In this document: one piece after another, positions 1 through 64,000 of the stretch | Position numbering within the stretch: position 1 is the first letter of the stretch | How the letters are laid out: each line of letters opens with the position of its first letter | Assembly (NCBI GenBank): GCA_964648105.1 | Contig: CAZYMH010000002.1 | Location: 118,101 to 182,100, forward strand | DNA length: 64,000 nucleotides | Direction: 5' to 3' | Source: an uncultured Candidatus Saccharibacteria bacterium | GTDB taxonomy: Bacteria; Patescibacteriota; Saccharimonadia; Saccharimonadales; 2-12-FULL-41-12 | Notes under the pieces: generated by a model | What the model was told of the DNA's origin: nothing | The model's input: only the letters and a program-made list of their open reading frames with translations | Databases searched by the model: none | Made by a program: the position numbers and the translations under genes

Positions 1-500
1 AACAACTAAATGGGGAAGGGGTGCTGGCGACGACTGCTTGGCCGCTTGAGCCTAGTTTTGATCAATCAAAAGCCAAGCAATTTATTGAAGTCCAAGCAAT
101 TGTCGAGGAAGTTCGCCAAATAAAAACTAGGCTCAAGCTCCAAAAGGGAAGCTTGACTTATAGTTCTAACCAATTACTGAGTGATAACAGATTATTAGTC
201 CAACAGATGTCAAAATTAGATGAAGTTGTAGAAAGCACTACAAAAGACGGAATAATCATTGCTTCCGCCGAAGGTGACTGTCGATTTGTGATGAGTAGCG
301 AAATGCTTGAGCAACTAAAGGACAGTTTATCAAGTGACAAAACTCGCCTAGAGAACTCCATCGAGAACTTAGATCAAAGGTTAAGCAACCAAAATTACCT
401 CGATAAAGCCCCAGCCGCATTGGTGGAGCAATCGAAACAAGAGCTGCAAAAAGCTCAAATCGAATACCAAAAAATAGTTAAACAACTAGCTCAATTTTAG
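1..500 (+). CDS. valS: Valyl-tRNA synthetase, C-terminal fragment (5' part outside window)
   Basis: The frame is open from base 3 to the stop at 498-500. The tail ...NQNYLDKAPAALVEQSKQELQKAQIEYQKIVKQL resembles the ValRS C-terminal coiled coil with its N-x-x-F/Y-x-x-KAP-x-x-V motif. Confidence 0.65.
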   Translation, partial: QLNGEGVLATTAWPLEPSFDQSKAKQFIEVQAIVEEVRQIKTRLKLQKGSLTYSSNQLLSDNRLLVQQMSKLDEVVESTTKDGIIIASAEGDCRFVMSSEMLEQLKDSLSSDKTRLENSIENLDQRLSNQNYLDKAPAALVEQSKQELQKAQIEYQKIVKQLAQF

Positions 501-513
501 CTTTTGTTAATAT

Positions 514-957
514 CTAGAAATTGACTTTGAGATCATCAAAGTTGACTCGTTTACGGGGGTGAGGGCCAAATTGATTACGATGCTTTTTGCCAGGAATCAG
601 GCAAATTGTCAGCACAATTAACATGCCTAGCAAATTGAGCAGCCAAATATCCATCACTCGACCAATCGCCATCAAGCCAAAAAAGACTACCACAACTAAC
701 AATCCTGGTAAATTAATGTCGTGTAACCGCCTAACCATCAAAACTACAAAGTAAAATAACCATAACATCAGGGGTAAAATCAAAATTTTTACTAGCAAAC
801 TGACACCTTCATCGAAGAGTTTGCTATGTAAAACTAGGCTCAAAATAGCTAAGGGAATCATGATTAAAGCACACACAAATATCAATGCACCGATGGCAAT
901 CACATTACCGACGATATATGTTCTTCGATTTAGTCTTCCGCTTAGTGCATTTAACAT
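514..957 (-). CDS. DUF805-family integral membrane protein
   Basis: Multiple TM helices plus an RRLHDINLPG motif typical of DUF805/YhaH-like proteins. Confidence 0.55.
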   Translation of the reverse strand: MLNALSGRLNRRTYIVGNVIAIGALIFVCALIMIPLAILSLVLHSKLFDEGVSLLVKILILPLMLWLFYFVVLMVRRLHDINLPGLLVVVVFFGLMAIGRVMDIWLLNLLGMLIVLTICLIPGKKHRNQFGPHPRKRVNFDDLKVNF

Positions 958-1001
958 ATCTTATATTTTATGACGCTTGAGGCAAATATCCCAAAATTTG
1001 T

Positions 1002-1844
1002 TCAAAATTCTAGTGCCTGACGTACTTTATCGCTTGATTCGTGGGGACGATAATCATCAAACCATGACACTCGCCAACCCTGTTTTTCGGCGGCCATAAG
1101 GTTAGAACGTGAGTCATCAACTAATAAAATTTCTTCTGGTTTTACGCCCGATCGTTCGGCGGCCAGTTCGAATATGCGAGCTTCTGGCTTGATCGAGCCT
1201 ACCTCTGACGAATCAATTATTTGGTCGTAGTTGAGCGAAGGTATGATGTCTCGCTCAATCATTTTATTGATCAGCCCTGGCATGATATTGCTAAGTAGTC
1301 CAATATGATAATTTTCTGACGCCCAAGTGATTAGCTCGCGAGATTCTGGGATTGGATCGACCGAAGACAGGTAATATTCGGCCCAATCAAACTTATCTAG
1401 ATTGAATATTCTAGCCAACTCTTGGTTATATTCGTCGATAGTCATTTCGCCCTTACAAACTATGTCATTGTAGTGCCAACAAGTAGACTCAACAAAATCA
1501 AGTGGCAGGGAGTAATCAACCGAAATTTTAGTAAATGCACGATGAAAAAAGCCCACCAAACAACCGTTGATATCAAAATAGACGAATTTTATGCCAGTGT
1601 TGGAGGTTTTTTTGGCAGGTGAGGGCGGAGCGAGCGAATCGACGCCCATAAGATTGTCGATACTCGTGCCTAACACGGCGGCGATTTGTTGAATCGTAAA
1701 AATAGATGGCGATTTAATCGCTCCGCGTTCAATTTTGGCCAAAGTTGAATAACTAAGGCCAGATTTTTGGCACAAATCTTGCTGTGTTAGCCCTGCTTCC
1801 TTGCGTGCTTTTTGTAAACGCAAGCCCAAACCCTTTTCGTTCAT
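1002..1844 (-). CDS. XRE-type HTH domain fused to HAD-like hydrolase domain
   Basis: N-terminus LRLQKARKEAGLTQQDLCQKSGLSYSTLAKIERG is an HTH_3 pattern. C-terminal half has a VYFDINGCL motif I-like DxD variant and LLVDDS (HAD motif IV-like). Confidence 0.6.
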   Translation of the reverse strand: MNEKGLGLRLQKARKEAGLTQQDLCQKSGLSYSTLAKIERGAIKSPSIFTIQQIAAVLGTSIDNLMGVDSLAPPSPAKKTSNTGIKFVYFDINGCLVGFFHRAFTKISVDYSLPLDFVESTCWHYNDIVCKGEMTIDEYNQELARIFNLDKFDWAEYYLSSVDPIPESRELITWASENYHIGLLSNIMPGLINKMIERDIIPSLNYDQIIDSSEVGSIKPEARIFELAAERSGVKPEEILLVDDSRSNLMAAEKQGWRVSWFDDYRPHESSDKVRQALEF

Positions 1845-1900
1845 TAGCCATATAATACCACTAAAAAAGCTTGAAATTCAACAAAACTAGCCTAAAATGG

Positions 1901-2089
1901 CTAATTTTTGCCAATCATACCATCGGCTGTTAAAGCCAAGGTATAAACTACGATAAACACTACTAGTGCCAAAGCGGCGGCGGCAATTACCGAATTTTTG
2001 GTATTATTGCCAGTTGACCTCATAAATTTGGTATACAGCCAAGTGCCTGCACTTATAGCTGCTAAAAGTCCTACAATCCAATTTGCCAT
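1901..2089 (-). CDS. Small two-TM membrane protein, unknown function
   Basis: 62-aa ORF with two hydrophobic helices. No recognisable motif. Confidence 0.35.
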   Translation of the reverse strand: MANWIVGLLAAISAGTWLYTKFMRSTGNNTKNSVIAAAALALVVFIVVYTLALTADGMIGKN

Positions 2090-2155
2090 AATAGTTATGA
2101 TTATATCAAATAACTCAAGAAGTAAACAGCTATATGTAACATCTGTGGTTTAGTT

Positions 2156-2247
2156 TGGCGGAGGAGGCGGGATTCGAACCCGCGGTGCCGATTGCTCGGC
2201 ACAACTGTTTTCGAGACAGTCCAGTTCAACCACTCCTGCACTCCTCC
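2156..2247 (-). tRNA. tRNA-Ser (anticodon CGA), type II with long variable arm, CCA encoded
   Basis: The reverse complement GGAGGAG..ACTGT-CTCGAAA-ACAGT..GCGGGTTCGAATCCCGCCTCCTCCGCCA folds as a 92-nt cloverleaf. The anticodon loop is CU-CGA-AA. Confidence 0.9.
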
Positions 2248-2467
2248 ATAATAATTATCTAATCATAAAACATCTAAGCAGATTTTAGAATCTATCAGTG
2301 GAAATAATCGAATATTTTAAGAGGTGATAAGTTGATTTTTTAAAAATATAAATATATTGTAAAATAATTTTAAAGATTAAACAAATAATTTTTGTATTCT
2401 GGGTTACATATTTTTAATTTAGATGAAATTATAGTTCTAATTACTATTAAAACAAGGAGAAAATAAA

Positions 2468-2716
2468 ATGAATATAATAGTTTGGATAATCTTTGGTGGT
2501 CTAGCTGGCTGGATCGCTTCAATGATAGCAGGAACTGACGCTCAACAAGGTGTTCTTATGAATGTGATTGTTGGTGTGATTGGTGCCTTTATCGGTGGAT
2601 TTATCATGGAAAAACTTGGTAAATCTGGTGTAGATGGATTCAATCTATATAGCTTCGTAGTAGCTGTACTTGGTGCAGTGATCCTACTATTTTTGTACCG
2701 TATGATTGCAAGATAA
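2468..2716 (+). CDS. GlsB/YeaQ/YmgE (transglycosylase-associated) family small membrane protein
   Basis: MNIIVWIIFGGLAGWIASMI... with glycine-zipper TM helices typical of the family. AGGAGA RBS lies upstream. Confidence 0.8.
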   Translation: MNIIVWIIFGGLAGWIASMIAGTDAQQGVLMNVIVGVIGAFIGGFIMEKLGKSGVDGFNLYSFVVAVLGAVILLFLYRMIAR

Positions 2717-2738
2717 TTAATACATACAAATTATAAAT

Positions 2739-2762
2739 AACCCCTGTGAATTCACAGGGGTT
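2739..2762. terminator. Perfect palindromic hairpin, probable bidirectional intrinsic terminator
   Basis: AACCCCTGTGAATTCACAGGGGTT is flanked by A/T-rich runs on both sides, immediately after the 2468-2716 stop codon. Confidence 0.6.
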
Positions 2763-2780
2763 ATTTGTTTGGGTTAAGTG

Positions 2781-2936
2781 AGAAAGGAAGGAAGAGAGAG
2801 GGATTCGCCCCATCTGTCAAAAAGCTTTGCTTTTTGCAGCTCGGCAGGTCTCACGGTTTGCCGAATATCGGCAAACATCGTTCCGACCGTTCGAATCCCA
2901 CGAAAGCCAAGCAGTTGGCTTTCTTCTTTCCTCTCC
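2781..2936. other. Unannotated, highly structured ~155-nt element with tRNA-Ser-like termini (candidate ncRNA, MITE or tRNA-derived relic)
   Basis: An 18-nt purine/pyrimidine closing helix pairs 2781-2798 with 2919-2936. A perfect 8-bp helix pairs 2800-2807 with 2892-2899. Three perfect hairpins lie at 2818-2836, 2857-2875 (extendable to 2847-2888) and 2902-2923. It is visibly more GC-rich than the flanking AT-rich backbone. There is a 15-nt identity (2793-2807) to the tRNA-Ser T-arm/acceptor. Confidence 0.4.
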
Positions 2937-2984
2937 ACCAAAACTAAAAACCCACCCACAAGGGGCGGATTCTTAGTTTGGCGG
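2937..2984 (-). other. Displaced 3' trailer and terminator hairpin of tRNA-Ser(UGA), preceded by CCGCCA (attL side of element 1)
   Basis: The minus-strand sequence CCGCCAAACTAAGAATCCGCCCCTTGTGGGTGGGTTTTTAGTTTTGGT matches 45 of 48 aligned columns of the CCGCCA+trailer of tRNA-Ser(GCU) at 33867-33912. Confidence 0.75.
2979..2984. repeat. TGGCGG junction core, left copy (element 1)
   Basis: The same hexamer is found at 19708-19713. It lies exactly at the AT-rich to GC-rich transition. Confidence 0.6.
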
Positions 2985-3091
2985 CCCTCGCGCGATTGAG
3001 GTTGAACCTGAACACCCCGTCCCAATCCGCTTCGCCCCGACCTAGACGCGATCGCGCCAATCGTGGGTAGCCGGGGCTAATCTCTGCGGGT

Positions 3092-3706
3092 ATGGCCGAG
3101 GATCTCGTTGGGCTCCGAGGCGGCGCCGAGCTTGGCGTTACCGCCCTCGCTGCTGCGATCGACCGCATCCATAGCGCGAACGCCAATCTCCTCCGAGGTG
3201 GCGGAGCTGCTCCGACCGCCGCTGCATTGGGGGAAGGGTTGTTCTGGATCGCTGCTCTCGACGACTTCTTTGTCAGCGCCCAACCACCAGGCGTCTACAG
3301 GCGATCCCGAGCGAGTGACACACGAGGGCAGACGGTCGGCGGGCTGATCTACGCGCGGAACGGCCTCGGGCATGGTCTCCACATCGCTGCCGCCGTGCGA
3401 ACTGTGGTGCACTCCCCGACGGTGGTGAAGAGAGACGGACAGGTCACTGTCCAATGGGCTCGTCTTCCCGGTCGCGAATATGGCGCACCGAATCGCGGGA
3501 CCGTGCTCTCGATGCAGTTTGTCTGGGCTGAGCCCGACGTCCTGCCCGTAGCGCCCGGCCGCCAGCACGGGCGGGACCTTTGGTACCGCGACCGTGTGTC
3601 CGGGCGTCCGCTAACCCAACCCCTGACGGTGGGTCTGGACTGGTTCCGCGCCCAGCGGACTTGGCTCCGGGCGTTCGCTCCAGCCGTGCCCACGCCCGCC
3701 GAATAA
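3092..3706 (+). CDS. Hypothetical protein with a possible HEPN-like RNxxxH motif
   Basis: 204-aa ORF with protein-like composition, unlike the overlapping Arg/Pro-rich alternative frames. The motif YARNGLGHG lies at codons 88-96. Confidence 0.45.
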   Translation: MAEDLVGLRGGAELGVTALAAAIDRIHSANANLLRGGGAAPTAAALGEGLFWIAALDDFFVSAQPPGVYRRSRASDTRGQTVGGLIYARNGLGHGLHIAAAVRTVVHSPTVVKRDGQVTVQWARLPGREYGAPNRGTVLSMQFVWAEPDVLPVAPGRQHGRDLWYRDRVSGRPLTQPLTVGLDWFRAQRTWLRAFAPAVPTPAE

Positions 3707-3831
3707 CCCGTGGAGAGCATCGCGGTGACGCCACGGGGGCCGCGACTGGCCCATCAGGTCCGGTCGCCAGCCTGAGATCCAGCTTCCGGGCACGTACACC
3801 TCCCGTCCAGGCAGCGCGCTATCCTCGAAGG

Positions 3832-3963
3832 GTGTCTAACGACTCCGAAAAAGAGCCGGATCCTCCTCCGCCCCCGCCAGCTCCGCCCGAGCCACGCCCG
3901 GACGGTCTTCAGTTGATACAGGAGAGCGATCAGCGGCCCCGAGAGACTCGTGAGCAGCGATAA
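3832..3963 (+). CDS. Proline-rich micro-protein, paralog 1 (43 aa)
   Basis: GTG start 6 nt after a TATCCT -10-like hexamer. It shares VS(N/S)D..., PPEPRxDGL and RPxExRxxR-stop with the next ORF, with synonymous-type DNA differences. Confidence 0.4.
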   Translation: MSNDSEKEPDPPPPPPAPPEPRPDGLQLIQESDQRPRETREQR

Positions 3964-4120
3964 GGACGAGGGCACCCAGCCTAAGCCGGCGGCCACCCCT
4001 TCGGGAGCCAAGCGACCAGCGCCTACGCCCCCTGAGCCGAGGGCAGATGGCTTGAAGACGGTTATCGGAAACGTCTTATGGGAGCCGATCCGGCCCAAGG
4101 AGGACCGTTCGGAGCGCTAG
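3950..4120 (+). CDS. Proline-rich micro-protein, paralog 2 (56 aa)
   Basis: GTG start overlaps the end of paralog 1 in the +1 frame. Same three conserved blocks as 3832-3963. Confidence 0.4.
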   Translation: MSSDKDEGTQPKPAATPSGAKRPAPTPPEPRADGLKTVIGNVLWEPIRPKEDRSER

Positions 4121-4920
4121 AGGTACGGCTCGACGGCAATCAGGGCGAGCAGGTGAAGAACCTGCACGGCCAAGGCGGACATGGCCAGTCGAGCCCAAAG
4201 GGTCTTCGCACCGTCCGTGATCTTGGACCTCCTCGCCGCTTCGGCCCGAAGCGCTACGAGCTGAGCTTGAAAGTCCTGCGGGTTCTGGTAGTAGTCCGCG
4301 TACGCCATCTGTTGCAGACCCTGAGCGTCAAGCAGAACCTGGTGCTCCGTGAGCCGCCAGTCTCCGAGCGCACAGAACGCGGTGAGCGCAAACAGGAGGA
4401 GATTGGTGCCCAACAGGACAGCCATGGCGTGGTCACCATCGGATCGTGAATAGACGGTACTCGCCGCCCCGGCGGCGACGGCCGCAAAGGTGAGAACTTG
4501 CTGACCGCGCGCCGTCAGGTGGCGGGCGTGGGTCAAGCGCCGCTCGTCTGCCCTTGCCGACTCTTGGTCGAGCAGCGCAAGCGTCCCCGCCGACATCACT
4601 GCTTCACCCTTCGGATCCGGGTGAGACTGGGCTTCAGCCGGATTGACCTCGCCAGCAGCCTTCTCGAATTCGTCTCGGCTGACGGCTTTGGCATGCGCCG
4701 GCAGGGTGACGAGCAGCGCGACGGTCGCCAGAAGGAAAGCGAGAGCACCGCTCCCCGCGCAAAGGACGACCGCTCCAGGTCGTGGGACCAGTACCACCAT
4801 GCCGATGGCGACCGCCGAAGCTCCCGCAGCGGCAGCACCAACTGCCACCGACGAACGTTCTTGGGAGACCAGCCAGGCATCCAGCTTTGTCCACACGGCC
4901 TCCAGAGTAGCGGGAACCAC
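4117..4920 (-). CDS. Polytopic membrane protein, unknown function
   Basis: 267 aa with about 5 hydrophobic helices separated by charged loops. GTG start is the first start after the upstream stop. Confidence 0.55.
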   Translation of the reverse strand: MVPATLEAVWTKLDAWLVSQERSSVAVGAAAAGASAVAIGMVVLVPRPGAVVLCAGSGALAFLLATVALLVTLPAHAKAVSRDEFEKAAGEVNPAEAQSHPDPKGEAVMSAGTLALLDQESARADERRLTHARHLTARGQQVLTFAAVAAGAASTVYSRSDGDHAMAVLLGTNLLLFALTAFCALGDWRLTEHQVLLDAQGLQQMAYADYYQNPQDFQAQLVALRAEAARRSKITDGAKTLWARLAMSALAVQVLHLLALIAVEPYL

Positions 4921-4998
4921 GCGGTCGGCGACTTCCGGGTCGTTGACGGCTGAACCCTCCGCCAGCTGGCCAGCTTCACCACGACGTGGCGTCGTTGG

Positions 4999-5496
4999 TC
5001 ACCAGCGTTCGGGATTCTCCTGACTGGTGTTCGCCGAGACCAATCGGAGATTGGGCGCAAGCCGGAATCTATGCTCGTGACGTTCGATGTAAGCCGATAG
5101 GGCCGTGAGCGCTTCCTCCGCAGCCTCGACCGCCGCCTTGCGGTTCTCGGACCCGGCTCCGATGATCTCGGCTAGCTCGATCTGCACATACGCGGCAGCG
5201 ACGGTCGCGAAGGTGTCGTTGTCAATGAGTGGCGTGAGAGACACCCCGTGATCGCGCCAGCAGTAGCGCTCCGGTCGGAAGGAGCGGGCAAGTCTTAGTC
5301 GATTGAAGTGAGAGGTCTCCGCGAACGCGTCCAGACGGACGCGATTCCGCGCCAGTTCTTGCACGATCAGCTTCGCCGCGGCGACACTCTGGGTTCGCTG
5401 TTGATGGTTGGTGGCGAAATATCCGCCGAGCGTGGTCGCCCCTCCGCCCACCAAAGCTCCGAGGATGGCGGCGAATGCTTCAGAAGAGAAGGACAC
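4999..5496 (-). CDS. Membrane-anchored helical protein, unknown function
   Basis: 165 aa with an N-terminal glycine-rich TM helix (AFAAILGALVGGGATTLGGYF) followed by a helical soluble part. Same strand as, and adjacent to, 4117-4920. Confidence 0.5.
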   Translation of the reverse strand: MSFSSEAFAAILGALVGGGATTLGGYFATNHQQRTQSVAAAKLIVQELARNRVRLDAFAETSHFNRLRLARSFRPERYCWRDHGVSLTPLIDNDTFATVAAAYVQIELAEIIGAGSENRKAAVEAAEEALTALSAYIERHEHRFRLAPNLRLVSANTSQENPERW

Positions 5497-5605
5497 GGGT
5501 CAGCCTTGGGTCATGTCGACTCAGTTGGGTGCCCCCGCCGCCTCACCACCGAGCGGGGGCACCCGTGAGGCCGAGCTTCCGTTGGTGCTCAGCGACCTCG
5601 TCCTG

Positions 5606-5785
5606 CTAGCGCCGGGTGGCGTCCACCAGGACGTACCCGATCTCCCCGGGGCGGGTCGGCGGGAAGGGCTCGCCCTTCACGCACGTCACCTCCCGCGTCT
5701 TGCGGTAGCTGGAATCCACCGCGGCGTACTGGCCACTGATCGGCACAGTCTGGCCGGGGCGGTACAGCGTCTTGGAAGTCGTCAT
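5606..5785 (-). CDS. YjzC-like small protein (59 aa, below ORF-track cutoff)
   Basis: ATG preceded by AGGAGG. Translation is MTTSKTLYRPGQTVPISGQYAAVDSSYRKTREVTCVKGEPFPPTRPGEIGYVLVDATRR. The PGQ..P.SGQY...EVT..KGEPFPPT pattern matches the YjzC family. Confidence 0.6.
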   Translation of the reverse strand: MTTSKTLYRPGQTVPISGQYAAVDSSYRKTREVTCVKGEPFPPTRPGEIGYVLVDATRR

Positions 5786-6133
5786 AGGTCCTCACCTCCT
5801 TCCTGGCAGCAATGCCGTGATCTGGTGATCCGCGAGGGTCTCGGCCGTCCAAATCGGACGGGTGGTGATGAGGCTGTCCCGCGCAGTTCTGCAAGCGTAC
5901 CGACAGGGTCGGACGCACTGAGGCGCGGATGCGCAAGCGGCTCGGTCACCACACCAAGCCGCTCGGCGATCACCAGTCACAGCTGCACCAGGAACAGGCC
6001 CCCAGGCGACTGTGGTCGCGAAACTACTTGGTCAGTCGGACGATTCCTCCATGACGTTCGACGTCTCGCTGTGGCCGAAATGTCACCACGGGGGTCGAGG
6101 ACCTTCATCCGGCATGCCAACTAGGCTTCCGCC

Positions 6134-7435
6134 ATGGAGCCAGTGGGAGTGGTCGACCTGTTCTGTGGTGCCGGCGGCCTGTCTGAGGGCTTTCGCGCTG
6201 CAGGAGCCCGGATTCTGGCCGGGACCGACCACGACCCAGATGCCTGCGCGACCTACGCCGCCAATTTCCCGGAGGCGATCGTGGTGTGCGGCGACGTCCG
6301 GGAGCCGGCGATCAGAGAGCGCATTCTGGACGCGGCCGCAGGGGCTCGGGTCGTAGTCGGAGGCCCTCCGTGCCAGGCGTTTTCGCAGGTGCGGAACCAC
6401 GTCCGGATGATCGACGACCCCCGGAATGCGCTCTATCGCGAGTTCGTCGGGATTGTGGATCAGCTCGAACCGGACATCTTCGTGATGGAGAACGTCCCCG
6501 GCATGGACCAGATGGGCGTCCGCGACCAGGTCCTTGCCGACCTGGAGCTCGACGGGCACTACGTGGTCAGGGCTCGACTGCTTGATGCCGTCGACTTTGG
6601 GGTCCCACAGACCAGGAAGCGCATCGTCTTCGTCGGCGTGCGCAGCGACCTGGCTGTGGAGCCGCCCGTCGTCGCTGGTACGGGAGTCGTCGACACCCTG
6701 ACCCTTGCACGCCGGAATGGGACCGAGCCGGTGCACTATGAGGTTCAGGGACCGGGGAGTGGGCTGGCTGCCTGGCAGGAGCGCCTCGTCGACCCCAGGG
6801 ACCTGAGCGTCGTCACGGCCGCTCAGGCGATCGGTGACCTGGCCGCGCTGACTGCGGGCGAGCGGCGTGACAGTCGGCCGACGATCGATTTGGGTCCGGC
6901 GTTGTCGGCCTACCAGGAACTGATGCGTCGAGGCTTGGGGTCCGAGATCACAAACGTCAGCGTTCCTCGGACGAATGCCGACACGGTTCTCCGCCTGAAT
7001 GGCGTCCCGCAGGGCGGGAATCACCGGGACCTGGCTGACGAGCTTCGAGAGCGGTACCTGACGGGGCAGCGCTGGGGGCCAGATGCCGGCAATGGACGCC
7101 TGTCGCGGAGGCACTACTACGCCTACCGGCGTCTGCATCCCGACTTCTGGTCCTGGACGCTCAATACCAAGGCCGACTCCGTCTACCACTACGCCGCAGC
7201 CCGGGCGCTCAGTGTCCGGGAGTTCGCGCGGCTCCAGTCGTTCCCGGATCGCTTCACGTTCACCACGGACGGCCGACGCGGTCCTTTGCCAGGTCGTATT
7301 GAGGGCGGGGCAGCCCACAGTCGCTACCGCCAGGTCGGGAACGCCGTCCCGCCGCTGCTCGCGCAGGCCATCGCCCAGTCGGTGCTCGCGGCGCTCACTG
7401 AGATCCCGGTCCGGAGTGTGGAGACGCTTGCCTGA
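6134..7435 (+). CDS. DNA (cytosine-5)-methyltransferase
   Basis: Motif I DLFCGAGGLSEGF, motif IV GGPPCQAFS, motif VI ENV, motif X QVGNAVPPLLA. Confidence 0.92.
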   Translation: MEPVGVVDLFCGAGGLSEGFRAAGARILAGTDHDPDACATYAANFPEAIVVCGDVREPAIRERILDAAAGARVVVGGPPCQAFSQVRNHVRMIDDPRNALYREFVGIVDQLEPDIFVMENVPGMDQMGVRDQVLADLELDGHYVVRARLLDAVDFGVPQTRKRIVFVGVRSDLAVEPPVVAGTGVVDTLTLARRNGTEPVHYEVQGPGSGLAAWQERLVDPRDLSVVTAAQAIGDLAALTAGERRDSRPTIDLGPALSAYQELMRRGLGSEITNVSVPRTNADTVLRLNGVPQGGNHRDLADELRERYLTGQRWGPDAGNGRLSRRHYYAYRRLHPDFWSWTLNTKADSVYHYAAARALSVREFARLQSFPDRFTFTTDGRRGPLPGRIEGGAAHSRYRQVGNAVPPLLAQAIAQSVLAALTEIPVRSVETLA

Positions 7436-8477
7436 CAGCCTGACGGAGGCGCTCCAGCGCCCCTTCGGCGCAGCGAGCCGCAAAGAGCTCCTCGAGGAGT
7501 ACTTCGCCTCGGCGGGTTCGATCACCGCAGACAACGCCTGGCAGCACGTCTACCGGTTGCTGCTCTGGACGGACCAGACGACCGGACTGGCCCACTGCTA
7601 CGAGAGCGACAAGACGCAGCCCGGCCGGCCCTGGTACGCGCGGTCGCTGGCGTTCCATGGATGGGCAGCGGATCAACTCGGGTCGTCGCCGGCCGAGCTG
7701 TCGTTGGCGATCGACTGGCTGTTCCGGCGGGGCACCGAACGTCTGACTGAAGCGCTCGCGTCTCGGGAGGGACGGCTGGCGAAGCAGGCCGCCAAACAGC
7801 GCACCGGGTTCGAGGACTACCCGGTCCCAGGAGAGGATCCGGAGCTTGAGAAGTTGCTCTTGGAGGACTTCGGCGGGTGGCTGCGGGAGAGGCCTTCGGA
7901 AGAAGCACTCCTCGCCATCACTCGTCGTCTGGGCGCCTACTTCCGCCTAGAGAACAAGCGAAAGAACCTCGTTGGGGAGGGGTTCGAGGACGTCCTGCAA
8001 GCCCTCGTCCTCCGGTTGCGCACCAGCTCGACGGTCTTCGTGATGGTTCGCCCCGTCCTCCACGACGTCCCGGGGTTCCGACACCCACCGGCAAACGAGA
8101 AGCCCCGGAAGGTTGATCTGGTGATCATCACCCAGACCGGCAGGCGCATCTTGGTCTCTGCCAAGTGGAGTGTCCGGGCCGACCGGGAGGAGCAGTTCGA
8201 GGTCGACTATGCGACCTATGCTCGGTTGGAGGAGCACGGCGAAGACTTCGACTTCGTCCTGATCACCAACGAGTTCGATGCCGCTCGACTCGGAGCCGCC
8301 TGCGATCGCCGCCGAGAGGGGCGGGCCCTCTTCTCGTCCGTCGTTCACGTGAACCCAGAAGGTCCGCTCGCAGCCTACGGCTCCGAGCTTCGACGGTCGG
8401 CTGAGCGCCTGCCCGTACTGGTCGAGAGCGGCCGACTGGCTAGCCTTGGGGCATGGCTCAAGAGCCTGGAGCTGTAG
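7416..8477 (+). CDS. Putative type II restriction endonuclease (PD-(D/E)XK-like), start uncertain (GTG 7416 or TTG 7428)
   Basis: It overlaps the methyltransferase stop and sits between the M gene and vsr. The pattern EGFEDVL...KVDLVI...VSAKWSVR is consistent with a D...(D/E)xK core. The ORF-track N-terminal extension from 7083 lies inside the M gene in another frame. Confidence 0.55.
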   Translation: MWRRLPDSLTEALQRPFGAASRKELLEEYFASAGSITADNAWQHVYRLLLWTDQTTGLAHCYESDKTQPGRPWYARSLAFHGWAADQLGSSPAELSLAIDWLFRRGTERLTEALASREGRLAKQAAKQRTGFEDYPVPGEDPELEKLLLEDFGGWLRERPSEEALLAITRRLGAYFRLENKRKNLVGEGFEDVLQALVLRLRTSSTVFVMVRPVLHDVPGFRHPPANEKPRKVDLVIITQTGRRILVSAKWSVRADREEQFEVDYATYARLEEHGEDFDFVLITNEFDAARLGAACDRRREGRALFSSVVHVNPEGPLAAYGSELRRSAERLPVLVESGRLASLGAWLKSLEL

Positions 8478-8911
8478 GCCGGACGATGCCGACGCCTGGC
8501 CGGTCGCGGAACATGGCGGCCATTCGAAGCAAGGACACCAAGCCGGAGCTTCTCTTGCGGCGGGCACTCTGGGCCGCGGGTCTGCGGGGCTACCGGTGCC
8601 ATCATCCTGGCTTGCCCGGGAAACCGGACATCGCCTTCACCAAGCAGAAGGTAGCGATCTTCGTCGACGGGGCCTTCTGGCATGGCCACCCCGAGCACTT
8701 CGCGTTCGGGAAGCTGGGCGCGTACTGGGACGAGAAGGTGAGGCGAACCCAAGAGCGGGATCGGCTTCAGCAGGAAGCGCTAAACGCTTTGGGCTACCGA
8801 GTACTGCGGTTCTGGGACTTCGAACTCCAAGTCAGCACCCGTCCTGCGGTTGAGCGTATAACGGCAAGACTCACCGGTCGAAAACTAGCTGGCGCCCGCA
8901 GATCGAATTGA
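8453..8911 (+). CDS. vsr: Very-short-patch repair endonuclease
   Basis: RSRNMAAIRSKDTKPELLLRRALWAAGLRGYR...GKPDIAF...VAIFVDGAFWHGHP is the Vsr signature. The true start may be the ATG at 8486. Confidence 0.9.
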   Translation: MAQEPGAVGRTMPTPGRSRNMAAIRSKDTKPELLLRRALWAAGLRGYRCHHPGLPGKPDIAFTKQKVAIFVDGAFWHGHPEHFAFGKLGAYWDEKVRRTQERDRLQQEALNALGYRVLRFWDFELQVSTRPAVERITARLTGRKLAGARRSN

Positions 8912-9328
8912 TCGAAACGTATCGGGTGCGACACTGATGCGAAGGGTTCCATCAGCAGCGCGCGAGAAGCTGCTATTGCCGACTGCGTCCAATGAAATCC
9001 GCCCCAGAGCCAGGGCTCGAATCGCTTCAAGAGCCTCCAGGCCTTCGGGACCGTCAAGACTCACGCCATCGCCATCGCCATCGCCATCGGCGTCGCCATC
9101 TGCCGGCTCGGGGTCTGCGTCTGCGTAAGGATCGTCGTCCAGGGCGTCCGGAAACGCACGCAGGTATTTTTCTAGCTCCGGCGCCATAATCCCGGTTCGC
9201 TTCTTGGCTGCTCGATAGAGAGCAGCAAGGTTCGCTTCATCTACGGCGGGCACGGCAACTACCTCAAACCCCATCTCCTCGGCACTAGCCTGCTCGGCCG
9301 TTCTCCGAACCCACTGCCAGCCTAGCAT
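8885..9328 (-). CDS. Acidic protein with (DG)n repeat, unknown function
   Basis: 147 aa with a central DDDPYADADPEPADGDADGDGDGDG tract. It has its own AT-rich upstream region (9329-9395). Confidence 0.45.
   Translation of the reverse strand: MLGWQWVRRTAEQASAEEMGFEVVAVPAVDEANLAALYRAAKKRTGIMAPELEKYLRAFPDALDDDPYADADPEPADGDADGDGDGDGVSLDGPEGLEALEAIRALALGRISLDAVGNSSFSRAADGTLRISVAPDTFRSIRSAGAS
9065..9100. repeat. Hexanucleotide tandem repeat (GCCATC)4-GGCGTC-GCCATC
   Basis: Read directly from the sequence. It encodes the DG repeat of the 8885-9328 ORF on the minus strand. Confidence 0.8.
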
Positions 9329-9395
9329 GTCACCCTTTCAGATTTATTCATATTCTCTCACTATACACACCTGCGCCCGTGATTGCAACTTATGC

Positions 9396-10259
9396 CTACA
9401 CCGCGAGTGAGCTCGCCATAGTCCTAGCGAGCTCCGCAAGACGAGCTTGCGCTTTCGCATCTTCGGTGAGCGGTGTCGATCCGCGCAGGCAGCTGTTAGC
9501 ACTAATACTCACGCAGCCGATAGCTTCGCCGCTATCAGCGTCGTGAACAATCTGAGCGATCACATAACGGTACTTTGCGGCAAGGGCAACTGCTTCCTCG
9601 CGACTGAGGCCGTGAGTACGCGCTGGCCCAAGAGCTGCCCATGCCTGGTCGGAGCCCAACGCCGAGGCGTAGGGCTCCTTGGTCGTGTCGAGACCAAGAC
9701 AGGCCGCTTCTACGTCGTCATCCGTTACGCCCGCAAGGCACGCGCCGACGATTCCTCGCCCCTTCGCGAAGCGAATATTGGTTGGAGCCGGCTTAACGAG
9801 GGCGGCTGCGGCTGCGCGTCCCAACGTTGGTCGAAGAGCGTATTTGGCAAGCCTCGCCCACCGGGGGGTGGATGCCCGCCTTCGCAACCACTGGCGGAGC
9901 CGGAAGGGAAAGAGGCGGCGGTACCAGACCGGCACCTCCCAAACATGTACCACGACATTCAATGTCACCGGCCCCAGTCGCCTATTTTTGCACACAGCGA
10001 GAAGCGTCTCCTGCGCTAGGGCGTGAATGCGATCTCCTCTAAGGGGCCGCTTTGGCCGAACAAACTGCAGCAACACACGCGCGCGTTGAATCGCTGCAGC
10101 TGCTCCCAAGACTATGGCTGAGCCAACTCCCGTCCACGACACAGGCGATAGGCTGAGCGAAAGCGAGATGGCGAATGCTGCAACGACGATGGCAATGCCG
10201 ACGGACGCGCCGATGAGACGACCCGGGGTCACAGCGACGTCTCCCGACAGCCGCTCCAT
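9396..10259 (-). CDS. Two-TM membrane-anchored protein with GAF-like C-terminal domain
   Basis: The N-terminus has two hydrophobic helices. The C-terminus has KGRGIVGACLAG and a terminal ...IAQIVHDADSGEAIGCVSISA pattern resembling GAF domains. Confidence 0.4.
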   Translation of the reverse strand: MERLSGDVAVTPGRLIGASVGIAIVVAAFAISLSLSLSPVSWTGVGSAIVLGAAAAIQRARVLLQFVRPKRPLRGDRIHALAQETLLAVCKNRRLGPVTLNVVVHVWEVPVWYRRLFPFRLRQWLRRRASTPRWARLAKYALRPTLGRAAAAALVKPAPTNIRFAKGRGIVGACLAGVTDDDVEAACLGLDTTKEPYASALGSDQAWAALGPARTHGLSREEAVALAAKYRYVIAQIVHDADSGEAIGCVSISANSCLRGSTPLTEDAKAQARLAELARTMASSLAV

Positions 10260-10278
10260 CGACTCATGGTGAGATCAC

Positions 10279-10779
10279 TCACTCGCGTATCCGATTCACG
10301 ACGTAGAACGGCATCCCGGAGTGTTGCTCAAATCCGAGTCGAATCAGTGCATGGTGAAGCTCTTGATTGAGTTGAGTGATGCACGCCACCCCACGGAGTG
10401 GAGATTCCGGGCGACGACGGTTGAGGCTGTCGGCGAAGTCGAAGCCATGTCTTACCAGCCGGGCAAATGCTGGGGTATTCTGGAACGCCCTATCTACACC
10501 AACGGCAGGGACGAGCAGATAGCGCCCTATCGCATCTGATCCTGGAACGGTCAGTTCAATCTCGGAGAGAGCGATGTAGGCGATGACCTCGCGATCGGGT
10601 CTTGCCAGGGCGTAGGCGGTTGCGCCGCCGCCGGATAGGAGCTCGGAGTGGAGAGCACGAAGCTCCGCGTTGAACGCCTCGCTTCCACAATCAAAGCGAT
10701 CGACTATGTGGTGCGTGCAGAGATTCTCCAGGTTGAGATCAGATGGCAGCAAGAAAGGCGTCCCTATCCCATTCCCCAA
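10279..10779 (-). CDS. GNAT-fold protein resembling TacT/KacT-type acetyltransferase toxins (acetyl-CoA motif degenerate)
   Basis: The N-terminal DRFDCGSEAFNAELRAL matches the F-x-C-G-x-x-x-L-N/D-x-x-L signature. The later VGVDRAFQNTPAFARLV lacks the usual Q/RxxGxG/A. Confidence 0.5.
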   Translation of the reverse strand: MGNGIGTPFLLPSDLNLENLCTHHIVDRFDCGSEAFNAELRALHSELLSGGGATAYALARPDREVIAYIALSEIELTVPGSDAIGRYLLVPAVGVDRAFQNTPAFARLVRHGFDFADSLNRRRPESPLRGVACITQLNQELHHALIRLGFEQHSGMPFYVVNRIRE

Positions 10780-11566
10780 CCCGCGCCAGTCGGTACCGCA
10801 GCTCCCGTGCCTGCGCCTCGGTCACCTCGCCGCTCCATCCGGCGAGCCGGATCAGTCCTTCGGCGCTGAACTCCGCCTCGCCGTGGAGGATGGCGCTGCC
10901 GTAACGCACCAAGTAGCGGTCGAGGTTGGTCAAGAGCCGAGCCAGGAACCACAGGGCGCCGCCAGCCGCCTCTTGGAAGCGGGCGTCCTCGCCTTCGACG
11001 TCCCGCCACCGTTCTCGCTCGATGAGCTCGGCCCGGAGTCCGTAGACATCGCTCCAGATCCGGCTCAGGAGCACCTCGTGCTCAGCGCGCTCCGGATCTG
11101 CGAGGTCTTCGGGCTCGATCGTCGGGGTATCGCCGGAGGCTTCGGCGGGAGGCTGCTTCCGTCCCCGGGGCACGTACGTCAGCGAGTCCTGGTGCAGGAG
11201 CCACGCGAGGTCACTCAGGATCTTGGGCTCGATGCGCTTCCGAAAGTGGTCGGCGTCGTAGCCAAGGGCTGAAGCGGCGCTCTGGCGCCGGGTGGTCAGG
11301 TTCTGGCCACTGGTGCCGCCAATGCCGAAGAGCGCCTGTGCTGCCGCCTGACGGTCCCGTCCCCCGGGGAGCCGGCGCAGCTGCTGTCGAGCGAGCTTGT
11401 CGAGGGCGGCGACTTGGGCCAGCTGATCGTCCGGGTTCACCGCTCGGGCTGCAACGCCTCGCAGATCGAGGAGGCGCTCATCAGCGGTGTCGGGGGTGAT
11501 AGGCAAGCCGCGTCTCAGGGTCGTCCGGAGGGCGGAGACGAGCGGATCGAGGTCCGGTTCGGCCAT
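10739..11566 (-). CDS. Hypothetical protein (275 aa), first gene of cargo operon
   Basis: The internal ATG at 11566 is preceded by GGAGGAG. The ORF-track extension up to 11773 is Arg/Pro/Cys-rich and unlikely to be coding. The gene overlaps the GNAT gene start by 41 nt. Confidence 0.5.
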   Translation of the reverse strand: MAEPDLDPLVSALRTTLRRGLPITPDTADERLLDLRGVAARAVNPDDQLAQVAALDKLARQQLRRLPGGRDRQAAAQALFGIGGTSGQNLTTRRQSAASALGYDADHFRKRIEPKILSDLAWLLHQDSLTYVPRGRKQPPAEASGDTPTIEPEDLADPERAEHEVLLSRIWSDVYGLRAELIERERWRDVEGEDARFQEAAGGALWFLARLLTNLDRYLVRYGSAILHGEAEFSAEGLIRLAGWSGEVTEAQARELRYRLARVGEWDRDAFLAAI

Positions 11567-11752
11567 CTCCTCCGTCCAGTTGCGGTTCAGCGGCGCAACC
11601 GTACTACGGGCGGCGGCCGTTCCGAACCTGGACGGACGAGCAGGACGCCCAGGATGTGCCCACTCGCACGCCTGGAGAGTGCCCAGTCCCGGGTCGCATC
11701 CTCTGGCCCAGATCGGTTCAACAGGAGAACCGCACGGGCTGGCGAGGGATGC

Positions 11753-12061
11753 ATGTCGAACCTCATTCCCCAAGGTCTTGGGCCTTCGGGTCTGCCTGCC
11801 CGGGTGGAGCGTCAGCTCTCCCGGCAGGTGGCCACGATTCAGGCCAGGGCGGTCGTTCAGGCGGCTCAGCAGTCGTCGAAGGTGGCGGTGATCGAGGAGG
11901 TGGTGGAGTCGGCGATGCTGGCTACCGCCCGTGTCGGTCAGCTGGAGGGGCTGCTTAGTGCCCAGACTCCGGAGGTTGCCGGGCGGCTGCGGTTCATCGC
12001 TGAGGCCGGCGCCCTCGGGATGGGCGGGGTCGTCCAGCAGACCGCCCGGAAGGTGATGTAG
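11753..12061 (+). CDS. Hypothetical protein (102 aa), first gene of transfer-side operon
   Basis: ATG within the 11414-12061 frame. Ala/Gln-rich helical sequence. It is followed 2 nt later by the next ORF. Confidence 0.45.
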   Translation: MSNLIPQGLGPSGLPARVERQLSRQVATIQARAVVQAAQQSSKVAVIEEVVESAMLATARVGQLEGLLSAQTPEVAGRLRFIAEAGALGMGGVVQQTARKVM

Positions 12062-12063
12062 CC

Positions 12064-12285
12064 ATGTTCATCCTGGGCTTCATCGTTGGGGCTGTGGTGA
12101 TCGCCGCGGTGTTCGTCGCCCTGGTGCACCTGGTCGGGCGGAACGAGGAGTCGCCGCAGATGGCGGCGCTGTTGGCCCGTCGCCGGATCGATGAGCTGGA
12201 GCGGCAGACGATCGCGCGGATGCTGCGTGAGGCGGAGATCCAGCGTGGCTTTGGCGGTGACTTCATCGAATCGGACGCCTCATGA
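12064..12285 (+). CDS. Small single-TM protein
   Basis: MFILGFIVGAVVIAAVFVALVHLV... followed by a charged tail. ATGA overlap with the next ORF. Confidence 0.5.
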   Translation: MFILGFIVGAVVIAAVFVALVHLVGRNEESPQMAALLARRRIDELERQTIARMLREAEIQRGFGGDFIESDAS

Positions 12286-12440
12286 AGCTCTACGGCCCAC
12301 TGGTTCAAGGGCTCCTGGTGCTCATGGTCTTTGCCGTGGCGGTGCGAGCGGTGTGGGAGCTGCTCGCACCGGCCCTGATGCCCATGAGCATCGTGGCCGT
12401 GGTGGTCACCGCCCTCGTGGCGCTATGGAAGCGACGGTGA
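12282..12440 (+). CDS. Small two-TM protein (52 aa, below ORF-track cutoff)
   Basis: MKLYGPLVQGLLVLMVFAVAVRAVWELLAPALMPMSIVAVVVTALVALWKRR. Start is coupled (ATGA) to the previous stop. Confidence 0.45.
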   Translation: MKLYGPLVQGLLVLMVFAVAVRAVWELLAPALMPMSIVAVVVTALVALWKRR

Positions 12441-12662
12441 CGCGTGCTCGCGCCGAGCGTTCACAAGGCCTGTATGGAGCGCGTTCACCGCTTCGAGCCG
12501 GTGCTTGTTGTCAATTCCACATGCACAAACGTCTTGACTGTCGTGCGTGTGCGACGCATAACAACAAGTAGGGGTTGTCCATGTTGGGCATCGCACCGCA
12601 GGAGTGTGCGGCGGGCGGTGGGCATGGACGCCCCTTGTATGTGTAAGTGGAGGGACTCATGG

Positions 12663-13247
12663 ATGAGACAGATCGAGGAGGGGAACGGACTCCCTGAAGG
12701 GCTGGCGGTACCGACCGCCGATCAGGTGTTCATGGAGCTGCAGCTGGTCACCCGGCGGCTGCGCAGCGTGCAGCGGCTCATCGGGCCGCTGGCGGTCAGC
12801 GAAGCCGGTCCGGAGTGGGCCGAGCTGCAGGAGCACTGTCAGGTGGCGCTGGGCGCACTCAGCGTGGCCGGGGCGATGGTGCCGGATGCGCTGCCCGAGC
12901 ATGAGCGGACTTCGCGTGTCCTGGTCGTCCGGGATCTGACAGTGGATCAGCATGCTCACCGGGCATGGTTCGGAGAGCAGGAATTGGAGCTGGCCGGGTT
13001 GGAGTTCGGCCTGCTCGGCGCCTTGGCAATCGACCCGCTGCGCGTCCGTTCCAAGCAGGAGCTGCTGCGCAGCGTGTGGGGGTATCGCGGCACGCCGCGT
13101 ACCCGCACGGTGGACAGCCACGCCTCGCGGCTTAGGCGAAAGCTCATCGACGCTGGTGCCGGGGGCCATGAGTGGGTGGTCAACCAGTGGGGCGTCGGAT
13201 ACGCCCTGCTGCGGCCAGCCGAGATCTCCGGGGAGGTGCCCCGGTGA
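12663..13247 (+). CDS. Winged-helix (OmpR/Trans_reg_C-type) DNA-binding protein
   Basis: GGAGGG lies 8 nt before the ATG at 12663. The C-terminus LELAGLEFGLLGALAIDPLRVRSKQELLRSVWGY...RTVDSHASRLRRKL...VVNQWGVGYAL is a Trans_reg_C pattern. Confidence 0.7.
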   Translation: MRQIEEGNGLPEGLAVPTADQVFMELQLVTRRLRSVQRLIGPLAVSEAGPEWAELQEHCQVALGALSVAGAMVPDALPEHERTSRVLVVRDLTVDQHAHRAWFGEQELELAGLEFGLLGALAIDPLRVRSKQELLRSVWGYRGTPRTRTVDSHASRLRRKLIDAGAGGHEWVVNQWGVGYALLRPAEISGEVPR

Positions 13248-13420
13248 CCCGACGCAGTGTTCGCGTGCGCCCCATTCCGAGAACCAACGTCGATGTGCCG
13301 AGGCTCAGCCGGGCGCTGTTGGCCATGGCGCGGGAGCTGGAGGCACAGGCCGACGAGGACGCTGCCCAGGCCCGGGAGCAGCAGGTAACGGTGTCGCCTT
13401 CGACGGAGGAGGCGGCGTGA
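13244..13420 (+). CDS. Small hypothetical protein (58 aa)
   Basis: GTG start overlaps the previous stop (GTGA), and its own stop overlaps the next GTG start. Confidence 0.4.
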   Translation: MTRRSVRVRPIPRTNVDVPRLSRALLAMARELEAQADEDAAQAREQQVTVSPSTEEAA

Positions 13421-15669
13421 TCGGCGTCGCGGTCTTCGTGGTGGCGGCCCTGGTCATCGTCGGACTGGTTGCGGCAGCTCGAGCGCTTGACGCGGCTACC
13501 TGGCGAAAAGGACTGGTCGTCTACCGCGTCCGCTTTCCCAGAGGCGTGAAGGCCGAGCAGGTGGCGTCCTGGTTGTCGGCGTTGCCTCCCTCTTCAGGGG
13601 TGCTCGGCCAGGCCCCCATTGGACTGGAGGTGACGGCCACCGAGGCGGGCATCGTCCACCATCTGCTGCTGCCCAAGAAGCAGGCCGAGACCCTGTGCGT
13701 TCAGCTCCAGACGGCCATCGGCGGCGTGCGCTTGGAGAAGACCGACAAGGAAGTCCTGGGCGCCGCGAGCCAAATGCGAGGGGTTGAGCTGCGGGCGACG
13801 TCGCGGAGCTTCCCGCTGGCGGTTGACCGTGTGGAGTCCTCGGCCGCCGCCTTGCTGGCCTCATTAGTGCCGCTATCGCGCGGTGAGGTGATACGGCTGC
13901 AGTGGCTGCTTGTCGGTGCACCTGTTCCGGGGGTGGTGCGGCGTCGGAAGAAGAACGACTCAACGTTCGACCTTGGCCGGCTGTCGGACAGCGAGGAGCT
14001 GCGGGGACTTCGCCAGAAGCACAGTGCGCTGCTGCTCAACGCGACCCTGCGCGTCGGGGTGACGGCCTCGGGTGAGGGCCGCCGCCGGCAGCTTGTGGCC
14101 CGGGCACGGGCTGGGCTGTCGGTGATGGATGCGCCGGGCATGCGCCTGCGGGCGTCGTGGGTTCCGTCGGGTGTTGTGGTGGAGCGGATCCAGCGGCAGG
14201 TGCTGCCGCTGTTGGTCTGGCCGTTGAGCCTCAACGTTCGGGAACTGGTGGGGCTGCTTGGGGTCCCGATCGGGGAGGTGGACTTGCCGGGACTGTCGCT
14301 GGGGGCGGCCCGACAGGTTGCCGCTCCGGTTGGAGCGCTGCGGCGAGGGGTGCTGGTGGCGCGCAGCGATCACGCCCTGACCTTGGACCGGGAGCTGCGC
14401 CTGGAGGTCGATGACCGGCTCCGGCATCTGCACGTCATCGGGCCGACCGGGGTTGGTAAGAGCACGCTGCTGGCCTCACTGGCCCTGCAGGACATTGCAG
14501 CGGATCGGGCCGTCGTGGTCATCGACCCCAAGCGGGACCTGGTGGAGACCATCCTGCGGCGGGTGCCGGAGAACCGGATCGGTGACGTGGTGGTGCTTGA
14601 CCCGGTGGATCTCTCGCGTCCGGTGGGCCTGAACGTGCTCGCCGGTGGCAGGTCGGTGGTCGGGCAGGAACTGGCGGCCGAGCACCTGCTCGGTGTACTG
14701 CGCGATGTCTTCGCTGAAGCGTGGGGACCGCGGACGGACGATGTTCTTCGCGCGGGCCTAAGAACCCTGACGGCCACCAAGGCCAGGGACGGGTCGCGGT
14801 TCACGCTGTGTGAGCTGCCGGAGCTACTGAGTGATCCGGGGTTCCGACGCTCGGTGCTCTCGCAGCCCTCGGTGCCGGAGGCGCTGCGGGGGTTCTGGCA
14901 GTGGTTCGAGGCGGTCAGCGAAGGCGAACGGGCCTCGGTGGTCGCTCCGCCGCTCAACAAGCTGCGGGCCTTCACCACCAGGACCCCAATCCGCCTGTGC
15001 CTCGGACAGAGCGAGGGGTTCGAGCTGCGGCGGGTGTTCACGGATCGCAAGATCCTGCTGGTGCCGCTCTCGGGAGGGGAGCTCGGGGCAGCGACCTCCC
15101 AGCTGCTGGGCGCCCTGATCGTGGCGGGGTTGTGGCAGGCCACCCTCGCCCGGACTCGCGTCGCTGCCGAGCGGCGTCATCCGGTGTTCGTGTTCCTGGA
15201 TGAGTTCCAGGACATCGTGCGGTTGCCGTTGCCGATCGGCGACATGCTGGCCCAGGCCCGAGGGCTCGGGGTCGGGCTGACGCTGGCCCATCAGTACCTC
15301 GATCAGCTGCCGAGGGACGTGCGCACCGGGGTGATGGGAACGGTGCGGTCCCGGGTGGCCTTCCAGCTCGGACAGGACGATGCCCGACACCTGGAGGCCG
15401 GATTCGCGCCGGCACTGGCCGCGGAGGACCTGCGGGGGCTTCCCGCCTGGCACGTGGCACTGCGAGCCGTTGACCACGGGGAGGTGCTGCGACCGGTCAC
15501 CGGGCGAACCGACCCTCTGGCGGGGCCGAGTCTGGCTGCCGGCGTCGTTGCGCGCCTGAGCCGCGAGGGCTTCGGGACACCGCGTGCGTCGGTGGAACGG
15601 GCTCTGCGAGAGCGGGTCGCCGGAGCGGTTCAGGACGTACCGCTGGGCAGAAAGCGAGACGCAGCGTGA
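13417..15669 (+). CDS. Type IV coupling protein (TraD/VirD4/TcpA-like, TraM-recognition-domain type)
   Basis: GGAGGAGG RBS and an N-terminal TM helix. Walker A is VIGPTGVGKST and Walker B is VFVFLDEFQD. The ORF-track extension from 12952 overlaps upstream genes. Confidence 0.8.
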   Translation: MIGVAVFVVAALVIVGLVAAARALDAATWRKGLVVYRVRFPRGVKAEQVASWLSALPPSSGVLGQAPIGLEVTATEAGIVHHLLLPKKQAETLCVQLQTAIGGVRLEKTDKEVLGAASQMRGVELRATSRSFPLAVDRVESSAAALLASLVPLSRGEVIRLQWLLVGAPVPGVVRRRKKNDSTFDLGRLSDSEELRGLRQKHSALLLNATLRVGVTASGEGRRRQLVARARAGLSVMDAPGMRLRASWVPSGVVVERIQRQVLPLLVWPLSLNVRELVGLLGVPIGEVDLPGLSLGAARQVAAPVGALRRGVLVARSDHALTLDRELRLEVDDRLRHLHVIGPTGVGKSTLLASLALQDIAADRAVVVIDPKRDLVETILRRVPENRIGDVVVLDPVDLSRPVGLNVLAGGRSVVGQELAAEHLLGVLRDVFAEAWGPRTDDVLRAGLRTLTATKARDGSRFTLCELPELLSDPGFRRSVLSQPSVPEALRGFWQWFEAVSEGERASVVAPPLNKLRAFTTRTPIRLCLGQSEGFELRRVFTDRKILLVPLSGGELGAATSQLLGALIVAGLWQATLARTRVAAERRHPVFVFLDEFQDIVRLPLPIGDMLAQARGLGVGLTLAHQYLDQLPRDVRTGVMGTVRSRVAFQLGQDDARHLEAGFAPALAAEDLRGLPAWHVALRAVDHGEVLRPVTGRTDPLAGPSLAAGVVARLSREGFGTPRASVERALRERVAGAVQDVPLGRKRDAA

Positions 15670-16619
15670 GCGCCGATCGCTCTACCGGTCGCGTTGAGTC
15701 CGCTGCGAGCGGATCACCTTGGTCACGCGGCTCCGCCGCGCTTAAGGCCGCCGACTACTACCGAAGTGTTCCTGGTCGTTCTTCATCGGGACGGCGGCTG
15801 AGCGCCCGGCGGTTGGTGCTCATCGCTGAGGAGCTGTCGGAGCGGGACGACGCGGTCCTGCAGGCGTTGGCGCGGGTGCGGGTCCTGACGGGTGCTCAGC
15901 TTGAGCGTCTGCTGTTCTCCGACATCGCGGTGGCTTCCCGTGGGCGGACGCGGCGGCGGGTACTCGGGCGTCTGGTGGACCTGGGGCTGGTGGTCACCTT
16001 GGAGCGCCGCATCGGCGGGGTTCGCGCCGGGTCGGCAGGGCTGGTTTACGGACTCTCGGGCGCGGGACAGAAACTGGCCGGGCGGGCGGTGGCCGGTGGG
16101 TCTTCGCCTCGGCCCAGAACCACGGCCACGCCCTCGGCCTTGTTTCTGGCCCACGCCCTGGCGGTCGCCGAAGCGTACGTCGCCACCATGGAAGCGCTGC
16201 GGGGAGTCCCTGGGGTGGCGCTCGCCGGGTTCGACGTGGAGCAGAACGCCACCTGGCCGACGGGGCGTGGGCCGAAGGACCTCCTCCGGCCGGACGCCCT
16301 GGTGGTGCTGACCCGGGAGGAAGTCTCGGACGTCTGGTGGCTGGAGGTCGACCGGGACACCGAGAGCCTGCCAAGGATCGTCCGCCTGCTGCGGCGCTAC
16401 CTGGCGTTCGCCCGCTCCGGACAGGCGGGACCGCGTGGCGTGGTCCCGAGGATGCTGCTCAGTGTCCCCAGCCCGGACCGCCTGGCAGGCGTGCAGACCG
16501 AGATCGCCCGGCTGCCGGCGCCAGCCGCGCAGCTGTTCGCGGTCTGCATGGAGTCCGAGGTGGCTGCGCTGCTGGTAAGCGAGATTTTGGACGACGGCTC
16601 ACCAGTAAGGGAGGCGTAG
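15666..16619 (+). CDS. Replication-relaxation family protein (putative relaxase/initiator of the element)
   Basis: LTGAQLERLLFSD...RRVLGRLVDLGLVVTLERRIGGVRAGSAGLVYGLSGAG matches the Replic_Relax winged-helix N-terminus. GTGA coupling to the T4CP gene. Confidence 0.65.
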   Translation: MSADRSTGRVESAASGSPWSRGSAALKAADYYRSVPGRSSSGRRLSARRLVLIAEELSERDDAVLQALARVRVLTGAQLERLLFSDIAVASRGRTRRRVLGRLVDLGLVVTLERRIGGVRAGSAGLVYGLSGAGQKLAGRAVAGGSSPRPRTTATPSALFLAHALAVAEAYVATMEALRGVPGVALAGFDVEQNATWPTGRGPKDLLRPDALVVLTREEVSDVWWLEVDRDTESLPRIVRLLRRYLAFARSGQAGPRGVVPRMLLSVPSPDRLAGVQTEIARLPAPAAQLFAVCMESEVAALLVSEILDDGSPVREA

Positions 16620-16759
16620 TCATCACTGGACGGATCGTTGTCCATTTCACACGACATTCGTGTTGACGGCGGAACTAATGGCCATGGGACAATGTATGTA
16701 CACACATACCAACCAACGCTTCGCTCATTCGTGAAGCAGAAGGGCACGACGGACGACGT

Positions 16760-17164
16760 ATGACGGCATCCCATCCCCAGTCGAGTTCAGGAAGACACAC
16801 GGACCCGGTGCGGCTGGAAGGCGTCCTGAAGACCGCTCGGGAACAGCAGGGGCTGTCGATCCGTCGTCTTGCTCAGCGTGTTGGTGTCCACCACGCCAGT
16901 CTTGCCCGCATTGAACTGGGTGAGCAGCATCCTTCGACCGGAACTCTTCGCAAGCTGGCCGGAGTGCTGGAACTCGATGAGACGGACCTGTTCGCCTTGG
17001 CCGGCTACCAGCCGCCGGAGCTCCTGCCGTCGTTCCCGGCCTACCTGCGGGCCAAGTACAACATGCCGCCAGAGGCCACCGAGCAGCTCAATGAGTACTT
17101 CAGCTACCTCGCCGAGAAGTACGACATCACGCCGGATGACGCCGAACCACCGACCCAGCGGTAA
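16760..17164 (+). CDS. XRE-family HTH transcriptional regulator
   Basis: LKTAREQQGLSIRRLAQRVGVHHASLARIELGE is an HTH_3 pattern. Confidence 0.8.
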   Translation: MTASHPQSSSGRHTDPVRLEGVLKTAREQQGLSIRRLAQRVGVHHASLARIELGEQHPSTGTLRKLAGVLELDETDLFALAGYQPPELLPSFPAYLRAKYNMPPEATEQLNEYFSYLAEKYDITPDDAEPPTQR

Positions 17165-17229
17165 CCGGCCAGCTCTTCTTCTTTCGCCTCACCACTCTTC
17201 ACTAACAACAATGAAAGGAGGTCATTCTC

Positions 17230-17916
17230 ATGACCATCAACAACACCACACCAGGCAGCGTGCTCGGCTTGCTTCGAGCGCTCATGCCGCCACGGGCCCT
17301 GGAGGTCCACGAAGCCGAAGGCGTCGCTGAACGTCAAGCCCTCAAGCTGCTGTCGCTACTGGACCAGCATTCGCCGGCCGTCGACGTGGCGGCGATCGCC
17401 GAGCTGCCGCGCATCGAGGTGCGGGTCGAGCCGAGGCTGCCGGTGTCCGGGTTCTCGCAGTGGAGCCGCGGGCGGTGGCTGATCGGCATTAACCAGGACG
17501 ACGCCCCAGTGCGCCGCCGGTTCACGCTCGCGCACGAGTTCAAGCACGTCCTGGATCACCCGTTCATTGATGGCGCCTACCTGGACCGCCGCAGACGACC
17601 ATCCGACGCCAGAGCCGAGGCGATCTGCGACGTCTTCGCAGCCTGCCTGCTGATGCCCCGGCCATGGGTCAAACAGGCCTGGATCGGGGGCATCCAAGAC
17701 CAACGAGCCTTGGCCCAGCTGTTCGGGGTCTCTGAGGCGGCGATGGCGCTACGGCTGCGGCAACTCGGGATCACCGGGCCACGCAGCCGCTGGACGAACC
17801 TCACCGGAGAGGACTCCGGAGGCGTTGGCCGCTACTTCCGACGTCCTGCGTCGTCCGTGTCGCTGACAGCGGCTAGGGTCGGGATTCGGTTGCCGGTCAT
17901 GAGCGGAGGCAGCTAG
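17230..17916 (+). CDS. ImmA/IrrE-family metallopeptidase
   Basis: HEFKH zinc-binding motif (LAHEFKHVLDH) immediately downstream of the XRE gene. This is the classic ICE/prophage induction pair. Confidence 0.8.
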   Translation: MTINNTTPGSVLGLLRALMPPRALEVHEAEGVAERQALKLLSLLDQHSPAVDVAAIAELPRIEVRVEPRLPVSGFSQWSRGRWLIGINQDDAPVRRRFTLAHEFKHVLDHPFIDGAYLDRRRRPSDARAEAICDVFAACLLMPRPWVKQAWIGGIQDQRALAQLFGVSEAAMALRLRQLGITGPRSRWTNLTGEDSGGVGRYFRRPASSVSLTAARVGIRLPVMSGGS

Positions 17917-17918
17917 CG

Positions 17919-19802
17919 ATGCACCAGGAAGAAACACCCATGGAGCCCACGGCGGACGGTGGTTCGGTGGCGGTGCCGACGAAGACCGCGGTGATCTACC
18001 TGCGGGTCTCGACCTCGGCACAGGCCGACACCGACTACAGCAGCGAGGGGTACTCCATCCCGGCCCAGCGGGAGGCCTGCCGGCGCACCGCTGAGAATCT
18101 CGATGCCCGGGTGGTGGAGGAGTACGTCGACCGGGGGGAGAGCGCTCGCTCGGCTGACCGGCCAGCTCTGCTGTCCATGCTGGAGCGGCTGCGGACCCAG
18201 CGGGACGTCGACTACGTCATCGTCCACAAGGTCGACCGCTTGGCCCGGAACAGGGCCGATGACATTGAGATCGCCCTGGCGATTCGCAGTGCCGGGGCGG
18301 CGCTGGTGTCGGCCACCGAGAACATCGACACCACCCCCTCGGGGGCCTTGCTACACGGGATCATGGCCACCATCGCCGAGTTCTACTCGCAGAACCTGGC
18401 GGCGGAGGTCAGGAAGGGCCTGCTGCAGAAGGTCCGCCTCGGGGGCACACCGACCCGTGCGCCGCTTGGGTACCTGAACGTCATCGACCGGGTTGAGGGC
18501 CGTGAGATCCGCAGCGTGCGGACGGATCAGGAGCGGGCCCCGCACATCCAGTGGATGTTCGAGGCCTACGCCTCAGGGGACTACCTCATCCGAGAACTCG
18601 CCGACGAACTGGCAGAGCGAGGACTCCGGACCCGGCCCACACCGAAGCGACCGACCGGCGTGCCGGTGACCACCTCCATGGTCGAGCGGATGCTCGCCAA
18701 CCCGTACTACGTCGGGGTGGTGCTGTTCGAGGGGGTGGAGTACCAGGGCCGGCACGAGCCACTGATCTCCCGGGAGCTGTTCGAGGCGGTACAGACCTTG
18801 AAGGCATCCCGGCGCCTGTCCAAGGAGAAGCCCTACCAGCATCCGCACTACCTCAAGGGCACGGTGTTCTGCGGAACCTGCGGTGAACGGCTCGGGGTGA
18901 TGAAGGCCCGGAACCGTCACGGCCAGACCTACCCGTATTTCTACTGTTTGGGTCGGCAGAAGCACCGGACCCGGTGCGACCAGCCCTACGTCTCCATCGA
19001 CGTTGTGGAAGACCGCGTCGAGGCCCTGTGGCAGTCAGTGGTCCTGCCGGAGGATGTCTGTGCAGCCATCCGTCGGGCGGTACTGGATCTCGCCGGGCGA
19101 ATGCATGTCGAACAAGCCCAGGAGATCGACCGACAGGCCAAGGCTCTGGCACGCCTGGACTCCGAGCGAGAGAAGCTGCTCCAGGCCCACTACGCCGGTG
19201 CCGTTCCCCTGGACCTCCTCAAGCGGGAGCAGGAGCGGATCGCGCGGGAGATGGCCCGGGCCGAGAGCATCACCGGTCGACTGAACGCCGAGATCGGGGA
19301 CGTGGAGCGCGGGCTGGAGGAGGCACTGGGGCTCCTCGGTGACGCCAACCGGCTCTACCAGCTGGCACCACATCACATCCGACGCCAGCTCAACCAGGCC
19401 GTCTTCGAACGCATCCTGGTCGACAGCGATTCCATGCCCTACGGGCGCCTGGCGGCACCCTTCGGGCAACTGCTGGAGCTGGCGGAACGGACCGAGACAC
19501 GGAACGTCGAGGAGCAGGTCGCCGAGGAGCGACTCCAGCGCTACCTGCGCACCGGACCACCGCGAAGACGAAGCCGCAAGGCGATGGAAGCTGCCGTCGC
19601 GCGGATCTTGGGCGACGGCGAGGGCGGGGCCATCACGACGAACAGCTCCGAAAACGACGAGAACCCCGACCGATCTGCGATCGGCCAGGGTTCAAACGTC
19701 GTACTAATGGCGGAGAGAGAGGGATTCGAACCCTCGGTACCGTTGCCGGCACGACGGTTTTCAAGACCGTTTCCTTCAACCACTCGGACATCTCTCCATT
19801 GA
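17919..19802 (+). CDS. Large serine recombinase (integrase of element 1); last ~30 codons lie in tRNA-Ser antisense sequence
   Basis: VIYLRVSTSAQ catalytic-Ser N-terminus, a recombinase domain, a zinc ribbon (CGTCGERL...YYCLGRQKHRTRCDQPY) and a coiled-coil region. The frame has no stop before the junction at 19707/19708. Confidence 0.9.
   Translation: MHQEETPMEPTADGGSVAVPTKTAVIYLRVSTSAQADTDYSSEGYSIPAQREACRRTAENLDARVVEEYVDRGESARSADRPALLSMLERLRTQRDVDYVIVHKVDRLARNRADDIEIALAIRSAGAALVSATENIDTTPSGALLHGIMATIAEFYSQNLAAEVRKGLLQKVRLGGTPTRAPLGYLNVIDRVEGREIRSVRTDQERAPHIQWMFEAYASGDYLIRELADELAERGLRTRPTPKRPTGVPVTTSMVERMLANPYYVGVVLFEGVEYQGRHEPLISRELFEAVQTLKASRRLSKEKPYQHPHYLKGTVFCGTCGERLGVMKARNRHGQTYPYFYCLGRQKHRTRCDQPYVSIDVVEDRVEALWQSVVLPEDVCAAIRRAVLDLAGRMHVEQAQEIDRQAKALARLDSEREKLLQAHYAGAVPLDLLKREQERIAREMARAESITGRLNAEIGDVERGLEEALGLLGDANRLYQLAPHHIRRQLNQAVFERILVDSDSMPYGRLAAPFGQLLELAERTETRNVEEQVAEERLQRYLRTGPPRRRSRKAMEAAVARILGDGEGGAITTNSSENDENPDRSAIGQGSNVVLMAEREGFEPSVPLPARRFSRPFPSTTRTSLH
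19708..19713. repeat. TGGCGG junction core, right copy (element 1), equals the CCGCCA 3' end of tRNA-Ser(UGA)
   Basis: Identical hexamer to 2979-2984. It lies exactly at the GC-rich to tRNA transition. Confidence 0.6.
19708..19797 (-). tRNA. tRNA-Ser (anticodon UGA), type II, CCA encoded
   Basis: The reverse complement GGAGAGATGTCCGAGTGGTTGAAGGAAACGGT-CTTGAAA-ACCGT...CGAGGGTTCGAATCCCTCTCTCTCCGCCA is 90 nt. The last 29 nt are identical to tRNA-Ser(GCU) at 33844-33872. Confidence 0.9.
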
Positions 19803-19884
19803 TTTATAAAACTGATCGCTTTACAGGGGTATATTGTACACTATTTTACGGTCTTTATCTATAAAAATAGTTTATAATTAGATT

Positions 19885-20145
19885 ATGGCGAGAGGAATAG
19901 CACAATTTATTTCGGATAAAAGGGCAGAGGGTAAAACTGACAGTCAAATTACCCATATTTTACTTGATGCTGGCTGGCACATGGACTTAATCCACAAAGC
20001 CATGCATACCGATCTGCTTCATAAGCGTGAGCTTAAGCCTATCTTAAAGAAAAGAAATAATCATAAACAATACATCATATTGGCGTTAGCTGTGTTATTT
20101 TTTGTGGCTTGTGCCATTTATGTATTAACTAGTTTGAGGAGTTAA
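19885..20145 (+). CDS. Small C-terminally membrane-anchored protein
   Basis: 86 aa with a C-terminal TM helix (YIILALAVLFFVACAIYVLT). Confidence 0.4.
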   Translation: MARGIAQFISDKRAEGKTDSQITHILLDAGWHMDLIHKAMHTDLLHKRELKPILKKRNNHKQYIILALAVLFFVACAIYVLTSLRS

Positions 20146-20146
20146 T

Positions 20147-20659
20147 TTGGACGACGGAGATTACGAAGTCGATATTTTAGATGAGTCGGGCAAGTACGCC
20201 AATAAAAAGCTCAGGAAAAACATCATAAAAGGCCAAGACATCTACCACGCTGTGTACTGCGTTTTGACTACACCAAATCAAGAAATTATTCTGAACTTAA
20301 TTGCCAACAGATCAGACATGCCCAATTTGCACGCTGGGTCTTATGGAGCATCGGCGGCAACTATCAAACGAGTCGGCGAAACGAGCGAGCAGGCTATGCA
20401 GCGAGCCTTAGCAAATGAGCTTAAGATCGCTAGTTCAACACCTAAATTACTCTGGGAAAATATGATGGCAATAGATAATACTTATCGAAAAGTTGGCTTA
20501 TACCATTTAACTTCGGCGTTGCCCCAAAACTACAACAAACAAGATATCGAAGAACTAGTTGTGGTCACAAAAGCTGAACTTTTGGGTATACAAAAGCAAA
20601 CTCCGCATAAAATCACCCCTGTTTTAGGTATATTTATCGAGAAATATTTAAATATTTAG
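20147..20659 (+). CDS. Hypothetical protein, possibly degenerate Nudix/IDI-like fold
   Basis: TTG start. GETSEQAMQRALANELKI only loosely resembles a Nudix box. Confidence 0.3.
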   Translation: MDDGDYEVDILDESGKYANKKLRKNIIKGQDIYHAVYCVLTTPNQEIILNLIANRSDMPNLHAGSYGASAATIKRVGETSEQAMQRALANELKIASSTPKLLWENMMAIDNTYRKVGLYHLTSALPQNYNKQDIEELVVVTKAELLGIQKQTPHKITPVLGIFIEKYLNI

Positions 20660-21888
20660 CTGCGAGACTTTACGAAAGTTAAAGCTACGCCAGTTTTGCC
20701 ACCACGTCCTGTACGCCCAATCCGATGGACATAGTCGTCGTAGTTACTTGGTTCGTCGTAATTAATAACGTGCGTAACGTTAGGTATATCAAGTCCGCGA
20801 GCCGCTACATCGGTAGCCACTAAGACATTTAATTCGTTTGACTTAAATGATTTCAAGACTCGAGTTCGTTGGCTTTGGTTTTTGTTGCCATGAATGGCAT
20901 TGGAGGCAATGCCTGCTTTTAGCAATTTGTCTGATAGCCTTTGGACACCAAATTTGGTTTCGCCAAACACAATCACTTTCTCAAATTCTGACTGTTTGAG
21001 CATTTCGATCAGTTGATCTTTGCGATGATCATCATCTTGATAGGTAACTACATCTTGATAGATATAATCGTTGGTTTCGGCCTTCTTAACAGATATAGTT
21101 ACTGGACTAATCATAAAATCTTGAGTAAGTTTCTCGACGGCTGGACTCATTGTGGCACTAAAACACAGTGTTTGTCTGTCGGTCGGTAGCAACCCAACAA
21201 TTGAGCGGATATCATTAATAAAACCCATGTCGAGCATACGGTCGGCTTCGTCTAAAACAAGCGTATTTATGCTGTCTGTTTGCAGTAAATTACGATTTTG
21301 TAAATCTTTTAGTCGGCCAGGCGTACCAATAATCACCTGGACACCCCGCTTAAGTTGCTTGATTTGGCCACCGATGTTAACTCCACCTACACAAACTGCC
21401 GAATATAGCCTCATGCCAAAAGATAATCGCTTAAACTCAGCGTCAATTTGCTGAGCTAGCTCTCTGGTAGGGGCCATAATAAGAACTGTATTGTACTTTT
21501 TGTTGGTGTGCAGTTTTTCGATGATTGGCAGCAAAAACACAGCAGTTTTACCAGTACCAGTATTGGCCAAGCCAACAACATCTTTGCCTTGTAATACAAG
21601 CGGCAGAGCCTTATCTTGAATCGGGCTAGGTGTGACTAAGCCTGCTTGAGCCAAATTATCGGCTAAAGTTTGGTTAAAATTAAAGTCGGTAAACTTATGA
21701 TCAGGCGTATGCTCTGGTTCAGTTGATTTTTCTTTGATATTTTTGTTTACGAACAGCGAAGGGTTAATAAGCTGTTTGCGGCCGCGACGTTTGACAGGGC
21801 GACTGCGATTATTTCTAAAATTAGAATTATTTTTTGGCCCACTAAAAGACCGCTTTTTTGTATATGACATGAATACCTTTCGACACAT
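20656..21888 (-). CDS. DEAD-box ATP-dependent RNA helicase
   Basis: Q-motif region PSPIQ, motif I NTGTGKT, motif II VLDEAD, SAT, and motif VI HRIGRTGRGG. Basic N-terminal tail. Confidence 0.9.
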   Translation of the reverse strand: MCRKVFMSYTKKRSFSGPKNNSNFRNNRSRPVKRRGRKQLINPSLFVNKNIKEKSTEPEHTPDHKFTDFNFNQTLADNLAQAGLVTPSPIQDKALPLVLQGKDVVGLANTGTGKTAVFLLPIIEKLHTNKKYNTVLIMAPTRELAQQIDAEFKRLSFGMRLYSAVCVGGVNIGGQIKQLKRGVQVIIGTPGRLKDLQNRNLLQTDSINTLVLDEADRMLDMGFINDIRSIVGLLPTDRQTLCFSATMSPAVEKLTQDFMISPVTISVKKAETNDYIYQDVVTYQDDDHRKDQLIEMLKQSEFEKVIVFGETKFGVQRLSDKLLKAGIASNAIHGNKNQSQRTRVLKSFKSNELNVLVATDVAARGLDIPNVTHVINYDEPSNYDDYVHRIGRTGRGGKTGVALTFVKSRS

Positions 21889-22011
21889 CAGTTAAAGATG
21901 AATCGCTATTGCTATTAGTAGAGCATCCATCCGAATTTTACAAAAATTTAAGTAAAGAGACGTAAAATTAAATAAATTATAGCATACTTAAAATAATTTG
22001 TAAACTCGTGT

Positions 22012-23415
22012 TTATGCTATGTCGGGGTAGGGTAGGATTTTATTGTTATTTTTGCGGAGATATTGCCGCAATATTTTGTATGTATCGATATCGAATCCAT
22101 TAGAGATCCTCTCTATAAATGGTTCGAATTCGTGGTGCATGATACCCTCGATAATCCACTGATTGATTATTAGAGATTTGGTTTCGCTAATTTTGACCGA
22201 GATTTTTGATTTGAATGGCCAAGAATCAATCTTGGACCTCTCGAGGGCTAGCTCAACCCTTAAGTTGTAAGTTTCCTCAGGTTCTTTGCCTATACACGCC
22301 CCCTTACATAGTCCAAGTTGGTAACGGAAACACGCCGCCACGGCGTTTTCTAACCCCATAAGCTTAGGGCAAAGTGAAAAAGTTTTGGTTAGCTCTTCTA
22401 GCCGTTTTTTGGCCTTGGCCCTAGATGTATATACGCCGTAAATATTTGTTATATCGGTGTTGTCGTTTAAGTCTTGGCTTTCGACGGTGATCGTCGCGTA
22501 ATTATTTTCGTTGTTACTCTTTTTGAGGATTGATTGTTGGGTTTTTCGACGTAATTTCCTGTTGAGAAGTGGGCTAAGCTCCTTAACTTTGGCCGACTCC
22601 AGCAAAAGTGCCTCGATTTCGGTATCGGTTACCTCAAAATCGATTGAATAACTTCTTTGAGCTAACTTCATTTCTTTGATAATTCGTGTGTCACTGGTGA
22701 AGTGAGATTTTACGCGTTCCCGAATATTTACACTTTTGCCAATATAGAGCGGCGAGCCACGTTCATCATTAAAGATGTAAATCCCTGGTTGCGAAGGTAG
22801 ATTCTCGACAGTTGATTGATCTACATTAGGTGGGAGTGAGCGAGTTTTTAGTTGGTTTAATAGATTGTTTTCGAATGCATCGATACCATGTTCGCTAATT
22901 GCTAGTTGGGTAAAATCGTACATTGCTTTAGCATCGTCATATGCTCGGTGGCGACTACTGGTTTGTATGCCATGACGTTGGATAATTTTCTCTAAACTAT
23001 GACCTCTGTGATTGGGGTATAAAGCTCGCGACATACGGACAGTGCAAAATAATTTTGGTTTATAGTCATAGCCAGTTGCTTTGAAATGCGACTTCAAAAA
23101 AGAATAGTCAAATCGGACATTATGAGCTACGAATATTGCCCCACTAAACAAATCTTTTAATTTTTCGGAGATTTCGTCGAAATAGGGAGCATGAACCAAG
23201 TCGTTATTTGAGATACCTGTAAGCTGTTCTATCGAGGTGGGTATATTGCCACCTGGATTCACTAACGACTGATATATTTCAGTTATTTCGCCTTGTTCGA
23301 CTCTGATAACACCAATCTCAATAATTCGGCCCTGGATACCCATCTTGCCGTTCGTCTCTATATCAACAAATACCATCGGTGCATTATGCATGCCTAATAT
23401 TATAACGCTTAGCAA
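22012..23415 (-). CDS. DnaQ-like DEDD 3'-5' exonuclease fused to GIY-YIG (UvrC/Cho-like) nuclease domain
   Basis: N-terminus VFVDIETNG...FVAHNVRFDYSFL...HRAYDDA (Exo I-III). The middle has PGIYIFNDERGSPLYIGKSVNIRERVKSHF (GIY-YIG). Confidence 0.8.
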   Translation of the reverse strand: MLSVIILGMHNAPMVFVDIETNGKMGIQGRIIEIGVIRVEQGEITEIYQSLVNPGGNIPTSIEQLTGISNNDLVHAPYFDEISEKLKDLFSGAIFVAHNVRFDYSFLKSHFKATGYDYKPKLFCTVRMSRALYPNHRGHSLEKIIQRHGIQTSSRHRAYDDAKAMYDFTQLAISEHGIDAFENNLLNQLKTRSLPPNVDQSTVENLPSQPGIYIFNDERGSPLYIGKSVNIRERVKSHFTSDTRIIKEMKLAQRSYSIDFEVTDTEIEALLLESAKVKELSPLLNRKLRRKTQQSILKKSNNENNYATITVESQDLNDNTDITNIYGVYTSRAKAKKRLEELTKTFSLCPKLMGLENAVAACFRYQLGLCKGACIGKEPEETYNLRVELALERSKIDSWPFKSKISVKISETKSLIINQWIIEGIMHHEFEPFIERISNGFDIDTYKILRQYLRKNNNKILPYPDIA

Positions 23416-23518
23416 TTTATTAAAGCATTAGTAGATTATAAAAATAATCTTAATCTCTATATGCTATTGCATTGTGCCACAGCATTATTGATGAAATCAG
23501 AATCAACTATTCTATTGG

Positions 23519-23989
23519 TTAGGATAAAAATTCTTTAGGAAAATCTAGAAGAAATTCCTTAGTGGGGGTTTGTTCCCAGGTATTAAGTGCTTCATCAAAT
23601 ACGAATTGATATACCTCTTTGGTATTATCAAATATCAAATCACTTGGAAGTTCATCTAACTCAGCTTTGGTTAGCCATCGTAAATCTAATGATTCTTCCT
23701 CATGAGGATTCATTTCCGGATTATTTTTAGCCACGAATGCGTACTCAATATCGGTGTGAAAATGTTTAGACGGTATGTCATGAGTGTTCATCGCAAGCGG
23801 GTAAGGATGCTGGACGACTTTTGTCATCTTTCTAATGCGAGATTTTGGCTGCAATATGTCGAGTTGAGTTAATACATAACCCGATTCCTCAGTTATCTCA
23901 TGAGAGATTGCTTGCCAAGGAGTTTCTGATAGCTCAACGTGTCCTCCAATCGGCAAAAGAATATTCAGTTTCCGATGCATATGTAGCAA
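23519..23989 (-). CDS. Nudix hydrolase (5' end/start codon uncertain)
   Basis: Nudix box GGHVELSETPWQAISHEITEESGY. The frame stays open upstream to a stop at 24050-24052 and encodes a typical N-terminal strand (SSAYIVRVDGPEPRALL) without a canonical start codon. Confidence 0.7.
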   Translation of the reverse strand: MLHMHRKLNILLPIGGHVELSETPWQAISHEITEESGYVLTQLDILQPKSRIRKMTKVVQHPYPLAMNTHDIPSKHFHTDIEYAFVAKNNPEMNPHEEESLDLRWLTKAELDELPSDLIFDNTKEVYQFVFDEALNTWEQTPTKEFLLDFPKEFLS

Positions 23990-24131
23990 CGCTCTGGGCT
24001 CAGGACCATCTACTCTAACTATATATGCTGAACTGTAAGGTCGTGTTCGTTATCGTTAGTGTGAATGTGTGGCATGATTAAATTATAGCAATAAATAGCC
24101 GCTATTCTGGTGTCTACTAATTAAACCTGAT

Positions 24132-24138
24132 TGGTACA
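24132..24138. repeat. TGGTACA candidate junction core, left copy (element 2)
   Basis: The 7-mer is identical to the tRNA-Arg 3' end at 32964-32970. It lies in a 200-bp ORF-free gap. A chance match is not excluded. Confidence 0.35.
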
Positions 24139-24193
24139 GCATACTAGAGCAGGTTAGGTCATTGTTCCTTGCTTATCATAGGTCAAATGCCCT

Positions 24194-24415
24194 ATGAGCT
24201 ACCCACCCACCATACCTACCTATATAGTCTATACTCCTATCACAATAATATGGGAGCAGATTATGCGTACAATTACGGGCAAAGATTTAGAAGAATGGAA
24301 AGTGGCTTTTGCCAAGTCTGGTATTACATATGACACTGACGAAGAATACCAAGAGGCCATTTATAACTTAGTGGGCTACATTGACACACTTATACGAATG
24401 GATCAGCAGCAATAG
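24194..24415 (+). CDS. Small hypothetical protein (likely starts at the ATG at 24263)
   Basis: ORF track. The internal start MRTITGKDLEEW... is preceded by GGGAG. Confidence 0.3.
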   Translation: MSYPPTIPTYIVYTPITIIWEQIMRTITGKDLEEWKVAFAKSGITYDTDEEYQEAIYNLVGYIDTLIRMDQQQ

Positions 24416-24463
24416 GCGGTGGAAAAAGCGAAAATTAGCTAACCACCGTGCTTACCTATATAG

Positions 24464-24751
24464 TTACAAGCTTTGTTCTTGTAGGCTTATTTTTCCTAAT
24501 GCCCTGTTTCTTTCAGCAGAAAATCGCTCTGCTGCTTCACGAGTCCATACTAGATTCTCATCATCGACTATACCGTGCGGGACTGGCAAGCCACCGGCAT
24601 CTTTTAGCTGACTTACTCGTTGCTTAGAGACGCCGAGTATCTTCGCCAAGCCGCTTTGACTGACAAGTTCCACCGATTCAGTTGCTGGTTCTTGTGACAA
24701 ACGCAATTCGGACATTAAAAATATTCTCTGATTTAGTAACGTATTTTGCAA
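24464..24751 (-). CDS. Small HTH DNA-binding protein (excisionase/regulator-like)
   Basis: GLAKILGVSKQRVSQLKDAGGLPVP is a helix-turn-helix pattern. Confidence 0.5.
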   Translation of the reverse strand: MQNTLLNQRIFLMSELRLSQEPATESVELVSQSGLAKILGVSKQRVSQLKDAGGLPVPHGIVDDENLVWTREAAERFSAERNRALGKISLQEQSL

Positions 24752-24830
24752 GGATAAGCAAAAACAAATACATATTGCCGTTCATTAAATACCGCTTAGG
24801 TGGCTTATATAAGTCCCATTTGAACAACTC

Positions 24831-25550
24831 TTACTTAGGTTGAGTCTGCTCTAACTTAAATACTTCGTGATGCTTCAAGCCAGACTGCTTTTCTATTATT
24901 AAGGGAACTATTTGACTGTTGCTAAACTCTGCATTCGCAGCTGTAATTGAGTCTCTTGTAAACCACTGATACTCAAATTTATCATTATTTTTTGGCATGT
25001 ATTGTTCTGGCAACGAAAGCTTAAAGATATGTGAAATCGTATGATGTACAAATCCATCATCGTATGTAATTATAGCCTCGGCTATGGTTACAAGATTGGG
25101 CTTAGGAGTTTCTTCAGTAAATAAATCTTCTATGACTTTTCCTATATTCTCTAAGGCCGACCTTCCAGCATGATGTAAACCACCAGGCAGCATGTATTCG
25201 TTGAGGTGACTTTTCATACTTCCCGTTCGTTTTGCGACTAAAATTGAGTCGCCTGATAAAATAATGCATTGTACAAGTGGTCTTGGGAGTATTTCTTTCC
25301 CAAGTAAATTTGAACCTGTGTAATTTACCCAACGAGCACCCTTAGTTGTAAGCTGAAATCCATCTTGATGCTTTTCTATCAAACCCCTGTCAATAAGCTT
25401 ATTAGCGTGGTACATGAATAGACTATTTTCAACTCCGTCTTCTTTGAGTTCGCTAAAGCGTATAGGACTTTCGTTAGTGGCTAACTGTTGAATAATCTGT
25501 GCCTGTAAGAAGTGGTCAACGTACTGTTTGGTTAAAAAATCACTTGTCAT
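24831..25550 (-). CDS. Winged-helix domain fused to a degenerate Nudix-fold domain
   Basis: N-terminus IRFSELKEDGVENSLFMYHANKLIDRGLIEK..GFQLTTKGARW is MarR-like wHTH. The C-terminus LVQCIILSGDSILVAKR...LPGGLHHAGRSALENIGKVIEDLF is Nudix-like but lacks the catalytic REx2EE. Confidence 0.45.
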   Translation of the reverse strand: MTSDFLTKQYVDHFLQAQIIQQLATNESPIRFSELKEDGVENSLFMYHANKLIDRGLIEKHQDGFQLTTKGARWVNYTGSNLLGKEILPRPLVQCIILSGDSILVAKRTGSMKSHLNEYMLPGGLHHAGRSALENIGKVIEDLFTEETPKPNLVTIAEAIITYDDGFVHHTISHIFKLSLPEQYMPKNNDKFEYQWFTRDSITAANAEFSNSQIVPLIIEKQSGLKHHEVFKLEQTQPK

Positions 25551-25649
25551 TACATAGCATCATAGCAAAATTTGGTAAAAATGTTTTGACTGCTTTTGTA
25601 CGCCTCCTTAAGTACACTAGCTTCGTAACCTAAGGAAAGGAGTTACTAG

Positions 25650-25982
25650 ATGGAGAAACCAAACCTTAGCAGTGAGCAAGAAGCCCAAACAGTAGAAATA
25701 GTACAGAGACTTGATGGTCAGGATTTTGCGCTTACTCAAAGAATAGAGATACGGCGTAGGGAAGCTCCTCGCAAGATAGGACATGTTGCGATGTCACCAC
25801 GTACTGTAGCACCAGACTCTAGAGATGACTACCTGCCATCGGATGACTTTGACATGCTCCACTATACCGCAGGAGATAGCGATAGAGCATCTAGAACAAC
25901 TAGTAAGCCACGGAATCCTGTTGGCATGAGCGATAACTTCAGCCATGACTTTGATGCACCTTGGTATCAGGGGCGAATATAA
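25650..25982 (+). CDS. Hypothetical protein
   Basis: 110-aa ORF with a GGAAAGGAG RBS-like sequence upstream. No motif recognised. Confidence 0.4.
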   Translation: MEKPNLSSEQEAQTVEIVQRLDGQDFALTQRIEIRRREAPRKIGHVAMSPRTVAPDSRDDYLPSDDFDMLHYTAGDSDRASRTTSKPRNPVGMSDNFSHDFDAPWYQGRI

Positions 25983-26059
25983 GATGTTCAAAATACCCTC
26001 AAATGTATATGAGACCATAAACGTGATACAATACACGAGGATCAATAGGAAAAACAAAA

Positions 26060-27523
26060 ATGAGTGAAAAACCCCTAAATCCAGATGTTAACCTGCAATC
26101 TGATAAGATGGAGGTCTTTGAACGTGGTCGTGAGATTGTCCTTGCTGCACCTCAGTTATATGTAGATGTTGATGTGGAAGCAGACGGCATAGCTGGTCAC
26201 GGCTCCATGCTCTCAATAGGTGCTCAAAGTCCAACAGGCGAATCTTTTTACAGTGAAATACGGCCTATAACCGATGACTTCAAGCCTGGTAATCGAGAAT
26301 TCTGTGAACAACATGGATTACAGAGAGAAAGGTTACTACAAGAAGCTCCTGACGCAACTGAGGTAATGACCAAGTTCCACGCATGGGTAGCTGAGGTTTC
26401 CGAAAAGACTGGCAAACCACCAGTATTTACTGCTTTTAACGCTGCATTTGATTGGGCATTTGTTGACTTATACTTTATCAAGGCTGGCTATGAGAAGAAC
26501 CCTTTCGGAATCGCACCGTTTGACCTTAAATCCCTTGCTCTGCCTCTAACTGGTGAGTGGGACTGGACTCAAACGTCAAAGAATAAACTGCCCCAAATTA
26601 TTATCCCCGAAGGAGACTTTACGCATCATGCACTCGAAGATGCACAATACCAACAAAAGCTTCATTTCGGAATGGCTTCATTATTAGGAGCAAGGAATTA
26701 CCAAGAGAATATTTCTGGAGGTTCCCCTGATACAAATGAAGCTGTTGGCAAACGTGCACAAGAAGTCAACGAAACCTCTATCGAAGAAGAATCTACGAGA
26801 GAAACCGTAGCTAAAATTATTGAGCTTCTACAACGTAACTTTGATGATAGCTATGATGGTGAGACTGTTGGCGGGATACAAGCAAGAGGCGGGCAGTCTC
26901 CACGTATGCAAGCGTTGGAGCAAGAAAGAGACGGTTTAGTACATGAACTATTATCAAACGGAGATATTAACCTACTAGCCTCGGCTTTAGTTGAACAGGG
27001 CTATGGATCAGCCGTATTTAAGTATGGTGAAGATTTAGACATAGATTGGAACGGATTTGGACAAAAATTGTTAGATAATAATAAACCCGAAGAAGTTGCT
27101 AGGCACCTCGACAAGTTTCCGAATGTTGATAGGAATATGCTGGCTAATGCACTAGTGCAAAGAGGAGCTCCCCACTTAATTGTAAGTAATCTTGATGAGT
27201 TTCCAGATATAGACCAGAAAGTACTTACCGCAGGATTGTTAAAATCAGGGAGTGGGTTCACAGATAGTCTTAATGCCGTACTCGCTCGTGATATAGACCG
27301 AGAAGTGCTTGGACAAGACCTCATAAATGCGGGCTACGGAATAAATGTGGTTATGGACAGGCTTGACCAGTTTCCCGAATCTGTCCGAGTAGCTCTTGCT
27401 AAAAATCTAGCACGATACAAATTTGGACAAGATGTGCTTGCACACAACTCAGATAAATTTGTAGGTATAGATATTCAAGAACTTATACATACCGAGCCAA
27501 CAGAGAATACAACCAGCGTATAA
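26060..27523 (+). CDS. DEDD-type 3'-5' exonuclease domain with C-terminal helical-repeat region
   Basis: YVDVDVEADG (Exo I), FNAAFDWAFV (Exo II) and HHALEDAQ (Exo III). The C-terminal half has repeated L..AL...G......NLD.FP.ID units. Confidence 0.6.
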   Translation: MSEKPLNPDVNLQSDKMEVFERGREIVLAAPQLYVDVDVEADGIAGHGSMLSIGAQSPTGESFYSEIRPITDDFKPGNREFCEQHGLQRERLLQEAPDATEVMTKFHAWVAEVSEKTGKPPVFTAFNAAFDWAFVDLYFIKAGYEKNPFGIAPFDLKSLALPLTGEWDWTQTSKNKLPQIIIPEGDFTHHALEDAQYQQKLHFGMASLLGARNYQENISGGSPDTNEAVGKRAQEVNETSIEEESTRETVAKIIELLQRNFDDSYDGETVGGIQARGGQSPRMQALEQERDGLVHELLSNGDINLLASALVEQGYGSAVFKYGEDLDIDWNGFGQKLLDNNKPEEVARHLDKFPNVDRNMLANALVQRGAPHLIVSNLDEFPDIDQKVLTAGLLKSGSGFTDSLNAVLARDIDREVLGQDLINAGYGINVVMDRLDQFPESVRVALAKNLARYKFGQDVLAHNSDKFVGIDIQELIHTEPTENTTSV

Positions 27524-27744
27524 CCCTTTCCTCATCTTTTGCCCTAAAACCCTTCCTACGACCCCTGGAGAGTTCACAGAGGGCGTATAAAACCGTTCAT
27601 CTTTTATTGCTAAAAATTAGTGCGTAATGCTACACAAAATTTTTGGCCAGATTTCCGAACCCTAACGCCATTTTTCATTATTCACCAGCTAACAATTACG
27701 GAACACCACTTTTATTAAAATCATGTGCGAATCAACTAGTTAAT

Positions 27745-27975
27745 TTAGGAGAGTGTACCAAAATTAAATGACACTTTGTCACGGCACTCTATCGCATAAT
27801 TCATTTTGGTTGCAAAGACTACATTATTGTTCATGTGTCGGTAGTAAGTTGTTCTGCCAACCTTAGCCCATTTACAAGCGTCAGTTACGCTGTAGTTGTT
27901 CTTCAATGCGTCAGCTAACTTAACCATAGTCCTGATGTTCATTTTTGTGGGTCTTCCCACAGGATTGTTAAACAT
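27745..27975 (-). CDS. Small HTH protein (terminase-small/transposase-HTH-like)
   Basis: GRPTKMNIRTMVKLADALKNNYSVTDACKWAKVGRTTYYRH is an HTH pattern. Confidence 0.45.
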   Translation of the reverse strand: MFNNPVGRPTKMNIRTMVKLADALKNNYSVTDACKWAKVGRTTYYRHMNNNVVFATKMNYAIECRDKVSFNFGTLS

Positions 27976-28110
27976 AATAAAACTCCTTTTGTTTTTTTGT
28001 CTTAACTCTCTATATCTATTATCTCAAATCGGGCTTTTTAGGAGCTTCATGCAAACAAATTCTCAACTGCTATGGTTTGTACTAAGACAATGCTCCATAA
28101 TAATTAACGT

Positions 28111-29199
28111 ATGGACACAATACCTTACTGGGACGATGAAACACTGCTTATTTACGGGATACTTGTTGGCTTCATCTCACTCAATCCTCAAGAGGCCATT
28201 AAGTCACTTAATTTGGTCGTGAATCAGGAAAGCAATGTCTTAACCAGTATCCATGTGTTAGCAGCACTAGAGGGTAAACAGAAGATTAAAACAGGTGAGG
28301 TCTGGCTTAACTTCAGAAAATATCTTCATCAGCTTGGTGATGCAAATGATCCAGAAGCGAATAAGCTGGACGAAGTAATTGCTAAAGTTCGTAAGATTGC
28401 CGATTGGGAAGCTGATGACAGAGAGGTGCTTAGGTCAAGCTTTAGTGAACTGCTTCAACAACAAGATATTCTGACGGAATCACTTCACGGTTGCCTCGAA
28501 TTTAATATCAAGGTGCTTGACAAGTCGTGGATACGGCAGCTCGTTCGAGATTATTTAGAGCACTACCGCAATGACAAACTATTTACACCCACCGCACCTA
28601 CCTATATACCTTACGGCGAGCAATACGTAGCTATCACAAACCTACTCGAAGATTCAAAATATCCTGCAAAAATCACACGATTCCATGTACCAGACAATGT
28701 GAGGTTCTTTGAATCGCTTTATGACTTGGTAGATAAAGAAAAGATTGTTCTAACAGAAATGAGCAACCCGAATAACTCGGTCAATGACCCTAGATTCGGC
28801 CTAATTGTAGGTTCAGATAAAAAGAACCCCTTACGCTCAGTAGACAGAAGCTATGTAAGTGTGGAAGCTAAGAACTATGACCCAGCCTCTGGTATTTTGA
28901 CAGTCGTTGGCCAACAGATACATATTATTGGCCAAGTAAACAGATTAGGCAAAAGCAAAGCGAGTAAGCAATCTAAACTCATGCGTGAGTTGTTCTATGA
29001 GTATAAATTTCCCAAAGCAGCAGCCTTACGACACATCTACCCCTATAAAGGCGAGCGTTATCCACAGGATATTATTAAAAAAGCACGTGAATTAACTGCT
29101 GAAATTAACAGAAAAGTTGCTAAAAAAATAGGAGTAGACGACTTAATAATTTCCGATGACTGGAAGTTCGAAATCAACCCTGATTATCTGAAAGATTGA
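28111..29199 (+). CDS. Hypothetical protein (362 aa)
   Basis: Long ORF with normal composition. No motif recognised. Confidence 0.45.
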   Translation: MDTIPYWDDETLLIYGILVGFISLNPQEAIKSLNLVVNQESNVLTSIHVLAALEGKQKIKTGEVWLNFRKYLHQLGDANDPEANKLDEVIAKVRKIADWEADDREVLRSSFSELLQQQDILTESLHGCLEFNIKVLDKSWIRQLVRDYLEHYRNDKLFTPTAPTYIPYGEQYVAITNLLEDSKYPAKITRFHVPDNVRFFESLYDLVDKEKIVLTEMSNPNNSVNDPRFGLIVGSDKKNPLRSVDRSYVSVEAKNYDPASGILTVVGQQIHIIGQVNRLGKSKASKQSKLMRELFYEYKFPKAAALRHIYPYKGERYPQDIIKKARELTAEINRKVAKKIGVDDLIISDDWKFEINPDYLKD

Positions 29200-29276
29200 C
29201 AGAAAACTTTTCTGCCAGACCATACGATAGGCTTAGCTCGTAACAATAAATTACGAGCATTTTTTATGTTCAGAAG

Positions 29277-29489
29277 GTGGTGAAAATCATGGCCGAGAAA
29301 GACAGCCAAACACATATATTAAATCTAACAAGCGAGGAGCTTAATGCAGTCAGCTTTGGCATCCAATGGGGTTATGCCATAGCAGCAAATTCTCCGACAG
29401 TGCGTGAATGGAAGCAAAAACGCAAAGTCATTGAAAGCGTACTCAAGAAGATAAAACTCCTGCAAAAGGAGGGTCGCAAAAATGGATAA
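29277..29489 (+). CDS. Small hypothetical protein
   Basis: ORF track. Overlaps the next ORF by 8 nt (operon-like). Confidence 0.35.
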   Translation: MVKIMAEKDSQTHILNLTSEELNAVSFGIQWGYAIAANSPTVREWKQKRKVIESVLKKIKLLQKEGRKNG

Positions 29490-29757
29490 ACCAATTGAAG
29501 CTCAAGGTATAACTACTTTTGACGTATACGACTTTGGACTAGCTGCCGTGCTGCTGCACTTGGGCTATGAACTAGTAGACATGCACACAAAAGATGATTG
29601 TAAGTGCCCTGTATTCCATTTCGAAGATACTCCAACCATAGAACAAGACGCAGAAACTTATATAAGCGGCAATCTGTCGGTAAACGCTAAACATTATTTC
29701 ATGGCATATGAGCACATCTTAGACACCTTGTACGGAGGTTCTCATGACGAGGATTAG
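29482..29757 (+). CDS. Small protein, possibly DUF5659-like
   Basis: FDVYDFGLAAVLLHLGYELVDM......FHFEDT pattern recalled from phage-associated DUF5659 proteins. Confidence 0.35.
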   Translation: MDKPIEAQGITTFDVYDFGLAAVLLHLGYELVDMHTKDDCKCPVFHFEDTPTIEQDAETYISGNLSVNAKHYFMAYEHILDTLYGGSHDED

Positions 29758-29914
29758 TGAAGACAGTATCACCAAACTCCAAGCGATTCTAAAGCAGCAT
29801 TTTAACTTGGACTACGACAACGAACAGGCACAAGCTGCTGGCCGTGCAATCCTGCGTCTAGTCGGTCTAAAACTGCAACAGCAACTAAGCGAGGAATACG
29901 AAAATGAATCCTGA
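29744..29914 (+). CDS. Small hypothetical protein (56 aa, below ORF-track cutoff)
   Basis: The ATG at 29744 overlaps the previous gene, and the stop overlaps the ATG at 29904 of the next. Translation is MTRISEDSITKLQAILKQHFNLDYDNEQAQAAGRAILRLVGLKLQQQLSEEYENES. Confidence 0.3.
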   Translation: MTRISEDSITKLQAILKQHFNLDYDNEQAQAAGRAILRLVGLKLQQQLSEEYENES

Positions 29915-31172
29915 AACCGAAACAACGAAAGACGAACTGCGTAAGGCACTAAACGGCATTGACCAGAAGCTCTACCCAGAAATGTCCAAGCAACAATTAC
30001 TAGATGTATTGGACATGACGATTAAAGAAGATGACGTATGTAAGCTCATTACGTTTTACTGTATGCTCTCGGCCTACACCCGTGATTCCCAAATAAACGT
30101 TAGCTTCAATGCGCCAAGTGCATCTGGCAAGACCTACATAACTACTGAAATTGCCAAGCTATTCCCAGATGAAGACAAGATTGAATCTAGTGGTGCCAGC
30201 CCTACGTCCTTCTACCATACTGAAGGCATTGAAGATGAGGAACGTAACGCTAAGATAGTGTCGTTTGAACGTAAGATATTATTGTTCTACGAACAGAGTA
30301 ATCCAGTCCTACAGACTAAACTACGCCCCATACTGTCACACGATAGCTGGGAGATTAACTATCGCATTACTAACAAAAACAAGTCTGGCAAAAACCATAC
30401 CGAGCTCATTATTCTGGAAGGCTTTCCTGCAACAGTATTTTGTTCAGCAGGACTACGCCTAGACGAGCAAGAAGCAACCAGAGCAATACTGCTAAGTCCC
30501 GAACCAAGCCAAGCAAAACTACGTGCAGCGATTGAGTTGCAGAACAAGCGTGGTAAAGACGAGAAGGCTTACTATGAGTGGCTAGAATCACAGCCAGAAC
30601 GTGTAGACCTAAAGGAGCGTATTCTGGCGATCCGTGAGGCGTATGTAGAGCACATTAAGTTACCCGACAATGATGCAATCAAAGAGCGTTTCTATGGCAG
30701 CTTTCCAAAACTCAAGCAACGTCATACCCGTGACTTCACACACCTACAGCAGCTTATTAAGGTCATTGCATTACTGAACCTATGGCATCGTAAGCAAACT
30801 GATGGTTCTATTGTGGCTAACCAGTCTGACATTGACCAAGGATTTGAGCTATGGGAGCAACTCGCTCAAAGCCAAAACTTAGGAATACCACCGACAGCCA
30901 TCCACTTTTACAAGACATATATTCTGCCTACTTTCTACGATTTAGTAGCAGCTCATCCGAACACAGACCCATACAGCATAGGCATAAGCCGTGAGCAACT
31001 TGCTCGTGAGTATTTGTACCTAGAAAAGACCATTTTGCCCGACACTTATTTGCGTAAGGAGGTTCTGCCACAGCTTGAGAATGGTGGCCTAGTAATTCAG
31101 AAAGCACCTGAGTTCGGTGATAAACGCACCCGCCTAATCTACCCCCAGTGGTTCCCAGAGCAAACTAAATAG
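29904..31172 (+). CDS. P-loop NTPase, putative replication/maintenance protein of element 2
   Basis: Walker A-like NAPSASGKTYITTE. A hydrophobic strand ending in an acidic residue (KILLFYEQS) is a possible Walker B. Confidence 0.45.
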   Translation: MNPETETTKDELRKALNGIDQKLYPEMSKQQLLDVLDMTIKEDDVCKLITFYCMLSAYTRDSQINVSFNAPSASGKTYITTEIAKLFPDEDKIESSGASPTSFYHTEGIEDEERNAKIVSFERKILLFYEQSNPVLQTKLRPILSHDSWEINYRITNKNKSGKNHTELIILEGFPATVFCSAGLRLDEQEATRAILLSPEPSQAKLRAAIELQNKRGKDEKAYYEWLESQPERVDLKERILAIREAYVEHIKLPDNDAIKERFYGSFPKLKQRHTRDFTHLQQLIKVIALLNLWHRKQTDGSIVANQSDIDQGFELWEQLAQSQNLGIPPTAIHFYKTYILPTFYDLVAAHPNTDPYSIGISREQLAREYLYLEKTILPDTYLRKEVLPQLENGGLVIQKAPEFGDKRTRLIYPQWFPEQTK

Positions 31173-31370
31173 GTTCACCCTGTTGGTGCACCATTTACAG
31201 GCTCTTTTTAACAAACTATAATAGTAATGTTTCCGCCCAACAGTATTTACGCTAGTCGTATTTTTGTTTCTGCTCGTCAAGGGCAGCATGGTGCAGAAAG
31301 AAGCGATTAGCGACTGGAAGCGGAAACAGCCATGCTGTCCTTTTTGATGACAGCGAGAAGGAATAAAACA

Positions 31371-33029
31371 ATGAGTGAATATCTAAACGATAAAACTAAT
31401 AAACTACGCTACATACTGTACGTGCGTAAGTCTACTGAGGACGAAGAAAAGCAAGTATTGTCTAAAGACGCACAAAAAGATAAGTGTGAAGAACAATTCA
31501 AAAATCTGAACATTGTAAAAGTCTTAGATGAAAGTAAGAGTGCATTTGAGCCAGATAAGCGTGATGTCTTTAAGCAAGTTCTAGAGATGTTAGATAACAA
31601 CGAGGCTGACGCTATTATGGCGTGGCACCCTGACCGCCTCTCAAGGAATGAAGTAGACGCTTCATCTATTACATGGCGTATTCGTAAAGGTACGATTAAA
31701 GACCTCAAGTTCGCCAGCTTTAGCTTTGATAACTCACCCGAAGGCGTGATGATGTTACAAATGACTATGAGCCAATCACAATACTTCTCAGCCAAACTAA
31801 GTAAAGACGTGAAGCGTGGCAACGCACAAAAGCGTAAAACTGGTGGTATAACTGGTATCGCCCCAGAAGGTTACTTAAATGACCGTGTAAACAAAACTGT
31901 CTATAAAGACCCAGAACGCTTTCCCTTACTGCGTCAAGCGGTAGATTTAATGCTGACTGGCGAGTACAGCGTCCAGCAAATCTTAAACATCATGAATAAT
32001 GAGTGGGGCTATCGCACCGTTAAACGTAAAAAGGTCGGCGGTAAGCCGATTGGTCGTTCATCACTCTACTATATGTTCCGTAACGTCCGTTACGCAGGTT
32101 GGGTGCCTGATCCTTATGATGAAGACAAATTGTATCCAGCAGATTTCCCAGCTTTAATGACCCAAGAAGAATACGATAAAATCCAACTCCTACTAGGTCG
32201 TCATGGCAATAAGCGTTTCGCAACTCGTAAACAGTTCGTTTTACGTGGCTTTATACGCTGTGGCGAGTGTGGTTGTATGATTACCGCCCAAAGCAAGGAA
32301 CGTACTAACAAACAGGGTGTGACTCACGTAAACACTTACTATCACTGTACAGGTAAACGCCCATGTAACCAGAAACAATACGGGTATAAAAAAGAAGCTG
32401 AGCTGTTTCAAGAGTGCGTAGATGAGCTGAATAATTGGGAGCTAATCCCAGAACTATATGAGTGGAGCATGGACGCTATTAGTCAAATGGCTCAAGCTGA
32501 CATTCCAGAGCGTAAGAATGTAGAAACTATGCAGGAACAAGCTATCAAGGGCTTAAAAGACCAATTAGACACTCTGTTAGACATGTCTACTCGTAAACTC
32601 GTAGACGAAGATACCTTTATTGAAAAATCCGCCGAGCTCAAGGCTGAATTAAAAGAGCTGCATAAGCAACAGGCTACCAGTAATGAAAACACTGAAAGCT
32701 GGTACGACTATATGACAGACTTAATAAGTAAGTTCATGAATGCTAACGCTAAGTTCGTAAACGGCGATATTGCTGATAAGAAGGAAATCCTGCTGGCATT
32801 AGGTCAGAACCCAGTGCTATTAGACGGGAAACTCCAAATAACACCTTATGAGTGGTTGCTACCCTTGCGTGATAATACAAAACATTTTGTAGCTCAATTA
32901 AATGAGGTTAGAACAATGTCTCAACAGATGAAAAAGAGCCTTCTTGAGGCTCTCCGTCTAGAATGGTACACGCGGCAGGAGTCGAACCTACGACCTTCAG
33001 TACCGCAAACTGACGCTCTATCCAGCTGA
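31371..33029 (+). CDS. Large serine recombinase (integrase of element 2); last ~20 codons lie in tRNA-Arg antisense sequence
   Basis: RYILYVRKSTEDEEKQ...DAIMAWHPDRLSRN resolvase-type N-terminus, a recombinase domain, a zinc ribbon (CGECGCMITA...YYHCTGKRPC) and a coiled coil. AGAAGGA RBS before the ATG at 31371. Confidence 0.88.
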   Translation: MSEYLNDKTNKLRYILYVRKSTEDEEKQVLSKDAQKDKCEEQFKNLNIVKVLDESKSAFEPDKRDVFKQVLEMLDNNEADAIMAWHPDRLSRNEVDASSITWRIRKGTIKDLKFASFSFDNSPEGVMMLQMTMSQSQYFSAKLSKDVKRGNAQKRKTGGITGIAPEGYLNDRVNKTVYKDPERFPLLRQAVDLMLTGEYSVQQILNIMNNEWGYRTVKRKKVGGKPIGRSSLYYMFRNVRYAGWVPDPYDEDKLYPADFPALMTQEEYDKIQLLLGRHGNKRFATRKQFVLRGFIRCGECGCMITAQSKERTNKQGVTHVNTYYHCTGKRPCNQKQYGYKKEAELFQECVDELNNWELIPELYEWSMDAISQMAQADIPERKNVETMQEQAIKGLKDQLDTLLDMSTRKLVDEDTFIEKSAELKAELKELHKQQATSNENTESWYDYMTDLISKFMNANAKFVNGDIADKKEILLALGQNPVLLDGKLQITPYEWLLPLRDNTKHFVAQLNEVRTMSQQMKKSLLEALRLEWYTRQESNLRPSVPQTDALSS

Positions 33030-33040
33030 GCTACGCGTGC
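32964..33040 (-). tRNA. tRNA-Arg (anticodon read as GCG), CCA encoded
   Basis: The reverse complement GCACGCGTAGCTCAGCTGGATAGAGCG-TCAGT-TTGCGGT-ACTGA-AGGTC-GTAGGTTCGACTCCTGC-CGCGTGT-ACCA forms a 77-nt cloverleaf. Confidence 0.85.
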
Positions 33041-33097
33041 AAAACTACCTAAATTAACAGATGTGATTATAGCATTTTTTGATTGGAATTGCTAGCT

Positions 33098-33700
33098 CTA
33101 GAAGCGGATTAACTTGGTGAAGCGGTCGATTAAATCTTCTTTTCGCTGCTCGTTTGGCAAATAATCGGCTAAAATATCGAGGATTTGACGCTCATTTTCT
33201 GGTGGAAAATAGATTGACAGCTCATTGTGTAAGCGGTGGAGGGGAAGTAGGTTTACATAGCCAATTGCACCATGATGATGGTAAGAAAACGACTTATAGT
33301 CTGAGAAGAAGTAGCTTTTTTGGCCAATTCGAACACCTTGGTCATCTATATAGTACTGAAGTTGGCGAGGGCGACGAGTGGCCATAACTGCAAATAAAAT
33401 ACCCATAATTATCACAAAAACTATTGATATAATGTCTTTGCTGATCAGATAAATAACCGCCGAAATTATCAGAAGTACGACCCCTAAAGCCATAAACCAC
33501 AGGGGGCTTTTGTAGTTTTCCATAAATTCCGAACCGGACCAAGACACAGATTCTGCTTGCTCGGGAGTTGGCTGAGAAGAGTTATCTTGAACTGCAACAT
33601 TTTCTTGAGTAGGCGACGAGGCACTATCTGGTGTGTACGTCCAACTGGTATTAGGCTCTTGCTGCATATGCTTACATTGTACCATTTTCTCTTGAATCAA
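33098..33700 (-). CDS. Membrane protein with two central TM helices and PH-like C-terminal region
   Basis: 200 aa. WFMALGVVLLIISAVIYLI and IVFVIIMGILFAVMA helices sit between soluble segments. Confidence 0.4.
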   Translation of the reverse strand: MIQEKMVQCKHMQQEPNTSWTYTPDSASSPTQENVAVQDNSSQPTPEQAESVSWSGSEFMENYKSPLWFMALGVVLLIISAVIYLISKDIISIVFVIIMGILFAVMATRRPRQLQYYIDDQGVRIGQKSYFFSDYKSFSYHHHGAIGYVNLLPLHRLHNELSIYFPPENERQILDILADYLPNEQRKEDLIDRFTKLIRF

Positions 33701-33779
33701 AAGTCTGCTATAATTACCCCTGTAACAAATACTTTTTTGTTTATCTTATTAGACAACTTAATAGATAAGGTCTACATAC

Positions 33780-33872
33780 GGAGAGGTACCCAAGTGGCTG
33801 AAGGGGACGGTTTGCTAAATCGTTAGAGGGGCGAGAGTCCCTGCGAGGGTTCGAATCCCTCTCTCTCCGCCA
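33780..33872 (+). tRNA. tRNA-Ser (anticodon GCU), type II, CCA encoded
   Basis: GGAGAGGTACCCAAGTGGCTGAAGGGG-ACGGT-TTGCTAA-ATCGT-...GAGGGTTCGAATCCCTCTCTCTCCGCCA, 93 nt. Confidence 0.9.
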
Positions 33873-33912
33873 AACTAAGAATCCACCCCTTTGGGTGGGT
33901 TTTTAGTTTGGT
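33873..33912 (+). terminator. Intrinsic terminator/trailer of tRNA-Ser(GCU)
   Basis: CCACCC-CTTT-GGGTGG hairpin followed by a GTTTTTAGTTT T-run. Confidence 0.6.
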
Positions 33913-33948
33913 AGGGAAAAATAGTGACTTGGATAAATTTATTATATT

Positions 33949-34611
33949 TTAAGCCTGGGCAAAGACAATTGCATCAACCGATTTGGCTCCTGCTTGTTTG
34001 AATAAACGGGCTAATATCTCTAAAGTTGCTCCTGTTGTTGTAACATCATCTACAATTAGGATATTCTTAGCTTTTATATCTGTTTTGTTCAACTCAAATG
34101 CCTCAGCAGCTTGTAAAAACCTCTGTTTACGCGAGCTACCGACTTGGCGTGAATTATTTGTCCGATTTATTAAGCTGCGGTAAGGCAAATCAACTAATTT
34201 TGCGAGGTGTTTGGCGATTAACTTTGATTGATCGTAGCCTCTTACTCTTTGACGAGAAAACGCCGTTGGTACATGGCAAATAATAGTTTGCTCACTTAGC
34301 ATGGGTAGTTTGTCGGCCATTGCCTGAGCAATATCTCTAGAGGCAAACATCGCTCGCTCAAATTTTAATAATTCTACAATGTCTTTGGCCAACCCCTCAT
34401 AATACGCTACAACCCAGACGTGCTTGAGTCTTGTTACATGACGACAATCGGTGCATACTGCCGACTGCGAAGTTACTTTATGACACCTATAACACCGAGA
34501 AGGGGCATGTTCTAGGACGTTATCTATGCATACTTCACACAGAATATGACCAATTTGCTCACAGCTCAGGCAATAAAACGGAGCAAAACTACCAACAATT
34601 TTATCTAACAT
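33949..34611 (-). CDS. comFC: ComF family protein (ComFC-type phosphoribosyltransferase-like competence protein)
   Basis: N-terminal Cys-rich zinc-finger (CLSCEQ...CEVC...CYRCH...CTDC) and a C-terminal PRTase motif ILIVDDVTTTGATL. Confidence 0.8.
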   Translation of the reverse strand: MLDKIVGSFAPFYCLSCEQIGHILCEVCIDNVLEHAPSRCYRCHKVTSQSAVCTDCRHVTRLKHVWVVAYYEGLAKDIVELLKFERAMFASRDIAQAMADKLPMLSEQTIICHVPTAFSRQRVRGYDQSKLIAKHLAKLVDLPYRSLINRTNNSRQVGSSRKQRFLQAAEAFELNKTDIKAKNILIVDDVTTTGATLEILARLFKQAGAKSVDAIVFAQA

Positions 34612-34790
34612 TCTAGCTATAGATTAGAGGTTTTTGGCAATAATTTAAAGTGTAGTAATTTTTGTGTTGTAAATAATTATGCTTTTATCGCATATATTTG
34701 AAAAAATAGGTTATACTGTATTTAAGATAAAAATACTATTCAATTAAAACCTAGATAACCTAACTACTTTTATGAATATTGGAGGAAAAA

Positions 34791-35285
34791 ATGGCACGAC
34801 GTAATCGCGATGAAGACTTACTTATGGAAGATGAGCTGACAGCAGCCTTTTTGGGCGATGAAGATTTGATGTCACCACAACAGCCGAATAATCAACAAGG
34901 GCCAGTCGACGATTCTTCTAGCCAGCAGCCAGCTGACGAATGGGAAGAAGACGAAGCCGTGCCTGGGCAATTGGCGGTTGATGTATATGAAACTAAAGAA
35001 CGATTAGTGGTTAAGGCTCGCACTGCAGGTGTTAATAAGCATGATCTAGATGTTAGTATTGCAGATAATACACTAAGCATTCGGGGAACTTTGAGTGCGG
35101 GTAGCGAAGAAGATGTCGAAAATTATTTTGTCCAAGAGTGTTATTGGGGTGAATTTAGCCGAAGTATCGCTTTGCCAGTGGCTGTTAAAGAAGATGAGAT
35201 TGAAGCTGTATTAAAAGATGGTGTGTTAACAGTTAGCTTTACTAAAGTTAAACAAGATACTGTTAAGAAAATACAAATTCTGTAA
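34791..35285 (+). CDS. Hsp20/alpha-crystallin small heat-shock protein
   Basis: GQLAVDVYETKERLVVKARTAGVNKHDLDVSIADNTLSIRG...GEFSRSIALPVAV...AVLKDGVLTVSF. The ATG at 34791 follows GGAGGAAAAA. Confidence 0.85.
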   Translation: MARRNRDEDLLMEDELTAAFLGDEDLMSPQQPNNQQGPVDDSSSQQPADEWEEDEAVPGQLAVDVYETKERLVVKARTAGVNKHDLDVSIADNTLSIRGTLSAGSEEDVENYFVQECYWGEFSRSIALPVAVKEDEIEAVLKDGVLTVSFTKVKQDTVKKIQIL

Positions 35286-35368
35286 AGAATTAGAAGTATA
35301 AACTAAAATCGAGCTTTTGAAATAAGCTCGATTTTTTATAAATTAAGAGTAAGTTGCCGAACTTTTTT

Positions 35369-35788
35369 TTACTGGGCAGTTTTGCCGATGATAAACCTGA
35401 CGATAAACTGAGCAAAGGCGACAATCAATAGACCAACTAATGCATATATAATGGTGTTCTTGGCCGAAGCGACTCTGTTGGAATCACCACCAGAGGTGAC
35501 GTACTTAAAGCCACCGAAGATAATCATAATTACAGCTGCAATTCCAACAATTACAGAAACTACATTAACAATGGTTTCTACAAGTTTATCTAAAGTCTTG
35601 GCCGGGGTTCCAGTTCCAGTACCTTTACAATTGGTTCCTGGATTATCGAAGCTCAAATTAGCCCCTTTACATAACTCTGTTTGAGTATCTTGAGCAGCTA
35701 CAGTTCCAACGCCACTAAAAGCGACTGGCACAGCCAAAAGCGATAGAACTAACAGGCTTGATAAAATATAGTTTTTTAATCTTTTCAT
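35369..35788 (-). CDS. T4SS pilin-like (VirB2/TrbC-type) small secreted membrane protein, paralog 1
   Basis: Signal peptide, a variable region with 2 Cys, then TM-FGGFKYVTSGGDSNRVASAKNTIIYALVGLLIVAFAQFIVRF-TM. Confidence 0.65.
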   Translation of the reverse strand: MKRLKNYILSSLLVLSLLAVPVAFSGVGTVAAQDTQTELCKGANLSFDNPGTNCKGTGTGTPAKTLDKLVETIVNVVSVIVGIAAVIMIIFGGFKYVTSGGDSNRVASAKNTIIYALVGLLIVAFAQFIVRFIIGKTAQ

Positions 35789-35810
35789 TATATTTAGAAT
35801 TTAAGTTTTA

Positions 35811-36239
35811 CTAATTAGCTAGGCCAGTGCTTTTGCCTAGGACAAACTTGACAATAAACTGAGCGAGAGCAACGATTACTAATCCAATGACGGCATAAAC
35901 AATGGTGTTTTTGGCTGAAGTAACTCTGTTGGAGTCACCGCTAGAGGTGATGTACTTGAAACCGCCGAAAATAATCATAATTACAGCGACAATTGCCACA
36001 ATAACAGATACAATATTGACTATTTTGGTAACTAAATCATTAACTCTACCTTGAGCATCATTGCCATTGGCGTCGGCACAGGTTTTGTCACCGCCAAATT
36101 TGAGGTCAGAACCTTCACATAGCGAACCTTGAATGTCGGCCTGAGCAAAAACCGTACTAGTAGCAAAAGCCACTGGAACTGCTGCCATACTCAGTACAGC
36201 AACTAGTGCAATTAATGAATTTTTTAATCTTTTTATCAT
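35811..36239 (-). CDS. T4SS pilin-like protein, paralog 2
   Basis: Same architecture as paralog 1. The start is taken at the internal ATG (MIKRLKNS...). Long near-identical DNA stretches are shared with paralog 3. Confidence 0.65.
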   Translation of the reverse strand: MIKRLKNSLIALVAVLSMAAVPVAFATSTVFAQADIQGSLCEGSDLKFGGDKTCADANGNDAQGRVNDLVTKIVNIVSVIVAIVAVIMIIFGGFKYITSSGDSNRVTSAKNTIVYAVIGLVIVALAQFIVKFVLGKSTGLAN

Positions 36240-36301
36240 AGAATTTCCTTTATTAATGTTTTTTATTTTATAACACGAATTACTTATAACTTTCAAGTAC
36301 T

Positions 36302-36733
36302 TTAGGAGGTCAGGCCAGTGGCTTTGCCCAAGACAAACTTGACGATAAACTGAGCGAGAGCAACGATAATCAAACCAATAATCGCGTAAAGAATGGTGTT
36401 TTTGGCCGAAGTGATATTGTTGGAATCACCACCAGAGGTAATGTACTTGAAACCGCCGAAAATAATCATAATTACGGCGACAACAGCCACTATAACAGAG
36501 ATAATGTTTACAATTTGGCTAATCATTTCGTTCATACTTTCTTGAGGTGAGCGACCAGTACCTGATGAACAAGTTCGGTCACCACCAATCCGAAGATCGG
36601 CTCCTTCACACAAAGATCCTTTTATATCTGGACCAGTGGCTTGAGCGTTAGCAGAACCAATAACTGTAACTGGAACAAGTAGTGGGGAGAGTAAGCTAAT
36701 TGCTAAAAATAATGATTTTAGTTTATTAATCAT
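36302..36733 (-). CDS. T4SS pilin-like protein, paralog 3
   Basis: Signal peptide, a Cys pair and the FGGFKYITSGGDSNNITSAKNTILYAIIGLIIVALAQFIVKF core. Confidence 0.65.
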   Translation of the reverse strand: MINKLKSLFLAISLLSPLLVPVTVIGSANAQATGPDIKGSLCEGADLRIGGDRTCSSGTGRSPQESMNEMISQIVNIISVIVAVVAVIMIIFGGFKYITSGGDSNNITSAKNTILYAIIGLIIVALAQFIVKFVLGKATGLTS

Positions 36734-36777
36734 ATATTACCTTTCTATAAATAATTAAATTAATTATACCAGATTAC

Positions 36778-37167
36778 TTATGTTTTGCCGATTACAAACC
36801 TAACAATAAATTGAGCAAATGCCACAATAACTAAGCCAACTACAGCATAAATTATGCCCTTACGAGCATTAGCCACGGCAGTTGCGTCACCACCAGATGT
36901 GACCAGCCTAAAACCGTTGATGATAATTACAATTACAGCAGCAATGCCCACCACAACAGTAAGTATATTGATAATTGCTTTTATTAACCCTTCTACAGAA
37001 CCACCAGCACTAGAATCACACTTACCATCCTTGGTTAAATCAGCTCCACTACACGCTTCTCGCGTAGCACCGTCGAATGGACCTGCATAAACCAAAGAAG
37101 GGCTTGCAATACCAACTAAGCCGACCGTTAAGAATATTGATGCAATAAATAATTTTATTTTGTTCAT
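36778..37167 (-). CDS. T4SS pilin-like protein, paralog 4
   Basis: Start taken at the internal ATG (MNKIKLF...). Core is INGFRLVTSGGDATAVANARKGIIYAVVGLVIVAFAQFIVRF. Confidence 0.6.
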   Translation of the reverse strand: MNKIKLFIASIFLTVGLVGIASPSLVYAGPFDGATREACSGADLTKDGKCDSSAGGSVEGLIKAIINILTVVVGIAAVIVIIINGFRLVTSGGDATAVANARKGIIYAVVGLVIVAFAQFIVRFVIGKT

Positions 37168-37174
37168 GAAGTTA

Positions 37175-37579
37175 TTATAGCTTAGATAAAACAAGCCTAA
37201 CAATAGCCTGAGCTATCGCTGCAATAAATACCCCTATGACAGCATAAATAATCATTTCACGAGCTTTGGAGACTTCTTGAGGGTTACTACCAGAAGTGAT
37301 AAATTTGAGGCCAGCAAAAATTATAGTGAAGATCGCTGCTATACCAACAATTATGGTTAAAATGTTGATGATTTTGGTAATTATGCCATCTTTGCCGTAC
37401 AGTGGGTTGGTGTTGCCAGCCGAGTCTTGACAAGCAGCTGGGTTTTTGGCCTTAGCCTGTGGATCGTTACAAACATAATTGTTGCCAAATAAGTCAGCCG
37501 CGTAAGAGGCGTGAGCCAAAAAGGTAAATGGGGCAATAATAGCCATGCAGAGACATAATGAAATAATTAATCTACGCAC
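37175..37579 (-). CDS. T4SS pilin-like protein, paralog 5
   Basis: Signal peptide, a Cys pair and the core FAGLKFITSGSNPQEVSKAREMIIYAVIGVFIAAIAQAIVRL. Confidence 0.6.
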   Translation of the reverse strand: MRRLIISLCLCMAIIAPFTFLAHASYAADLFGNNYVCNDPQAKAKNPAACQDSAGNTNPLYGKDGIITKIINILTIIVGIAAIFTIIFAGLKFITSGSNPQEVSKAREMIIYAVIGVFIAAIAQAIVRLVLSKL

Positions 37580-37583
37580 TAGC

Positions 37584-37883
37584 TTAGACCCTTCCTAACA
37601 CAAAGTTGACTACTGCGGCGGCGGTAACAATTATCACTAGCCCAAGCAGAGAATAAATAATTGCTTTTTTGGCCCGCGAAATTTTGTCGGGGTCACCCTC
37701 GTTGGAGGCTAAGTTAATCGCTGCCAAAATAATCACCAAAACTGCCAAAGTGCCTGCAATCCCAAAAACGATATTTAGCAGACCTTCGATTGACTGAGTA
37801 TTGCCACCAACTTTAGGGATACCAATATCATCGGCTTTTGGGGCAACTACTTGAGCTAAGGTATAGAGTGAGTTTAGTGTCAT
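37584..37883 (-). CDS. T4SS pilin-like protein, paralog 6 (short, no Cys pair)
   Basis: Two-TM core with ASNEGDPDKISRAKKAIIYSLLGLVII. It lacks an obvious signal peptide. Confidence 0.5.
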   Translation of the reverse strand: MTLNSLYTLAQVVAPKADDIGIPKVGGNTQSIEGLLNIVFGIAGTLAVLVIILAAINLASNEGDPDKISRAKKAIIYSLLGLVIIVTAAAVVNFVLGRV

Positions 37884-37891
37884 ATTTTGCC

Positions 37892-38314
37892 TCAGACGCT
37901 CTTACCAATAAAGTTCACTACCGCTACGGCCGCGATTGCAATAAAAAGTCCGATTAAGGCATCAATAACTGCGGTTTTGGCCTGAGTTATTTTGTCAGAA
38001 TTACCTCTAGAGGAAATATATTTGAAGCCACCGAAAATTAAGTATGCAATAGCCGCTAGTACGGCAACTCGAAGTAACATCTCGATAACCGCCAGCAATA
38101 TTAGCCATAGGTCGCTAATGTGATCTAGGGACGGGGCGCAACCACCGACTTCTCTTTGGCCTTCCAAATATTTGTACCAGGTAGGGAAGCCAAAAAAACC
38201 GTTACTTTCATCGAGAGTACATTTCTGAATTGCAGCAAAATTATCTAGCATATTGACGACTAGTAGTTTAGTGTTGATTAGACTAAGAGTAAAGTTATCG
38301 ATCATGTTTGTCAT
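37892..38314 (-). CDS. T4SS pilin-like protein, paralog 7
   Basis: Divergent N-terminus with 2 Cys. Core is FGGFKYISSRGNSDKITQAKTAVIDALIGLFIAIAAVAVVNF. Confidence 0.55.
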   Translation of the reverse strand: MTNMIDNFTLSLINTKLLVVNMLDNFAAIQKCTLDESNGFFGFPTWYKYLEGQREVGGCAPSLDHISDLWLILLAVIEMLLRVAVLAAIAYLIFGGFKYISSRGNSDKITQAKTAVIDALIGLFIAIAAVAVVNFIGKSV

Positions 38315-38341
38315 ATTATATCTTTAAGTATTAGCTTAAAA

Positions 38342-39208
38342 TTAGCCATTAAACAAGCCTCCGGGTACCAAAAATTGAATAGCCGCAAAGATTAACAGAT
38401 AAAAGACCAGCCCGATAATGGCATTTTGGATACGATTTTTGGCAGCTTGGGTAGCTTCGGGGTTACCCTGCGATGAGCTGTACTGTATACCAGCCCAGAT
38501 AATCGAAGCTGCTAAAACTAACCCTACTCCGAATGAGAAAAACTTTAGAAGGGCGTAGGCCATATCAATAATTGGGTTTTCGACTTTGCCTGTGCAGCCG
38601 AGGTCGATACGAGTTTTGACAGCGTCTTCACCGCTACCGCAGGTATACTGTTTTCCTACTCCTTTAGTAGTAAGCTGAATGTCTTCTTTGGTGGCCTGAG
38701 CCTCAGATTTTTTGTAAGTAGCCGCTTGAGCATTCAGACATTTCTGAATTTCGGCTCCAGTTTTATTGTTACAACTGTTTTTGGCATCGGTATTGCAGCC
38801 TTGTGGGTTATCGGCAGAACGGCAAGCAAAAACTATATTGTCATACTTTGAGGCAATTTTGGTAGCACAAGCTGAATCCTTACAATTATTTTTGAGAATT
38901 TCGTTGATGCAAGCTTGTTTTTTATCTTTAAATTGGCATAAATTTGATGCCTGAGAGCCTCCGCCGGTAAAATCCCCTCGCTGAGCGACTGTTGATTCGC
39001 AAGCGGCTAAGTCGGCTCCTGTTTTGCCGCTACATGCTTGTTTGACGGTATTTTGGCAAGCTTGCGGATCGGAGGTAGAGCTACAAGTTTTGGCTGTTTG
39101 GGCAAAAACTTGGGGAGTAACTGCGACAAAAAAGAATTGGCCAGCAAAAAAGCCAATTAAGAAAAGAATTTTTATATATATGACTGCTTGGACTTTTTTT
39201 ATTATCAT
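38342..39208 (-). CDS. T4SS pilin-like protein, paralog 8, with long Cys-rich ectodomain (288 aa)
   Basis: Signal/TM N-terminus, about 190 aa containing many Cys, then the pilin core WAGIQYSSSQGNPEATQAAKNRIQNAIIGLVFYLLIFAAIQFLV. Confidence 0.55.
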   Translation of the reverse strand: MIIKKVQAVIYIKILFLIGFFAGQFFFVAVTPQVFAQTAKTCSSTSDPQACQNTVKQACSGKTGADLAACESTVAQRGDFTGGGSQASNLCQFKDKKQACINEILKNNCKDSACATKIASKYDNIVFACRSADNPQGCNTDAKNSCNNKTGAEIQKCLNAQAATYKKSEAQATKEDIQLTTKGVGKQYTCGSGEDAVKTRIDLGCTGKVENPIIDMAYALLKFFSFGVGLVLAASIIWAGIQYSSSQGNPEATQAAKNRIQNAIIGLVFYLLIFAAIQFLVPGGLFNG

Positions 39209-39292
39209 AAACGCTTATTTAATATAGTAAGTATAAAATAGATGCACACAAAAGTCTAAGCTATAAAATATATGGTACAATTTTAATAAATC

Positions 39293-40015
39293 ATGAACGT
39301 AAAATATAAGTTGGCTGTGGGCATTTCAATCTTTGCAATGCTATCTATGTTTTTTGCTCCATTTTTTAGCCAAAAAGTTTATGCAGCACCAGCAACTAGC
39401 AAGGCTCAGTTAGAGAGTTTGGCGAAAAGTCTAAAGTTCAAAGACAAAGATACAATTGAAGGCAAAATAGGCAATAATGTAATCACGTTCAAAAAGAAAG
39501 TTGATGGCAACAATACTACAACAGGACTAACAGGTATAAATGTAGTTACTTACGAAGCACCTGAGCTTGCCTGTGACGGGTTTAATGCAGTTATAAGAAA
39601 TGGTTATTTAGTTGATAGTTCATCCGTATTTTTAGTAGCTAAATATAAGGATGGGGGCGGATGTTCGGACGCTCAGCCAATTAAAACTTCTTCAATCGGA
39701 CAAGCTGACTACAATACAAACACAGAAGCCGATAAAAACGCCGCTCCGAAAGGCAATAACGATGAGCCGAACTGCGATACTCAATTATCTAGTGTAATGA
39801 GCTGGATACTTTGCCCAGTAATTGATGGTAGCTTGGCAGCTACACGCTTTATGTTTGAGAATATTATTTCACCATTCCTTGAGGATGTACCTGTAACTAC
39901 CGACCCTGAGGATGCGTCTTATAAAGCTTGGAAGAACTTTCGATTGATAGGTAATATTGTGCTAGTTGGTACCATGCTTGCAGTAGTATATGCACAAATA
40001 AAGGGTAGTCGCTAA
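39293..40015 (+). CDS. Secreted protein with C-terminal TM anchor, T4SS-associated
   Basis: Signal peptide (..FFSQKVYA-AP) and a C-terminal helix IGNIVLVGTMLAVVYAQI. First gene of the plus-strand T4SS operon. Its stop overlaps the next start. Confidence 0.45.
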   Translation: MNVKYKLAVGISIFAMLSMFFAPFFSQKVYAAPATSKAQLESLAKSLKFKDKDTIEGKIGNNVITFKKKVDGNNTTTGLTGINVVTYEAPELACDGFNAVIRNGYLVDSSSVFLVAKYKDGGGCSDAQPIKTSSIGQADYNTNTEADKNAAPKGNNDEPNCDTQLSSVMSWILCPVIDGSLAATRFMFENIISPFLEDVPVTTDPEDASYKAWKNFRLIGNIVLVGTMLAVVYAQIKGSR

Positions 40016-41883
40016 TGCTCGATGCTTATACTGTACGCAAAGCCGTACCAAGGATAATAATTGCGGCGATAGCGATAAATTTGTCAATTTATTTGTGTGT
40101 CATGGCAGTCGATATAGTAAATATCATTGGCCACGGCTTATCGAACCTGGTTGTTGCACCGTTTCTAGACCAAAATAAAGAGTTTAGAGACTTAGCAATT
40201 CAAAGCAATACGACTAACAATATTGCCGGGGTAATGGGACTAGTAGCGTTAATTTCGGGTGTTGGAGGAGCATTAGTATTTCCTGGAGCAGCTGCAACTT
40301 TGGCAGCTGGAGCAGCCTTAGCTTTGCTACCTATTATCGGTGCTTTTTTGATAAGTGCTTTTTTGATTGTAATTGCAGTAGTTTTTACTATCATACTTAG
40401 GCAAGCAATTATCATCTTCTTGATTATTTCATCGCCTATAGCTATTGCCTTGCTAGTTTTACCTGGTACCGAAAAATATTTCAAAAAATGGCTAGACTTG
40501 TTTGTGACAACACTTATGGTATACCCAATTATTTCAGCAATTTTTGCTATGTCGACTGTATTTACCACTATTCTTATTGGAACGGCCGCCAAATCACCAG
40601 ATGCGATTGGACTAGCTAAACTGCTAGCAGCAATTGTAGTGGCCTTTGCACCACTGATAATGATACCGTTTGCCTTCAGATTAGCAGGAGGAGCAATCTC
40701 AACCATCATGACTGCTGGTGCAGGACGAGGCCGAACACTAGCCGGAAGTGCTCGAAAAGGCATGCAGAGCATGAGAGATAATCAAAATACAGCGTATGGT
40801 AAAGCATATAGCGAGAATAAGTCCAGTAGAATAAATAAGGGCCTTTCGGGTAGACAGATCTGGGCTAGCAGGCTGGGTGGTGGTGCTGAAGCACGTGCCG
40901 AAAGAAAAAGGAGTGCAAGATCTCTCGATGATTTTATACAAAGGTCAACTGTACAAGATTCCTATCGATTTAAAGCAAAAGGTGAAGATAGTGATGTTTT
41001 AGACTCATTAGTTATGACCGAAGATCAAGTAGCAAAAGACAGAAAGTTCCAACAAGAAACAATTAGAGATAATTCAGCCATACTCAACAATGTAAGAAGT
41101 AGTGCAAAAGCAAAGCAAGAAGCTCAAAACAAAATTTATGCTGCTCAAAGAGCCTTAGATGCTCACTCTGATGCAGATATGATAGGAAGGAATACACAAA
41201 CTGCTCAGGCAGCATTTAATAATGCATCTAGAATCAAATTTACTCAAAATTCTCACTCTGAAGAAATTGATATTGCTAGAAGACTTTATGGCGAAGAAGG
41301 TGCTGCAGAAGCTATGAACGCACATCAGGCAATAGCCAAAGGTCCTGCTATGCGACCAGATTTATCGGGTTCGTTGTATAGTCAGAGTTATGATCTTGAT
41401 AGAGCTACTTCTTCGCAGTCAACATATACACTTATGAACCAAGCTAGGCCTGATGCTATCAAAAACTTAATTGATGGCCATATGGGAAGATTAAGAGACA
41501 GTACCTCTTCTGATGAAGAAAAAGCTCGGTCTGCTGCATGGTTGACAGCAGTTAAATCGTCTAAAGGAAGTGGTACTGAAGCAAATAATCAAGTTATTGT
41601 TGAAAAAATGGATGGTATAGATAAAGAAGTAAATAAATATATAACTGACCAAGGAAGACTTGAAGCGGCAGCTAGTCCTTCACACTTAGAAAGAATGGTT
41701 GAAGTACAAAGACCCAACCCATCAGCACCTGGAGAAATGATAACTACCCGAGAAACACAAAAAGCTCCATTAACTGACCCTGCTCAAATAAAAGCATGGG
41801 GGGAAGCTCAAGCTAAGGCTAAATTACAACAAAGAGCAATGGGTTACTATCAACCGAACCCAAGAGAACTTGAAGAAAAATAA
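40015..41883 (+). CDS. VirB6/TrbL-like polytopic inner-membrane T4SS protein
   Basis: About 6-7 TM helices in the first 240 aa, then a hydrophilic C-terminal domain. Its position in the T4SS operon supports the call. Confidence 0.55.
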   Translation: MLDAYTVRKAVPRIIIAAIAINLSIYLCVMAVDIVNIIGHGLSNLVVAPFLDQNKEFRDLAIQSNTTNNIAGVMGLVALISGVGGALVFPGAAATLAAGAALALLPIIGAFLISAFLIVIAVVFTIILRQAIIIFLIISSPIAIALLVLPGTEKYFKKWLDLFVTTLMVYPIISAIFAMSTVFTTILIGTAAKSPDAIGLAKLLAAIVVAFAPLIMIPFAFRLAGGAISTIMTAGAGRGRTLAGSARKGMQSMRDNQNTAYGKAYSENKSSRINKGLSGRQIWASRLGGGAEARAERKRSARSLDDFIQRSTVQDSYRFKAKGEDSDVLDSLVMTEDQVAKDRKFQQETIRDNSAILNNVRSSAKAKQEAQNKIYAAQRALDAHSDADMIGRNTQTAQAAFNNASRIKFTQNSHSEEIDIARRLYGEEGAAEAMNAHQAIAKGPAMRPDLSGSLYSQSYDLDRATSSQSTYTLMNQARPDAIKNLIDGHMGRLRDSTSSDEEKARSAAWLTAVKSSKGSGTEANNQVIVEKMDGIDKEVNKYITDQGRLEAAASPSHLERMVEVQRPNPSAPGEMITTRETQKAPLTDPAQIKAWGEAQAKAKLQQRAMGYYQPNPRELEEK

Positions 41884-42013
41884 AGTTTTTAGCTGAAATT
41901 CTATTTTTATAAATACTATTTATATATTAATAGTTTAGTGAAAAGTATTAGAGAAAATAGAGGCAGATAGATTAGATTGACATAATGTTGATGTTCATGT
42001 TAAACTTGAAGTT

Positions 42014-42262
42014 ATGAAAACTATTAATGCTGTCTACCTCCGCAAAAATTTGGGTGATGTCATAAAAAGAACGCAAAATGGCGAGAGTTTTTTGATAACT
42101 TATCGCAGTGGTATACGCGTAAAATTACAACCAGAGAATGTTCAGGCAGTTGGCACACCAGGCCTAGATGCACTCAATAAAGTTATTAAAACCAACCCTT
42201 ATCAAAAAGCAAATCTTAAACAAGAATACCGAAAATTAATCAACCAAAAATATGCCTCATAA
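42014..42262 (+). CDS. Type II antitoxin (Phd/YefM-like)
   Basis: 82 aa. MKTINAVYLRKNLGDVIKRTQNGESFLITYRS... is antitoxin-like. It overlaps the downstream PIN gene by 11 nt. Confidence 0.6.
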   Translation: MKTINAVYLRKNLGDVIKRTQNGESFLITYRSGIRVKLQPENVQAVGTPGLDALNKVIKTNPYQKANLKQEYRKLINQKYAS

Positions 42263-42647
42263 CACCTCTAGTGATAAAGTGTTTTTTGATGCCAATATAG
42301 TGCTTGAGTCATTACTAAATAGAAAATTTAAGCCACAGACCGACAAGCTTATAAAAGCGACTCCTGCTCGCTATATATCAGCGTTGTCGGCTCATCTCGT
42401 AATGTATTTTGGCATAAAAGTTTATAATAAACAGATACTTAACCAGTTTCTGAATGATTTTGTAATTTTACCCTTAACTCAAGACGAATTTATTAAAGCC
42501 CAAAAAGATAGTTACGCTGACTTTGAAGATGCCCTACAAATGGCTACAGCAATCAATAATAGCTGTAACAGATTTTATACCTTAGATAAAAAAATGCGCA
42601 CTCATTATAAAAACCAGACCGATACTCGGGTGATTTTGATTGATTAA
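42252..42647 (+). CDS. vapC: PIN-domain toxin (VapC-like)
   Basis: VFFDANIVLESLLNR (first acidic PIN residue) plus later D/E residues (ADFEDALQMATA). Confidence 0.7.
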   Translation: MPHNTSSDKVFFDANIVLESLLNRKFKPQTDKLIKATPARYISALSAHLVMYFGIKVYNKQILNQFLNDFVILPLTQDEFIKAQKDSYADFEDALQMATAINNSCNRFYTLDKKMRTHYKNQTDTRVILID

Positions 42648-42787
42648 ATTATAGTTAAATACCTATAACAGATGGCCTGTGTATATATGGTTGTAAATCT
42701 AGCTGATACTAGTGAAGTTAGGTATATAAATGGTACAATAAGCACTAAAGGAACCGCATTCCTTAGATTGTTATTTTAACTAAATTT

Positions 42788-43816
42788 ATGGCAACGTATA
42801 AAGTAATTCAAGATATTGAGGCAGAAGATAAGTTTTTAGGGCCAATGAGCCTAAAGCAATTTATCTTTTTTGTGGGAGGGGCTTTGGCTGCCTACATGAG
42901 TTTTATATCGCTGACCAAAGGCTTTGGGGTGGCGGTAGTTTTGTTTGGACCAATTGCTCTTTTGGGCTTCTTTTTGGCAGTGCCATGGAGCAAAGACCAG
43001 CCAACTGAGGTGTGGGTGCTGGCAAAGCTGAAATTTTATTTTAAATCGCGTAAAAGTATTTGGGATCAAAGTGGTGTAGAAGAGTTGGTAACTATAACTG
43101 TACCCAAAAAAGAAGAAAAGCAACTAACCGACAACTTGTCGCAGAACGAGGTTAAAAGCCGCTTAAACGCACTGGCCAAAACTATTGATAGTCGCGGCTG
43201 GGCAGTCAAGGAAGCTACCTTGGCGTACGGTGCTTATAGCCCGCGCAGTACCGCCGAAAGTGACCGCTTGGTAGGTGTTGAGACTTTGCCAGAGGAAGTG
43301 CCAATAATTGATACAAGTTCGATACCTGACGTTTATGTCGACGATACAGTCACTTCACAAAATCTTGATAGAATGATCGAACAAAGCAACGAACTGCGAC
43401 GTATGCAAAATTTGAACAAAATGGATAAGGTAAGAGACGGTGTACCGATCGACAAAGTTCGGACGCCTGATGTTCATATAACTCCCCCATCTGTTGCCAA
43501 CCAACTTAGTCCAGCTGATGAGAAGAAATTGACCGAAGATTTAAAGCGTAGCTCAGCTCCAAACCATATTGCTACCTCAAATATGCGTACCCTCAATCCA
43601 CTGGGTCAACCGAGTACAGATAAAAAAACTGATCATGGTCCTGCTAAACAAAAACCAACCCATTCTCCGTCCCACACAAATCAACCTGCCAAAAGTAAGC
43701 TGTCTGCTGATATAATGAATCTAGCGAACAATAATGATTTGAGCGTAGAGACAATTGCCCATCAAGCCAAAAAAGAGCAAGATAAAGACGACGAAATAGT
43801 GGTGTCTCTACATTAA
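42788..43816 (+). CDS. PrgI-family (VirB3-like) T4SS membrane protein with long hydrophilic tail
   Basis: YKVIQDIEAEDKFLGPMSLKQFIFFVGGALAAYMSF followed by a second TM helix matches the PrgI-family N-terminus. Confidence 0.6.
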   Translation: MATYKVIQDIEAEDKFLGPMSLKQFIFFVGGALAAYMSFISLTKGFGVAVVLFGPIALLGFFLAVPWSKDQPTEVWVLAKLKFYFKSRKSIWDQSGVEELVTITVPKKEEKQLTDNLSQNEVKSRLNALAKTIDSRGWAVKEATLAYGAYSPRSTAESDRLVGVETLPEEVPIIDTSSIPDVYVDDTVTSQNLDRMIEQSNELRRMQNLNKMDKVRDGVPIDKVRTPDVHITPPSVANQLSPADEKKLTEDLKRSSAPNHIATSNMRTLNPLGQPSTDKKTDHGPAKQKPTHSPSHTNQPAKSKLSADIMNLANNNDLSVETIAHQAKKEQDKDDEIVVSLH

Positions 43817-43839
43817 AATATCAGGGTGGAAAAATATAA

Positions 43840-44787
43840 GTGAATCCAAATCAACAACCATACTATCAGCAAAACAATTCGGCTCAGCCTACTCAGCCAC
43901 AGCCTATGGCGGCGGGACAATACCCACAAAATCCGAGTATGGTAGGCGGGCCAGTTCCTGGAAGCTACATGCCCCAGGCTGGCCCAAACGGGATGATACC
44001 AAGTCAAGTGCCTGTTCAGGCTAGCGGCCAGCCAATCACTCAACCGAAAAATCCGGTTAACCCCAATAGTACTCAAAATCATCTGTTAATTGCTGAAATT
44101 CGTGATGGAATTGTGATTATGAACGATGGCTCATACCGTGCGGTGATTATGGTAAAATCGATAAATTTTGACCTGATGAGTCCCCAAGAGCGGGAAGCTG
44201 TCGAGTTTAGTTACCAAGGGTTTTTGAACTCACTATACTTTCCTGTGCAGATATTTATTCGCTCGCAAAAGGTCGACCTGCGGCAATATATCGATAAACT
44301 CGACAAAATTCGGGTCGAGCATGAGAATATGCTGCTAGCTATGCTAATGGACGATTATATTGGCTTTATCGACGATTTGGCGGCCCAAACCAATATTATG
44401 GACAAGCATTTTTATGTGGTGATCCCGTATTTTCCAATCGCCGAGAGTACCAAGCCGCTAGCCCAAAGTAAGGGCCTGCTCGATGGAGTAGTTAGTATGT
44501 TCGGTAGCTCAAAAACTCATGTGGTTATTAATGAAGCAGACCTTGAGGCGGCCAAAACCGAGCTACGCAACCGTGTTCAAGCGGCTTTGGGGGGACTTAT
44601 GCAGTGTGGTATACAGGGTTTGCCGCTCGACACCCAAGAATTAATTGAGCTGTATTACGATAGTTATAATCCCGACACGGCTACTCGTCAGCAACTTAAG
44701 AATTTTAATGACCTAAATGCACCTGTTATTACCAAAGGTCAGGGTCAGGCACCGCAACCTAATTTAGATAGGGAAATGGTACAGTAA
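43840..44787 (+). CDS. T4SS-associated protein with Q/P-rich N-terminus
   Basis: GTG start. The core LLIAEIRDGIVIMNDGSYRAVIMVKSINFDLMSPQEREAVEFSYQGFLNSL resembles the N-terminal domain of VirB4/TrsE-type ATPases. Its stop overlaps the virB4 start. Confidence 0.4.
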   Translation: MNPNQQPYYQQNNSAQPTQPQPMAAGQYPQNPSMVGGPVPGSYMPQAGPNGMIPSQVPVQASGQPITQPKNPVNPNSTQNHLLIAEIRDGIVIMNDGSYRAVIMVKSINFDLMSPQEREAVEFSYQGFLNSLYFPVQIFIRSQKVDLRQYIDKLDKIRVEHENMLLAMLMDDYIGFIDDLAAQTNIMDKHFYVVIPYFPIAESTKPLAQSKGLLDGVVSMFGSSKTHVVINEADLEAAKTELRNRVQAALGGLMQCGIQGLPLDTQELIELYYDSYNPDTATRQQLKNFNDLNAPVITKGQGQAPQPNLDREMVQ

Positions 44788-46703
44788 TGGGACTTTTTGG
44801 AGGTAAAAAACCAACTTTTGACCCTGTGGCAGCGGCTCAGGCTCAACAACTCCGCGAACAACAGGAGGTTGATGCCGCATTTCGTAAGGGCATAACTGCT
44901 TTACGTGATTTCATTGCCCCAAGCTCGATTGAGCTAAACTCGAATTATTTCCAACTTGGCACACGATTTGCTCGAACTTACTATGTTTATGGCTACCCAA
45001 GGCAGTTAACAACAGGCTGGTTGTCGTCGATGGTGAATTTGGACGAAGTTTTGGACTTGTCGATATTTATTTATCCTGTCGAAAGCCAGGTAGTCCTAAA
45101 AAATTTGCAAAAAAAGGTAGCCCAGCTCGAGGCGGGTGTAATGATTGATAGCGAAAAGGGGAGAGTTCGTGACCCAGCCAAGCAGTCGGCGATTGTCGAT
45201 GCCGAGGAGATGCGTGATAAGTTGCAAGTAGGCGAGGAGCGGTTCTTTCGACTAGGACTATACTTTACGGTGTATGCTGGCTCGGTAGATGAAATGGAGT
45301 TTGTGTCGCATAAAATCGAATCGATCTTGGGGCAACAATTAGTTTATTCTAAACCCGCTACGTCTCAGCAAGAGCAAGGCCTCAATAGCACGATTCCTCA
45401 GTTTACTGATCAGTTGCAAATTCGCCGTAACATGAATACAGGGGCAATTAGTACCAGCTTTCCATTTACTAGTGCCGACCTGACTCAAGACAATGGCATT
45501 TTATATGGCATAAACATGCATAACTCGGGGTTAGTGATTTTTGATAGATTTACTCTAGAAAACGGTAATGCTGTGGTTTTTGCCAAGTCTGGTGCTGGTA
45601 AATCGTTCACTGTTAAATTAGAAGCTCTAAGAAGCATGATGATGGGGACCGAGGTGTTTATTATCGATCCCGAAAACGAGTATCAGCGAATGTGCGAAGC
45701 AGTTGGCGGAGCATATGTACGGCTGAGTTTGTCGTCGGCGACTCGCATCAATCCGTTTGACCTACCTCAAGTCGTCGACACCGAAGAAGCCGATAATGCC
45801 CTAAGAAGCAGCTTAATTACTCTGCACGGGCTACTCAGGTTAATGATGGGTGGAGCTCAAGCTCAAATGAGCAACAATGGAGCCATGATGGCCCCACCGA
45901 TGACTCCTAGCGAAGAAGCCGACCTGGATGCAGCTTTGATAGAAACTTACGCCAAGGCAGGTATTACCAACGACCCATTAACTCATCAGTCAATACCACC
46001 AACGATTAGTGATTTGTATGACACACTGCTGCACATGGGCGGCAATGGCCCTCAATTGGCCCAAAGATTACGCAAATACACAAGCGGCACATTTGCGGGG
46101 ATTTTCTCGCAGCAAAGTAATATCAATATCAACAACCCGATGGTCGTCTTTAATATTCGTGACCTTGAGGACGAACTACGACCAGTTGCTATGTTTATTG
46201 TGCTTAATTATATCTGGAACAAGACCAAAACCGACCAAAAACGTCGCATCATGATTGTCGATGAAGCTTGGCAACTGATGAAGTACGAGGATAGTGCCAA
46301 CTTTATGTTTAGTTTAGCTAAACGAGCCCGTAAATATAACTTGGGCATCACGACTATTTCGCAAGATGTCGAAGATTTTATGGGAAGTCGCATGGGCCGA
46401 GCAATCGTCGCTAACTCATCGATGCAAATTCTGCTCAAACAATCGCCATCGGCAGTTGATGTATTGGCCGACGTCTTCAAGTTAACTAGCGAAGAGCGGA
46501 AGCGTCTTAGTCAATTCCCAGTTGGTCAAGGGTTATTTTTTGCTGGCCAAAACCATGTTCATATTCAGGTTACAGCTAGCCCAACCGAGACTAGCTTAAT
46601 TACAACCAACCCTCAGCAAGTTCAACAAATGAATCAATATGGCGAAATTTCTGGCAACCAAGGTACTATCGACCTCCAAAATCGTCTATCGCCTGGGGTA
46701 TAA
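44787..46703 (+). CDS. virB4: VirB4/TrsE/PrgJ-type T4SS ATPase
   Basis: Walker A FAKSGAGKSFTVK and Walker B RRIMIVDEAWQLM, plus the N-terminal IAPSSIELNSNYFQLGTRFARTYYVYGYPR pattern. Confidence 0.85.
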   Translation: MGLFGGKKPTFDPVAAAQAQQLREQQEVDAAFRKGITALRDFIAPSSIELNSNYFQLGTRFARTYYVYGYPRQLTTGWLSSMVNLDEVLDLSIFIYPVESQVVLKNLQKKVAQLEAGVMIDSEKGRVRDPAKQSAIVDAEEMRDKLQVGEERFFRLGLYFTVYAGSVDEMEFVSHKIESILGQQLVYSKPATSQQEQGLNSTIPQFTDQLQIRRNMNTGAISTSFPFTSADLTQDNGILYGINMHNSGLVIFDRFTLENGNAVVFAKSGAGKSFTVKLEALRSMMMGTEVFIIDPENEYQRMCEAVGGAYVRLSLSSATRINPFDLPQVVDTEEADNALRSSLITLHGLLRLMMGGAQAQMSNNGAMMAPPMTPSEEADLDAALIETYAKAGITNDPLTHQSIPPTISDLYDTLLHMGGNGPQLAQRLRKYTSGTFAGIFSQQSNININNPMVVFNIRDLEDELRPVAMFIVLNYIWNKTKTDQKRRIMIVDEAWQLMKYEDSANFMFSLAKRARKYNLGITTISQDVEDFMGSRMGRAIVANSSMQILLKQSPSAVDVLADVFKLTSEERKRLSQFPVGQGLFFAGQNHVHIQVTASPTETSLITTNPQQVQQMNQYGEISGNQGTIDLQNRLSPGV

Positions 46704-46713
46704 TTAATAGATT

Positions 46714-49700
46714 ATGGCCCTCAGGACACCGCATGACCAAACCGATAATCTTCATGGCGAGCAAGAAAAAGAACCATTATTTAGTGGCGATGAAGGACTA
46801 GATAACGGAGCAATTTATGACGATCAAAAAACGCCACTGGGCGATGACTCGGACCCTCGCGGCGAAGATAATATTGGGGCTGGTAAATCAAGCGACCCGC
46901 GTAACGAAGCTTTAAACCCTGAACAACTAGCCGATAAAGAAAATTCTGGTAGCGATGATGAAAATTCTAGCCAAGCCGAAACCGACGAAAAAAACAGCCT
47001 CTATACAGGTACCGAAAAACCAGGCAAACTAAGTAGCTTTCGCCAAAAATTCACCATCAAAACCACCCGCCGCAAAGCAAGTATTGGAATTGTTGCAGCC
47101 ATGTTGGGGCTTGGTGGTTTTGGGGGTTTTGCCATACTTCAAGGTCCAATGCAATTTGTACATATGGCACAGTTACTACAAAAGCACTTTCGGTTAAACG
47201 AAGATTTTGGCGATGAACGAGGCAGTAAAGTCTTGCTTTACTCTCTATTAGACAAAGGAGCACAAAATGGTCGCTTAGGCATGGCTGGCAATAAAGCAGC
47301 AGATAAGTGGGAAAAAAATTTACTTGAAAATACTGGTATGCGACCAGTTTATACAGACGGAACAAGAAGATTTGCTGGATTTGAAATAGTTGACGAAGAG
47401 AAAGCATTTAAATTTCTTGATTCTCAAGACGGCAAAAATCGACAACGTATTGAGAATTCTATGGGTAAGGGTGCAGAAATTGCTAATGGAAATAATAAAG
47501 TCATAAACTCGGACGGAGAAAGATTGGGTAGTGATCGGAGATTTCTTGACTTATCAAACGTTAATTTTTCGGAAAGACGAAAAATGATAAAAACTATCGG
47601 CAAAGCTACTTCCATATATAAAGTCCCCGGCAGTGTTGCTTCTCGTTTACTTATAAAACGTGGTGGCGTGAACTTCCACCCCTTAAATAAGATAAAAGAC
47701 AAAACCGATAAAGGAGTTGCAGATTTTTTAGAAAAACGTAATAAGAATATTACTGACGGATCACTGGAGGCTGATGGACCTAATGCAAAAACTCAAACAA
47801 ATGCCGATGGCAAAGAGGTCACGCCTGAAGCAGACGTAAAAGCTTCGGGTGATACAAAAAGTTTTATCGATGATTTTAAAAAAACTGGAGCATTCAAAAC
47901 TGCTAGTAGTGGAGCGGTGGTGGTCGGAGTCTTATGTACAGCAAAATCTGTAGGAAATAATGTAGCTGACTACAAATATAAAAGTAACTATTTGCCAATG
48001 CTGAGGTTAGGTGGACAGGTTGTTACAACTGGTAACCAAGTGATGAGTGGAGATGATTTAAATATGGATTCTTTAAAGGTTATGAATCAGTTTATGTATG
48101 ACAAACAAAAGAAAACATCATGGACTCAAGCTGCCAGTGTAAGGGCCGAAAATGGTCAAACTGGCGGGGTTGCGATGCCAAACGAAGCTAGACTTAGTAG
48201 CATCGAAGATAAACCAAAGTTGTTTGATGTACTTGATAAAATACCTGGTCTTGGAGAAGTTTGCGGAGTGCAAGATACAATCAGTAACTTACCAATAATC
48301 AGCAATGTGTCGAATCTTGCTGGCTCAATAGTTCAAAAGCTAGCCGATCAAGCACTTAGTTTAGGGGGTACTAGCACCAATGATCTTATGGAGTCGGCGA
48401 TGAAAGCTATCGCAGGTAAAGCGGTCGACCCTAATGCTAAAGGTGCAGATTTTGGCAACCTAGCAAATGCAGGAGCTTTTTATGCAGCTAATGATGCAGC
48501 TCGAGCCAGAGGTGGACTTAATATGACAGCTCAAGAAACTGCAACTCTTAATAATTTATTACATAATGAAGAAAATTCAGAAAATAATCAAAAGAGCTTT
48601 TATGCTAAGTACATTGACCCAAAAAACTCAATGACTATTTTTGGGTCATTGATTGATTTACCAGCTCAGTCTATAGTGAGTTCGAACTTTGAAAATTTAA
48701 GTAATTTTCCTTCGATGTTTTTTGCCAAAACTTATGCTCAAAATCAAACAACTGGTTACGATTATGGGGAAACGAAAGTTGGATTTAGTTTAGAAGAACG
48801 TGCAGACCCTAGATTTGAAGATCCTTTTGCAAACGCTAAAATTGTCATACCACAACTCGACGAACTGAATGCAAGATATAGCAAATGTTTCGGAATGAAA
48901 ATTACTGTAGAGGATAATAAGCCTGTAATCGAAAATGGCGAGACGGTTAATCCTTTTTCAAACGACTACAAAGATGAATGCAAAAAAAATAATGATGAAA
49001 TGTTTTTACGATATAGATTTTATATAAACGATGTAGTGACTGGCTTATCACTAGATTGCTACGAAGGCGATGAAGATGCTTGTCAACAGTTATATCCATC
49101 TGGCAGCAATACAGTAGTAAGTGAAGATCAAAATAATAATGCTGGCATAGCTGGAGATTTGCTAAAAACAATCACTATTAGCTCACCTGGCGAGTTTATT
49201 ACATTACCAAAAAAATATTCTTGCCCAGGAAGAACTACCGAGATTGATTCAAGAATTGCTCCCGCACTAGCTTATATCCTTGATACTTATAATATGTGTG
49301 CTGATGATGGACTAAAAAATGGACATCGAAGCCATGGAGCAGGATTTGGTGTTGACGTAAGACCAAAAGACCAAGCAAAACAAAATGATAAAAATGAATG
49401 GAAAAATACTGCCGAAAAATTCCTAAGGGATATAAATTGGTGGGGTGCATCTGCAGATCAAGGAAATATAAAAGGTTGTGCTTTCTACAGTGGCTACGGG
49501 ACCTGTGTAGGTGGAGCAAGTGGCCCCAACGGAAAAATACCTACATGGGTAAGATGGTTAGGCTATAACGGAGATATAGATCACGGTGACCCATGGCATG
49601 TTTTTGGTGGTAGCTACGCACATATACATATTGGATGGCAAAATCCGAGTGGCGATACAGTCTCTCCGAACATAATATCGAGTCCTAGGTCTAATGCTTA

Positions 49701-50274
49701 CACTTTTGCCGTACCAATACCAGATGATATAAAAGGACTTTTGTCAGATAAACTATTACAGGAACTTCAGGCGAAAAGCCCAGATCCGATGACTCAGTCA
49801 GAAAATATCGGCTCAGGTTCATCTGACTTAACCCAACTTGCACAACAACTAATCCAGATGAGTAAAAATGGCAAAATTAACATAGCAAACTACTCGACTA
49901 ATCCATCTTCAGACACTAAAGATCGATCCTTAGCCTCATTGCAGCTTGCCGACCTTGCCGCTGGTAAAAAAATAAATCTTTCAACCAGATGTAGCGATAG
50001 AAACCCCTCAATTTCAAGTCCAATTACTCCGAACCCAAAAATACTCCAATTCTTGGTCGAATTAGGCCAATCCTCTCATTACGAATTAAACACTTTGGCT
50101 GGCCAATGTCATCGTTCAAATTCCAATCATTATCATGGAACAGCAGTAGATTTTGGATGTTCGACTACTAACACCTCTGAAGCCGATAAAATTGGGATAA
50201 AATATGGCATTTCTAGAAATAATGAAAATTGTGCAAATAATGGTCATTGGCATTATTCAATCGGAGGCAACTAA
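46714..50274 (+). CDS. Giant (1186 aa) membrane-anchored protein with two C-terminal LAS/M15-type zinc peptidase-like domains
   Basis: Disordered acidic N-terminus, a TM helix at IGIVAAMLGLGGFGGFAIL, then GHRSHGAGFGVDV...HIHIGW and SNHYHGTAVDF...GHWHY (SxHxxGxAxD + H motifs). Confidence 0.6.
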   Translation: MALRTPHDQTDNLHGEQEKEPLFSGDEGLDNGAIYDDQKTPLGDDSDPRGEDNIGAGKSSDPRNEALNPEQLADKENSGSDDENSSQAETDEKNSLYTGTEKPGKLSSFRQKFTIKTTRRKASIGIVAAMLGLGGFGGFAILQGPMQFVHMAQLLQKHFRLNEDFGDERGSKVLLYSLLDKGAQNGRLGMAGNKAADKWEKNLLENTGMRPVYTDGTRRFAGFEIVDEEKAFKFLDSQDGKNRQRIENSMGKGAEIANGNNKVINSDGERLGSDRRFLDLSNVNFSERRKMIKTIGKATSIYKVPGSVASRLLIKRGGVNFHPLNKIKDKTDKGVADFLEKRNKNITDGSLEADGPNAKTQTNADGKEVTPEADVKASGDTKSFIDDFKKTGAFKTASSGAVVVGVLCTAKSVGNNVADYKYKSNYLPMLRLGGQVVTTGNQVMSGDDLNMDSLKVMNQFMYDKQKKTSWTQAASVRAENGQTGGVAMPNEARLSSIEDKPKLFDVLDKIPGLGEVCGVQDTISNLPIISNVSNLAGSIVQKLADQALSLGGTSTNDLMESAMKAIAGKAVDPNAKGADFGNLANAGAFYAANDAARARGGLNMTAQETATLNNLLHNEENSENNQKSFYAKYIDPKNSMTIFGSLIDLPAQSIVSSNFENLSNFPSMFFAKTYAQNQTTGYDYGETKVGFSLEERADPRFEDPFANAKIVIPQLDELNARYSKCFGMKITVEDNKPVIENGETVNPFSNDYKDECKKNNDEMFLRYRFYINDVVTGLSLDCYEGDEDACQQLYPSGSNTVVSEDQNNNAGIAGDLLKTITISSPGEFITLPKKYSCPGRTTEIDSRIAPALAYILDTYNMCADDGLKNGHRSHGAGFGVDVRPKDQAKQNDKNEWKNTAEKFLRDINWWGASADQGNIKGCAFYSGYGTCVGGASGPNGKIPTWVRWLGYNGDIDHGDPWHVFGGSYAHIHIGWQNPSGDTVSPNIISSPRSNAYTFAVPIPDDIKGLLSDKLLQELQAKSPDPMTQSENIGSGSSDLTQLAQQLIQMSKNGKINIANYSTNPSSDTKDRSLASLQLADLAAGKKINLSTRCSDRNPSISSPITPNPKILQFLVELGQSSHYELNTLAGQCHRSNSNHYHGTAVDFGCSTTNTSEADKIGIKYGISRNNENCANNGHWHYSIGGN

Positions 50275-52157
50275 TGAGGTTTGATCTTTGCCTAAACATT
50301 AATAAATTTTTTTTATATATTATTTTTTTAATATTTTCAGCCATCATACTATCACAACCATACACAGCTCAAGCCCTCACCGAACAACAACGAAGGTTGT
50401 CACAAAAAGGCATTTACTATTACGATATAGAACAGAATGGTTGTGATCCTTCCTCTGACAACACTACTACAAACGATCTTAGCCCAGGCAATGGCTCACC
50501 AAACGGAACAGAATTTCCAAAACTGGATCCTTCCTCAATGGCAAATGCGATAAATAAATATATAGAAAAAAACTATCCAAATAGCACCTTGAAAGGATTG
50601 GGGGAGACAATTGTAGCAAGTTCTAGCAATTCAAACATCAACCCGTTCTTGATTGTTTCGATAGCTCAGAAAGAATCTCAGATGGCAGACGCAGGAGACT
50701 ATAATGTCAGAAACGGAAATAATGGATTTGGAAGAACTGCAACCTCTAGCCAACCTCACTTTATTGGTGCTAGAACATGGTATAAATGGTCGTCACCGAA
50801 AGCTAGCGTTGACTACACAGCACCAGAAAATAAGAAAACCAAAATTGGAGATATGCCAAGTTACCTTAGGAATTCCGGTTTTTACACTAAAGCTCTAAAA
50901 ACTAATGATATTACAAAATTAATGAAGACTTACGCACCACCAAGTGAAAACGATACGTTGGGTTACGTAAATGAGATCAAAAAAACTACCGCTAGTTTAA
51001 CGGCCTTAGCAAACGGGTCTACGGTTGATTCACCGAGCGATAACCCAGCTGCTAATGATGTAGGTACCGTCAGTGGCGGTGATGGTTGTTGTGCTATCCA
51101 ATCAGACGTTAGTGTTGACGGTGTCGACCCTAAATCAAAAATTTGGAATATGTTAACTCAAGAGATGGGCTTTACTCCTCTTCAAGCGGCAGGAATAATG
51201 GGTAATATCGAACAAGAAAGTGGATTTAATCCAACTGCCTTAAACCCGAGTTCAGGTGCCTACGGTATCGTTCAGTGGCGAGAGAACAGAAAGACAGCTC
51301 TTGAGCAAAAAGCTAGCCAAAAAGGCGTACCAATTAGTAATATCGATGTACAGCTTGAGCATTTTAAGGACGAGCTTAACACTTCTTATAAATCAAGTGT
51401 CACAGACCCTATCAAAAAGTCGAATAATCTAGCAGAAGTTACAAGAATTTTTCTAGAAAAATTTGAGGTACCGTGTACGCCTGGAAGTAGTGCGTGTGAT
51501 AATGAAATGAATATTCGGCTGCCAAATGCCCAAAAATTACAAAACGGACCAGCTGGAAGTACAGAAATTAGTGCTACACCTGCAAGTGTATGCGGAAATA
51601 ATACTCCGATAGTTTTATCGAATATTGAAATAAAAAAATTGCCAAGACCAATGGCTACCCCTGGAGGCAAAATTACACCAAAAGGCATAACGCTACACTG
51701 GTGGGGAACAAATACAGATAGTTATAAAGGTAATGGCATACAAACACTTGTAAGCTGGTTAGGCGGAAACTCTAGTTGTGGTGCAGGTGGCTGCTCTGTA
51801 CAGGTTGGCATTACGAAAGAAGGCGAAGTTTATCAAATGACAAGAGATTTACTTGATCTAACTTATCATGCAAAAGGCGGTAACAGTACTACAATCGGAA
51901 TAGAAATTGAAGGTGGACCTGGCGATTTTGGAAAAGACGGCATAGCCAAACAACCCAAAAAGTATGCAGCCGTTGTGGCTACTGTTAAAGCATTGATGGA
52001 AAAATATAATATACCACTCGAAGGTGTTATTGAATGTGATAATGTTTCTGGTGTTCACTCCCACAAAGACTTAGCTAAATGTGGCAATCAAGGTAAAACC
52101 GATATAGACAATTATTATTTCGATCAAGTTATTAAAGATATAAAGGGTGCAAATTAG
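50274..52157 (+). CDS. Multidomain peptidoglycan hydrolase (lysozyme/glucosaminidase-like + phage-tail-lysozyme-like + Amidase_2)
   Basis: The ATG at 50274 follows GGAGG and overlaps the previous stop (TAATG). Motifs are SIAQKESQ, GIMGNIEQESGFNPTA...GIVQWRENR, and ITLHWWGT...HAKGGNSTTIGIEIEG...HSHKD. Confidence 0.7.
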   Translation: MRFDLCLNINKFFLYIIFLIFSAIILSQPYTAQALTEQQRRLSQKGIYYYDIEQNGCDPSSDNTTTNDLSPGNGSPNGTEFPKLDPSSMANAINKYIEKNYPNSTLKGLGETIVASSSNSNINPFLIVSIAQKESQMADAGDYNVRNGNNGFGRTATSSQPHFIGARTWYKWSSPKASVDYTAPENKKTKIGDMPSYLRNSGFYTKALKTNDITKLMKTYAPPSENDTLGYVNEIKKTTASLTALANGSTVDSPSDNPAANDVGTVSGGDGCCAIQSDVSVDGVDPKSKIWNMLTQEMGFTPLQAAGIMGNIEQESGFNPTALNPSSGAYGIVQWRENRKTALEQKASQKGVPISNIDVQLEHFKDELNTSYKSSVTDPIKKSNNLAEVTRIFLEKFEVPCTPGSSACDNEMNIRLPNAQKLQNGPAGSTEISATPASVCGNNTPIVLSNIEIKKLPRPMATPGGKITPKGITLHWWGTNTDSYKGNGIQTLVSWLGGNSSCGAGGCSVQVGITKEGEVYQMTRDLLDLTYHAKGGNSTTIGIEIEGGPGDFGKDGIAKQPKKYAAVVATVKALMEKYNIPLEGVIECDNVSGVHSHKDLAKCGNQGKTDIDNYYFDQVIKDIKGAN

Positions 52158-53704
52158 TGAACTATAATAATTTCTTAACATCTATAACAAAAAATAAAAA
52201 ATTATTATTTTTCGGCTTCGGATTTGTCGTTATTTTATATATATGCTCTCAATTTGGACTAGTTATTATACAAACCGAAGATAACTCAAATAAAAAAGTT
52301 TTTATAAATAAAATACTATCCAACTCTAAACAAACAAAAGGTTACGATATAAAAAAATCAAAAACAATGATTGTAAAAAAGGGAAATTACTCTTTTGATA
52401 TGTATAAAGACAATCAAACATCAACCGTATATTCGAAAATTAAAGGATTTTGGGTTAAAAAACTTTTTATTAAAAATTTTAATCAAAAGAGTTCTGAATA
52501 CGTAGGGGAAAGTGGTTTTGACTGCATGAACGCAAAAGGTGAGAATGTTTTACTTTATTCTTGCAAAAATAACATAGACACAAATAGTGTTGGCATAGAA
52601 CTAGTTAACTCAGAAAGTGGTATAAAAAAATCGGTATTTAATTACGACTACTTAGACTCCTACACAAACCTTGACGTTGATCAAAATGGAGGTATAACTA
52701 TTAAAAATATTAGCGATGGTTTGATAATTTTCTTAAAGAACAAAGCTGGAAAATTACTTTCTATAAAAGTTAATTTTAGTGGCCAACTCGAAAATCCGAA
52801 AACTTTTGAAAATGTTGATGTTAAGACTGTAATTAGTGACAAAAACATCGATACAAATACAGAGGGAAGTAGTTTTTCGGCTTTATTTGGAAATGAGTTA
52901 TTTTATAGCGAAAATAATCAAATTAAAAAGATTAACGTTAATAGCAGTGTTACAAATTACAGAATAGTGTACCTTGATAGTTCAATTTATCTTTTTGATG
53001 ACCAGCAGGCAATCGATAATATAGGAGCAGAACACATGGGCAAAAATAATGTTAATAAATCTGAAAAAACAGAAGTTGTAAGAATCGATAAAAAGTCTAA
53101 CAAAGTAAAAAATATAAAACTTGATGAGAATTTTATGATCAATTATTTTTCAAAGAACGATAAAAGCCTTTTATTGTTTGCGGCAAACACAACAAAACGT
53201 CCAATTATGCTTGATGATAATGGCAAGAAATCAGAATTGCTTATTGATACCAACAACATAATAAGTCCGTGCTTATCAAGCGACTTTTTTTATTTCGTCT
53301 CTTCTGATCGTATGTTTATCTACCAATATTCATTTAAAGACTCATTGTCGAAAGTACTTTACCAAACTCAGAAATTTTCGATTAATAGTATTAGTTGTAT
53401 GAATGATGTAGTTGGAATTAATTCGCTCGATAATAATACTTCAGATTCTCTAAATAAACTATTTAGGTTATCCGATGAACAAATTGGCTATGAAACACGA
53501 ATCACTGAGTTCCTGCCGATGACATACACTTATAAGTCTGATACTTATGATTTATCCTTGATGGGCAAAAAAATTGTTGTAAAGCTATCATATGATAGCG
53601 ACGGAAACGGAAGAAGTTCGGATAAAGATTTAACAGACGAATTTAATAAAATTTTTTCAGAAAAAGGTCTAAACACCACAAATTTGCAGTATATTTTTCA
53701 GTAA
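52157..53704 (+). CDS. Membrane-anchored Asn/Lys/Ile-rich protein, unknown function
   Basis: GTG start overlaps the previous stop. N-terminal TM helix. Very AT-rich coding sequence. Confidence 0.4.
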   Translation: MNYNNFLTSITKNKKLLFFGFGFVVILYICSQFGLVIIQTEDNSNKKVFINKILSNSKQTKGYDIKKSKTMIVKKGNYSFDMYKDNQTSTVYSKIKGFWVKKLFIKNFNQKSSEYVGESGFDCMNAKGENVLLYSCKNNIDTNSVGIELVNSESGIKKSVFNYDYLDSYTNLDVDQNGGITIKNISDGLIIFLKNKAGKLLSIKVNFSGQLENPKTFENVDVKTVISDKNIDTNTEGSSFSALFGNELFYSENNQIKKINVNSSVTNYRIVYLDSSIYLFDDQQAIDNIGAEHMGKNNVNKSEKTEVVRIDKKSNKVKNIKLDENFMINYFSKNDKSLLLFAANTTKRPIMLDDNGKKSELLIDTNNIISPCLSSDFFYFVSSDRMFIYQYSFKDSLSKVLYQTQKFSINSISCMNDVVGINSLDNNTSDSLNKLFRLSDEQIGYETRITEFLPMTYTYKSDTYDLSLMGKKIVVKLSYDSDGNGRSSDKDLTDEFNKIFSEKGLNTTNLQYIFQ

Positions 53705-53707
53705 TAC

Positions 53708-54757
53708 CTACAGTAAGATTGTGCTGACGGATTTGGTGAAGTTTTTCAGTATGATGTCGGCGTCGGTGGTAGTGATTATGGTCTGATAGTCTTTTAGGTA
53801 GTTAGTTAGGCTTTTGCGGCGGGAGCCGTCCAGTTCGCTAAATACATCGTCAAGTAAAAGCAGTGGCCTTTTGGCGGTTTTTTCCTCTAAAATTTGGAGT
53901 TCGATTATTTTTAGAGCTAGCATGAGAGTGCGGTTTTCGCCGCGTGAAGCCACTACCGAAAAAGGGCTGTCGTCTTTAAAAAATTCTATATCATCTCGGT
54001 GTGGCCCGCGACTAGTGTAACCACGGGTTTTATCGATATTTATTTGGTCTTCGAGCTGTCCGACCAAATCAGAAGCATAGTTACTAAGCGGTGTTTTACT
54101 TTTATAAATTAGGCTTACTTGTGTTGATTTACCAGCGATAACTGAGTAAATATCGCTGATTTTTTGATTAAATTCGGCAAGTAATGCTGTACGAGCCTTG
54201 ATAATTACGCTGGCTAGGTTAGACAAACGCACGTCCCAAGCAAACATTTCGGAGCTACTGCTAGCTTGTTTAAGTAGGGCGTTACGCTGAGCAACGACTC
54301 GTCGATAGTCGGCTATAACTTTGGCGTAGTTTTGATCGTACTTTTCGATAATATTATCGATAAATTCTCGCCGATTAGCTGGTTCTGAGCCTAAAAGATA
54401 TAAATCGTCGGGTTCAAATAATACCACGGGCTGAAGACAATCTTTAGGGATTTTTTTGTAGGTTTTGCCGTCTAACTCAAAAGTTTTAGATAGATTAAAT
54501 TCACTGGCTATTTTGATTACTCTGTTTTTATTATCATCACTATAAGCATCAAGCCTAGCCCAATCACATGATCGTTTTATCAAGGCGTAGTCTTTGGCCC
54601 GATATGATTTGCCGCTAGCAACCACCATTAGAGCTTCGAGTAAATTAGTTTTGCCAGCTCCATTTGGTCCAACGACAACATTTACGCCGTTGCCAATTTC
54701 AAACGATTCATCTTCGTACGAACGAAAATTCTGCAAACGAATATTGGTAAAAATCAT
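53708..54757 (-). CDS. recF: DNA replication and repair protein RecF
   Basis: LQNFRSYEDESFEIGNGVNVVVGPNGAGKTNLLEAL Walker A and C-terminal LLLLDDVFSELD. Confidence 0.9.
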   Translation of the reverse strand: MIFTNIRLQNFRSYEDESFEIGNGVNVVVGPNGAGKTNLLEALMVVASGKSYRAKDYALIKRSCDWARLDAYSDDNKNRVIKIASEFNLSKTFELDGKTYKKIPKDCLQPVVLFEPDDLYLLGSEPANRREFIDNIIEKYDQNYAKVIADYRRVVAQRNALLKQASSSSEMFAWDVRLSNLASVIIKARTALLAEFNQKISDIYSVIAGKSTQVSLIYKSKTPLSNYASDLVGQLEDQINIDKTRGYTSRGPHRDDIEFFKDDSPFSVVASRGENRTLMLALKIIELQILEEKTAKRPLLLLDDVFSELDGSRRKSLTNYLKDYQTIITTTDADIILKNFTKSVSTILL

Positions 54758-54778
54758 TATGTTTATATTATAAGATTT

Positions 54779-55867
54779 TTAGCTTTTAAGCGGCATAATT
54801 ATATGAACATAATCTTGGTCACTGCCCTTAATAACACATGGCTCAAGCTTACCATTAAAACAAATCGATACTTTTTGGTCATTAATAACATTTAAAGCAT
54901 CGCTAATATAACGAGAATTAAGGGTGATCGAACCAGACCCAACAACTTCGGCTTCGGCCGTGGCGGTATTTTCGCCAAGTTGAGAAGCAACTGATTGAAT
55001 ACTGATTTGGTTTTTTTCATCATCGGCATTTAGGGTCACACTGCCTGCACTTTCACGGGCAAAAAGCGAAGACACCTTAGTTATATTAGCCAGTTCATCG
55101 CGGCCAATAGCGGCAGTTGTTTCAAACTTTATTGGAATCAACGAGCGATAGGGTGGATATTTACCATCAATTAGCCGAGTAACAAGCTCAACGTCTTCGA
55201 TCTCGAATAATACTTGCTGTTCGTCGTGAGTGATCGAAACAGTCTGATCTTTATCGCCAATTATTCTTAACAAATCTGCCACAGCCGAAGCGGGGATAAG
55301 CAGTGATACTTCTTGTTTGAGCGGTATCACCTTGCGTTCGGCTAAACGATAACTATCGGTGGACACGACATACAAATCACCGTCTAATGTATAAAAATAA
55401 ACGCCAGTAAGCACAGGTCTGGTGTCGTCATTGCTAGCTGCAACAACAACTTGTTGCAAAGCTTTTTTGAGCTTAAGTGAATTTATTGTCCAGGTTACGC
55501 CGTTGTCAATTTTGGGCATGACAGGATAATCTTCGATTGGAGAGCCGTTGATAGTCGAATTGTAGGCTGGGGTAGTGATATGAATTTTGGTATCCTGAAC
55601 TTCAAAATTAATCACCCCACTAGGCAAACTAGACACAAATTCTTGCAAAAGCTTAGCTGGGACGGTTATCGAGCCTTCCTCGCTAACTTTCGAGCCTATG
55701 TAGTGCGTAATGGCGATATTTAGGTTGGTTGCTGCTATACAAACTCGATTATCAATTGTTTTGATTAAGACATTAGATAAAATCGGTAGGGCATTGCGAC
55801 TAGACGCAACTCTGGCAACATTATTTAGAGCTTTGTTTAGGTTTTCTTGTGTGACTTGTAATTTCAT
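54779..55867 (-). CDS. dnaN: DNA polymerase III beta sliding clamp
   Basis: MKLQVTQENLNKALNNVARVASSRNALPILSNVLI... is a typical DnaN N-terminus. Position between dnaA and recF. Confidence 0.9.
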   Translation of the reverse strand: MKLQVTQENLNKALNNVARVASSRNALPILSNVLIKTIDNRVCIAATNLNIAITHYIGSKVSEEGSITVPAKLLQEFVSSLPSGVINFEVQDTKIHITTPAYNSTINGSPIEDYPVMPKIDNGVTWTINSLKLKKALQQVVVAASNDDTRPVLTGVYFYTLDGDLYVVSTDSYRLAERKVIPLKQEVSLLIPASAVADLLRIIGDKDQTVSITHDEQQVLFEIEDVELVTRLIDGKYPPYRSLIPIKFETTAAIGRDELANITKVSSLFARESAGSVTLNADDEKNQISIQSVASQLGENTATAEAEVVGSGSITLNSRYISDALNVINDQKVSICFNGKLEPCVIKGSDQDYVHIIMPLKS

Positions 55868-56128
55868 TGGCTTAGGCTTTCCTTATCTTTATACTATTTA
55901 TTAATTAGTAGTAGTTTTAGTAGACTATGTGGATTGTGTTCAAAACTTGAATTTAACAGATGTAAAACACGATTTTTAATGTGTAAAAAAACTCTCAAAA
56001 ACTGAGTACAAAAATGTGTACAACGCTCATCTATCCACTGCGAGTATTTTAGCCAAAATTGAACCAGCGGAAAACTCATACTTAATAAACATTTTTTAAG
56101 CAACATAGACACAGCTCGTCCACAATCT

Positions 56129-57535
56129 TTACACATACAACTTTTCCTTAATTTCTTCTAAAGCATTTTTGATTTCTTCATCATAAACTTTTTCTTTGTC
56201 GATTTTGTCAATCGAATGAATCGCCGTGGTGTGATCTTTGCGACCTAATTCGCGGGCAATTTTTGGAAAACTCAGGTGCAGTTCGTTTCTGAGCATATAC
56301 ATAGCAATTTGCCTTGGCACTACAATATCGCGGTCGCGTTTGGGACCGAGAATATCCTCAATTGATAAATGAAAATACTTGGCGGTTTTTTCAATAATTT
56401 GTTTGGCAGTGATATGTTTCGGGCGGCCTTTACTCTTGCCAATCATAGCCTCGGCTGCTTCGAGAGTCGGTGGAATATTATGGAGTTCACAAAAGGCTAA
56501 GATGCGATTAAGTATTCCTTCTAGTTCGCGAATGTTACTTTTTACAAAACTTGCTAAGTATTCCACTAAGTCATGGGGCAAGCTAAGCCCCTGAGAGGCG
56601 GCTTTAGTTTGAACGATTGCACAACGAGTTTCAAAATCTGGTGCCTGCATGTCAATCGCCATACCCCATTCAAACCTCGATCTCAATCTATCGGTCAAAG
56701 TTGGTATATCTTTTGGCATAGTGTCGCTAGTAATAATTATTTGTTTATTAGCTTGATGCAAGGCATTGAAGGTGTGAAAGAATTCTTCTTGAGTTTTTTC
56801 TTTGCCAGCAATAAATTGAATGTCATCGACAATCAATACATCTGCACCCCTGTAATAACCAGCAAAAGCAGTATTTTTCTTGAACCTAATAGCATCTAAA
56901 AATTCTTGAACAAACTGCTCACTCGATATATAGACGATATTGGCATGTTTATTCTTTTTGGTAATTTCGTTACCAACTGCTTGGATTAAGTGAGTTTTGC
57001 CGATGCCAACTCCGCCATACAAAAACAACGGATTATATTTTTGGCCTGGCATACTGGCGACGGCTTGGCAGGCAGCATATGCTAGCTCATTGCCAGAACC
57101 AACAATAAAATTTTCGAATGTATATTTTTCATTTATACCTAAGCGATAAGTGTGAGTTAAGCTAGCTTTTTCGCTCGAAAAATTAGTTTTGGGAATTGTA
57201 CCTACAGAAGCATTTGAATTTGAGGTGTTAGAAGCTGAAGGGCTGTTAAGAATCACAACTTCGTCACTAACTCGTCGATTGAGCGACGAAACAGGTAATA
57301 TTTTATATTCGATCGACTCAACTTTAATTCCGTTATTAATCAGAGTTTTTTCAATTAAATCGTTAAAGCGATTTTCTAAATGTTGCTTAATAAAGACGTT
57401 CGGACTACCAATTACGGCTCGTCCCTTATCGAGTTTTAGTAGTCTAGTATTTTTAAACCACGTTACATAGTTGCCCTTTGAGAGTCCTAACTCTATTTCT
57501 CCCAGCACCGCCTGCCATATACCAATGGTATCCAC
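56129..57535 (-). CDS. dnaA: Chromosomal replication initiator DnaA
   Basis: AAA+ motifs LFLYGGVGIGKTHL and LIVDDIQF. C-terminal DNA-binding VPRQIAMYMLRNELHLSFPKIARELGRKDHTTAIHS. Confidence 0.95.
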   Translation of the reverse strand: MDTIGIWQAVLGEIELGLSKGNYVTWFKNTRLLKLDKGRAVIGSPNVFIKQHLENRFNDLIEKTLINNGIKVESIEYKILPVSSLNRRVSDEVVILNSPSASNTSNSNASVGTIPKTNFSSEKASLTHTYRLGINEKYTFENFIVGSGNELAYAACQAVASMPGQKYNPLFLYGGVGIGKTHLIQAVGNEITKKNKHANIVYISSEQFVQEFLDAIRFKKNTAFAGYYRGADVLIVDDIQFIAGKEKTQEEFFHTFNALHQANKQIIITSDTMPKDIPTLTDRLRSRFEWGMAIDMQAPDFETRCAIVQTKAASQGLSLPHDLVEYLASFVKSNIRELEGILNRILAFCELHNIPPTLEAAEAMIGKSKGRPKHITAKQIIEKTAKYFHLSIEDILGPKRDRDIVVPRQIAMYMLRNELHLSFPKIARELGRKDHTTAIHSIDKIDKEKVYDEEIKNALEEIKEKLYV

Positions 57536-57932
57536 TATTCTAACTACCCTCCTTATTAAATGTTTGATAAATTAATAGACCAAAAACCCACATTAATAGT
57601 CGCAAATTTTTCTAAACTTGTACTAAAAATAGTAGCAGTTTTTGCTAAAGTTTTCCACATGTATATACAAAATAACTACATTTATGTGCCAAAATTTCAA
57701 AAACACTAGTAAGTTTTTACACACACCATAAACATATCTGTTAAATTTGTGGATAAAATTAACGGTAGGGTGGATAACTAATCAAAATAGTGGCAAAAAC
57801 CATGTAAAAAAATCTACTTTTAGCTAGTCTTGTTTAACCAAAAAAGTTGGACTAGTCAATCAGACCAATGTAGTGTATAATAATCTCTAAAGTTTTAAAT
57901 TATTATAAAAATTCAGTAAGGACCGTGTATTT
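57536..57932. promoter_or_regulatory. Probable oriC / dnaA-rpmH intergenic region with DnaA boxes
   Basis: Perfect TGTGGATAA at about 57748-57756. One-mismatch boxes TTTTCCACA at about 57651-57659 and GGTGGATAA at about 57769-57777. AT-rich surroundings. Weaker boxes lie in the dnaN-dnaA spacer (55868-56128). Confidence 0.6.
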
Positions 57933-58070
57933 ATGCCTAAGCGAACTTTTCAGCCAAAAAAACGTCATCAAGCCAGAGAACATGGCTTTTTTAAGCGTAT
58001 GGCATCGAAAGCTGGTCGAAACGTACTTAAGCGACGCCGACTAAAAGGTCGCGTTCGCTTGACCCACTAA
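57933..58070 (+). CDS. rpmH: 50S ribosomal protein L34 (45 aa, below ORF-track cutoff)
   Basis: [45 protein letters not shown]. Confidence 0.92.
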
Positions 58071-58088
58071 TTGCTATAATAAAAATAT

Positions 58089-58436
58089 ATGATTAGTAAA
58101 ATCCATCGTTTTCATGGCCACGGTGCTTTGAATTACTTGTATCGAAATGGTAAGACCGTTCGTAGTGAAGCGATAAACTTACGTTTTTGCTCAGGCAAAA
58201 ATGACCAGTTTCGTATGTCGGTTATCGTTAGTAAAAAAGTTAGTAAATCGGCAGTCGTTCGCAACCGAATTCGACGCAGAATATACGAAATAGTTAGAAA
58301 TAGTTACAAAACAAGTCGGCCAAAAAGCTCGCATGACTTTGCATTTATTGTGTTTAGCGATAGTTTAGCGACTATGCCTAGCCAAGAACTAGACTCGTTA
58401 ATAAATGGCATTCTCAAAAAAGCAAATATTATTTAA
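58089..58436 (+). CDS. rnpA: Ribonuclease P protein component
   Basis: Position after rpmH. Basic RNR-motif region KKVSKSAVVRNRIRRRIYE. Confidence 0.85.
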   Translation: MISKIHRFHGHGALNYLYRNGKTVRSEAINLRFCSGKNDQFRMSVIVSKKVSKSAVVRNRIRRRIYEIVRNSYKTSRPKSSHDFAFIVFSDSLATMPSQELDSLINGILKKANII

Positions 58437-58521
58437 GTTAGTTTAAACTGGCCTATAAGTTGCAGATTTTTTAGGTTTATATCTGGTAAAGCTGCCCAAA
58501 AAGTGTTACAGTAAACCATAC

Positions 58522-59535
58522 ATGATTGAGTTTTACCGAGTGGTTATTGAACGACCAATATTTAATTTACTAGAGCTAATTTACGGGCTTATACCTGGCC
58601 ATGACTTAGGTTTGTCGATAATAATATTTACGGCTTTGATTCGGTTTGCCATGTGGCCGCTAGTTAAGAAGCAGCTTAATCACTCCCAAAAAATGAAAAA
58701 ACTAGCTCCCGAGCTTAAAAAAATTAAAAAACAAGCAGCCGGCGATCGTCAACAAGAAGCTAGGCTACAAATGGAGTTCTATAAAGAACATGAAATTAAG
58801 CCGTTCAGCACAATTGGTACGTTGATTGTGCAAATTCCTGTTTTTATTGGTTTGTATAAATCTGTAATTAAACTAATTCATGATCCAAATATTTTACAAA
58901 CATATGCTTATCCTTGGGTTAAGAATTTGCCATGGATTCAAGATTTGGCTAAAAATCCGCAAGATTTTCATGCAACATTCTTCGGCATGGTAGACCTAGC
59001 TCACAAAGGTATCACGCCAGGTCAAAACTTATATATTCCAGCATTAATTTTGGCATTATTAGCGGGTGCGATGCAGTATGTTCAAAGCAAACATTTACTC
59101 TCGGACCAAAAAGATAGCCGTAAATTGTCTGAGATTCTTAAAGCGGCAGCTAACGGCGAACAAGCAGATCAAGCAGAAATGACCGCTGCAGTGAGTAAAA
59201 GTATGCTGATATTTATGCCACTGATGACTGCTATCTTTTCACTTAATTTGCCGTCGGCACTATCATTATATTTTATCACCAGCAGCACGGTTGGTTACTT
59301 GCAACAACGCAAAATTTTCGCCGAGGATCAAGATGTTATGCAAAAAATTGCCGATAAACCGCTCAAAAAATCTACTAAAAATAATTTACCAACTAAGCAG
59401 TCTGTTGAGCCAACCGAAAATGTTAAACACCTAAAAACCAGTGACCCAAACATAACTGTCACTGTCACAAGATCATCAAGCACTAAAACAAATACCAACT
59501 CACCTACCAAAAAATCTAAAAAAAGGAGGAGATAA
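58522..59535 (+). CDS. yidC: Membrane protein insertase YidC (short Gram-positive type)
   Basis: GLSIIIFTALIRFAMWPLVKKQ...MKKLAPELKKIKKQ... is the YidC/Oxa1 core. Basic C-terminal tail. Confidence 0.85.
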   Translation: MIEFYRVVIERPIFNLLELIYGLIPGHDLGLSIIIFTALIRFAMWPLVKKQLNHSQKMKKLAPELKKIKKQAAGDRQQEARLQMEFYKEHEIKPFSTIGTLIVQIPVFIGLYKSVIKLIHDPNILQTYAYPWVKNLPWIQDLAKNPQDFHATFFGMVDLAHKGITPGQNLYIPALILALLAGAMQYVQSKHLLSDQKDSRKLSEILKAAANGEQADQAEMTAAVSKSMLIFMPLMTAIFSLNLPSALSLYFITSSTVGYLQQRKIFAEDQDVMQKIADKPLKKSTKNNLPTKQSVEPTENVKHLKTSDPNITVTVTRSSSTKTNTNSPTKKSKKRRR

Positions 59536-59541
59536 ATAATT

Positions 59542-60009
59542 ATGAATAATCAAAAAGAAGAATCAATCGGCTATGCCAAAAAGTACTTAGAAGATTTGTT
59601 GTCGTTTTTTGGATTGAACACTGATGTTTATGCTACTTGCGAGGACGAAAACGTTATCGAACTTGAAGTGCCGTCAACTCATATGAACGGTTTTTTGATT
59701 GGTCAAAAAGGCGAGACAATGCATTCGTTGCAATTTTTGGTTAGTTCTGCACTTAGGGCTAAAGAATATGAGCTAAACCGAGTCAATGTTGATATTGCCG
59801 AATATAAAAAACAGCGAGCAGGTCGCTTGAGTGAAAAGGCCATGGAGTGGATAAAAACCGTCAAGGACTCTGGTGAGCCAATGCATCTTCGTCCTATGAA
59901 CGCTTCTGATCGTCGAACTATTCACAAAACTGCCGAAGAATACGGCTTAACAACCGAGTCAGAAGGCGACGGCCGCGATCGGCATATTGTACTTAGGCCA
60001 AAAGACTAA
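59542..60009 (+). CDS. jag: Jag/KhpB-like KH + R3H RNA-binding protein
   Basis: GFLIGQKGETMHSLQFLV (KH-like) and a C-terminal R3H (NASDRRTIHKTAEEYGLTTESEG). Position after yidC. Confidence 0.8.
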   Translation: MNNQKEESIGYAKKYLEDLLSFFGLNTDVYATCEDENVIELEVPSTHMNGFLIGQKGETMHSLQFLVSSALRAKEYELNRVNVDIAEYKKQRAGRLSEKAMEWIKTVKDSGEPMHLRPMNASDRRTIHKTAEEYGLTTESEGDGRDRHIVLRPKD

Positions 60010-60017
60010 ACGCCTTA

Positions 60018-60527
60018 TTAGCGGTGATTTTTCTTCTTTTTAGTTTTTGATTTTTTCTTAGAGGTTTTGGTAATTTGTGGCGGAGAAGTTTTAGCTTGCC
60101 TAGATACTGGCTTTATTTGTTCTGGGGGTAATTCGACTAGTGACATTTCGTTATTTGATCTTCTAAAGTAAAAAATATAGATAGCAATACACAGCAAAAT
60201 AATTAGAATAATACTAGGCAGTAACAGATCACTTTTTTTGTTAGTTTCGGTCATAGACGTTTGATTATTCTTCGAATCGACAGTCACATTTGGTTCAAGT
60301 TGATTAGGGCTAGAAACCACTCCAAGATTTGACGGTTGGTTGTTCATTAGGGTTTCGCCAGCGTTGCTTTGCTGGAGCGAACCAGTTTGGTTTTGTAAAC
60401 TTTGAGTATTTTGAGACGACTGACTTGTTTGCTGCAGATTTTGAGTTGTTTGCATAGCTAGAACAGACTGACTGAAGCTAACGATAATACTGGTCGCGAC
60501 TAGACTTAATAGAATCTTATATTTCAT
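60018..60527 (-). CDS. Secreted Q/S/N-rich protein with C-terminal TM anchor and basic tail
   Basis: Signal peptide, low-complexity Q/S/N repeats, the TM helix LLLPSIILIILLCIAIYIFYF and a Lys-rich end. Confidence 0.4.
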   Translation of the reverse strand: MKYKILLSLVATSIIVSFSQSVLAMQTTQNLQQTSQSSQNTQSLQNQTGSLQQSNAGETLMNNQPSNLGVVSSPNQLEPNVTVDSKNNQTSMTETNKKSDLLLPSIILIILLCIAIYIFYFRRSNNEMSLVELPPEQIKPVSRQAKTSPPQITKTSKKKSKTKKKKNHR

Positions 60528-60557
60528 AAATATATTTTACCAAAAGCGTTAGCCAAA

Positions 60558-61685
60558 TTACGAATATTGTTTTAAAATTTTGTGAATCTCGCTAGACATT
60601 TTTTGCCATGAATATTTCTTGAACTGAACTTGCCCTAGCTCGGCCAAGTTTTTTTGAATTAACTTTGAGCTTATTACATTATCAATTTTTTGGGCGATAT
60701 CATCTACATTAAGCGGGTCAAAATATTCAGCTGCTGGGCCGTATACTTCTGGTAGGCAGGTAGCGTCAGAGCTGACTAGCGGGCAATTATAGCTCATTGC
60801 TTCGAGTCCTGGCAGGCCAAAGCCCTCGCTTAAAGACGGCAAAACATAACATTCGGCTTCTTGGTATAACCAAACTAACTCTTGGTCGGTTATGTAGCCT
60901 GGTATATGAATGTCGGATGAGTGCTTTCTGTTTTTTAGCCAGTTTTCTAGCTCATCGAAGTATTGTTCTTTTTTGCCTGCTAAAACCAGCTGAAGTTCGG
61001 GCTGACTAGATTTAAGCTTCTCAAATGCCAAAACTAAATTATGGATATTTTTGTGAGGAAATGGACTGCCGACATGAAAAATAAATGGCTTGGTAATATT
61101 TTTTAGCGGACTAGATTTAAGAGATGAGGCTATATCGCCAGCTTCATATACGCGGCTAATTTTATTTTTTGTAGATGGATAATGACTGGCTAAATCTTGG
61201 CTGACATAGTCAGTCGGAACAATTATTTGCCTAGAAAAATAATTTCCTTTAAAAAACATAAGTCTATAGCCAAACATGCGAATTTTGTGTAGCCAGCTTG
61301 GGTATTTGCCAGGCCTGACAAACCGTAGCATGGTTAAATCGTGCGTAAAAGTCACATTTTTGCCAAAGAAAAACAGTGGTGCAAAGCCAGTCATCGTAAA
61401 AAAAACTAAATTTGGCTTAAGTCGGTAGAGTAACCAAGAAAACGATATTTGGTGCAAAGGATTCATCGAAAATCTTGGTATATCAATTTTTTTAACGTTA
61501 ATATTTTGAGCGGGCGAGGTATAATCGTCGGTTTTTTCGACTAAAATTGTGTAAGTATTTATTTTATCTAACTCTGGCAAATACTCCAAAAAACGCTGGA
61601 CTGGCCTACCTGTACTAGCTCTGCGGATACGAGCATCAATCACAATATGTTTTTTGTCGGCTGTCATATTGGTACAATTATACAT
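60558..61685 (-). CDS. Glycosyltransferase family 4 (GT-B, GT1-type)
   Basis: C-terminal E-x7-E region VLPSLSEGFGLPGLEAMSYNCPLVSS. The start may be the internal ATG at 61667. Confidence 0.8.
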   Translation of the reverse strand: MYNCTNMTADKKHIVIDARIRRASTGRPVQRFLEYLPELDKINTYTILVEKTDDYTSPAQNINVKKIDIPRFSMNPLHQISFSWLLYRLKPNLVFFTMTGFAPLFFFGKNVTFTHDLTMLRFVRPGKYPSWLHKIRMFGYRLMFFKGNYFSRQIIVPTDYVSQDLASHYPSTKNKISRVYEAGDIASSLKSSPLKNITKPFIFHVGSPFPHKNIHNLVLAFEKLKSSQPELQLVLAGKKEQYFDELENWLKNRKHSSDIHIPGYITDQELVWLYQEAECYVLPSLSEGFGLPGLEAMSYNCPLVSSDATCLPEVYGPAAEYFDPLNVDDIAQKIDNVISSKLIQKNLAELGQVQFKKYSWQKMSSEIHKILKQYS

Positions 61686-61686
61686 A

Positions 61687-63006
61687 ATGTTCTATAAACA
61701 AAACATCTCATCATACTTATATAAAGTGGCCTTAGGTCTGTTTATATATATGCCATTTCATGTTTTTTTGTCACAATGGTTAAGCACTTACACTGGGTAT
61801 TTAGAGTTTTGGAAGATTTTTAAAGATTTACTAACTTTTTTGTTAGCTGGTTTATTGGTTTTGGCTGTTTATGTGTGGCGACGATCGAACAGGCTGTTTA
61901 ATTATTTGTTTATTTTGATTAGTCTTTATGCGGTTATTCATCTAATAATTGGGTATTTCACGCACCAGCCCGAGACGACTTTTGTATTGGCACTTGTTTA
62001 CAACTTGCGGATTTTTGCCTATTTACTAATTGGCTATAGCTTAGTCTTATTGCTTCCGACTAAAAAAGTGCTTGTATATAGGTTCATGAAATTATTGATT
62101 ATCATTAGTACGATAGTTAGTTTATTGGCGATTATTCAGCGGTTTTTGCCAAGTGATTTTTTGACACATTTTGGATATTCGATCAATCGCGGCGTAAAAC
62201 CTAATTTTTTTATCGATGATAAATCTGATTTGCCACGAGTTTTCTCGACACTACGCGACCCTAATTCATTAGGAGTTTTCTTAATTTTGCCAATCATTTT
62301 TTTGGTTTCAAAATTAAAGCAAGATTATAAAACCGACAAACGAAATTTGTTACTTGGACTTATTATGCTGCATTTTTTGGCATTATTTTTGACTTTTTCG
62401 CGGAGTAGTTTGCTCGGAGTAATTGTGGCTTTCGGGTGTTGGTTTTTGTTAACCAATTTTAAACATATAGGAAACTTAATTACTGCAAAGCTTTTAGTTA
62501 TTTTTGTGTCAATTGTAGTAGTAATCGTCGGGCTAGTTTTTATAAATAAAGACCAATATTTTGTCCAAAATACCGTTTTTCATGCCGACGAAACTACCAA
62601 ACTCGAAGATCCAAATAGTTTAAGAATTAGTCTACTGAAAAAAACCACTAAAGGGATTATTGATCAACCGTTAGGTCATGGTCCTGGGACGGCGGGGTTA
62701 GTGTCAACTAGGTTGCCAAACGGACTACTCACCGAAAATTACTACCTCCAAATTTTGTACGAAGTCGGAGTACTTGGATTTTTGGCGTTTGTAGCAATAT
62801 TATATTTAGTTGTCCAAAACTTATATAAAAACCGCCTCCACGGTAGCCTTAACAATGTTTTACTTGCCAGTTTGTTGGGGGTTGGCGTGACAAGCTTGTT
62901 TTTCCATACATTGTCTAACGAAGCTTTATCAATGAGTATGTTTATGATTATTGGATTGGCTCTGGTCTGTCAAAAAACAGTCTCAAAAGTGCCGCACAAA
63001 CGTTAA
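61687..63006 (+). CDS. O-antigen ligase/polymerase-like (Wzy_C) polytopic membrane protein
   Basis: About 10 or more TM helices with a central loop ...FSRSSLLGVIVAF... typical of O-antigen ligase family proteins. The start is taken at an internal ATG to avoid a divergent overlap. Confidence 0.6.
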   Translation: MFYKQNISSYLYKVALGLFIYMPFHVFLSQWLSTYTGYLEFWKIFKDLLTFLLAGLLVLAVYVWRRSNRLFNYLFILISLYAVIHLIIGYFTHQPETTFVLALVYNLRIFAYLLIGYSLVLLLPTKKVLVYRFMKLLIIISTIVSLLAIIQRFLPSDFLTHFGYSINRGVKPNFFIDDKSDLPRVFSTLRDPNSLGVFLILPIIFLVSKLKQDYKTDKRNLLLGLIMLHFLALFLTFSRSSLLGVIVAFGCWFLLTNFKHIGNLITAKLLVIFVSIVVVIVGLVFINKDQYFVQNTVFHADETTKLEDPNSLRISLLKKTTKGIIDQPLGHGPGTAGLVSTRLPNGLLTENYYLQILYEVGVLGFLAFVAILYLVVQNLYKNRLHGSLNNVLLASLLGVGVTSLFFHTLSNEALSMSMFMIIGLALVCQKTVSKVPHKR

Positions 63007-63967
63007 TTTGGTCATGCCTGATTAAACTTCTATGGCTGGATAAAGGGTCATTTTTATTAACCTCTGAAATTTCCGGTGACAAAAAATTGCCAGAAATTGC
63101 CGTAAAAGTAGCATTTTTAAACTTATCTTTAGAGGTGTTAACTGGCTCTTCGCCGTCTTTTATGTAATTTTGAGTAACTTGGTGGCTAGCTCGGCCAATA
63201 TTATATAAAACTACATCAATTTTAATTTTTGCATAACGTTCTAGCTCCTTGACGTAGTCAACAACATGATAATTTTTTGTCTCGAGTGGCTTGTTTACTA
63301 GGTTGGCGACATAGATTATTTTTGCCTTAGAGTGCTTTAGGGCTTCAACAGTGCCGTTAACCACAAATAATGGAATTAGGGATGTGTAAAGACTACCTGG
63401 AGCAATAATGATGAAGTCAGCCTGTTCAATCGATTTTTTGGCTTTGCGGTTAATATTGACTGGTTGGTCATAGCTAATCTTTGGTTTCATATCAATCGCA
63501 TAATCGGTATTTTCAATCTGGTTTTCGCCAAATATTTTTTGGCCATTTGGGTCGGTGTAAACTAATTTACATTTTTCGAGAGTGATTGGCACGACCCGAC
63601 CATTTATTTGCAAAATATCAGCCGCCACATCGACCGCTGTTTCAAAATTTTTATGTTGAATCTCGAGTGCCGAGAGCAGTAAATTCCCAAAAGAATGCCC
63701 ACCAAATGAGCCATCAGGAAAGCGAAAATTAAACAGTTCTCGCAGATGCCGAGAGTCACTTAAAGCTACTAAGCATTGCCTAATATCACCAGGCGGCAAT
63801 ACGCCATATTCATCGCGAAGTTGCCCAGTCGAGCCGCCATCATCGGCCATACTAACAATCGCCGTTATATCAATCGGCTGGTCCTTTAGAGCCGACAGCA
63901 ACATAAAACTACCAGTCCCACCACCCATAACCACAACCTTCGGCCTACTCACGATCTTTTTTTTCAA
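62948..63967 (-). CDS. YvcK/CofD-like (UPF0052, gluconeogenesis factor family) protein
   Basis: N-terminus VVVMGGGTGSFMLLSALK and DDGGSTGQLRDEYGVLPPGDIRQCL are signature motifs. Confidence 0.85.
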   Translation of the reverse strand: MKKKIVSRPKVVVMGGGTGSFMLLSALKDQPIDITAIVSMADDGGSTGQLRDEYGVLPPGDIRQCLVALSDSRHLRELFNFRFPDGSFGGHSFGNLLLSALEIQHKNFETAVDVAADILQINGRVVPITLEKCKLVYTDPNGQKIFGENQIENTDYAIDMKPKISYDQPVNINRKAKKSIEQADFIIIAPGSLYTSLIPLFVVNGTVEALKHSKAKIIYVANLVNKPLETKNYHVVDYVKELERYAKIKIDVVLYNIGRASHQVTQNYIKDGEEPVNTSKDKFKNATFTAISGNFLSPEISEVNKNDPLSSHRSLIRHDQINVCAALLRLFFDRPEPIQ

Positions 63968-64000
63968 CTATTTCAACCATTTCTTTATAAACCGTTTCTG

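What the first reader, a model, noticed from the sequence alone, without database searches (positions are those of the whole stretch)
2781..2936. Unannotated ~155-nt multi-helix element with tRNA-Ser-like ends beside the integration site
A segment lies between the GlsB-gene terminator and the displaced tRNA trailer. It is visibly more GC-rich than the AT-rich backbone, which is a hallmark of structured RNA genes in AT-rich genomes. It folds into nested helices. An 18-position purine/pyrimidine closing helix pairs 2781-2798 with 2919-2936 (16 of 18 pair if G-U is allowed, on either strand). A perfect 8-bp helix pairs GGGATTCG at 2800-2807 with CGAATCCC at 2892-2899. There are three perfect hairpins at 2818-2836 (8 bp), 2857-2875 (8 bp, extendable to 2847-2888) and 2902-2923 (9 bp). 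Read on the minus strand it begins GGAGAGG, the tRNA-Ser 5' acceptor, and ends ...CGAATCCCTCTCTCTTCC. It shares a 15-nt identity (2793-2807) with the tRNA-Ser T-arm/acceptor. It is therefore neither a normal tRNA nor any ncRNA I recognise. Options are a tRNA-like structured RNA, a MITE with imperfect terminal inverted repeats, or the scar of an older tRNA-Ser-targeting element.
Basis: seen in the sequence. Interest (0 to 1): 0.6.

Follow-up and report, generated by a model that had tools for sequence, protein, structure and literature searches.

The report
Hairpin-rich insertion module behind tRNA-Ser

Summary
The host is a Saccharibacteria (CPR) genome. A 16.7-kb, 67% GC island carrying a serine recombinase lies between tRNA-Ser(tga) and its terminator, so the element originally lay directly behind that tRNA.

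It is not a tRNA, a tmRNA or any Rfam family. It has relatives. In 80 related genomes, 13 of 85 tRNA-Ser genes and 7 of 37 tRNA-Arg genes are followed by:
- a terminator;
- a 117-200-nt hairpin-rich body that starts with an inverted copy of the T-arm (GGGATTCGAAC);
- an exact repeat of the tRNA's own 3' end, starting at T-loop position 56.

The fold is conserved by compensatory changes (43 of 58 pairs). Bodies of the same class occur behind both Ser and Arg tRNAs. Bodies of different classes stack in tandem behind a single tRNA. Copies also form arrays in viral contigs.

Best reading (about 0.5): an ORF-less, non-autonomous insertion module that targets the tRNA T-loop/3' end; the window's copy is partly decayed. 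Main rival (about 0.25): a structured RNA made by read-through from the tRNA. The recombinase, the intermediate and any transcript are untested.

The parts
19708..19797 (-). tRNA-Ser(tga), the gene behind which the element originally lay. Its 3' 21 nt are CGAATCCCTCTCTCTCCGCCA.
   Evidence: ARAGORN and Rfam RF00005 at 59.7 bits. Sequence.
2985..19707 (.). A later, unrelated insertion: a 16.7-kb, 61-71% GC (~67%) integrative island with a large serine recombinase at 17919-19802 (ORF as listed; probably ends ~19700). It separates the tRNA from its own terminator and from the element. TGGCGG is present at both junctions (2979-2984 and 19708-19713).
   Evidence: Composition. Junction sequences. 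Pfam hits for Resolvase + Recombinase + Zn_ribbon_recom, Replic_Relax, a T4SS coupling/FtsK-like ATPase, Peptidase_M78 and a C5 methylase.
2938..2984 (-). Trailer and intrinsic terminator of tRNA-Ser(tga), with the hairpin at 2954-2970 and the CCA end at 2979-2984. It is nearly identical to the terminator behind tRNA-Ser(gct) at about 33873-33911.
   Evidence: Terminator scan, inverted repeat I2 and trailer comparison.
2781..2936 (-). The element itself, read in the same sense as the tRNA: closing helix, 5' hairpin, T-arm-mimicking helix, two inner hairpins, and a partial repeat of the tRNA 3' end.
   Evidence: Folds. Covariance model R1 and its homologues. Covariation counts.
2922..2936 (-). 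5' arm of the closing helix (GGAGAGGAAAGAAGA). Its first 7 nt equal the tRNA-Ser 5' acceptor strand, i.e. the complement of the tRNA 3' acceptor strand.
   Evidence: In the family alignment this helix is only 79-84% paired.
2902..2923 (-). 5' hairpin (9 bp) whose loop region carries AACUGCUU, conserved in subgroup A (window, L125, L084, L254, L232, L307).
2888..2899 (-). Inverted copy of the T-arm (minus strand GGGATTCGAAC, the bottom strand of GGTTCGAATCCC). Its first 8 nt form the universal helix with 2800-2807; AAC stays unpaired.
   Evidence: (helix 5 is almost invariant).
2847..2888 (-). Inner hairpin domain 1: a 9-bp perfect core at 2856-2876, enclosed by ACG/CGU and GGUC/GACC.
   Evidence: Helices 6 and 7 covary (14 of 16 pairs with double changes).
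2814..2840 (-). Inner hairpin domain 2 (GCAAAAAGC-AAA-GCUUUUUGAC), with an 8-bp perfect core at 2818-2836.
   Evidence: Helix 9 is 98.8% paired with 10 of 11 pairs covarying.
2793..2807 (-). Repeat of the tRNA-Ser 3' end (CGAATCCCTCTCTCT, T-loop position 56 onward). The first 8 nt pair with 2892-2899. The rest of the repeat (CCGCCA) has decayed to TCCTTCC.
   Evidence: Intact versions ending in GCCA occur in L049, L055 and L064.
2781..2795 (-). 3' arm of the closing helix, a pyrimidine tract.
2735..2766 (.). Perfect 16+16 palindrome. It is the terminator of the convergent Transgly_assoc gene (2468-2716, +) and also scores as a terminator on the minus strand, just behind the element.

Best explanation
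The element is one copy, partly decayed at its 3' end, of a family of gene-less insertion modules of about 150-200 bp that target the 3' part of tRNA genes.

A complete unit, read in the tRNA's sense, has four parts:
- the tRNA 3' end from T-loop position 56 to the discriminator or CCA;
- an intrinsic terminator;
- a body that opens with an inverted copy of the T-arm (GGGATTCGAAC) and holds two or three near-perfect hairpins;
- the next copy of the tRNA 3' end.

Inferred mechanism. The unit enters by site-specific recombination in the T-loop/3' region of the tRNA gene, as tRNA-targeting integrative elements do. It brings its own replacement 3' end and terminator, so the tRNA stays intact, and it pushes the previous 3' end downstream. 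Because it has no gene, it must depend on a recombinase encoded elsewhere. The inverted T-arm copy pairs with the following direct copy. On a single strand the body therefore folds into a multi-hairpin knob closed by a duplex that imitates the T-arm of the target. I take this duplex to be the recombination or recognition site, by analogy with folded single-stranded sites such as integron attC or the CTX-phage attP.

What is shown: the family, its anatomy, the repeats, its conserved fold, its association with different tRNAs, and the tandem stacking.

What is inferred: the recombination step, the nature of the intermediate (double-stranded, single-stranded DNA, or RNA), the enzyme, and whether the window's copy is still mobile (probably not).
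For: 1. Homologues always lie behind a tRNA gene plus terminator and end in a repeat of that tRNA's 3' end. This was seen by nhmmer and motif searches and in metagenome loci L125, L133, L147, L161, L176, L194, L195, L206, L211 (two copies) and L222.
2. Unbiased count in 80 Saccharibacteria loci plus the window: 13 of 85 tRNA-Ser and 7 of 37 tRNA-Arg genes carry such a unit. Repeats are 15-33 nt and inserts 117-200 nt. Units of the same layout behind tRNA-Tyr (L209) and tRNA-Leu (L144) lack a detectable inverted T-arm copy.
3. The repeat matches the adjacent tRNA, including the C/T variant at position 66 and Ser versus Arg acceptor sequences.
4. The distribution over orthologous tRNA-Ser(cga) loci is sporadic: about 14 of about 47.
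5. The same body class occurs behind Ser and Arg tRNAs, for example L062-Ser with L022/L064-Arg, and L064-Ser(cga) with L043-Arg.
6. Different body classes stack in tandem behind one tRNA, with more decayed repeats distally (L060, L049, L062). This is the accretion pattern expected of repeated site-specific insertion.
7. L022 and L064 share a nearly identical terminator together with the body, while the terminators beyond the second repeat differ. The terminator therefore travels with the body.
8. Where the left copy is not a tRNA (viral contigs L084, L254, L307), only CTCCCTCTCCG is shared on the left, while the right copy keeps CGAATCC. The core is therefore carried by the element.
9. In L222 a tyrosine integrase with an arm-binding domain lies 180 bp beyond the repeat and terminator. 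This core is therefore used by integrase-bearing islands.
10. The fold is conserved: 92.5% of cells are paired and 43 of 58 pairs have double changes. None of 500 shuffles reaches this, and slid controls give 34-53% paired.
11. Pairs are 89% Watson-Crick, and G.U (14) is barely more frequent than A.C (8). Hairpins are near-perfect with 3-4-nt loops. This is typical of DNA palindromes or single-stranded DNA sites rather than evolved RNAs.
12. No promoter-like site adjoins the element, and a terminator precedes it.
Against: - No recombinase has been tied to the family. Apart from L222, no integrase lies next to the units, and that integrase has no homologue near the others.
- No empty and filled pair of otherwise near-identical loci was recovered, so insertion has not been seen directly.
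- A double-stranded circle of about 170 bp is an awkward recombination substrate.
- The terminator behind the window's tRNA-Ser(tga) is almost identical to the one behind tRNA-Ser(gct), which carries no element. That fits a native terminator as well as an element-borne one.
- In L176 the repeat runs 14 nt into the trailer.
- The tRNA-sense strand is predicted to fold better in 14 of 16 members, some hairpin loops are sequence-conserved (AACUGCUU; GCCAGUGGC), and viral contigs hold arrays in which each unit has its own terminator. All of these would also suit an RNA product.
- The alignment used for covariation was fitted to the model's structure.
Confidence: 0.5

Rival explanations
1. A structured non-coding RNA made in the tRNA's sense, by read-through of the tRNA terminator or from an unrecognised promoter. 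Its helix built from tRNA 3'-end sequence would serve as a handle for tRNA-processing enzymes (RNase P, RNase Z, CCA-adding enzyme) or for a protein that binds tRNA ends. This could be a tRNA-end mimic or decoy, possibly of phage origin.
For: - The fold is conserved with many compensatory changes.
- The tRNA-sense strand is more stable in 14 of 16 members.
- Loop sequences are conserved (AACUGCUU in subgroup A; GCCAGUGGC in several classes).
- Several copies end exactly like the tRNA...CTCTCCGCCA, and are followed by their own terminator (L049, L055, L064, L195, L222).
- Subgroup-A copies begin with GGAGAG, which can pair with the CTCTCC end (window, L307).
- Arrays of units each followed by a terminator occur in viral contigs without any tRNA (L232/L307, L254, L084).
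Against: - No sigma-70-like promoter adjoins the element, and a good terminator lies directly upstream.
- Acceptor-like pairing of the ends is not conserved. In most members the last 8-12 nt are unpaired, and Arg-linked units have no acceptor complement.
- The window, L007, L044 and L031 copies have lost the GCCA end, and L031 has even lost the universal helix.
- G.U pairs are as rare as A.C mismatches.
- The distribution among orthologous loci is sporadic.
- There is no Rfam family, tRNA or tmRNA call.
Confidence: 0.25
2. It is not mobile. In this view it is a local by-product of tRNA-gene duplication and palindrome growth: partial tandem duplication of the tRNA 3' half plus its terminator, with arms extended by template switching at the terminator hairpin. 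It is now a decaying, functionless spacer that also acts as extra terminators.
For: - The tRNA 3' end, the terminator and the inverted copy form one long palindrome.
- The repeat sometimes includes trailer sequence (L176, 33 nt) or a whole 207-nt unit (L068).
- The window and L031 copies are visibly decaying.
- One hairpin scores as a plus-strand terminator (2902-2923), and the palindrome at 2735-2766 terminates both strands.
Against: - Homologous bodies occur behind different tRNAs (Ser, Arg), in different genomes, and in viral contigs without a tRNA.
- Two different body classes lie in tandem behind one tRNA.
- Nested helices covary across members whose sequences are otherwise dissimilar.
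- Unit size is narrowly distributed across classes.
- Local slippage does not explain a shared, conserved architecture.
Confidence: 0.12
3. A conventional MITE: a deletion derivative of an insertion sequence, moved by a DDE transposase that binds its terminal inverted repeats.
For: - The ends are imperfect inverted repeats (GGAGAGG...GGGATTCG / CGAATCCC...CTCTCC).
- There is no ORF and the size is 150-200 bp.
- Several copies occur in one genome in L211/L206.
Against: - No target-site duplication flanks the inverted ends.
- The 'inverted repeat' changes with the neighbouring tRNA (Ser versus Arg), so it is target-derived sequence and not a transposase site.
- Copies are tied to tRNA 3' ends, not dispersed; the window has a single copy in 64 kb.
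- No transposase was seen nearby.
Confidence: 0.05

Closest known systems
tRNA-gene fragments (attL/attR direct repeats) left by tyrosine-integrase islands and prophages, and cis-mobilizable elements (CIMEs: att-flanked elements without recombination genes). Named from my own knowledge of the literature.
   Same: - A direct repeat of the tRNA 3' end that starts in the T-loop.
- The tRNA is kept intact.
- Tandem accretion behind one tRNA.
- Dependence on a recombinase in trans.
- One family member abuts an integrase-bearing island (L222).
   Different: - The whole unit is only about 150-200 bp, roughly the size of an attP site alone.
- It carries no gene.
- Its body is a conserved multi-hairpin fold closed by an inverted T-arm copy, which is not a feature of classical attP arms.
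- No integrase is linked to it.
Folded single-stranded recombination sites: integron attC sites (and ORF-less cassettes) and the CTX-phage attP(+) hairpin used by XerCD.
   Same: - An imperfect long-range stem formed by two inverted boxes recreates a duplex like the target site. The inner end of the 5' box reads AAC, as in the attC R'' box.
- There are unpaired bases at the inner end of the stem and a variable, branched terminal structure.
- The unit boundary lies at the inner end of the stem.
- The newest unit is next to the primary site and older ones are pushed distally.
   Different: - The R''/R' consensus (RYYYAAC / GTTRRRY) is not met.
- The repeat lacks the GTT that an attC-type crossover would leave.
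- No IntI-like integrase, attI or Pc promoter is present, and the target is a tRNA T-arm.
- This is an analogy, not a membership claim.
REPINs/REP elements and MITEs (small non-autonomous palindromic repeats)
   Same: - ORF-less and about 100-200 nt.
- Near-perfect hairpins located behind terminators.
- Several copies per genome in some hosts.
- Sequence-conserved hairpin tips (TGCCAGTGGCA).
   Different: - They are strictly tied to tRNA 3' ends.
- They end in a target-derived repeat of about 20 nt.
- No RAYT or transposase partner was identified and there are no short target-site duplications.
tRNA-like RNAs (tmRNA tRNA-like domain, bacterial Y RNA YrlA, viral tRNA-like structures)
   Same: - The 3' end is identical to a tRNA's T-loop half, T-stem and acceptor strand, sometimes with GCCA.
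- The 5' motif GGAUUCGAAC recalls the conserved tmRNA 5' GGAUUCGAC (from memory).
   Different: - There is no complete T-arm, no conserved acceptor stem and no tag reading frame, and the element is far shorter than tmRNA.
- ARAGORN and Rfam models for tRNA, tmRNA and Y RNA-like families do not match.

Membership tests
tRNA | Cloverleaf with D, anticodon and T arms, detected by ARAGORN or the Rfam RF00005 model | tested here: not met
   ARAGORN finds only the four real tRNAs. RF00005 does not hit 2781-2936 even at E <= 10. The same holds for the homologue in L064.
tmRNA | tRNA-like domain with a complete T-arm and an alanine acceptor, plus a tag reading frame; detected by ARAGORN or the Rfam tmRNA models | tested here: not met
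   No tmRNA was called in the window or in loci with homologues. There is no Rfam hit. The element is only about 155 nt long.
Any Rfam 15 family | Score at or above the family's gathering threshold | tested here: not met
   The best sub-threshold hits (RefA9 at 27 bits against 49 required, snoR144, and others) align only terminator hairpins. Nothing was found for L064.
tRNA-targeting integrative element / att remnant | Direct repeat of the 3' part of the adjacent tRNA gene bounding the inserted DNA | tested here: met
   The window has a 15-nt exact repeat (2793-2807 against 19714-19728). Relatives have 17-33-nt repeats starting at position 56.
tRNA-targeting integrative element / att remnant | A site-specific recombinase encoded by the element or demonstrably acting on it | tested here: inconclusive
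   There is no ORF inside the unit. A tyrosine integrase is adjacent only in L222 and has no homologue near other units. The serine recombinase in the window belongs to a different, later island whose junctions are at the CCA end.
tRNA-targeting integrative element / att remnant | Presence/absence polymorphism with a precise empty site | tested here: inconclusive
   The distribution among orthologous tRNA-Ser(cga) loci of different species is sporadic. No near-identical filled/empty pair was found, because same-species contigs break at the tRNA and at 2764.
MITE | Terminal inverted repeats flanked by a short target-site duplication of fixed length | tested here: not met
   Inverted ends exist, but the flanks show no duplication, and the ends vary with the neighbouring tRNA.
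MITE | Many dispersed copies in the genome | tested here: not met
   The 64-kb window holds one copy, and elsewhere copies are confined to tRNA 3' flanks. Whole genomes could not be searched.
Integron attC site | R'' (RYYYAAC) and R' (GTTRRRY) boxes pairing, with the crossover at G/TT | tested here: not met
   The 5' box ATTCGAAC shares only the AAC. The 3' side reads GG|CGAATCC without GTT. No IntI was seen.
Retron ncRNA (msr-msd) | Inverted repeats a1/a2 next to a reverse-transcriptase gene | tested here: not met
   The neighbours are a tRNA and a convergent Transgly_assoc gene. No RT is present.
Conserved structured single-stranded nucleic acid (generic) | Base pairs kept by compensatory changes across homologues | tested here: met
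   92.5% of cells are paired and 43 of 58 pairs have double changes. None of 500 shuffles reaches this, and slid controls give 34-53% paired. The caveat is that the alignment was fitted to the model.
Expressed RNA gene | A discrete transcript of defined strand and ends | not testable with these tools
   No expression data are available. Only indirect points exist: no promoter-like site and better predicted folding of the tRNA-sense strand in 14 of 16 members.

The most novel reading that the evidence does not exclude
These units would be a new kind of mobile element: gene-less 'cassettes' of about 170 nt that move as a folded single strand. Their multi-hairpin knob is closed by a stem that imitates the T-arm of a tRNA gene. 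A host or phage recombinase would insert them into the T-loop of whichever tRNA gene matches the core they carry. Each cassette brings a spare tRNA 3' end and a terminator. This would be a tRNA-targeted counterpart of integron attC cassettes or CTX-type hairpin integration. It would be common in Saccharibacteria and present in other phyla and in their viruses.
Probability: 0.25. Interest if true: 0.85.

Novelty: new variant of a known kind. Interest (0 to 1): 0.62.

Why it matters
- tRNA 3' ends are the classic landing sites of genomic islands. Here about one in six tRNA-Ser/Arg genes in a sample of 80 Saccharibacteria species carries a tiny, gene-less, conserved-fold unit with the hallmarks of such an insertion, and units can stack.
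- If they are mobile, they are the smallest tRNA-targeting elements described. They would give a tractable system (a substrate of about 170 nt) for asking how recombinases read the T-arm.
- They would also explain many 'tRNA fragments' that island-finding software meets without an island.
- If instead they are RNAs, they are a new widespread class carrying a tRNA 3' end.
- Either way, annotation pipelines currently leave them blank, and they cause assembly breaks and spurious small ORFs.
- The window also records an actinomycete-type conjugative island inside a genome of an epibiont of Actinobacteria. That bears on host-to-epibiont gene flow.

Tried and rejected
- **tRNA, tmRNA or any Rfam family:** no match.
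- **Second copy in the window:** none.
- **tmRNA-like reading** (5' GGAUUCGAAC resembles the tmRNA 5' motif): dropped, because there is no T-arm, no tag frame and no model hit.
- **Aminoacylatable tRNA-like minihelix:** dropped as a general feature, because acceptor pairing is not conserved.
- **MAFFT + RNAalifold on four members:** the alignment was poor and gave no useful structure. It was replaced by a single-sequence covariance model and model-guided alignment.
- **Model hits L212, L196 and L208:** rejected as purine/pyrimidine low-complexity artefacts.
- **Viral scan with GGATTCGAAC...GGCGAATCC:** all 18 hits were antisense tRNAs or coding DNA.
- **Metagenome scan with a 16-mer:** most of the 120 hits were chance matches in GC-rich coding DNA.
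- **Viral scan for the loop motif:** mostly antisense tRNAs, with three or four true loci.
- **Empty-site search:** contigs of the same species stop at 2764 and inside the tRNA. The 84%-identical relative's contigs stop at tRNA-Ser(cga). Downstream flanks have no close match in other loci.
- **Autonomous versions (an ORF between repeats):** none. Longer-range repeats are just other tRNA-Ser genes.
- **Integrase linkage by tblastn:** negative beyond L222.
- **Cultured phages:** no match.
- **Literature searches:** nothing describing this arrangement.
- **Global pairwise identities between bodies:** not discriminating, because between-class controls gave 73-79%. I therefore rely on shared sequence blocks instead.
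- **Wobble-pair strand test:** undecided, with 14 G.U against 8 A.C.
Full report
**1. The observation**

- There are three perfect hairpins: 2818-2836, 2856-2876 and 2902-2923.
- A perfect long-range 8-bp helix pairs GGGATTCG (2800-2807) with CGAATCCC (2892-2899).
- The purine/pyrimidine closing helix pairs at 16 of 18 positions in register, against 11-12 in shifted registers.
- The segment folds far better than shuffled sequence on either strand (z = -6.8 and -7.2).
- It is 51% GC in a 39% GC genome.
- It shares 15 exact nucleotides with the 3' ends of tRNA-Ser(tga) and tRNA-Ser(gct), and it has no second copy in the window.

**2. Context**

The window comes from a Saccharibacteria (CPR) genome. 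Flanking proteins find relatives almost only in Saccharibacteria/Saccharimonadales MAGs.

Positions 2985-19707 are 61-71% GC (about 67% overall), against about 40% elsewhere. They encode a large serine recombinase, a Replic_Relax protein, an FtsK/coupling-protein-like ATPase, an ImmA-type peptidase and a C5 methylase. TGGCGG, the complement of the tRNA's CCGCCA end, is present at both junctions (2979-2984 and 19708-19713). This island therefore inserted at the very 3' end of tRNA-Ser(tga).

Before that event the order on the minus strand was: tRNA-Ser(tga), its terminator (hairpin 2954-2970), the element (2936-2781), and then the bidirectional terminator of the convergent Transgly_assoc gene.

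**3. What it is not**

- ARAGORN and Rfam (at gathering thresholds and at E <= 10) give no tRNA, tmRNA or other family for the element or for a homologue.
- No promoter-like site adjoins it on either strand.
- The ORFs that overlap it are short, overlap on both strands, and were not pursued.

**4. It has relatives, always behind a tRNA**

I fetched 80 loci from related genomes through a neighbouring protein. nhmmer and a 3' motif then found homologous elements in L031, L007, L055, L044, L064 and L049. Each lies on the same strand just downstream of a tRNA-Ser gene (anticodon cga or gct) and its terminator.

Their common plan has three parts:
- a 5' GG(G/A)GGATTCGAAC;
- two or three hairpins;
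- a 3' (A/G)GGCGAATCCCTC(C/T)CTCTCC. In L049, L055 and L064 this runs on through GCCA, an exact copy of the last 21 nt of the adjacent tRNA. Even the C/T variant follows the neighbouring tRNA.

A metagenome scan for the 3' motif added L125, L133, L147, L161, L176, L194, L195, L206, L211 (two copies) and L222. These include GC-rich organisms. Again each lies directly behind a tRNA-Ser.

A covariance model built from the window copy alone recovers the following:

| Locus | Score (bits) |
|---|---|
| L125 | 51.9 (E = 8e-9) |
| L084, first copy | 41.1 |
| L133 | 28.9 |
| L031 | 28.8 |
| L084, second copy | 27.2 |
| L176 | 23.9 |
| L161 | 22.8 |

**5. The fold is conserved**

On the model-guided alignment of eight members:
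- 92.5% of cells are paired, and 43 of 58 pairs show changes on both sides.
- None of 500 shuffles reaches the observed values.
- Sliding the partners drops pairing to 34-53%, and the covariation score falls from 0.55 to 0.05-0.12.
- The inner helices are 92-99% paired; the closing helix is only 79-84% paired.
- The GGGATTCG/CGAATCCC helix hardly varies in sequence.

Caveat: the alignment is fitted to the model.

Pairs are 89% Watson-Crick. G.U pairs (14) barely outnumber A.C mismatches (8), so wobble pairs do not identify the folded strand. RNAfold does favour the tRNA-sense strand in 14 of 16 members.

**6. A general phenomenon**

The next count ignored the internal sequence. It asked only whether a tRNA's 3' 14-mer recurs within 450 nt downstream.
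- 13 of 85 tRNA-Ser genes and 7 of 37 tRNA-Arg genes in the 80 genomes plus the window do so (one further Ser hit is simply another tRNA gene).
- Inserts are 117-200 nt and repeats 15-33 nt. The repeat nearly always starts at T-loop position 56, and in one class it has a one-base insertion.
- Units with the same repeat layout behind tRNA-Tyr (L209) and tRNA-Leu (L144) lack a detectable inverted T-arm copy.
- Among about 47 orthologous tRNA-Ser(cga) loci, roughly 14 carry a unit, and these are of several classes.

The bodies fall into classes. The window belongs to class 1, subgroup A, which has an extra 5' hairpin whose loop reads AACUGCUU.

The same class is found behind Ser and Arg tRNAs. 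For example, L062-Ser and L022/L064-Arg share GGTGAGAnATGCCAGTGGCAT and GGGGTCGC..GTGAC, and L064-Ser(cga) and L043-Arg share GAGTTTTCCnTGCTTGGC. In every case the terminal repeat matches the local tRNA.

Two different bodies can lie in tandem behind one tRNA, each followed by a repeat and a terminator, and the distal repeats are more decayed (L060, L049, L062).

**7. Anatomy and what it suggests**

The 5' motif GGGATTCGAAC(CC) is the bottom strand of the T-arm (GGGTTCGAATCCC). It is therefore an inverted copy of the T-arm, not a direct one. It pairs with the CGAATCCC that opens the following direct repeat and leaves AAC unpaired. On a single strand the body folds into a knob of near-perfect hairpins closed by a duplex that copies the target's T-arm.

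Three observations show that the core and the terminator travel with the body:
- In L022 and L064 the terminator that follows the tRNA is nearly identical and accompanies the same body class, whereas the terminators beyond the second repeat differ.
- In viral contigs (L084, L254, L232/L307) subgroup-A units occur in tandem or inverted copies without any tRNA. There the left copy of the 'core' is only CTCCCTCTCCG, while the right copy keeps CGAATCC.
- In L222 a tyrosine integrase with an arm-binding domain lies 180 bp beyond the repeat and terminator, followed by a methylase-Vsr gene. The same core therefore serves an ordinary integrase island.

**8. Interpretation**

The best-supported reading is that these are ORF-less, non-autonomous insertion modules. 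I estimate its probability at about 0.5.
- They enter the T-loop/3' part of tRNA genes by site-specific recombination.
- They bring a replacement 3' end and a terminator.
- They push the former 3' end downstream, which accounts for the repeat, the intact tRNA, the tandem accretion and the sporadic distribution.

The conserved single-strand fold and the T-arm-mimicking stem suggest a folded recombination site, as in integron attC or CTX-phage attP. That step, the enzyme and the intermediate are all inferred.

The window's copy has lost the CCGCCA part of its repeat, but it keeps the universal helix and an extended purine/pyrimidine closing helix. It is probably an old, immobile copy.

The main rival is a structured RNA made by read-through from the tRNA (about 0.25). 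It is favoured by the sense-strand folding bias, the conserved loops, and the units with their own terminators. It is disfavoured by the upstream terminator, the lack of a promoter, the non-conserved acceptor pairing, the scarcity of G.U pairs, the decaying copies, and the patchy distribution.

Local duplication with palindrome growth (about 0.12) and a classical MITE (about 0.05) fit the data less well.

**9. Limits**

- No filled/empty pair of near-identical loci was obtained.
- No recombinase is linked to the family.
- No expression data exist.
- The covariation alignment is model-fitted.
- The genome and metagenome scans were single-shot, and the metagenome scan was restricted to one 3' motif. 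The true breadth over tRNA types and phyla is therefore underestimated or biased.

Noticed in passing
window 2985-19707: A 16.7-kb island of 61-71% GC (about 67%) sits in a ~40% GC Saccharibacteria genome. It encodes a large serine recombinase (ORF listed as 17919-19802; probably ends ~19700), Peptidase_M78/ImmA (17230-17916), Replic_Relax (15666-16619), an FtsK/coupling-protein-like ATPase (12952-15669) and a C5 DNA methylase (6134-7435). This is an actinomycete-type integrative conjugative element inserted at the CCA end of tRNA-Ser(tga), with TGGCGG at both junctions. Saccharibacteria live on Actinobacteria, so it may be host-to-epibiont transfer. An assembly chimera is not excluded.
   Followed up: partly
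window 2938-2978 and 33873-33911: The terminators behind tRNA-Ser(tga) and tRNA-Ser(gct) are almost identical (AACTAAGAATCC[G/A]CCCCTT..GGGTGGGTTTTTAGTTT). The last 28 nt of the two tRNAs are also identical. Only the tga gene carries the element. This points to concerted evolution, or to a shared origin of the 3' halves and terminators.
   Followed up: partly
L084 1543-1712 (+) and 10345-10527 (-): Two inverted copies of the subgroup-A element, each with more than 150 nt of further homologous sequence, bracket an 8.6-kb segment of an IMG/VR contig. The segment encodes a MuF-C-domain protein, a WYL/WCX regulator and a GTPase. A SocA/Panacea-domain protein lies just outside it (11227-11724). The first copy ends in GGGCAAATCCAAATATT rather than a tRNA-Ser end, and it carries a compensatory change in the universal helix (GGGATTTG/CAAATCC).
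   Followed up: partly
L007, L049, L062, L064, L022, L059, L060 (hairpin tips): An 11-nt palindromic hairpin tip, TGCCAGTGGCA (variants TGCCGGTGGCA and TGCCAGAGGCA), recurs in several otherwise different body classes and occurs twice in L007. A second motif, CUGCUUGG, recurs in the window's 5' hairpin and in class 4 bodies. These look like binding sites for a common protein.
   Followed up: no
L222 4459-5739 (+), next to the element at about 5900-6100 (-): A heterobivalent tyrosine integrase (Arm-DNA-bind_4, SAM-like and catalytic domains), followed by a C5-methylase-Vsr gene, lies just beyond the element's terminal repeat and terminator. An ordinary island and a mini-unit therefore share one tRNA-Ser core.
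   Followed up: partly
L068 about 3075-3500; L211; L206: L068 carries a 207-nt perfect tandem duplication of a whole unit (tRNA 3' end + terminator + body). L211 and L206 (GC-rich organisms) have successive tRNA-Ser genes, each followed by a homologous unit.
   Followed up: no
L001/L002/L224 ends (window 2764) and L223 start (window 19735): Short-read (Logan) contigs of the same species from SRR13355620/21 stop exactly at the perfect 32-nt palindrome 2735-2766 and inside the T-arm of tRNA-Ser(tga). The element and the island are not bridged in those assemblies, so their presence there is unknown.
   Followed up: partly
L254 about 1040-1100; L307; L084 1445-1500 and about 10690-10740: A short conserved sequence, GGGGG..ACGA..ACGG(C/G)CTCCCTCTCCG (about 45-55 nt), stands where the tRNA would be, upstream of the first unit in the viral-contig arrays. 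It may be a remnant of a tRNA-Ser or a separate small module.
   Followed up: no
window 2147-2160, 2973-2984 and 33870-33885 region: The sequence TTAGTTTGGCGG (trailer plus CCA end, complement strand) recurs at tRNA-Ser(cga) and at the island junction. These are possible secondary sites for the serine recombinase.
   Followed up: no

Follow-up and report, generated by a model that had tools for sequence, protein, structure and literature searches.

A GC-rich mobile element of probable actinobacterial origin at the 3′ end of a Saccharibacterial serine tRNA gene

How did a 16.7-kb block of GC-rich DNA come to lie against a serine tRNA gene in a 40%-GC Saccharibacterial genome? The block, here termed the island, occupies positions 2985–19707 of the window (the whole stretch of 64,000 nt that was analysed) and measures 16,729 bp with one copy of its core included. 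DnaA assigns the host to the Saccharibacteria/Saccharimonadales. Calculated over successive 1-kb windows, GC content is 0.38–0.42 up to position 3000, 0.61–0.71 over 3001–19000 and 0.35–0.46 beyond, and sequence reading places the switch points at 2984/2985 and 19707/19708. This bears out the abrupt change in composition that an earlier note on this DNA had claimed for both junctions. The GC3 of the island genes is 0.76–0.85. We put the probability at roughly 85% that a GC-rich actinobacterial mobile element was truly inserted at the 3′ end of the tRNA gene.

The right junction carries an intact, native tRNA-Ser(UGA), the attB target (19708–19797, minus strand; ARAGORN and Rfam, 59.7 bits), whose acceptor halves GGAGAGA and TCTCTCC pair with each other. 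Its last 29 nt, CGAGGGTTCGAATCCCTCTCTCTCCGCCA, are the same as those of tRNA-Ser(GCU), found by ARAGORN and Rfam on the plus strand at 33780–33872. The left junction has, on the minus strand of 2937–2984, CCGCCA and then a hairpin; this segment, aligned with the trailer of tRNA-Ser(GCU) over 48 columns, CCGCCA included, gives 45 matches, one mismatch and two gaps. Alignment and fold mark the long, terminator-like hairpin at 2937–2978 (minus strand) as the native 3′ trailer of tRNA-Ser(UGA), now parted from its gene by the whole island. Removing the island in silico restores tRNA plus trailer. Apart from the acceptor pairing, these junction features had been proposed in the earlier note and were recovered here, as was the hexamer TGGCGG at both junctions (attL core, 2979–2984; attR core, 19708–19713), the complement of the CCGCCA that comprises the last acceptor bases, discriminator and CCA. 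It is the sole block identical between attL and attR, both here and in three other Saccharibacterial loci (L029, L034 and L063). By itself the hexamer is a weak argument, with 58 occurrences on the two strands of the window. Taken as a whole, the locus supports a recombinase-made, site-specific insertion into a CPR genome, with the CCA end of that genome's own tRNA-Ser(UGA) as the target.

So extreme a compositional contrast could also reflect an assembly or binning chimera, in which an actinobacterial block from the same sample was joined to Saccharibacterial contigs with the conserved 3′ end of tRNA-Ser as the bridge. Two circumstances would suit such a join: the 29-nt tRNA end has a second copy inside the window, and the same island resides in an actinobacterial genome elsewhere. 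As an independent check we used k=31 Logan contigs from SRR13355620–22, which offer independence of method and not of data, since the reads are probably the same sets as those behind the deposited contig. They match the window at 100% identity in successive tiles (L001, 1–2764; L018, 2737–6166; L004, 6137–19735; L003, 19735–30145), and their breaks at 6137–6166 and, within the tRNA, at 19735 again fit a chimera. Against it, L018 runs from 248 nt of Saccharibacterial flank straight into the island at its left end, a point at which the shared sequence is just 6 nt. At the right end, L004 passes the junction by 28 nt and overlaps L003 by 1 nt only; because those 28 nt are also identical to tRNA-Ser(GCU), the link from island to tRNA body rests on the deposited assembly. 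The contigs thus bridge the left junction fully and the right one not uniquely. The tRNA end that adjoins the island has Saccharibacteria-specific bases, and its longest run in common with the actinobacterial tRNA described below, 10 nt, is too short for a k-mer mis-join. Both breakpoints coincide with recombinase-defined ends, the right one at the same base as in actinobacterial copies, and a chimera would not be expected to restore tRNA and trailer on deletion. Similar insertions, moreover, occur in other Saccharibacterial assemblies. An assembly chimera is unlikely, and in our judgement very much so.

Near-identical copies point to where the element came from. The right 10.6 kb of the island (9064–19707) is 99.5–99.96% identical to contigs of other metagenome samples, and these copies stop at the same base, with GTCGTACTAA directly followed by TGGCGG. 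They adjoin the tRNA-Ser(GGA) of a GC-rich actinobacterium (acceptor pairing GGAGAGG/CCTCTCC), the 3′ end of which differs from the window tRNA end at 2 of 29 nt. A LOG protein places this carrier as Thermoleophilia/Gaiellales-like, with a genome of 70% GC. Among complete genomes, the nearest relative is in CP064356.1: its large serine recombinase (LSR) is 73% identical, and it carries the same regulator-T4CP-relaxase-XRE-ImmA-LSR module as the island, at tRNA-Ser(CGA). No actinobacterial context was found for the left 6 kb (2985–8911), so the actinobacterial attL and attB lie beyond comparison. The element very probably arose in Actinomycetota, in an environmental, Thermoleophilia-like lineage. 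Oral Actinomyces, Schaalia, Bifidobacterium or Corynebacterium, the donors earlier considered, do not fit. The central proposal of the earlier note, a real, LSR-made insertion of an actinobacterial-type element at the native tRNA-Ser(UGA), was upheld by the host DnaA and by these copies in actinobacterial context.

The gene content falls into a left cargo region and a conserved module. ORFs in the left cargo (3077–5496) had no match in Pfam or PADLOC and no assigned function. They comprise one region with alternative gene calls (3092–3706, plus strand, 204 aa, or 3077–3568, minus strand, 163 aa), a predicted membrane protein of 267 aa (4117–4920, minus) and an ORF of 165 aa (4999–5496, minus); identical proteins are confined to one 182,224-nt NCBI contig and Logan runs SRR13355620–22. 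Next come three plus-strand genes: a type II C-5 cytosine DNA methyltransferase, Dcm (6134–7435; PF00145, 2.7e-55; PADLOC MTase_II, 1e-87), a putative restriction endonuclease of 353 aa (7416–8477) and a Vsr very-short-patch repair endonuclease (8486–8911; PF03852, 7e-26). The second, seen only in the SRR13355620–22 samples, is so called by position, overlapping the Dcm stop and preceding Vsr; family searches, Pfam and PADLOC among them, returned no match. Six conserved-module genes follow, with calls taken from identical contigs (minus strand, 8885–9328, 9396–10259 and 10739–11566; plus strand, 11753–12061, 12064–12285 and 12282–12440), and these too had no family match, Pfam and PADLOC among the searches.

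The remaining genes, all on the plus strand, are those expected to govern transfer, regulation and integration. An OmpR/PhoB-type winged-helix DNA-binding protein without a receiver domain (12663–13247; PF00486, Trans_reg_C, 1e-16) is kept at 69% in a related locus, L068. A type IV coupling protein-like ATPase of 750 aa (13417–15669; T4SS-DNA_transf, TrwB_AAD_bind and TraD Walker region) adjoins the putative relaxase in 14 related loci. That relaxase, of the Replic_Relax family (15666–16619; PF13814, 1.2e-35), is present as the exact protein in 17 contigs from many samples. The GTGA start-stop coupling noted earlier is there at 13417–13420 and 15666–15669. An XRE-type HTH repressor (16760–17164; PF01381, HTH_3, 1.3e-14) precedes its antirepressor partner, an ImmA/IrrE metalloprotease (17230–17916; PF06114, Peptidase_M78, 5e-20). 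The LSR (17919–19802; Resolvase, Recombinase and Zn_ribbon_recom domains) has 596 codons inside the island and no stop codon there; its ORF continues past the junction, antisense to the tRNA, and ends with a stop at 19800–19802, and comparable read-through in nearly all relatives makes this a clade trait. A second LSR, of native GC, stands at a tRNA-Arg within the same window. Pfam thus sustains the gene set first listed (Dcm, Vsr, T4CP, Replic_Relax, XRE, ImmA and LSR) apart from the restriction enzyme. Of the label "ICE/IME" only the second half holds: with relaxase and coupling protein alone, the element is an IME and not a self-transmissible ICE.

The island ends carry the arms expected of an attP. 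In the P′ arm, at the left end (2985–3010), GGTTGAACC occupies 3000–3008, 15 nt past TGGCGG; in L029, GGTTCGAAC lies 14 nt past its TGGCGG. The P arm (19663–19707) contains an inverted repeat, GAACCC (19663–19668) and GGGTTC (19688–19693), and GGTTCAAAC at 19689–19697, exactly 19 nt ahead of the tRNA end. Reconstructed, attP is approximately dyad-symmetric around the last GG of the core. The half-sites proposed earlier are therefore present and match a family-wide motif, the first of them at a conserved position: in 23 of 26 independent related LSR loci, GGTTCGAAC with at most two mismatches lies exactly 19 nt ahead of the tRNA CCA end, and its GGTT columns are 88–100% conserved. The B′ arm of attB is the acceptor 3′ strand and T-arm of tRNA-Ser(UGA).

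These sites suggest how integration proceeded. The element's own LSR very probably recombined a circular attP, with 19707 joined via TGGCGG to 2985, with a chromosomal attB at the extreme 3′ end of tRNA-Ser(UGA), which takes in the acceptor end, discriminator and CCA. Crossover falls somewhere within TGGCGG, at a presumptive dinucleotide, and the tRNA therefore stays whole, with only its 3′ trailer moved 16.7 kb off. We infer that what this clade of recombinases recognizes is the universal end of tRNA genes. Both attP arms bear a GGTTCGAAC-like motif mirroring the tRNA T-arm. The TTCGAA centre of the motif is ~20 bp away from the crossover in attP but ~15 bp away in the attB tRNA arm, in agreement with the shift of ~5 bp in register between attP and attB that is known from serine integrases. 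The element may have entered the cell by mobilization, its relaxase and coupling protein using a helper mating pore, or by natural transformation, and the XRE/ImmA pair probably controls maintenance and excision.

Several known systems share parts of this design. AICEs such as pSAM2 and SLP1 are likewise small actinobacterial elements that integrate at tRNA 3′ ends and transfer with very few genes. Their integrases are of the tyrosine type, and their attP duplicates the 3′ part of the tRNA, so that a long direct repeat results; the island's serine recombinase leaves a shared core of just 6 bp. AICE transfer moves double-stranded DNA by means of an FtsK-like TraB plus a Rep protein, whereas the island has a VirD4/TraD-like ATPase and a relaxase. 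The island LSR shares its Resolvase, Recombinase and zinc-ribbon architecture with phiC31, Bxb1, A118/LI, TP901-1 and CcrAB (SCCmec), has sufficient C-terminal length to accommodate a coiled-coil, and resembles characterized large serine integrases in its dyad-symmetric attP with a short core. Identity to phage integrases is below 32%, and among solved structures the catalytic domain alone matches. In the LI integrase model of Rutherford and Van Duyne from 2013, the outer motif is said to stand ~5 bp farther from the centre in attP than in attB, and the island site shows the same. To our knowledge, these characterized integrases target protein-coding genes or intergenic sites; the island clade, by contrast, targets tRNA CCA ends, with an ORF that crosses the att site. 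The filamentous phage phiRSM, studied by Askora and colleagues in 2011, reportedly uses a serine-family enzyme with a tRNA-Ser gene as attB. That enzyme is small and resolvase-like, without recombinase and zinc-ribbon domains, and belongs to an unrelated proteobacterial phage context. In our literature search we came across no account of large serine recombinases that target tRNA genes. Gram-positive IMEs with relaxase, coupling protein and serine recombinase (PMC5704250) come close in their compact LSR integration module, mobilization by relaxase and T4CP without mating-pore genes, and XRE/ImmA switch with R-M cargo. The island differs from them in its tRNA-end target, its Replic_Relax (PF13814) relaxase and its presence in two phyla at >99.5% identity. 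We found no experimentally studied relative of the element, and comparison with plasmid DNA gave no match.

The insertion may be real and the element inert by now: foreign DNA that was captured, for example via natural transformation, and that can no longer excise or transfer in this host. We regard this as possible, if rather doubtful. Transformation brings in single strands, whereas a serine recombinase requires double-stranded circular attP. The conserved-module genes are all intact and differ by a few bases from other copies. LSR modules 96.5–97% identical at two different tRNA-Ser genes in two Saccharibacterial species, with flanks only 81% identical, speak for repeated activity in or into the phylum. 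For inertness, a search for the circular attP junction found none, and in a host of 40% GC such GC-rich genes and promoters may be weakly expressed. Natural competence is a trait of Saccharibacteria (PMC10633639), and the resident T4SS of Patescibacteria generally lack relaxase and coupling protein and are thought non-conjugative (PMC12102498, PMC10633639).

The earlier note had judged that such an event would be unusual; in the wider survey it is not an isolated case. In 26 related loci the LSR gene adjoins the CCA end of an opposite-strand tRNA, and GC-rich LSR islands with AT-rich Saccharibacterial flanks occur in at least 8 loci from ~7 other assemblies of different studies (L026, L029, L034/L059, L037, L038, L042 and L063), on contigs that include one of 797 kb (L063) and one of 950 kb. 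An unoccupied tRNA-Ser(UGA) site in L059 is filled in the related genome L063; for the present species an empty site was sought and none found. The breadth of the family in Saccharibacteria, including an entire native-GC clade (L043–L053), and the native-GC LSR at tRNA-Arg might suggest a long-resident Saccharibacterial element, or movement from Saccharibacteria to Actinomycetota. We consider this extremely unlikely given the island's composition and its near-identity to copies within a 70%-GC genome. In addition, its nearest LSRs (65–76% identity) include GC-rich CP064356.1 (locus 58–74% GC) and MAG contig L020 (66–72% GC) beside other metagenome contigs, and GC-rich Saccharibacterial LSRs are dispersed among actinobacterial branches.

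The island probably belongs to the class of relaxase/T4CP mobile elements counted in a survey of Patescibacteria, which found 109 relaxases in 103 genomes, 39 of them adjoining t4cp, and read these as acquired mobile elements (PMC12102498). That survey gives counts, with no mention of integration sites, serine recombinases, tRNA targets, GC contrast or donors (PMC12102498). The tRNA target hardly varies across bacteria, so an element from an actinobacterial tRNA-Ser(GGA) could integrate at a Saccharibacterial tRNA-Ser(UGA). Transfer may have run from host to epibiont, the donor may have been the physical host of this Saccharibacterium, and the element may still be active.

The GC-rich island at window positions 2985–19707 begins and ends abruptly. 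Measured in 1-kb steps, GC content is 0.38–0.42 up to position 3000, 0.61–0.71 over 3001–19000 and 0.35–0.46 thereafter, and reading both junctions bore out the composition switches that an earlier note had placed at 2984/2985 and 19707/19708. ARAGORN and Rfam call a minus-strand tRNA-Ser(UGA) directly at the right junction (19708–19797), together with tRNA-Ser(CGA) (2156–2247, minus), tRNA-Arg(GCG) (32964–33040, minus) and tRNA-Ser(GCU) (33780–33872, plus). As previously claimed, the UGA and GCU serine tRNAs share their final 29 nt exactly, and the minus strand of the left junction (2937–2984) reads CCGCCA followed by a hairpin and aligns to the GCU trailer with 45 of 48 columns matching. The hexamer TGGCGG is indeed found at both the left (2979–2984) and right (19708–19713) junctions; taken alone this is little evidence, because it occurs 58 times in the window. 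The acceptor halves of the window tRNA-Ser(UGA) pair as GGAGAGA/TCTCTCC, and those of the actinobacterial tRNA as GGAGAGG/CCTCTCC. Because its 3′ end pairs with its own 5′ acceptor half, the right-junction tRNA is a coherent native Saccharibacteria tRNA. The possibility that the island brought the tRNA 3′ end with it was rejected on the same grounds: that end base-pairs with the Saccharibacteria 5′ half and is not the version seen beside actinobacterial copies of the island.

Beyond the displaced trailer, a 150-nt region (2790–2940) separates it from an 82-aa membrane protein gene. The minus strand of 2770–2990 has a very strong predicted fold (−102.9 kcal/mol, z = −7.9), and the region holds a degenerate tRNA-Ser 3′-end-like stretch (2797–2822, minus), a T-loop-like GTTCGAATCCC, and CCTCTCCACCA at 2930–2940 (plus). 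An Rfam search of 2700–3050 returned chance-level matches only. The region could be a small RNA of a new kind or the scar of an older integration.

The join between the two genomes could in principle be an assembly artefact. In actinobacterial contigs, the island end (...GTCGTACTAA/TGGCGG, marked by the slash) coincides to the base with that of the window, and the tRNA end that follows is TGGCGGAGAGgGAGGGATTtGAACCCTCGaag, versus TGGCGGAGAGaGAGGGATTcGAACCCTCGgta in the window. The longest run common to these two tRNA ends is 10 nt, which makes an assembler slip between genomes there impossible, and a k-mer chimera through the tRNA end was rejected for this reason. Logan k=31 contigs from runs SRR13355620-22 tile the window at 100% identity: L001 covers 1–2764; L018 (2737–6166) spans the left junction and reaches 248 nt into Saccharibacteria flank, taking in the displaced trailer; L004 (6137–19735) runs 28 nt past the right junction with Saccharibacteria-type bases; and L003 covers 19735–30145. 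L004 and L003 overlap by a single nucleotide, and tRNA-Ser(GCU) matches the 28-nt extension of L004 as well, so these contigs tie the island to a Saccharibacteria serine-tRNA end and not uniquely to the UGA body. The same reads probably lie behind the Logan contigs and the deposited 182-kb contig.

The k=31 contigs break at 6137–6166 and 19706–19764 identically in the three runs. These breaks suggest a second setting, within the same samples, for the right 13.6 kb of the island and for part of the tRNA; possible causes are a further strain, a different island variant or a donor copy. L001 and L018 break at a palindrome (2735–2766, perfect over at least 30 nt; ATAACCCCTGTGAATTCACAGGGGTTAT) that follows the 82-aa gene and is likely a terminator. 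Overall, we put the probability that the insertion is real at about 0.85. The site-specific insertion described in the earlier note is supported, with corrections to its donor lineage, element class and recurrence.

Pfam confirmed the gene set reported earlier for the island. Dcm (6134–7435) and Vsr (8486–8911) are followed by an OmpR-type winged-helix protein (12663–13247), a T4CP-like ATPase (13417–15669), a Replic_Relax protein (15666–16619), XRE (16760–17164), ImmA (17230–17916) and, from 17919, the large serine recombinase (LSR). The LSR carries PF00239 (3e-32), PF07508 (7e-14) and PF13408 (3e-11) in the order that defines large serine recombinases. Its open reading frame has no stop within the island and continues through the tRNA antisense to 19802; exact look-up found neither this 627-aa read-through LSR nor a 204-aa ORF recorded as a called gene. 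Solved structures match the catalytic domain of the LSR only, and phage serine integrases gave only distant matches to it (<32% identity). Between Dcm and Vsr lies a gene for a 353-aa product that matched no family and is a putative restriction enzyme by position only; the candidate type II restriction-modification cargo consists of a clear methyltransferase, a clear Vsr and this putative endonuclease. Integration (the LSR) and putative mobilization (relaxase and coupling protein) each have a module, the XRE/ImmA pair is a putative switch, and the island further comprises an OmpR-like regulator and the cargo genes: Dcm, the putative REase, Vsr and others of unknown function.

The island had been described as an ICE or IME, and only the latter stands. 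It is chromosomal, has defined ends and its own integrase, and carries a relaxase (Replic_Relax) and a T4CP-like ATPase with no complete mating-pore set; no oriT was identified. An ICE has its own mating-pair formation system or an FtsK-like TraB, and the island has neither: the searched island ORFs gave no match to VirB4 or any other T4SS family, and the sole VirB4 of the window (44787–46703) is chromosomal, of native GC content and 25 kb off the island. The lack of mating-pore genes makes the island an IME, not an ICE. It also differs from a classical tRNA island in the Islander definition, which calls for a tyrosine integrase and for duplication of a displaced tRNA fragment at the opposite island end; here there is no tyrosine recombinase and only 6 bp are duplicated. 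No plasmid DNA matched the island. Its nearest relative in a complete genome, in CP064356.1 (locus L068), has an LSR 73% identical and the same module order, and sits at a tRNA-Ser(CGA).

The recipient was identified from the AT-rich chromosome, which encodes DnaA (56129–57535, minus) and a Patescibacteria-type T4SS with the VirB4 noted above. The named relatives of DnaA, at 68–72% identity, are Candidatus Saccharibacteria and Saccharimonadales, and the chromosome is therefore that of a Saccharibacterium. The T4SS cluster itself extends over 42788–53704, ~10 kb from dnaA, and includes VirB4 of the CD1110 family, a TrsD-like protein (43840–44787) and large neighbouring ORFs, an arrangement of a kind described for the phylum (PMC12102498).

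The donor was traced through the island proteins. By exact-protein look-up, the island relaxase and ImmA recur unchanged in contigs of many other samples. In BLASTN these contigs are 98.6–99.96% identical to the window, and 99.5–99.96% where they reach 19707, the leftmost starting at 9064. One such contig from another sample, whose host context is not seen (L005), differs at 4 positions in 9.2 kb, and the contigs with an actinobacterial tRNA-Ser(GGA) context are 99.7–99.95% identical over 3–7 kb. In four contigs (L010, L015, L016 and L017), tRNA-Ser(GGA) comes after the island; the longer ones (L015–L017) continue to a divergent tRNA-Ser(CGA) and then 70%-GC genes beyond tRNA-Ser(GGA). The nearest named relatives of a LOG-family protein in that flank are from Thermoleophilia (75%), Actinomycetota (70%) and Gaiellales (66%). 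The tRNA-Ser(GGA) context, the 70%-GC genes and the LOG relatives together place the island as a resident of an environmental Thermoleophilia-type actinobacterium. The donor lineage is thus Thermoleophilia-like, and the oral genera previously suggested as a source were not borne out. The left-end proteins and the putative REase were found only in this contig and in runs SRR13355620-22, and no actinobacterial attL or attB was obtained. A search of IMG/VR gave no match to the circular attP junction or to other contexts.

GC-rich LSR insertions of this kind are recurrent and not unique to the window. Using a GC-rich LSR island within AT-rich flanks as the criterion, further cases were found in Saccharibacteria at tRNA-Leu (L026), tRNA-Ser(CGA) (L029, a 3.4-kb mini-element, and the contigs L034 and L059 of a single MAG), tRNA-Val (L037), tRNA-Pro (L038, a 950-kb contig), tRNA-Ala (L042) and tRNA-Ser(UGA) (L063, a 797-kb contig); the T4CP–relaxase pair is present too in L037, L038 and L042. 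For the window species itself, no empty site was found in JGI metagenome contigs probed with the flanking DEAD-box helicase (20656–21888), whose best relatives in that scan are 50–62% identical, none with tRNA-Ser(UGA) nearby. Reciprocal sites in related genomes serve as a substitute. Between L063 and the L034/L059 MAG, host flanks are 81% identical and LSR modules 96.5–97%; the modules occupy different serine tRNAs, and the UGA site is empty in L059 and occupied in L063. In a rough neighbour-joining distance tree, GC-rich Saccharibacterial LSRs fall among different actinobacterial branches, the window LSR groups with L020 and the CP064356.1 locus, and a separate clade holds Saccharibacterial LSRs of native GC content. 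This pattern would fit repeated imports plus an older resident lineage.

A second LSR of native GC content (0.41) lies in the window at 31332–33029 (plus). Its 565 aa include Resolvase, Recombinase and Zn ribbon domains, and its ORF also runs into the antisense of tRNA-Arg(GCG) (32964–33040, minus). TGGTAC at 24132, with GGTTAGGTC 14 nt later, is a candidate left end for it, and a resident ~8.8-kb element at 24132–32969, with an Rv2179c-like exonuclease, DUF5659 and unknown genes, is possible.

The association with tRNA genes extends across the recombinase family. A scan of one genome per GTDB species with the window LSR as query yielded 48 loci at 39–84% identity, in Actinomycetota and many Saccharibacteria MAGs. 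An opposite-strand tRNA starts within ~250 nt past the matched part of the LSR in half of these loci (24/48), as well as in L068 and the window, and the tRNAs concerned are Ser, Ala, Met, Glu, Pro, Leu, Val and Arg. Alignment of 26 right junctions gave the consensus CGGGGTTCnAACGT-N6-T-N/TGG, with the slash at the junction. In 23 of the 26, GGTTCGAAC (≤2 mismatches) precedes the T of TGG by exactly 19 nt; the GGTT columns of this motif are 88–100% conserved, and an open frame crosses the junction into the tRNA in all but one (25/26). Across the core from the motif, the T-arm of the tRNA reads GGGATTCGAACCC, of which the motif is a mirror image. The shared core is short: attL and attR have only TGGCGG in common in the window, L029 and L034, and 11 nt in L063. 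As the only block common to both sites, it must contain the crossover.

The attP half-sites proposed earlier held up. The arms, GGTTCAAAC and GGTTGAACC, are imperfectly inverted and symmetrically placed around the core, with the motif at −19 in the 23 loci just mentioned. In the reconstructed attP, TTCGAA-like hexamers (19690–19695 and 3002–3006) are centred ~20 bp on each side of the last GG of TGGCGG, and the T-loop hexamer of the attB tRNA arm has its centre ~15 bp away. The left island arm of L029 agrees with the window (TGGCGG-N14-GGTTCGAAC); a pattern search for this arm in L068, L020, L022, L025, L027, L037, L038, L042 and L055 returned nothing convincing. In the LI integrase model of Rutherford and Van Duyne (2013), the outer (zinc-ribbon) motif reportedly lies 5 bp further inward in attB than in attP. 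The corresponding register shift seen here leads us to propose that tRNA genes may be recognised by this clade at their T-arm, acceptor end and CCA, a mechanism read from sequence.

An inverted repeat of the form GAACCCC...GGGGTTC usually lies upstream of GGTTCGAAC at LSR loci (for example window 19663–19697, L027 and L068). Once the element is integrated, this repeat would fold into a hairpin immediately past the tRNA, and it may replace the displaced tRNA terminator or be a protein-binding site. In Amycolatopsis and Spongiactinospora loci, a tRNA-3′-end-like TGGTGG(C)NCCTCCCAGACTCGAACTGGGGACAC occurs ~350 nt upstream of the LSR genes (L025, 7648; L027, 9647; L064, 9646), and may be a displaced or decoy tRNA end within or beside those elements.

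By the textbook rule, islands in tRNA genes are made by tyrosine integrases, which this LSR clade contradicts. The clade also points to a simple way in which integration could have a very wide range, namely through recognition of the T-arm and CCA end. According to the Islander database paper, serine-family integrases were not known to target tRNA genes (PMC4383910), and the word tRNA is absent from the large LSR survey of Durrant et al. A survey of Patescibacteria T4SSs counted 109 relaxases, 39 of them beside t4cp, and read these as acquired mobile elements with no further detail (PMC12102498). Saccharibacteria are naturally competent, with a T4SS that lacks a relaxase and coupling protein (PMC10633639). 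In the literature searched, which did not extend to subscription journals, no paper was found that describes either actinobacterial LSR elements in Saccharibacteria or tRNA-targeting LSRs.

The island comes close to a mobile-element transfer between phyla caught in the act. Saccharibacteria are obligate epibionts for which actinobacterial hosts are known, so such elements could mark epibiont–host links in uncultured lineages. Here, the island suggests a Thermoleophilia-type partner, which to our knowledge is not among the cultured host groups of Saccharibacteria. Very few genetic tools exist for this phylum, and an LSR that placed 17 kb in a Saccharibacteria chromosome with its target gene undamaged is a candidate.

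A broader reading, which we hold tentatively and would not yet bet on, is that these LSRs form a large, undescribed clade specialised for tRNA 3′ ends (T-arm, acceptor end and encoded CCA), with attP arms that mimic the T-arm. Their elements would have passed repeatedly from Actinomycetota to Saccharibacteria epibionts because the tRNA end that they target hardly varies among bacteria. If this reading is true, Patescibacteria genetics would gain a site-specific integration system ready for use, and the insertions would be a natural record of who lives on whom, here pointing to a Thermoleophilia-like host. Most interesting is the family-level picture that the loci suggest: a large LSR clade apparently aimed at tRNA CCA ends, whose elements would move between Actinomycetota and Saccharibacteria.

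Follow-up and report, generated by a model that had tools for sequence, protein, structure and literature searches.

Two large serine recombinase genes that run across their own crossover sites into antisense tRNA: an overlap of protein tail, attachment site and putative terminator shared by two integrase families

In the 64,000-nucleotide stretch of Saccharibacteria DNA analysed here (hereafter the window), two integrative elements each carry a large serine recombinase (LSR) gene that crosses the site of recombination and reaches its stop codon only within the antisense strand of the tRNA gene into which the element has inserted. A preliminary description of this DNA had claimed as much, and both the quoted tails, which match exactly, and every coordinate proved right. 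The layout of ORF, attP and tRNA is no oddity of the window, and is common to two large integrase families in which the reading frame is conserved, the codons of the P arm are constrained at the level of DNA and the hairpins embedded in them covary. We consider it probable that the overlap exists chiefly because it binds the integrase gene, attP and the mending of the tRNA's 3' flank together so that they cannot be separated, and that the accompanying exchange of protein tails is a tolerated by-product which at most modulates activity. The elements, their recombinases and their host tRNAs are as follows.

2985 to 19707: element 1, 65-70% GC, a putative integrative conjugative or mobilizable element
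17919 to 19802, plus strand: LSR1, the element 1 large serine recombinase in its integrated form, 627 aa, the last 31 codons of which, from 19708, are antisense tRNA-Ser
19708 to 19797, minus strand: host tRNA-Ser(tga), found by ARAGORN and Rfam; B' arm of attB1
24139 to 32963: element 2, 8.8 kb, host-like GC, with its LSR gene at the right end
31371 to 33029, plus strand: LSR2, the element 2 large serine recombinase in its integrated form; counted from the ATG at 31371 it has 552 aa, of which the final 19 are antisense tRNA-Arg
32964 to 33040, minus strand: host tRNA-Arg(gcg), found by ARAGORN and Rfam; B' arm of attB2

The LSR2 ORF opens at 31332, upstream of its ATG, and the final 6 nt of tRNA-Ser(tga) (CCGCCA) are now supplied by element 1; Rfam matched no family at the junction regions besides the tRNAs. 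A domain search places Resolvase, Recombinase and Zn_ribbon_recom domains in both proteins, with PF00239 at E 3e-32 in LSR1 and 3e-21 in LSR2 and matches of both to PF07508 and PF13408, and the nucleophilic serine of the R-x-S-T motif (S31 in LSR1, S21 in LSR2) is invariant in both family alignments. Only serine recombinase domains were detected, and catalysis is not of the tyrosine-recombinase type. AlphaFold2 predicts paired long helices at 358-405 and 411-453, and the top Foldseek matches are the SPbeta, Bxb1 and phiC31 integrases, SPbeta matching over the full length at E 2e-18. As part of an overall explanation that we find reasonably likely, LSR1 and LSR2 would be functional large serine recombinases from two distantly related clades of integrative elements. 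The two elements had initially been taken for unrelated-looking, a view that does not survive: their recombinases are distant homologues (25% identity, E 1e-28), apparently cut the tRNA at the same position, and gene order is shared with relatives in the LSR2 family. Besides a C5 methylase and LSR1, element 1 encodes the following.

12952 to 15669: T4 coupling-protein-like ATPase (T4SS-DNA_transf/TrwB-like)
15666 to 16619: Replic_Relax
16760 to 17164: HTH regulator (HTH_3), intact, 2.5 kb from the junction
17230 to 17916: M78 peptidase

An element 1-like order of T4CP, Replic_Relax, HTH, M78 and LSR recurs in contigs L001, L005 and L006, LSR2-family relatives among them; within the 8.8 kb of element 2 neither a coupling protein nor a relaxase was recognised. 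Single-protein and alignment scans of IMG/VR returned almost nothing for LSR1 or LSR2, and this near-absence from viral contigs argues that the elements are not phage-like. A second copy of element 1, with 99.8% identity, lies in a contig of 72-76% GC, which implies recent transfer across phyla.

Insertion of element 1 is marked by the junction repeats TGGCGG at 2979-2984 and 19708-19713, and that of element 2 by TGGTACA at 24132-24138 and 32964-32970. The element ends share just these 6-7 nt, and the displaced tRNA fragment of tens of nucleotides that characterises classical Islander-type insertions is absent. The attachment sites can be laid out from these junctions.

19689 to 19713: P arm of attP1, from GGTTCAAAC at 19689-19697 (codons G-S-N, a T-arm-like motif) to the core TGGCGG at 19708-19713
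2979 to 3010: attL of element 1, core TGGCGG at 2979-2984 and P' arm at 2985-3010, including GGTTGAACC at 3000-3008
32950 to 32970: P arm of attP2, CGTCTAGAATGG and the core TGGTACA at 32964-32970
24132 to 24197: attL of element 2, core TGGTACA at 24132-24138 and a P' arm with CTAGAGCAGGTTAGGTC at 24144-24160
attR1 sequence: GTCGTACTAATGGCGGAGAGAGAGG
attL1 sequence: CTTAGTTTGGCGGCCCTCGCGCG
attB1 sequence: CTTAGTTTGGCGGAGAGAGAGGG
attP1 sequence, reconstructed: GTCGTACTAATGGCGGCCCTCGCGCG
attP2 sequence, reconstructed: CGTCTAGAATGGTACAGCATACTAGAG

We infer that crossover takes place at GG 19712-19713 in attP1 and at AC 32968-32969 in attP2, each corresponding to tRNA nt 71-72, and the two recombinases appear to cut at the same tRNA position. 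With its dinucleotide so placed, reconstructed attP2 reads TCTAGAATGGT-AC-AGCATACTAGA, and the TGG of its core is at once the codon of the invariant W532 and the antisense of CCA; reconstructed attP1 and the attP of a relative (contig L123) are symmetric around the presumed GG, the arms of attP1 nearly so. Exact searches of IMG/VR with reconstructed attP1 and attP2 gave no match. The earlier proposal that each integrase gene contains its crossover site near its own 3' end, such that integration swaps the C-terminal 20-30 residues, is confirmed, the exchange involving 19-30 residues. It forms a further part of the same, fairly probable overall explanation that both clades insert at the extreme 3' end of the tRNA (around nt 71-72, in the acceptor stem), and that recombinase and tRNA genes are convergent.

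Surveys of 80 relatives per LSR yielded complete 3' ends for 75 members of the LSR1 (Actinomycetota) family and 54 of the LSR2 (Patescibacteria) family, while single scans of the two clades confirmed more than 450 and more than 550 relatives. Antisense tRNA is entered by 63 of the 75 and 40 of the 54 complete 3' ends (74-84%), far above chance, so that the stop-less layout, which the preliminary description had suggested seeking in other tRNA-targeting LSRs, is found throughout both families. Ten tRNA types are used in each, and the reading frame into the tRNA is conserved in 51/63 members of the LSR1 family and 33/40 of the LSR2 family. At the protein level, 106/120 LSR1 homologs have tails with the antisense T-arm peptide G[FLIV]EP and 59/120 LSR2 homologs a tRNA-like tail. 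The family-wide nature of the trait was absent from the preliminary description, as was the putative antisense tRNA terminator within the same codons.

Homolog alignments offered a means of finding out whether the protein really ends well before the junction, and it does not. In the LSR2 family the conserved fold reaches the junction, with W532 invariant and the last predicted helix ending at or spanning it. The C-terminal 70-100 residues of LSR1 are low-complexity and poorly conserved; the variable linker of its family is nonetheless open and in frame to the attP motif in 52/53 cases, where one third would be expected by chance, which a purely passive model leaves unexplained: something selects translation to, or through, attP. 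Several of the conserved C-terminal residues are attributable to constraint on the DNA. Seven relatives with 40-70% amino-acid identity all use identical CGT CTA codons; in the LSR1 family, GGTT[CT]NANN stands 19 nt before the tRNA end at 53/64 junctions while the peptide it encodes varies between GSN, GLN, GSS, GLS, GLK and GFS; and conservation of the A-run peaks at third codon positions. Conserved C-terminal peptides that would otherwise be puzzling (GSN, KASEEA and the invariant W) are explained by such overlapping codes. In the actinobacterial clade of LSR1 the T-arm-like attP motif lies 4-5 bp farther from the crossover than the real T-arm does in attB, and the model of LI integrase likewise sets an attP motif 4-5 bp farther out than its attB counterpart (PMC3783163). 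The zinc ribbon of these LSRs may accordingly be what recognises the tRNA T-arm.

The codons that approach the crossover also hold, on the opposite strand, hairpins that can be compared with the native terminator of tRNA-Ser.

19661 to 19693, minus strand: hairpin in the LSR1 ORF, 15-bp stem, tail TCGTCGTTTT, 14 nt beyond the 3' end of tRNA-Ser, z -5.85
2954 to 2970, minus strand: native tRNA-Ser(tga) terminator hairpin, followed by TTTTT, z -6.5
32929 to 32955, minus strand: hairpin in the LSR2 ORF, AGAGCC-TCAAGAA-GGCTCT then TTTTTC, in codons K-K-S-L-L-E-A-L

Insertion has separated tRNA-Ser from its native terminator, which now stands at attL at a distance of 16.7 kb. In LSR1 both hairpin arms are coding and specify the conserved N-P ... 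G-S-N peptide; the LSR2 hairpin lies about 10 nt beyond the 3' end of tRNA-Arg, and across the families such hairpins begin 8-14 nt past the tRNA end, with mean z against shuffles of -1.75 in the LSR2 family and -3.3 in the LSR1 family. In the LSR2 family RNAalifold finds compensatory changes in 4/5 pairs and an invariant TTTT, the structure of the element 2 hairpin itself being taken from RNAfold and RNAalifold. For the LSR1 family misalignment of the 3' arm by MAFFT left RNAalifold with no structure to report; with the helix set by hand, pairs counted and 7 out-of-register rows scored as broken, 7/11 pairs show compensatory changes, a score reached by 0/500 shuffles. A terminator scan calls a terminator from 19693 to 19661 in element 1. 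It did not call the element 2 hairpin, likely on account of a G-T extension of the stem that consumes part of the T-run. G-U pairs are commoner on the tRNA strand (53 vs 26, and 131 vs 81); many sites on the LSR-sense strand of the AT-rich family also score in a hairpin-plus-T scan (22 vs 15 of 39), so that assignment of the hairpins to a strand rests on this G-U asymmetry and the position of the T-run. Both embedded hairpins are best regarded as candidate replacement intrinsic terminators for the tRNAs.

Under the explanation we favour, the last 25-35 codons would encode the C-terminus of the recombinase and would also constitute the P half-site of attP, including the 4-6 nt (discriminator and CCA) from which the tRNA end is restored; for the actinobacterial clade the half-site would add the T-arm-like motif shifted by 4-5 bp, as expected for a motif read by an LSR zinc ribbon, and the opposite strand of the same codons would provide a hairpin terminator in place of the native one left at attL. 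With the crossover upstream of the stop codon, integration must swap the P'-encoded tail for an antisense-tRNA tail that runs to the first chance stop.

The reconstructed circular frames bear out the tails and stops previously predicted for the excised forms: LSR1 continues ...GSNVVLM-AALARLRLNLNTPSQSASPRPRRDRANRG to the TAG at 3068-3070, the P' arm of element 1 encoding a tail that would begin AALARLRLN..., and LSR2 continues ...LEWY-SILEQVRSLFLAYHRSNAL to the TGA at 24195-24197. A variant of LSR1 (P0255) considered as a natural circular form was rejected, since its last 70 residues differ and it looks like a separate rearrangement. Integrated tails span 2-66 aa in one family and 9-497 aa in the other, and the frame to which each family is locked makes them neither the shortest nor the longest available, a test for minimising or maximising having given no signal; they look unselected. 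The circular tails raise another reading, in which the P'-encoded tail is functional, as a helix extension or C-terminal peptide, and its replacement lowers or changes activity or stability, stabilising the integrated state or making excision require a directionality factor, as reported for IntP versus IntX of Mx8. The conserved frame through the LSR1-family linker would suit it, as would the precedent of the Mx8 tyrosine integrase (PMC6070905, PMC4383910), and so would the LSR2-family P' tail itself, where the motif [IL]L[DE][QE]VRT is common to relatives down to ~30% identity with some synonymous variation (GTT/GTC/GTG and AGA/CGA). AlphaFold2 models an unintegrated-type homolog with a helix at 516-550 that crosses the junction (pLDDT ~90 at 531-540), and integrated LSR2 with a helix at 518-533 that stops there and is followed by a disordered tail; the circular tail of the Patescibacteria family is thus predicted to lengthen the last helix by ~17 residues, which fits a functional difference between the circular and integrated forms of LSR2. 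Yet the 20-25 bp P' half-site and the T-arm-like DNA motif fall on the very codons of the conserved tail residues, so that constraint on the DNA can explain their conservation; at least two types of P' tail (SILEQVRS vs TVVKEVQK) occur among close relatives; and integrated tails may be as short as 2 aa or run to hundreds, in elements that must still excise. Disorder and degradation tags were among the features to be checked in the alternative tails: disorder is predicted for integrated LSR2, and a search for ssrA-like (-AA) tags found none in the four tails, which end ...TSLH, ...ANRG, ...ALSS and ...SNAL. A regulatory switch like that of Mx8 IntP/IntX is possible, and we think it rather unlikely as the main explanation. 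More doubtful still is its fullest version, a sensor of state in which the extended helix or C-terminal peptide of the circular, full-length enzyme is needed for efficient attP x attB synapsis, and the clipped, junk-tailed integrated enzyme is poor at (re-)integration and excises only with a partner factor; a switch like that of Mx8 would then have arisen in the unrelated serine family, been conserved in two phylum-level clades and been linked to the reading of features common to all tRNAs, by which the elements pass between phyla.

We consider it improbable that the junctions or the host have been misread, whether because the tRNAs belong to the elements, because recombination takes place farther inside the tRNA, as it does for tyrosine-integrase islands, or because a chimeric assembly has put high-GC element 1 next to Saccharibacteria DNA. 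The window assembly is of unknown quality, and contigs of the same strain from Logan (L169 and L170) that span the region end at 19735 within tRNA-Ser, 27 nt from the junction, and do not confirm the join. Against this, contig L001 stays identical at the right end of element 1 as far as ...CTAATGGCGGAGAG, beyond which it enters a different tRNA-Ser; it matches the window to TGGCGGAGAG and diverges beyond, a separate insertion of the same element. Past the element end the two share at most 10 contiguous nt, and the element ends share only TGGCGG, stretches not long enough for k-mer overlap to have caused a mis-join at both ends. Contig L171 and the window likewise part directly after TGGTACACG. 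The duplication amounts to only 6-7 nt, with no displaced tRNA fragment. At the left junction of element 1 GC jumps from 38% to 67%, and the host tRNA-Ser's own terminator hairpin lies directly outside, adjoining attL. Unintegrated relatives, moreover, hold a contiguous attP within the LSR ORF: that of L123 (...CTTATGGCGGCCCTAG...) has a join identical to reconstructed attP1, and those of L005, L006 and L010 (CGTCTAGAATGG-N9-CTAGAnCAGGTTAGr) agree with the reconstruction for element 2. Together with the near-symmetric arms of attP1, these observations uphold the junction coordinates originally assigned. A read-through artefact, in which translation in fact terminates sooner, or the open frames are due to chance in GC-rich DNA with few stops and to permissive gene calling, and the extension into the tRNA means nothing biologically, is largely refuted and in our judgement highly improbable: the poorly conserved, low-complexity end of LSR1 and our estimate that ~70-codon frames stay open by chance in about a quarter of cases at 65-70% GC would favour it, but the Patescibacteria family, at 40% GC, shows an identical layout with conserved sequence and predicted helices up to the junction, the LSR1-family attP motif is in frame far more often than the third expected, and no in-frame stop precedes the junction in 63/75 and 40/54 relatives.

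Parallels exist in several known systems. In myxophage Mx8, attP lies within the integrase coding sequence, the target is tRNA-Asp, and integration creates a new 3' end and C-terminus (PMC6070905, PMC4383910). The likeness to the present elements extends to all three points; Mx8 Int, however, is of the tyrosine type, its common core is long and the trait concerns one phage, whereas here LSRs of two families share a core of 6-7 bp and the codons also carry the putative antisense tRNA terminator. The fusellovirus (SSV1-type) integrases also have attP in the int gene and target tRNA genes (PMC4383910). Those enzymes are archaeal tyrosine recombinases, and integration divides their gene into two large pieces; the exchange described here is confined to the last 20-30 codons and leaves the core of the enzyme whole. 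Among serine recombinases, relevant sections of Ghinet et al. 2011 describe Mycobacterium AICEs in tRNA-Leu and call the insertion of such serine-recombinase elements into a tRNA gene rare (PMC3218068), and those of Mageeney et al. 2020 list 14/297 S-Int islands at t(m)RNA genes and call for experimental proof (PMC7192596). The AICEs are, on that account, likewise actinobacterial integrative conjugative elements with a serine recombinase and a tRNA gene target; overlap of ORF and attP, C-terminal exchange, an embedded terminator and a T-arm mimic are not described in those sections (PMC3218068, PMC7192596). In the integration-dependent immunity of mycobacteriophages, attP lies inside a gene and integration alters the C-terminus of its product (PMC8092301). 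The parallel drawn with it in the preliminary description is an analogy only: there attP sits in the repressor gene, the integrase is of tyrosine type and ssrA-like tags are removed, whereas here attP sits in the recombinase ORF, the HTH gene at 16760-17164 is undisturbed and all four tails lack a terminal -AA.

The canonical serine integrases (SPbeta, Bxb1, phiC31, A118/LI) resemble LSR1 and LSR2 in domain set, predicted fold, short att sites and the 4-5 bp motif shift. They mostly target and disrupt protein-coding genes, unlike the present recombinases, which target the 3' ends of many different tRNA genes and preserve them, and we know of no canonical serine integrase with attP inside its own int ORF. 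In phage lambda, attP lies between int and the downstream sib element, so that integration likewise changes what follows int at the 3' end of its message; sib provides the int mRNA with an RNase III site and Int itself keeps its sequence, whereas in the present elements it is the protein that is altered, and the hairpin apparently acts on the other strand.

Targeting of tRNA genes by serine integrases, called rare or unproven in the sections cited above (PMC3218068, PMC7192596), is here systematic in two large clades, each of which uses 10 tRNA types at one fixed position and preserves the tRNA. Within 25-35 codons a protein tail, a recombination half-site, a tRNA 3' end and an antisense terminator appear to be served together, and in annotation the stop-less integrase tails of such LSRs should be taken as real. 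Integrases able to read what is conserved in tRNAs while sparing the gene could give genome engineering ready landing sites across phyla, and the presence of a 99.8% identical element in Saccharibacteria and in a genome of 72-76% GC suggests that so wide a host range is used in nature. If it is true that the tail swap alters activity, it would provide a simple and portable way for a serine integrase to sense its own integration.

Both large serine recombinases (LSRs) of the window contain Resolvase, Recombinase and Zn_ribbon_recom domains, and both reading frames, as the preliminary description had it, cross into antisense tRNA sequence with the tails it reported, stopping inside tRNA-Ser and tRNA-Arg; its coordinates were all correct on re-checking.

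17919-19802, plus strand: LSR1 ORF, 627-aa protein, ending within tRNA-Ser(tga)
19708-19797, minus strand: tRNA-Ser(tga), called by ARAGORN and Rfam
2985-19707: element 1, a block of 65-70% GC amid DNA of ~40% GC
2979-2984 and 19708-19713: TGGCGG, the only sequence shared by the ends of element 1
31332/31371-33029, plus strand: LSR2 ORF, 552 aa counted from the second ATG, ending within tRNA-Arg(gcg)
32964-33040, minus strand: tRNA-Arg(gcg), called by ARAGORN and Rfam
24132-24138 and 32964-32970: TGGTACA, the only sequence shared by the ends of element 2
32906-32914 and 24152-24160: copies of the T-arm-like GGTT[AC]GAAC, also at matching positions in the relatives L005, L006, L010 and L028

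Joining the element ends reproduced the circular-form frames predicted earlier, with stops at 3068-3070 (element 1) and 24195-24197 (element 2). The two elements had been called unrelated-looking, but their recombinases are distantly homologous (25% identity over 398 aa, E 1e-28) and the elements of LSR2-family relatives have the gene order of element 1 (coupling-protein-like ATPase, Replic_Relax, HTH, M78 peptidase, LSR), an arrangement common to actinobacterial and Patescibacteria elements; the two are therefore not unrelated. An HTH_3 regulator and an M78 (ImmA/IrrE-like) peptidase lie directly upstream of the LSR gene (window 16760-17916; L001, L005, L006), and element 1 also encodes a C-5 cytosine DNA methylase (6134-7435; PF00145, E 3e-55). 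Element 2 (24139-32963) spans only 8.8 kb, with no recognisable coupling protein or relaxase. Among its gene products are one of 487 aa with an Rv2179c-like exonuclease domain, a DUF7347/NUDIX-like protein and several that match no family.

The right junction of element 1 is supported by a copy of LSR1, 100% identical up to the junction, that adjoins a different tRNA-Ser(gga) in DNA of 72-76% GC on contigs L001 and L002. The copies of the element in the window and L001 (L001 1-6973) are 99.77% identical over 6973 nt, and identity continues through ...CTAATGGCGGAGAG and gives way to divergence there, so the tRNA is the host's and crossover falls within the last few nucleotides of its gene. Directly outside the left end stands the host tRNA-Ser terminator (hairpin plus TTTTT, 2970->2954, z -6.5), now 16.7 kb from its own tRNA. 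A relative on L123 has a contiguous attP, CAGGGTTCGAACGTCGCACTTATGGCGGCCCTAGTGGGACAACGTTCGAACCTG, whose arms form a clear inverted repeat and whose centre, ATGGCGG-CCCT, reproduces the join of the reconstructed attP1. L123 is a 4.15-Mb contig from Acidimicrobiia, and the site (7380-7560), intact and highly symmetric, falls within its LSR ORF; the element there is either not integrated through this site or an episomal form collapsed by assembly. For element 2, the reconstructed attP2 contains TCTAGAATGGT-AC-AGCATACTAGA, and the contiguous attP of the unintegrated relatives L005, L006 and L010 reads CGTCTAGAATGG-N9-CTAGAnCAGGTTAGr. LSR2-family attP regions carry GGTT[AC]GAAC (codons V-R-T) twice in direct orientation: the upstream copy, ~57 nt before the crossover and beyond a normal LSR half-site, is kept in nearly all relatives, and the second lies 15-23 nt downstream, in the P' arm.

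Two observations concern the surroundings of element 1. Independent Logan contigs from this strain (SRR13355620, SRR13355622) break off within tRNA-Ser(tga), 27 nt away from the junction (L170 1-160 = window 19735 onward); a branch of the assembly graph at that point would fit either a repeat or a mixture of occupied and empty sites. Just left of the element, at 2785-2940 (plus strand), is a strongly structured host region of ~155 nt (MFE -84 kcal/mol for 2775-2985, z -5.9, long closing stem) with no Rfam or ARAGORN call. It ends ...CUCUCCACCA and includes a stretch of 15 nt that matches the antisense 3' portion of tRNA-Ser(tga) exactly; candidate identities are an unknown ncRNA and a degenerate remnant derived from a tRNA.

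Running into a tRNA gene is the rule in both families. The 3' ends were surveyed in DNA of 80 relatives per LSR (genome contigs for LSR1, metagenome contigs for LSR2), and complete ends enter antisense tRNA in 63 of 75 cases in the LSR1 family and 40 of 54 in the LSR2 family, using ten tRNA types in each; several of the remainder have tRNA-like tails nonetheless, uncalled by ARAGORN. Within each family most tRNA ends fall in the same codon phase (51/63 and 33/40, respectively). Actinomycetota relatives of LSR1 end in ...GSNVxLL-AEREGFEPS, ...LVPPTGFEP or ...VELRGFEPLTPSMRT, which are translated antisense tRNA T-arms, a signature found in 106 of 120; relatives of LSR2 from Saccharibacteria and other Patescibacteria end in ...LRLEW[YCQ]-xx[DE]SN... 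or a very short tail, with a minority carrying a non-tRNA tail such as TILDQVRSLYLL. The preliminary description had considered that the functional protein might end well before the junction, with read-through absent in relatives. Instead, conservation in the LSR2 family reaches the junction, with W532 invariant, and a Foldseek alignment of the entire LSR2-family model spans the whole of SPbeta integrase (E 2e-18); in the LSR1 family recognisable domains stop near residue 520 and give way to a variable linker, but at 52 of 53 distinct junctions the attP motif still shares the reading frame of the N-terminal part.

The last codons double as attP arm and tRNA end. The invariant W codon of the LSR2 family, TGG, is the antisense of CCA, and the conserved L/M-V/A of the LSR1 family (xTG Gxx) arises because it is likewise antisense of CCA. 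Two codons before W, R-L is written CGT CTA in every one of seven relatives of LSR2 (40-70% identity). At 53 of 64 LSR1-family junctions GGTT[CT]NANN stands 19 nt before the tRNA end; the peptide differs (GSN, GLN, GSS, GLS, GLK, GSK, GFS), and outside this motif GGT accounts for only 12.5% of the Gly codons of these genes. A motif kept despite a varying peptide, the scarcity of GGT and the uniform CGT CTA place the constraint on the DNA. Placing the crossover of element 1 at the GG of 19712-19713 would render the P and P' arms almost symmetric; the distance from the centre to the start of the GGTTC motif is then 23.5 bp in P and 24.5 bp in P', against 19.5 bp for the true T-arm motif (B', the tRNA arm of attB), a shift of 4-5 bp like that described for the zinc-ribbon motifs of LI integrase (PMC3783163). 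From the sequences we infer that both LSRs cut at tRNA nucleotides 71-72.

The same stretch holds a hairpin on the tRNA strand, 8-14 nt beyond the tRNA end in nearly all relatives.

19693->19661, minus strand: element 1 hairpin, called by the terminator scan, z -5.85
32953->32935, minus strand: element 2 hairpin, followed by TTTTTC

Its usual form in the LSR2 family is GCCTC-TTCG-GAGGC then TTTTT; by RNAalifold, 4 of the 5 pairs show compensatory changes and TTTT is invariant. In the LSR1 family it is an 11-bp helix with compensatory changes in 7 of 11 pairs, a covariation reached by 0 of 500 shuffles and scoring lower in slid controls. Stability exceeds that of shuffles (mean z -1.75 for LSR2, -3.3 for LSR1), and the tRNA strand has about twice the G-U pairs of the LSR strand. 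What appears as conserved peptide, NP...GSN in LSR1 and K-A-S-E-E-A in LSR2, is just the pair of hairpin arms read as codons. With the native terminator stranded at attL, the left element end, the simplest reading is that the hairpin would be a replacement for it, supplied by the element.

Integration must exchange the P'-encoded tail for antisense-tRNA codons, read to the first chance stop. Integrated tails look unselected: they run from 2 to 66 aa (LSR2 family) or 9 to 497 aa (LSR1 family), stop within the tRNA in 22 of 40 and 35 of 63 cases, and in the frame used are neither the shortest nor the longest possible. Circular-type tails share [IL]L[DE][QE]VRT across the LSR2 family, even in L084 at ~30% identity, and AAL...R[LS]NL between window and L123 in the LSR1 family. 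These residues overlap the P' half-site and the T-arm-like DNA motif (GGTTAGrAC, GTTCGAACC); synonymous variation in their codons (GTT/GTC/GTG; AGA/CGA) hints at protein-level selection on the circular tail too. Close relatives can also have an alternative P' tail, TVVKEVQK. No ssrA-like tag was found at the ends of the four tails (integrated and circular, both LSRs). Separately, a close LSR2 relative (L171 4060-4160; P0176), ~95% identical by eye, has a different non-tRNA tail, TVVKEVQKTINS..., of a type also present in a relative at 59% identity; it may be a second P' arm type or an alternative target. A DUF4411/M78 gene pair and then pyrimidine-synthesis genes follow this LSR gene.

We consider it probable that the overlap serves mainly to keep int, attP and the repair of the 3' flank of the tRNA in one package, and that the tail swap is a by-product which is tolerated and at most modulates activity. 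A real Mx8-like switch through tail exchange is a good deal less likely. AlphaFold2 places the last helix of the integrated window LSR2 at 518-533 (residues 534-552 with pLDDT below 50) and predicts one at 516-550 in the unintegrated-type homologue P0131, ~17 residues beyond the junction and with pLDDT ~90 for 531-540; this modelled extension would favour a switch, as does the maintained frame of the LSR1 linker, a feature left unexplained by the passive model. That the read-through is an artefact, or the junctions wrong or chimeric, is improbable even when these are taken together, and a chimeric origin of element 1 is unlikely since the sequence shared at either of its junctions amounts to at most 10 nt.

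An attP inside int that alters the C-terminus is established for the Mx8 and SSV1 integrases (PMC4383910, PMC6070905), but those are tyrosine integrases and ours large serine recombinases. Serine recombinases at tRNA genes have been called rare: eight mycobacterial AICEs are integrated in tRNA-Leu (PMC3218068), and Mageeney et al. count 14 of 297 islands, describe the usage as to their knowledge not previously reported and call for experimental proof (PMC7192596). Our full-text literature search, of incomplete coverage, found neither clade described, nor any serine integrase ORF that spans attP, nor an embedded tRNA terminator.

Judged by sequence, the host is a Saccharibacterium; the best named matches of its DEAD-box helicase are Ca. 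Saccharibacteria/Saccharimonadales at ~63% identity, and LSR2 homologues are from Patescibacteria. The LSR1 family is found in Actinomycetota and a 99.8% identical copy of element 1 lies in the 72-76% GC DNA of L001 and L002, presumably actinobacterial, which points to a recent cross-phylum transfer of the intact integrative element. Such a transfer is plausible, as Saccharibacteria in culture have Actinomycetota for hosts, and the targeting of a universal tRNA feature would make the jump between phyla possible.
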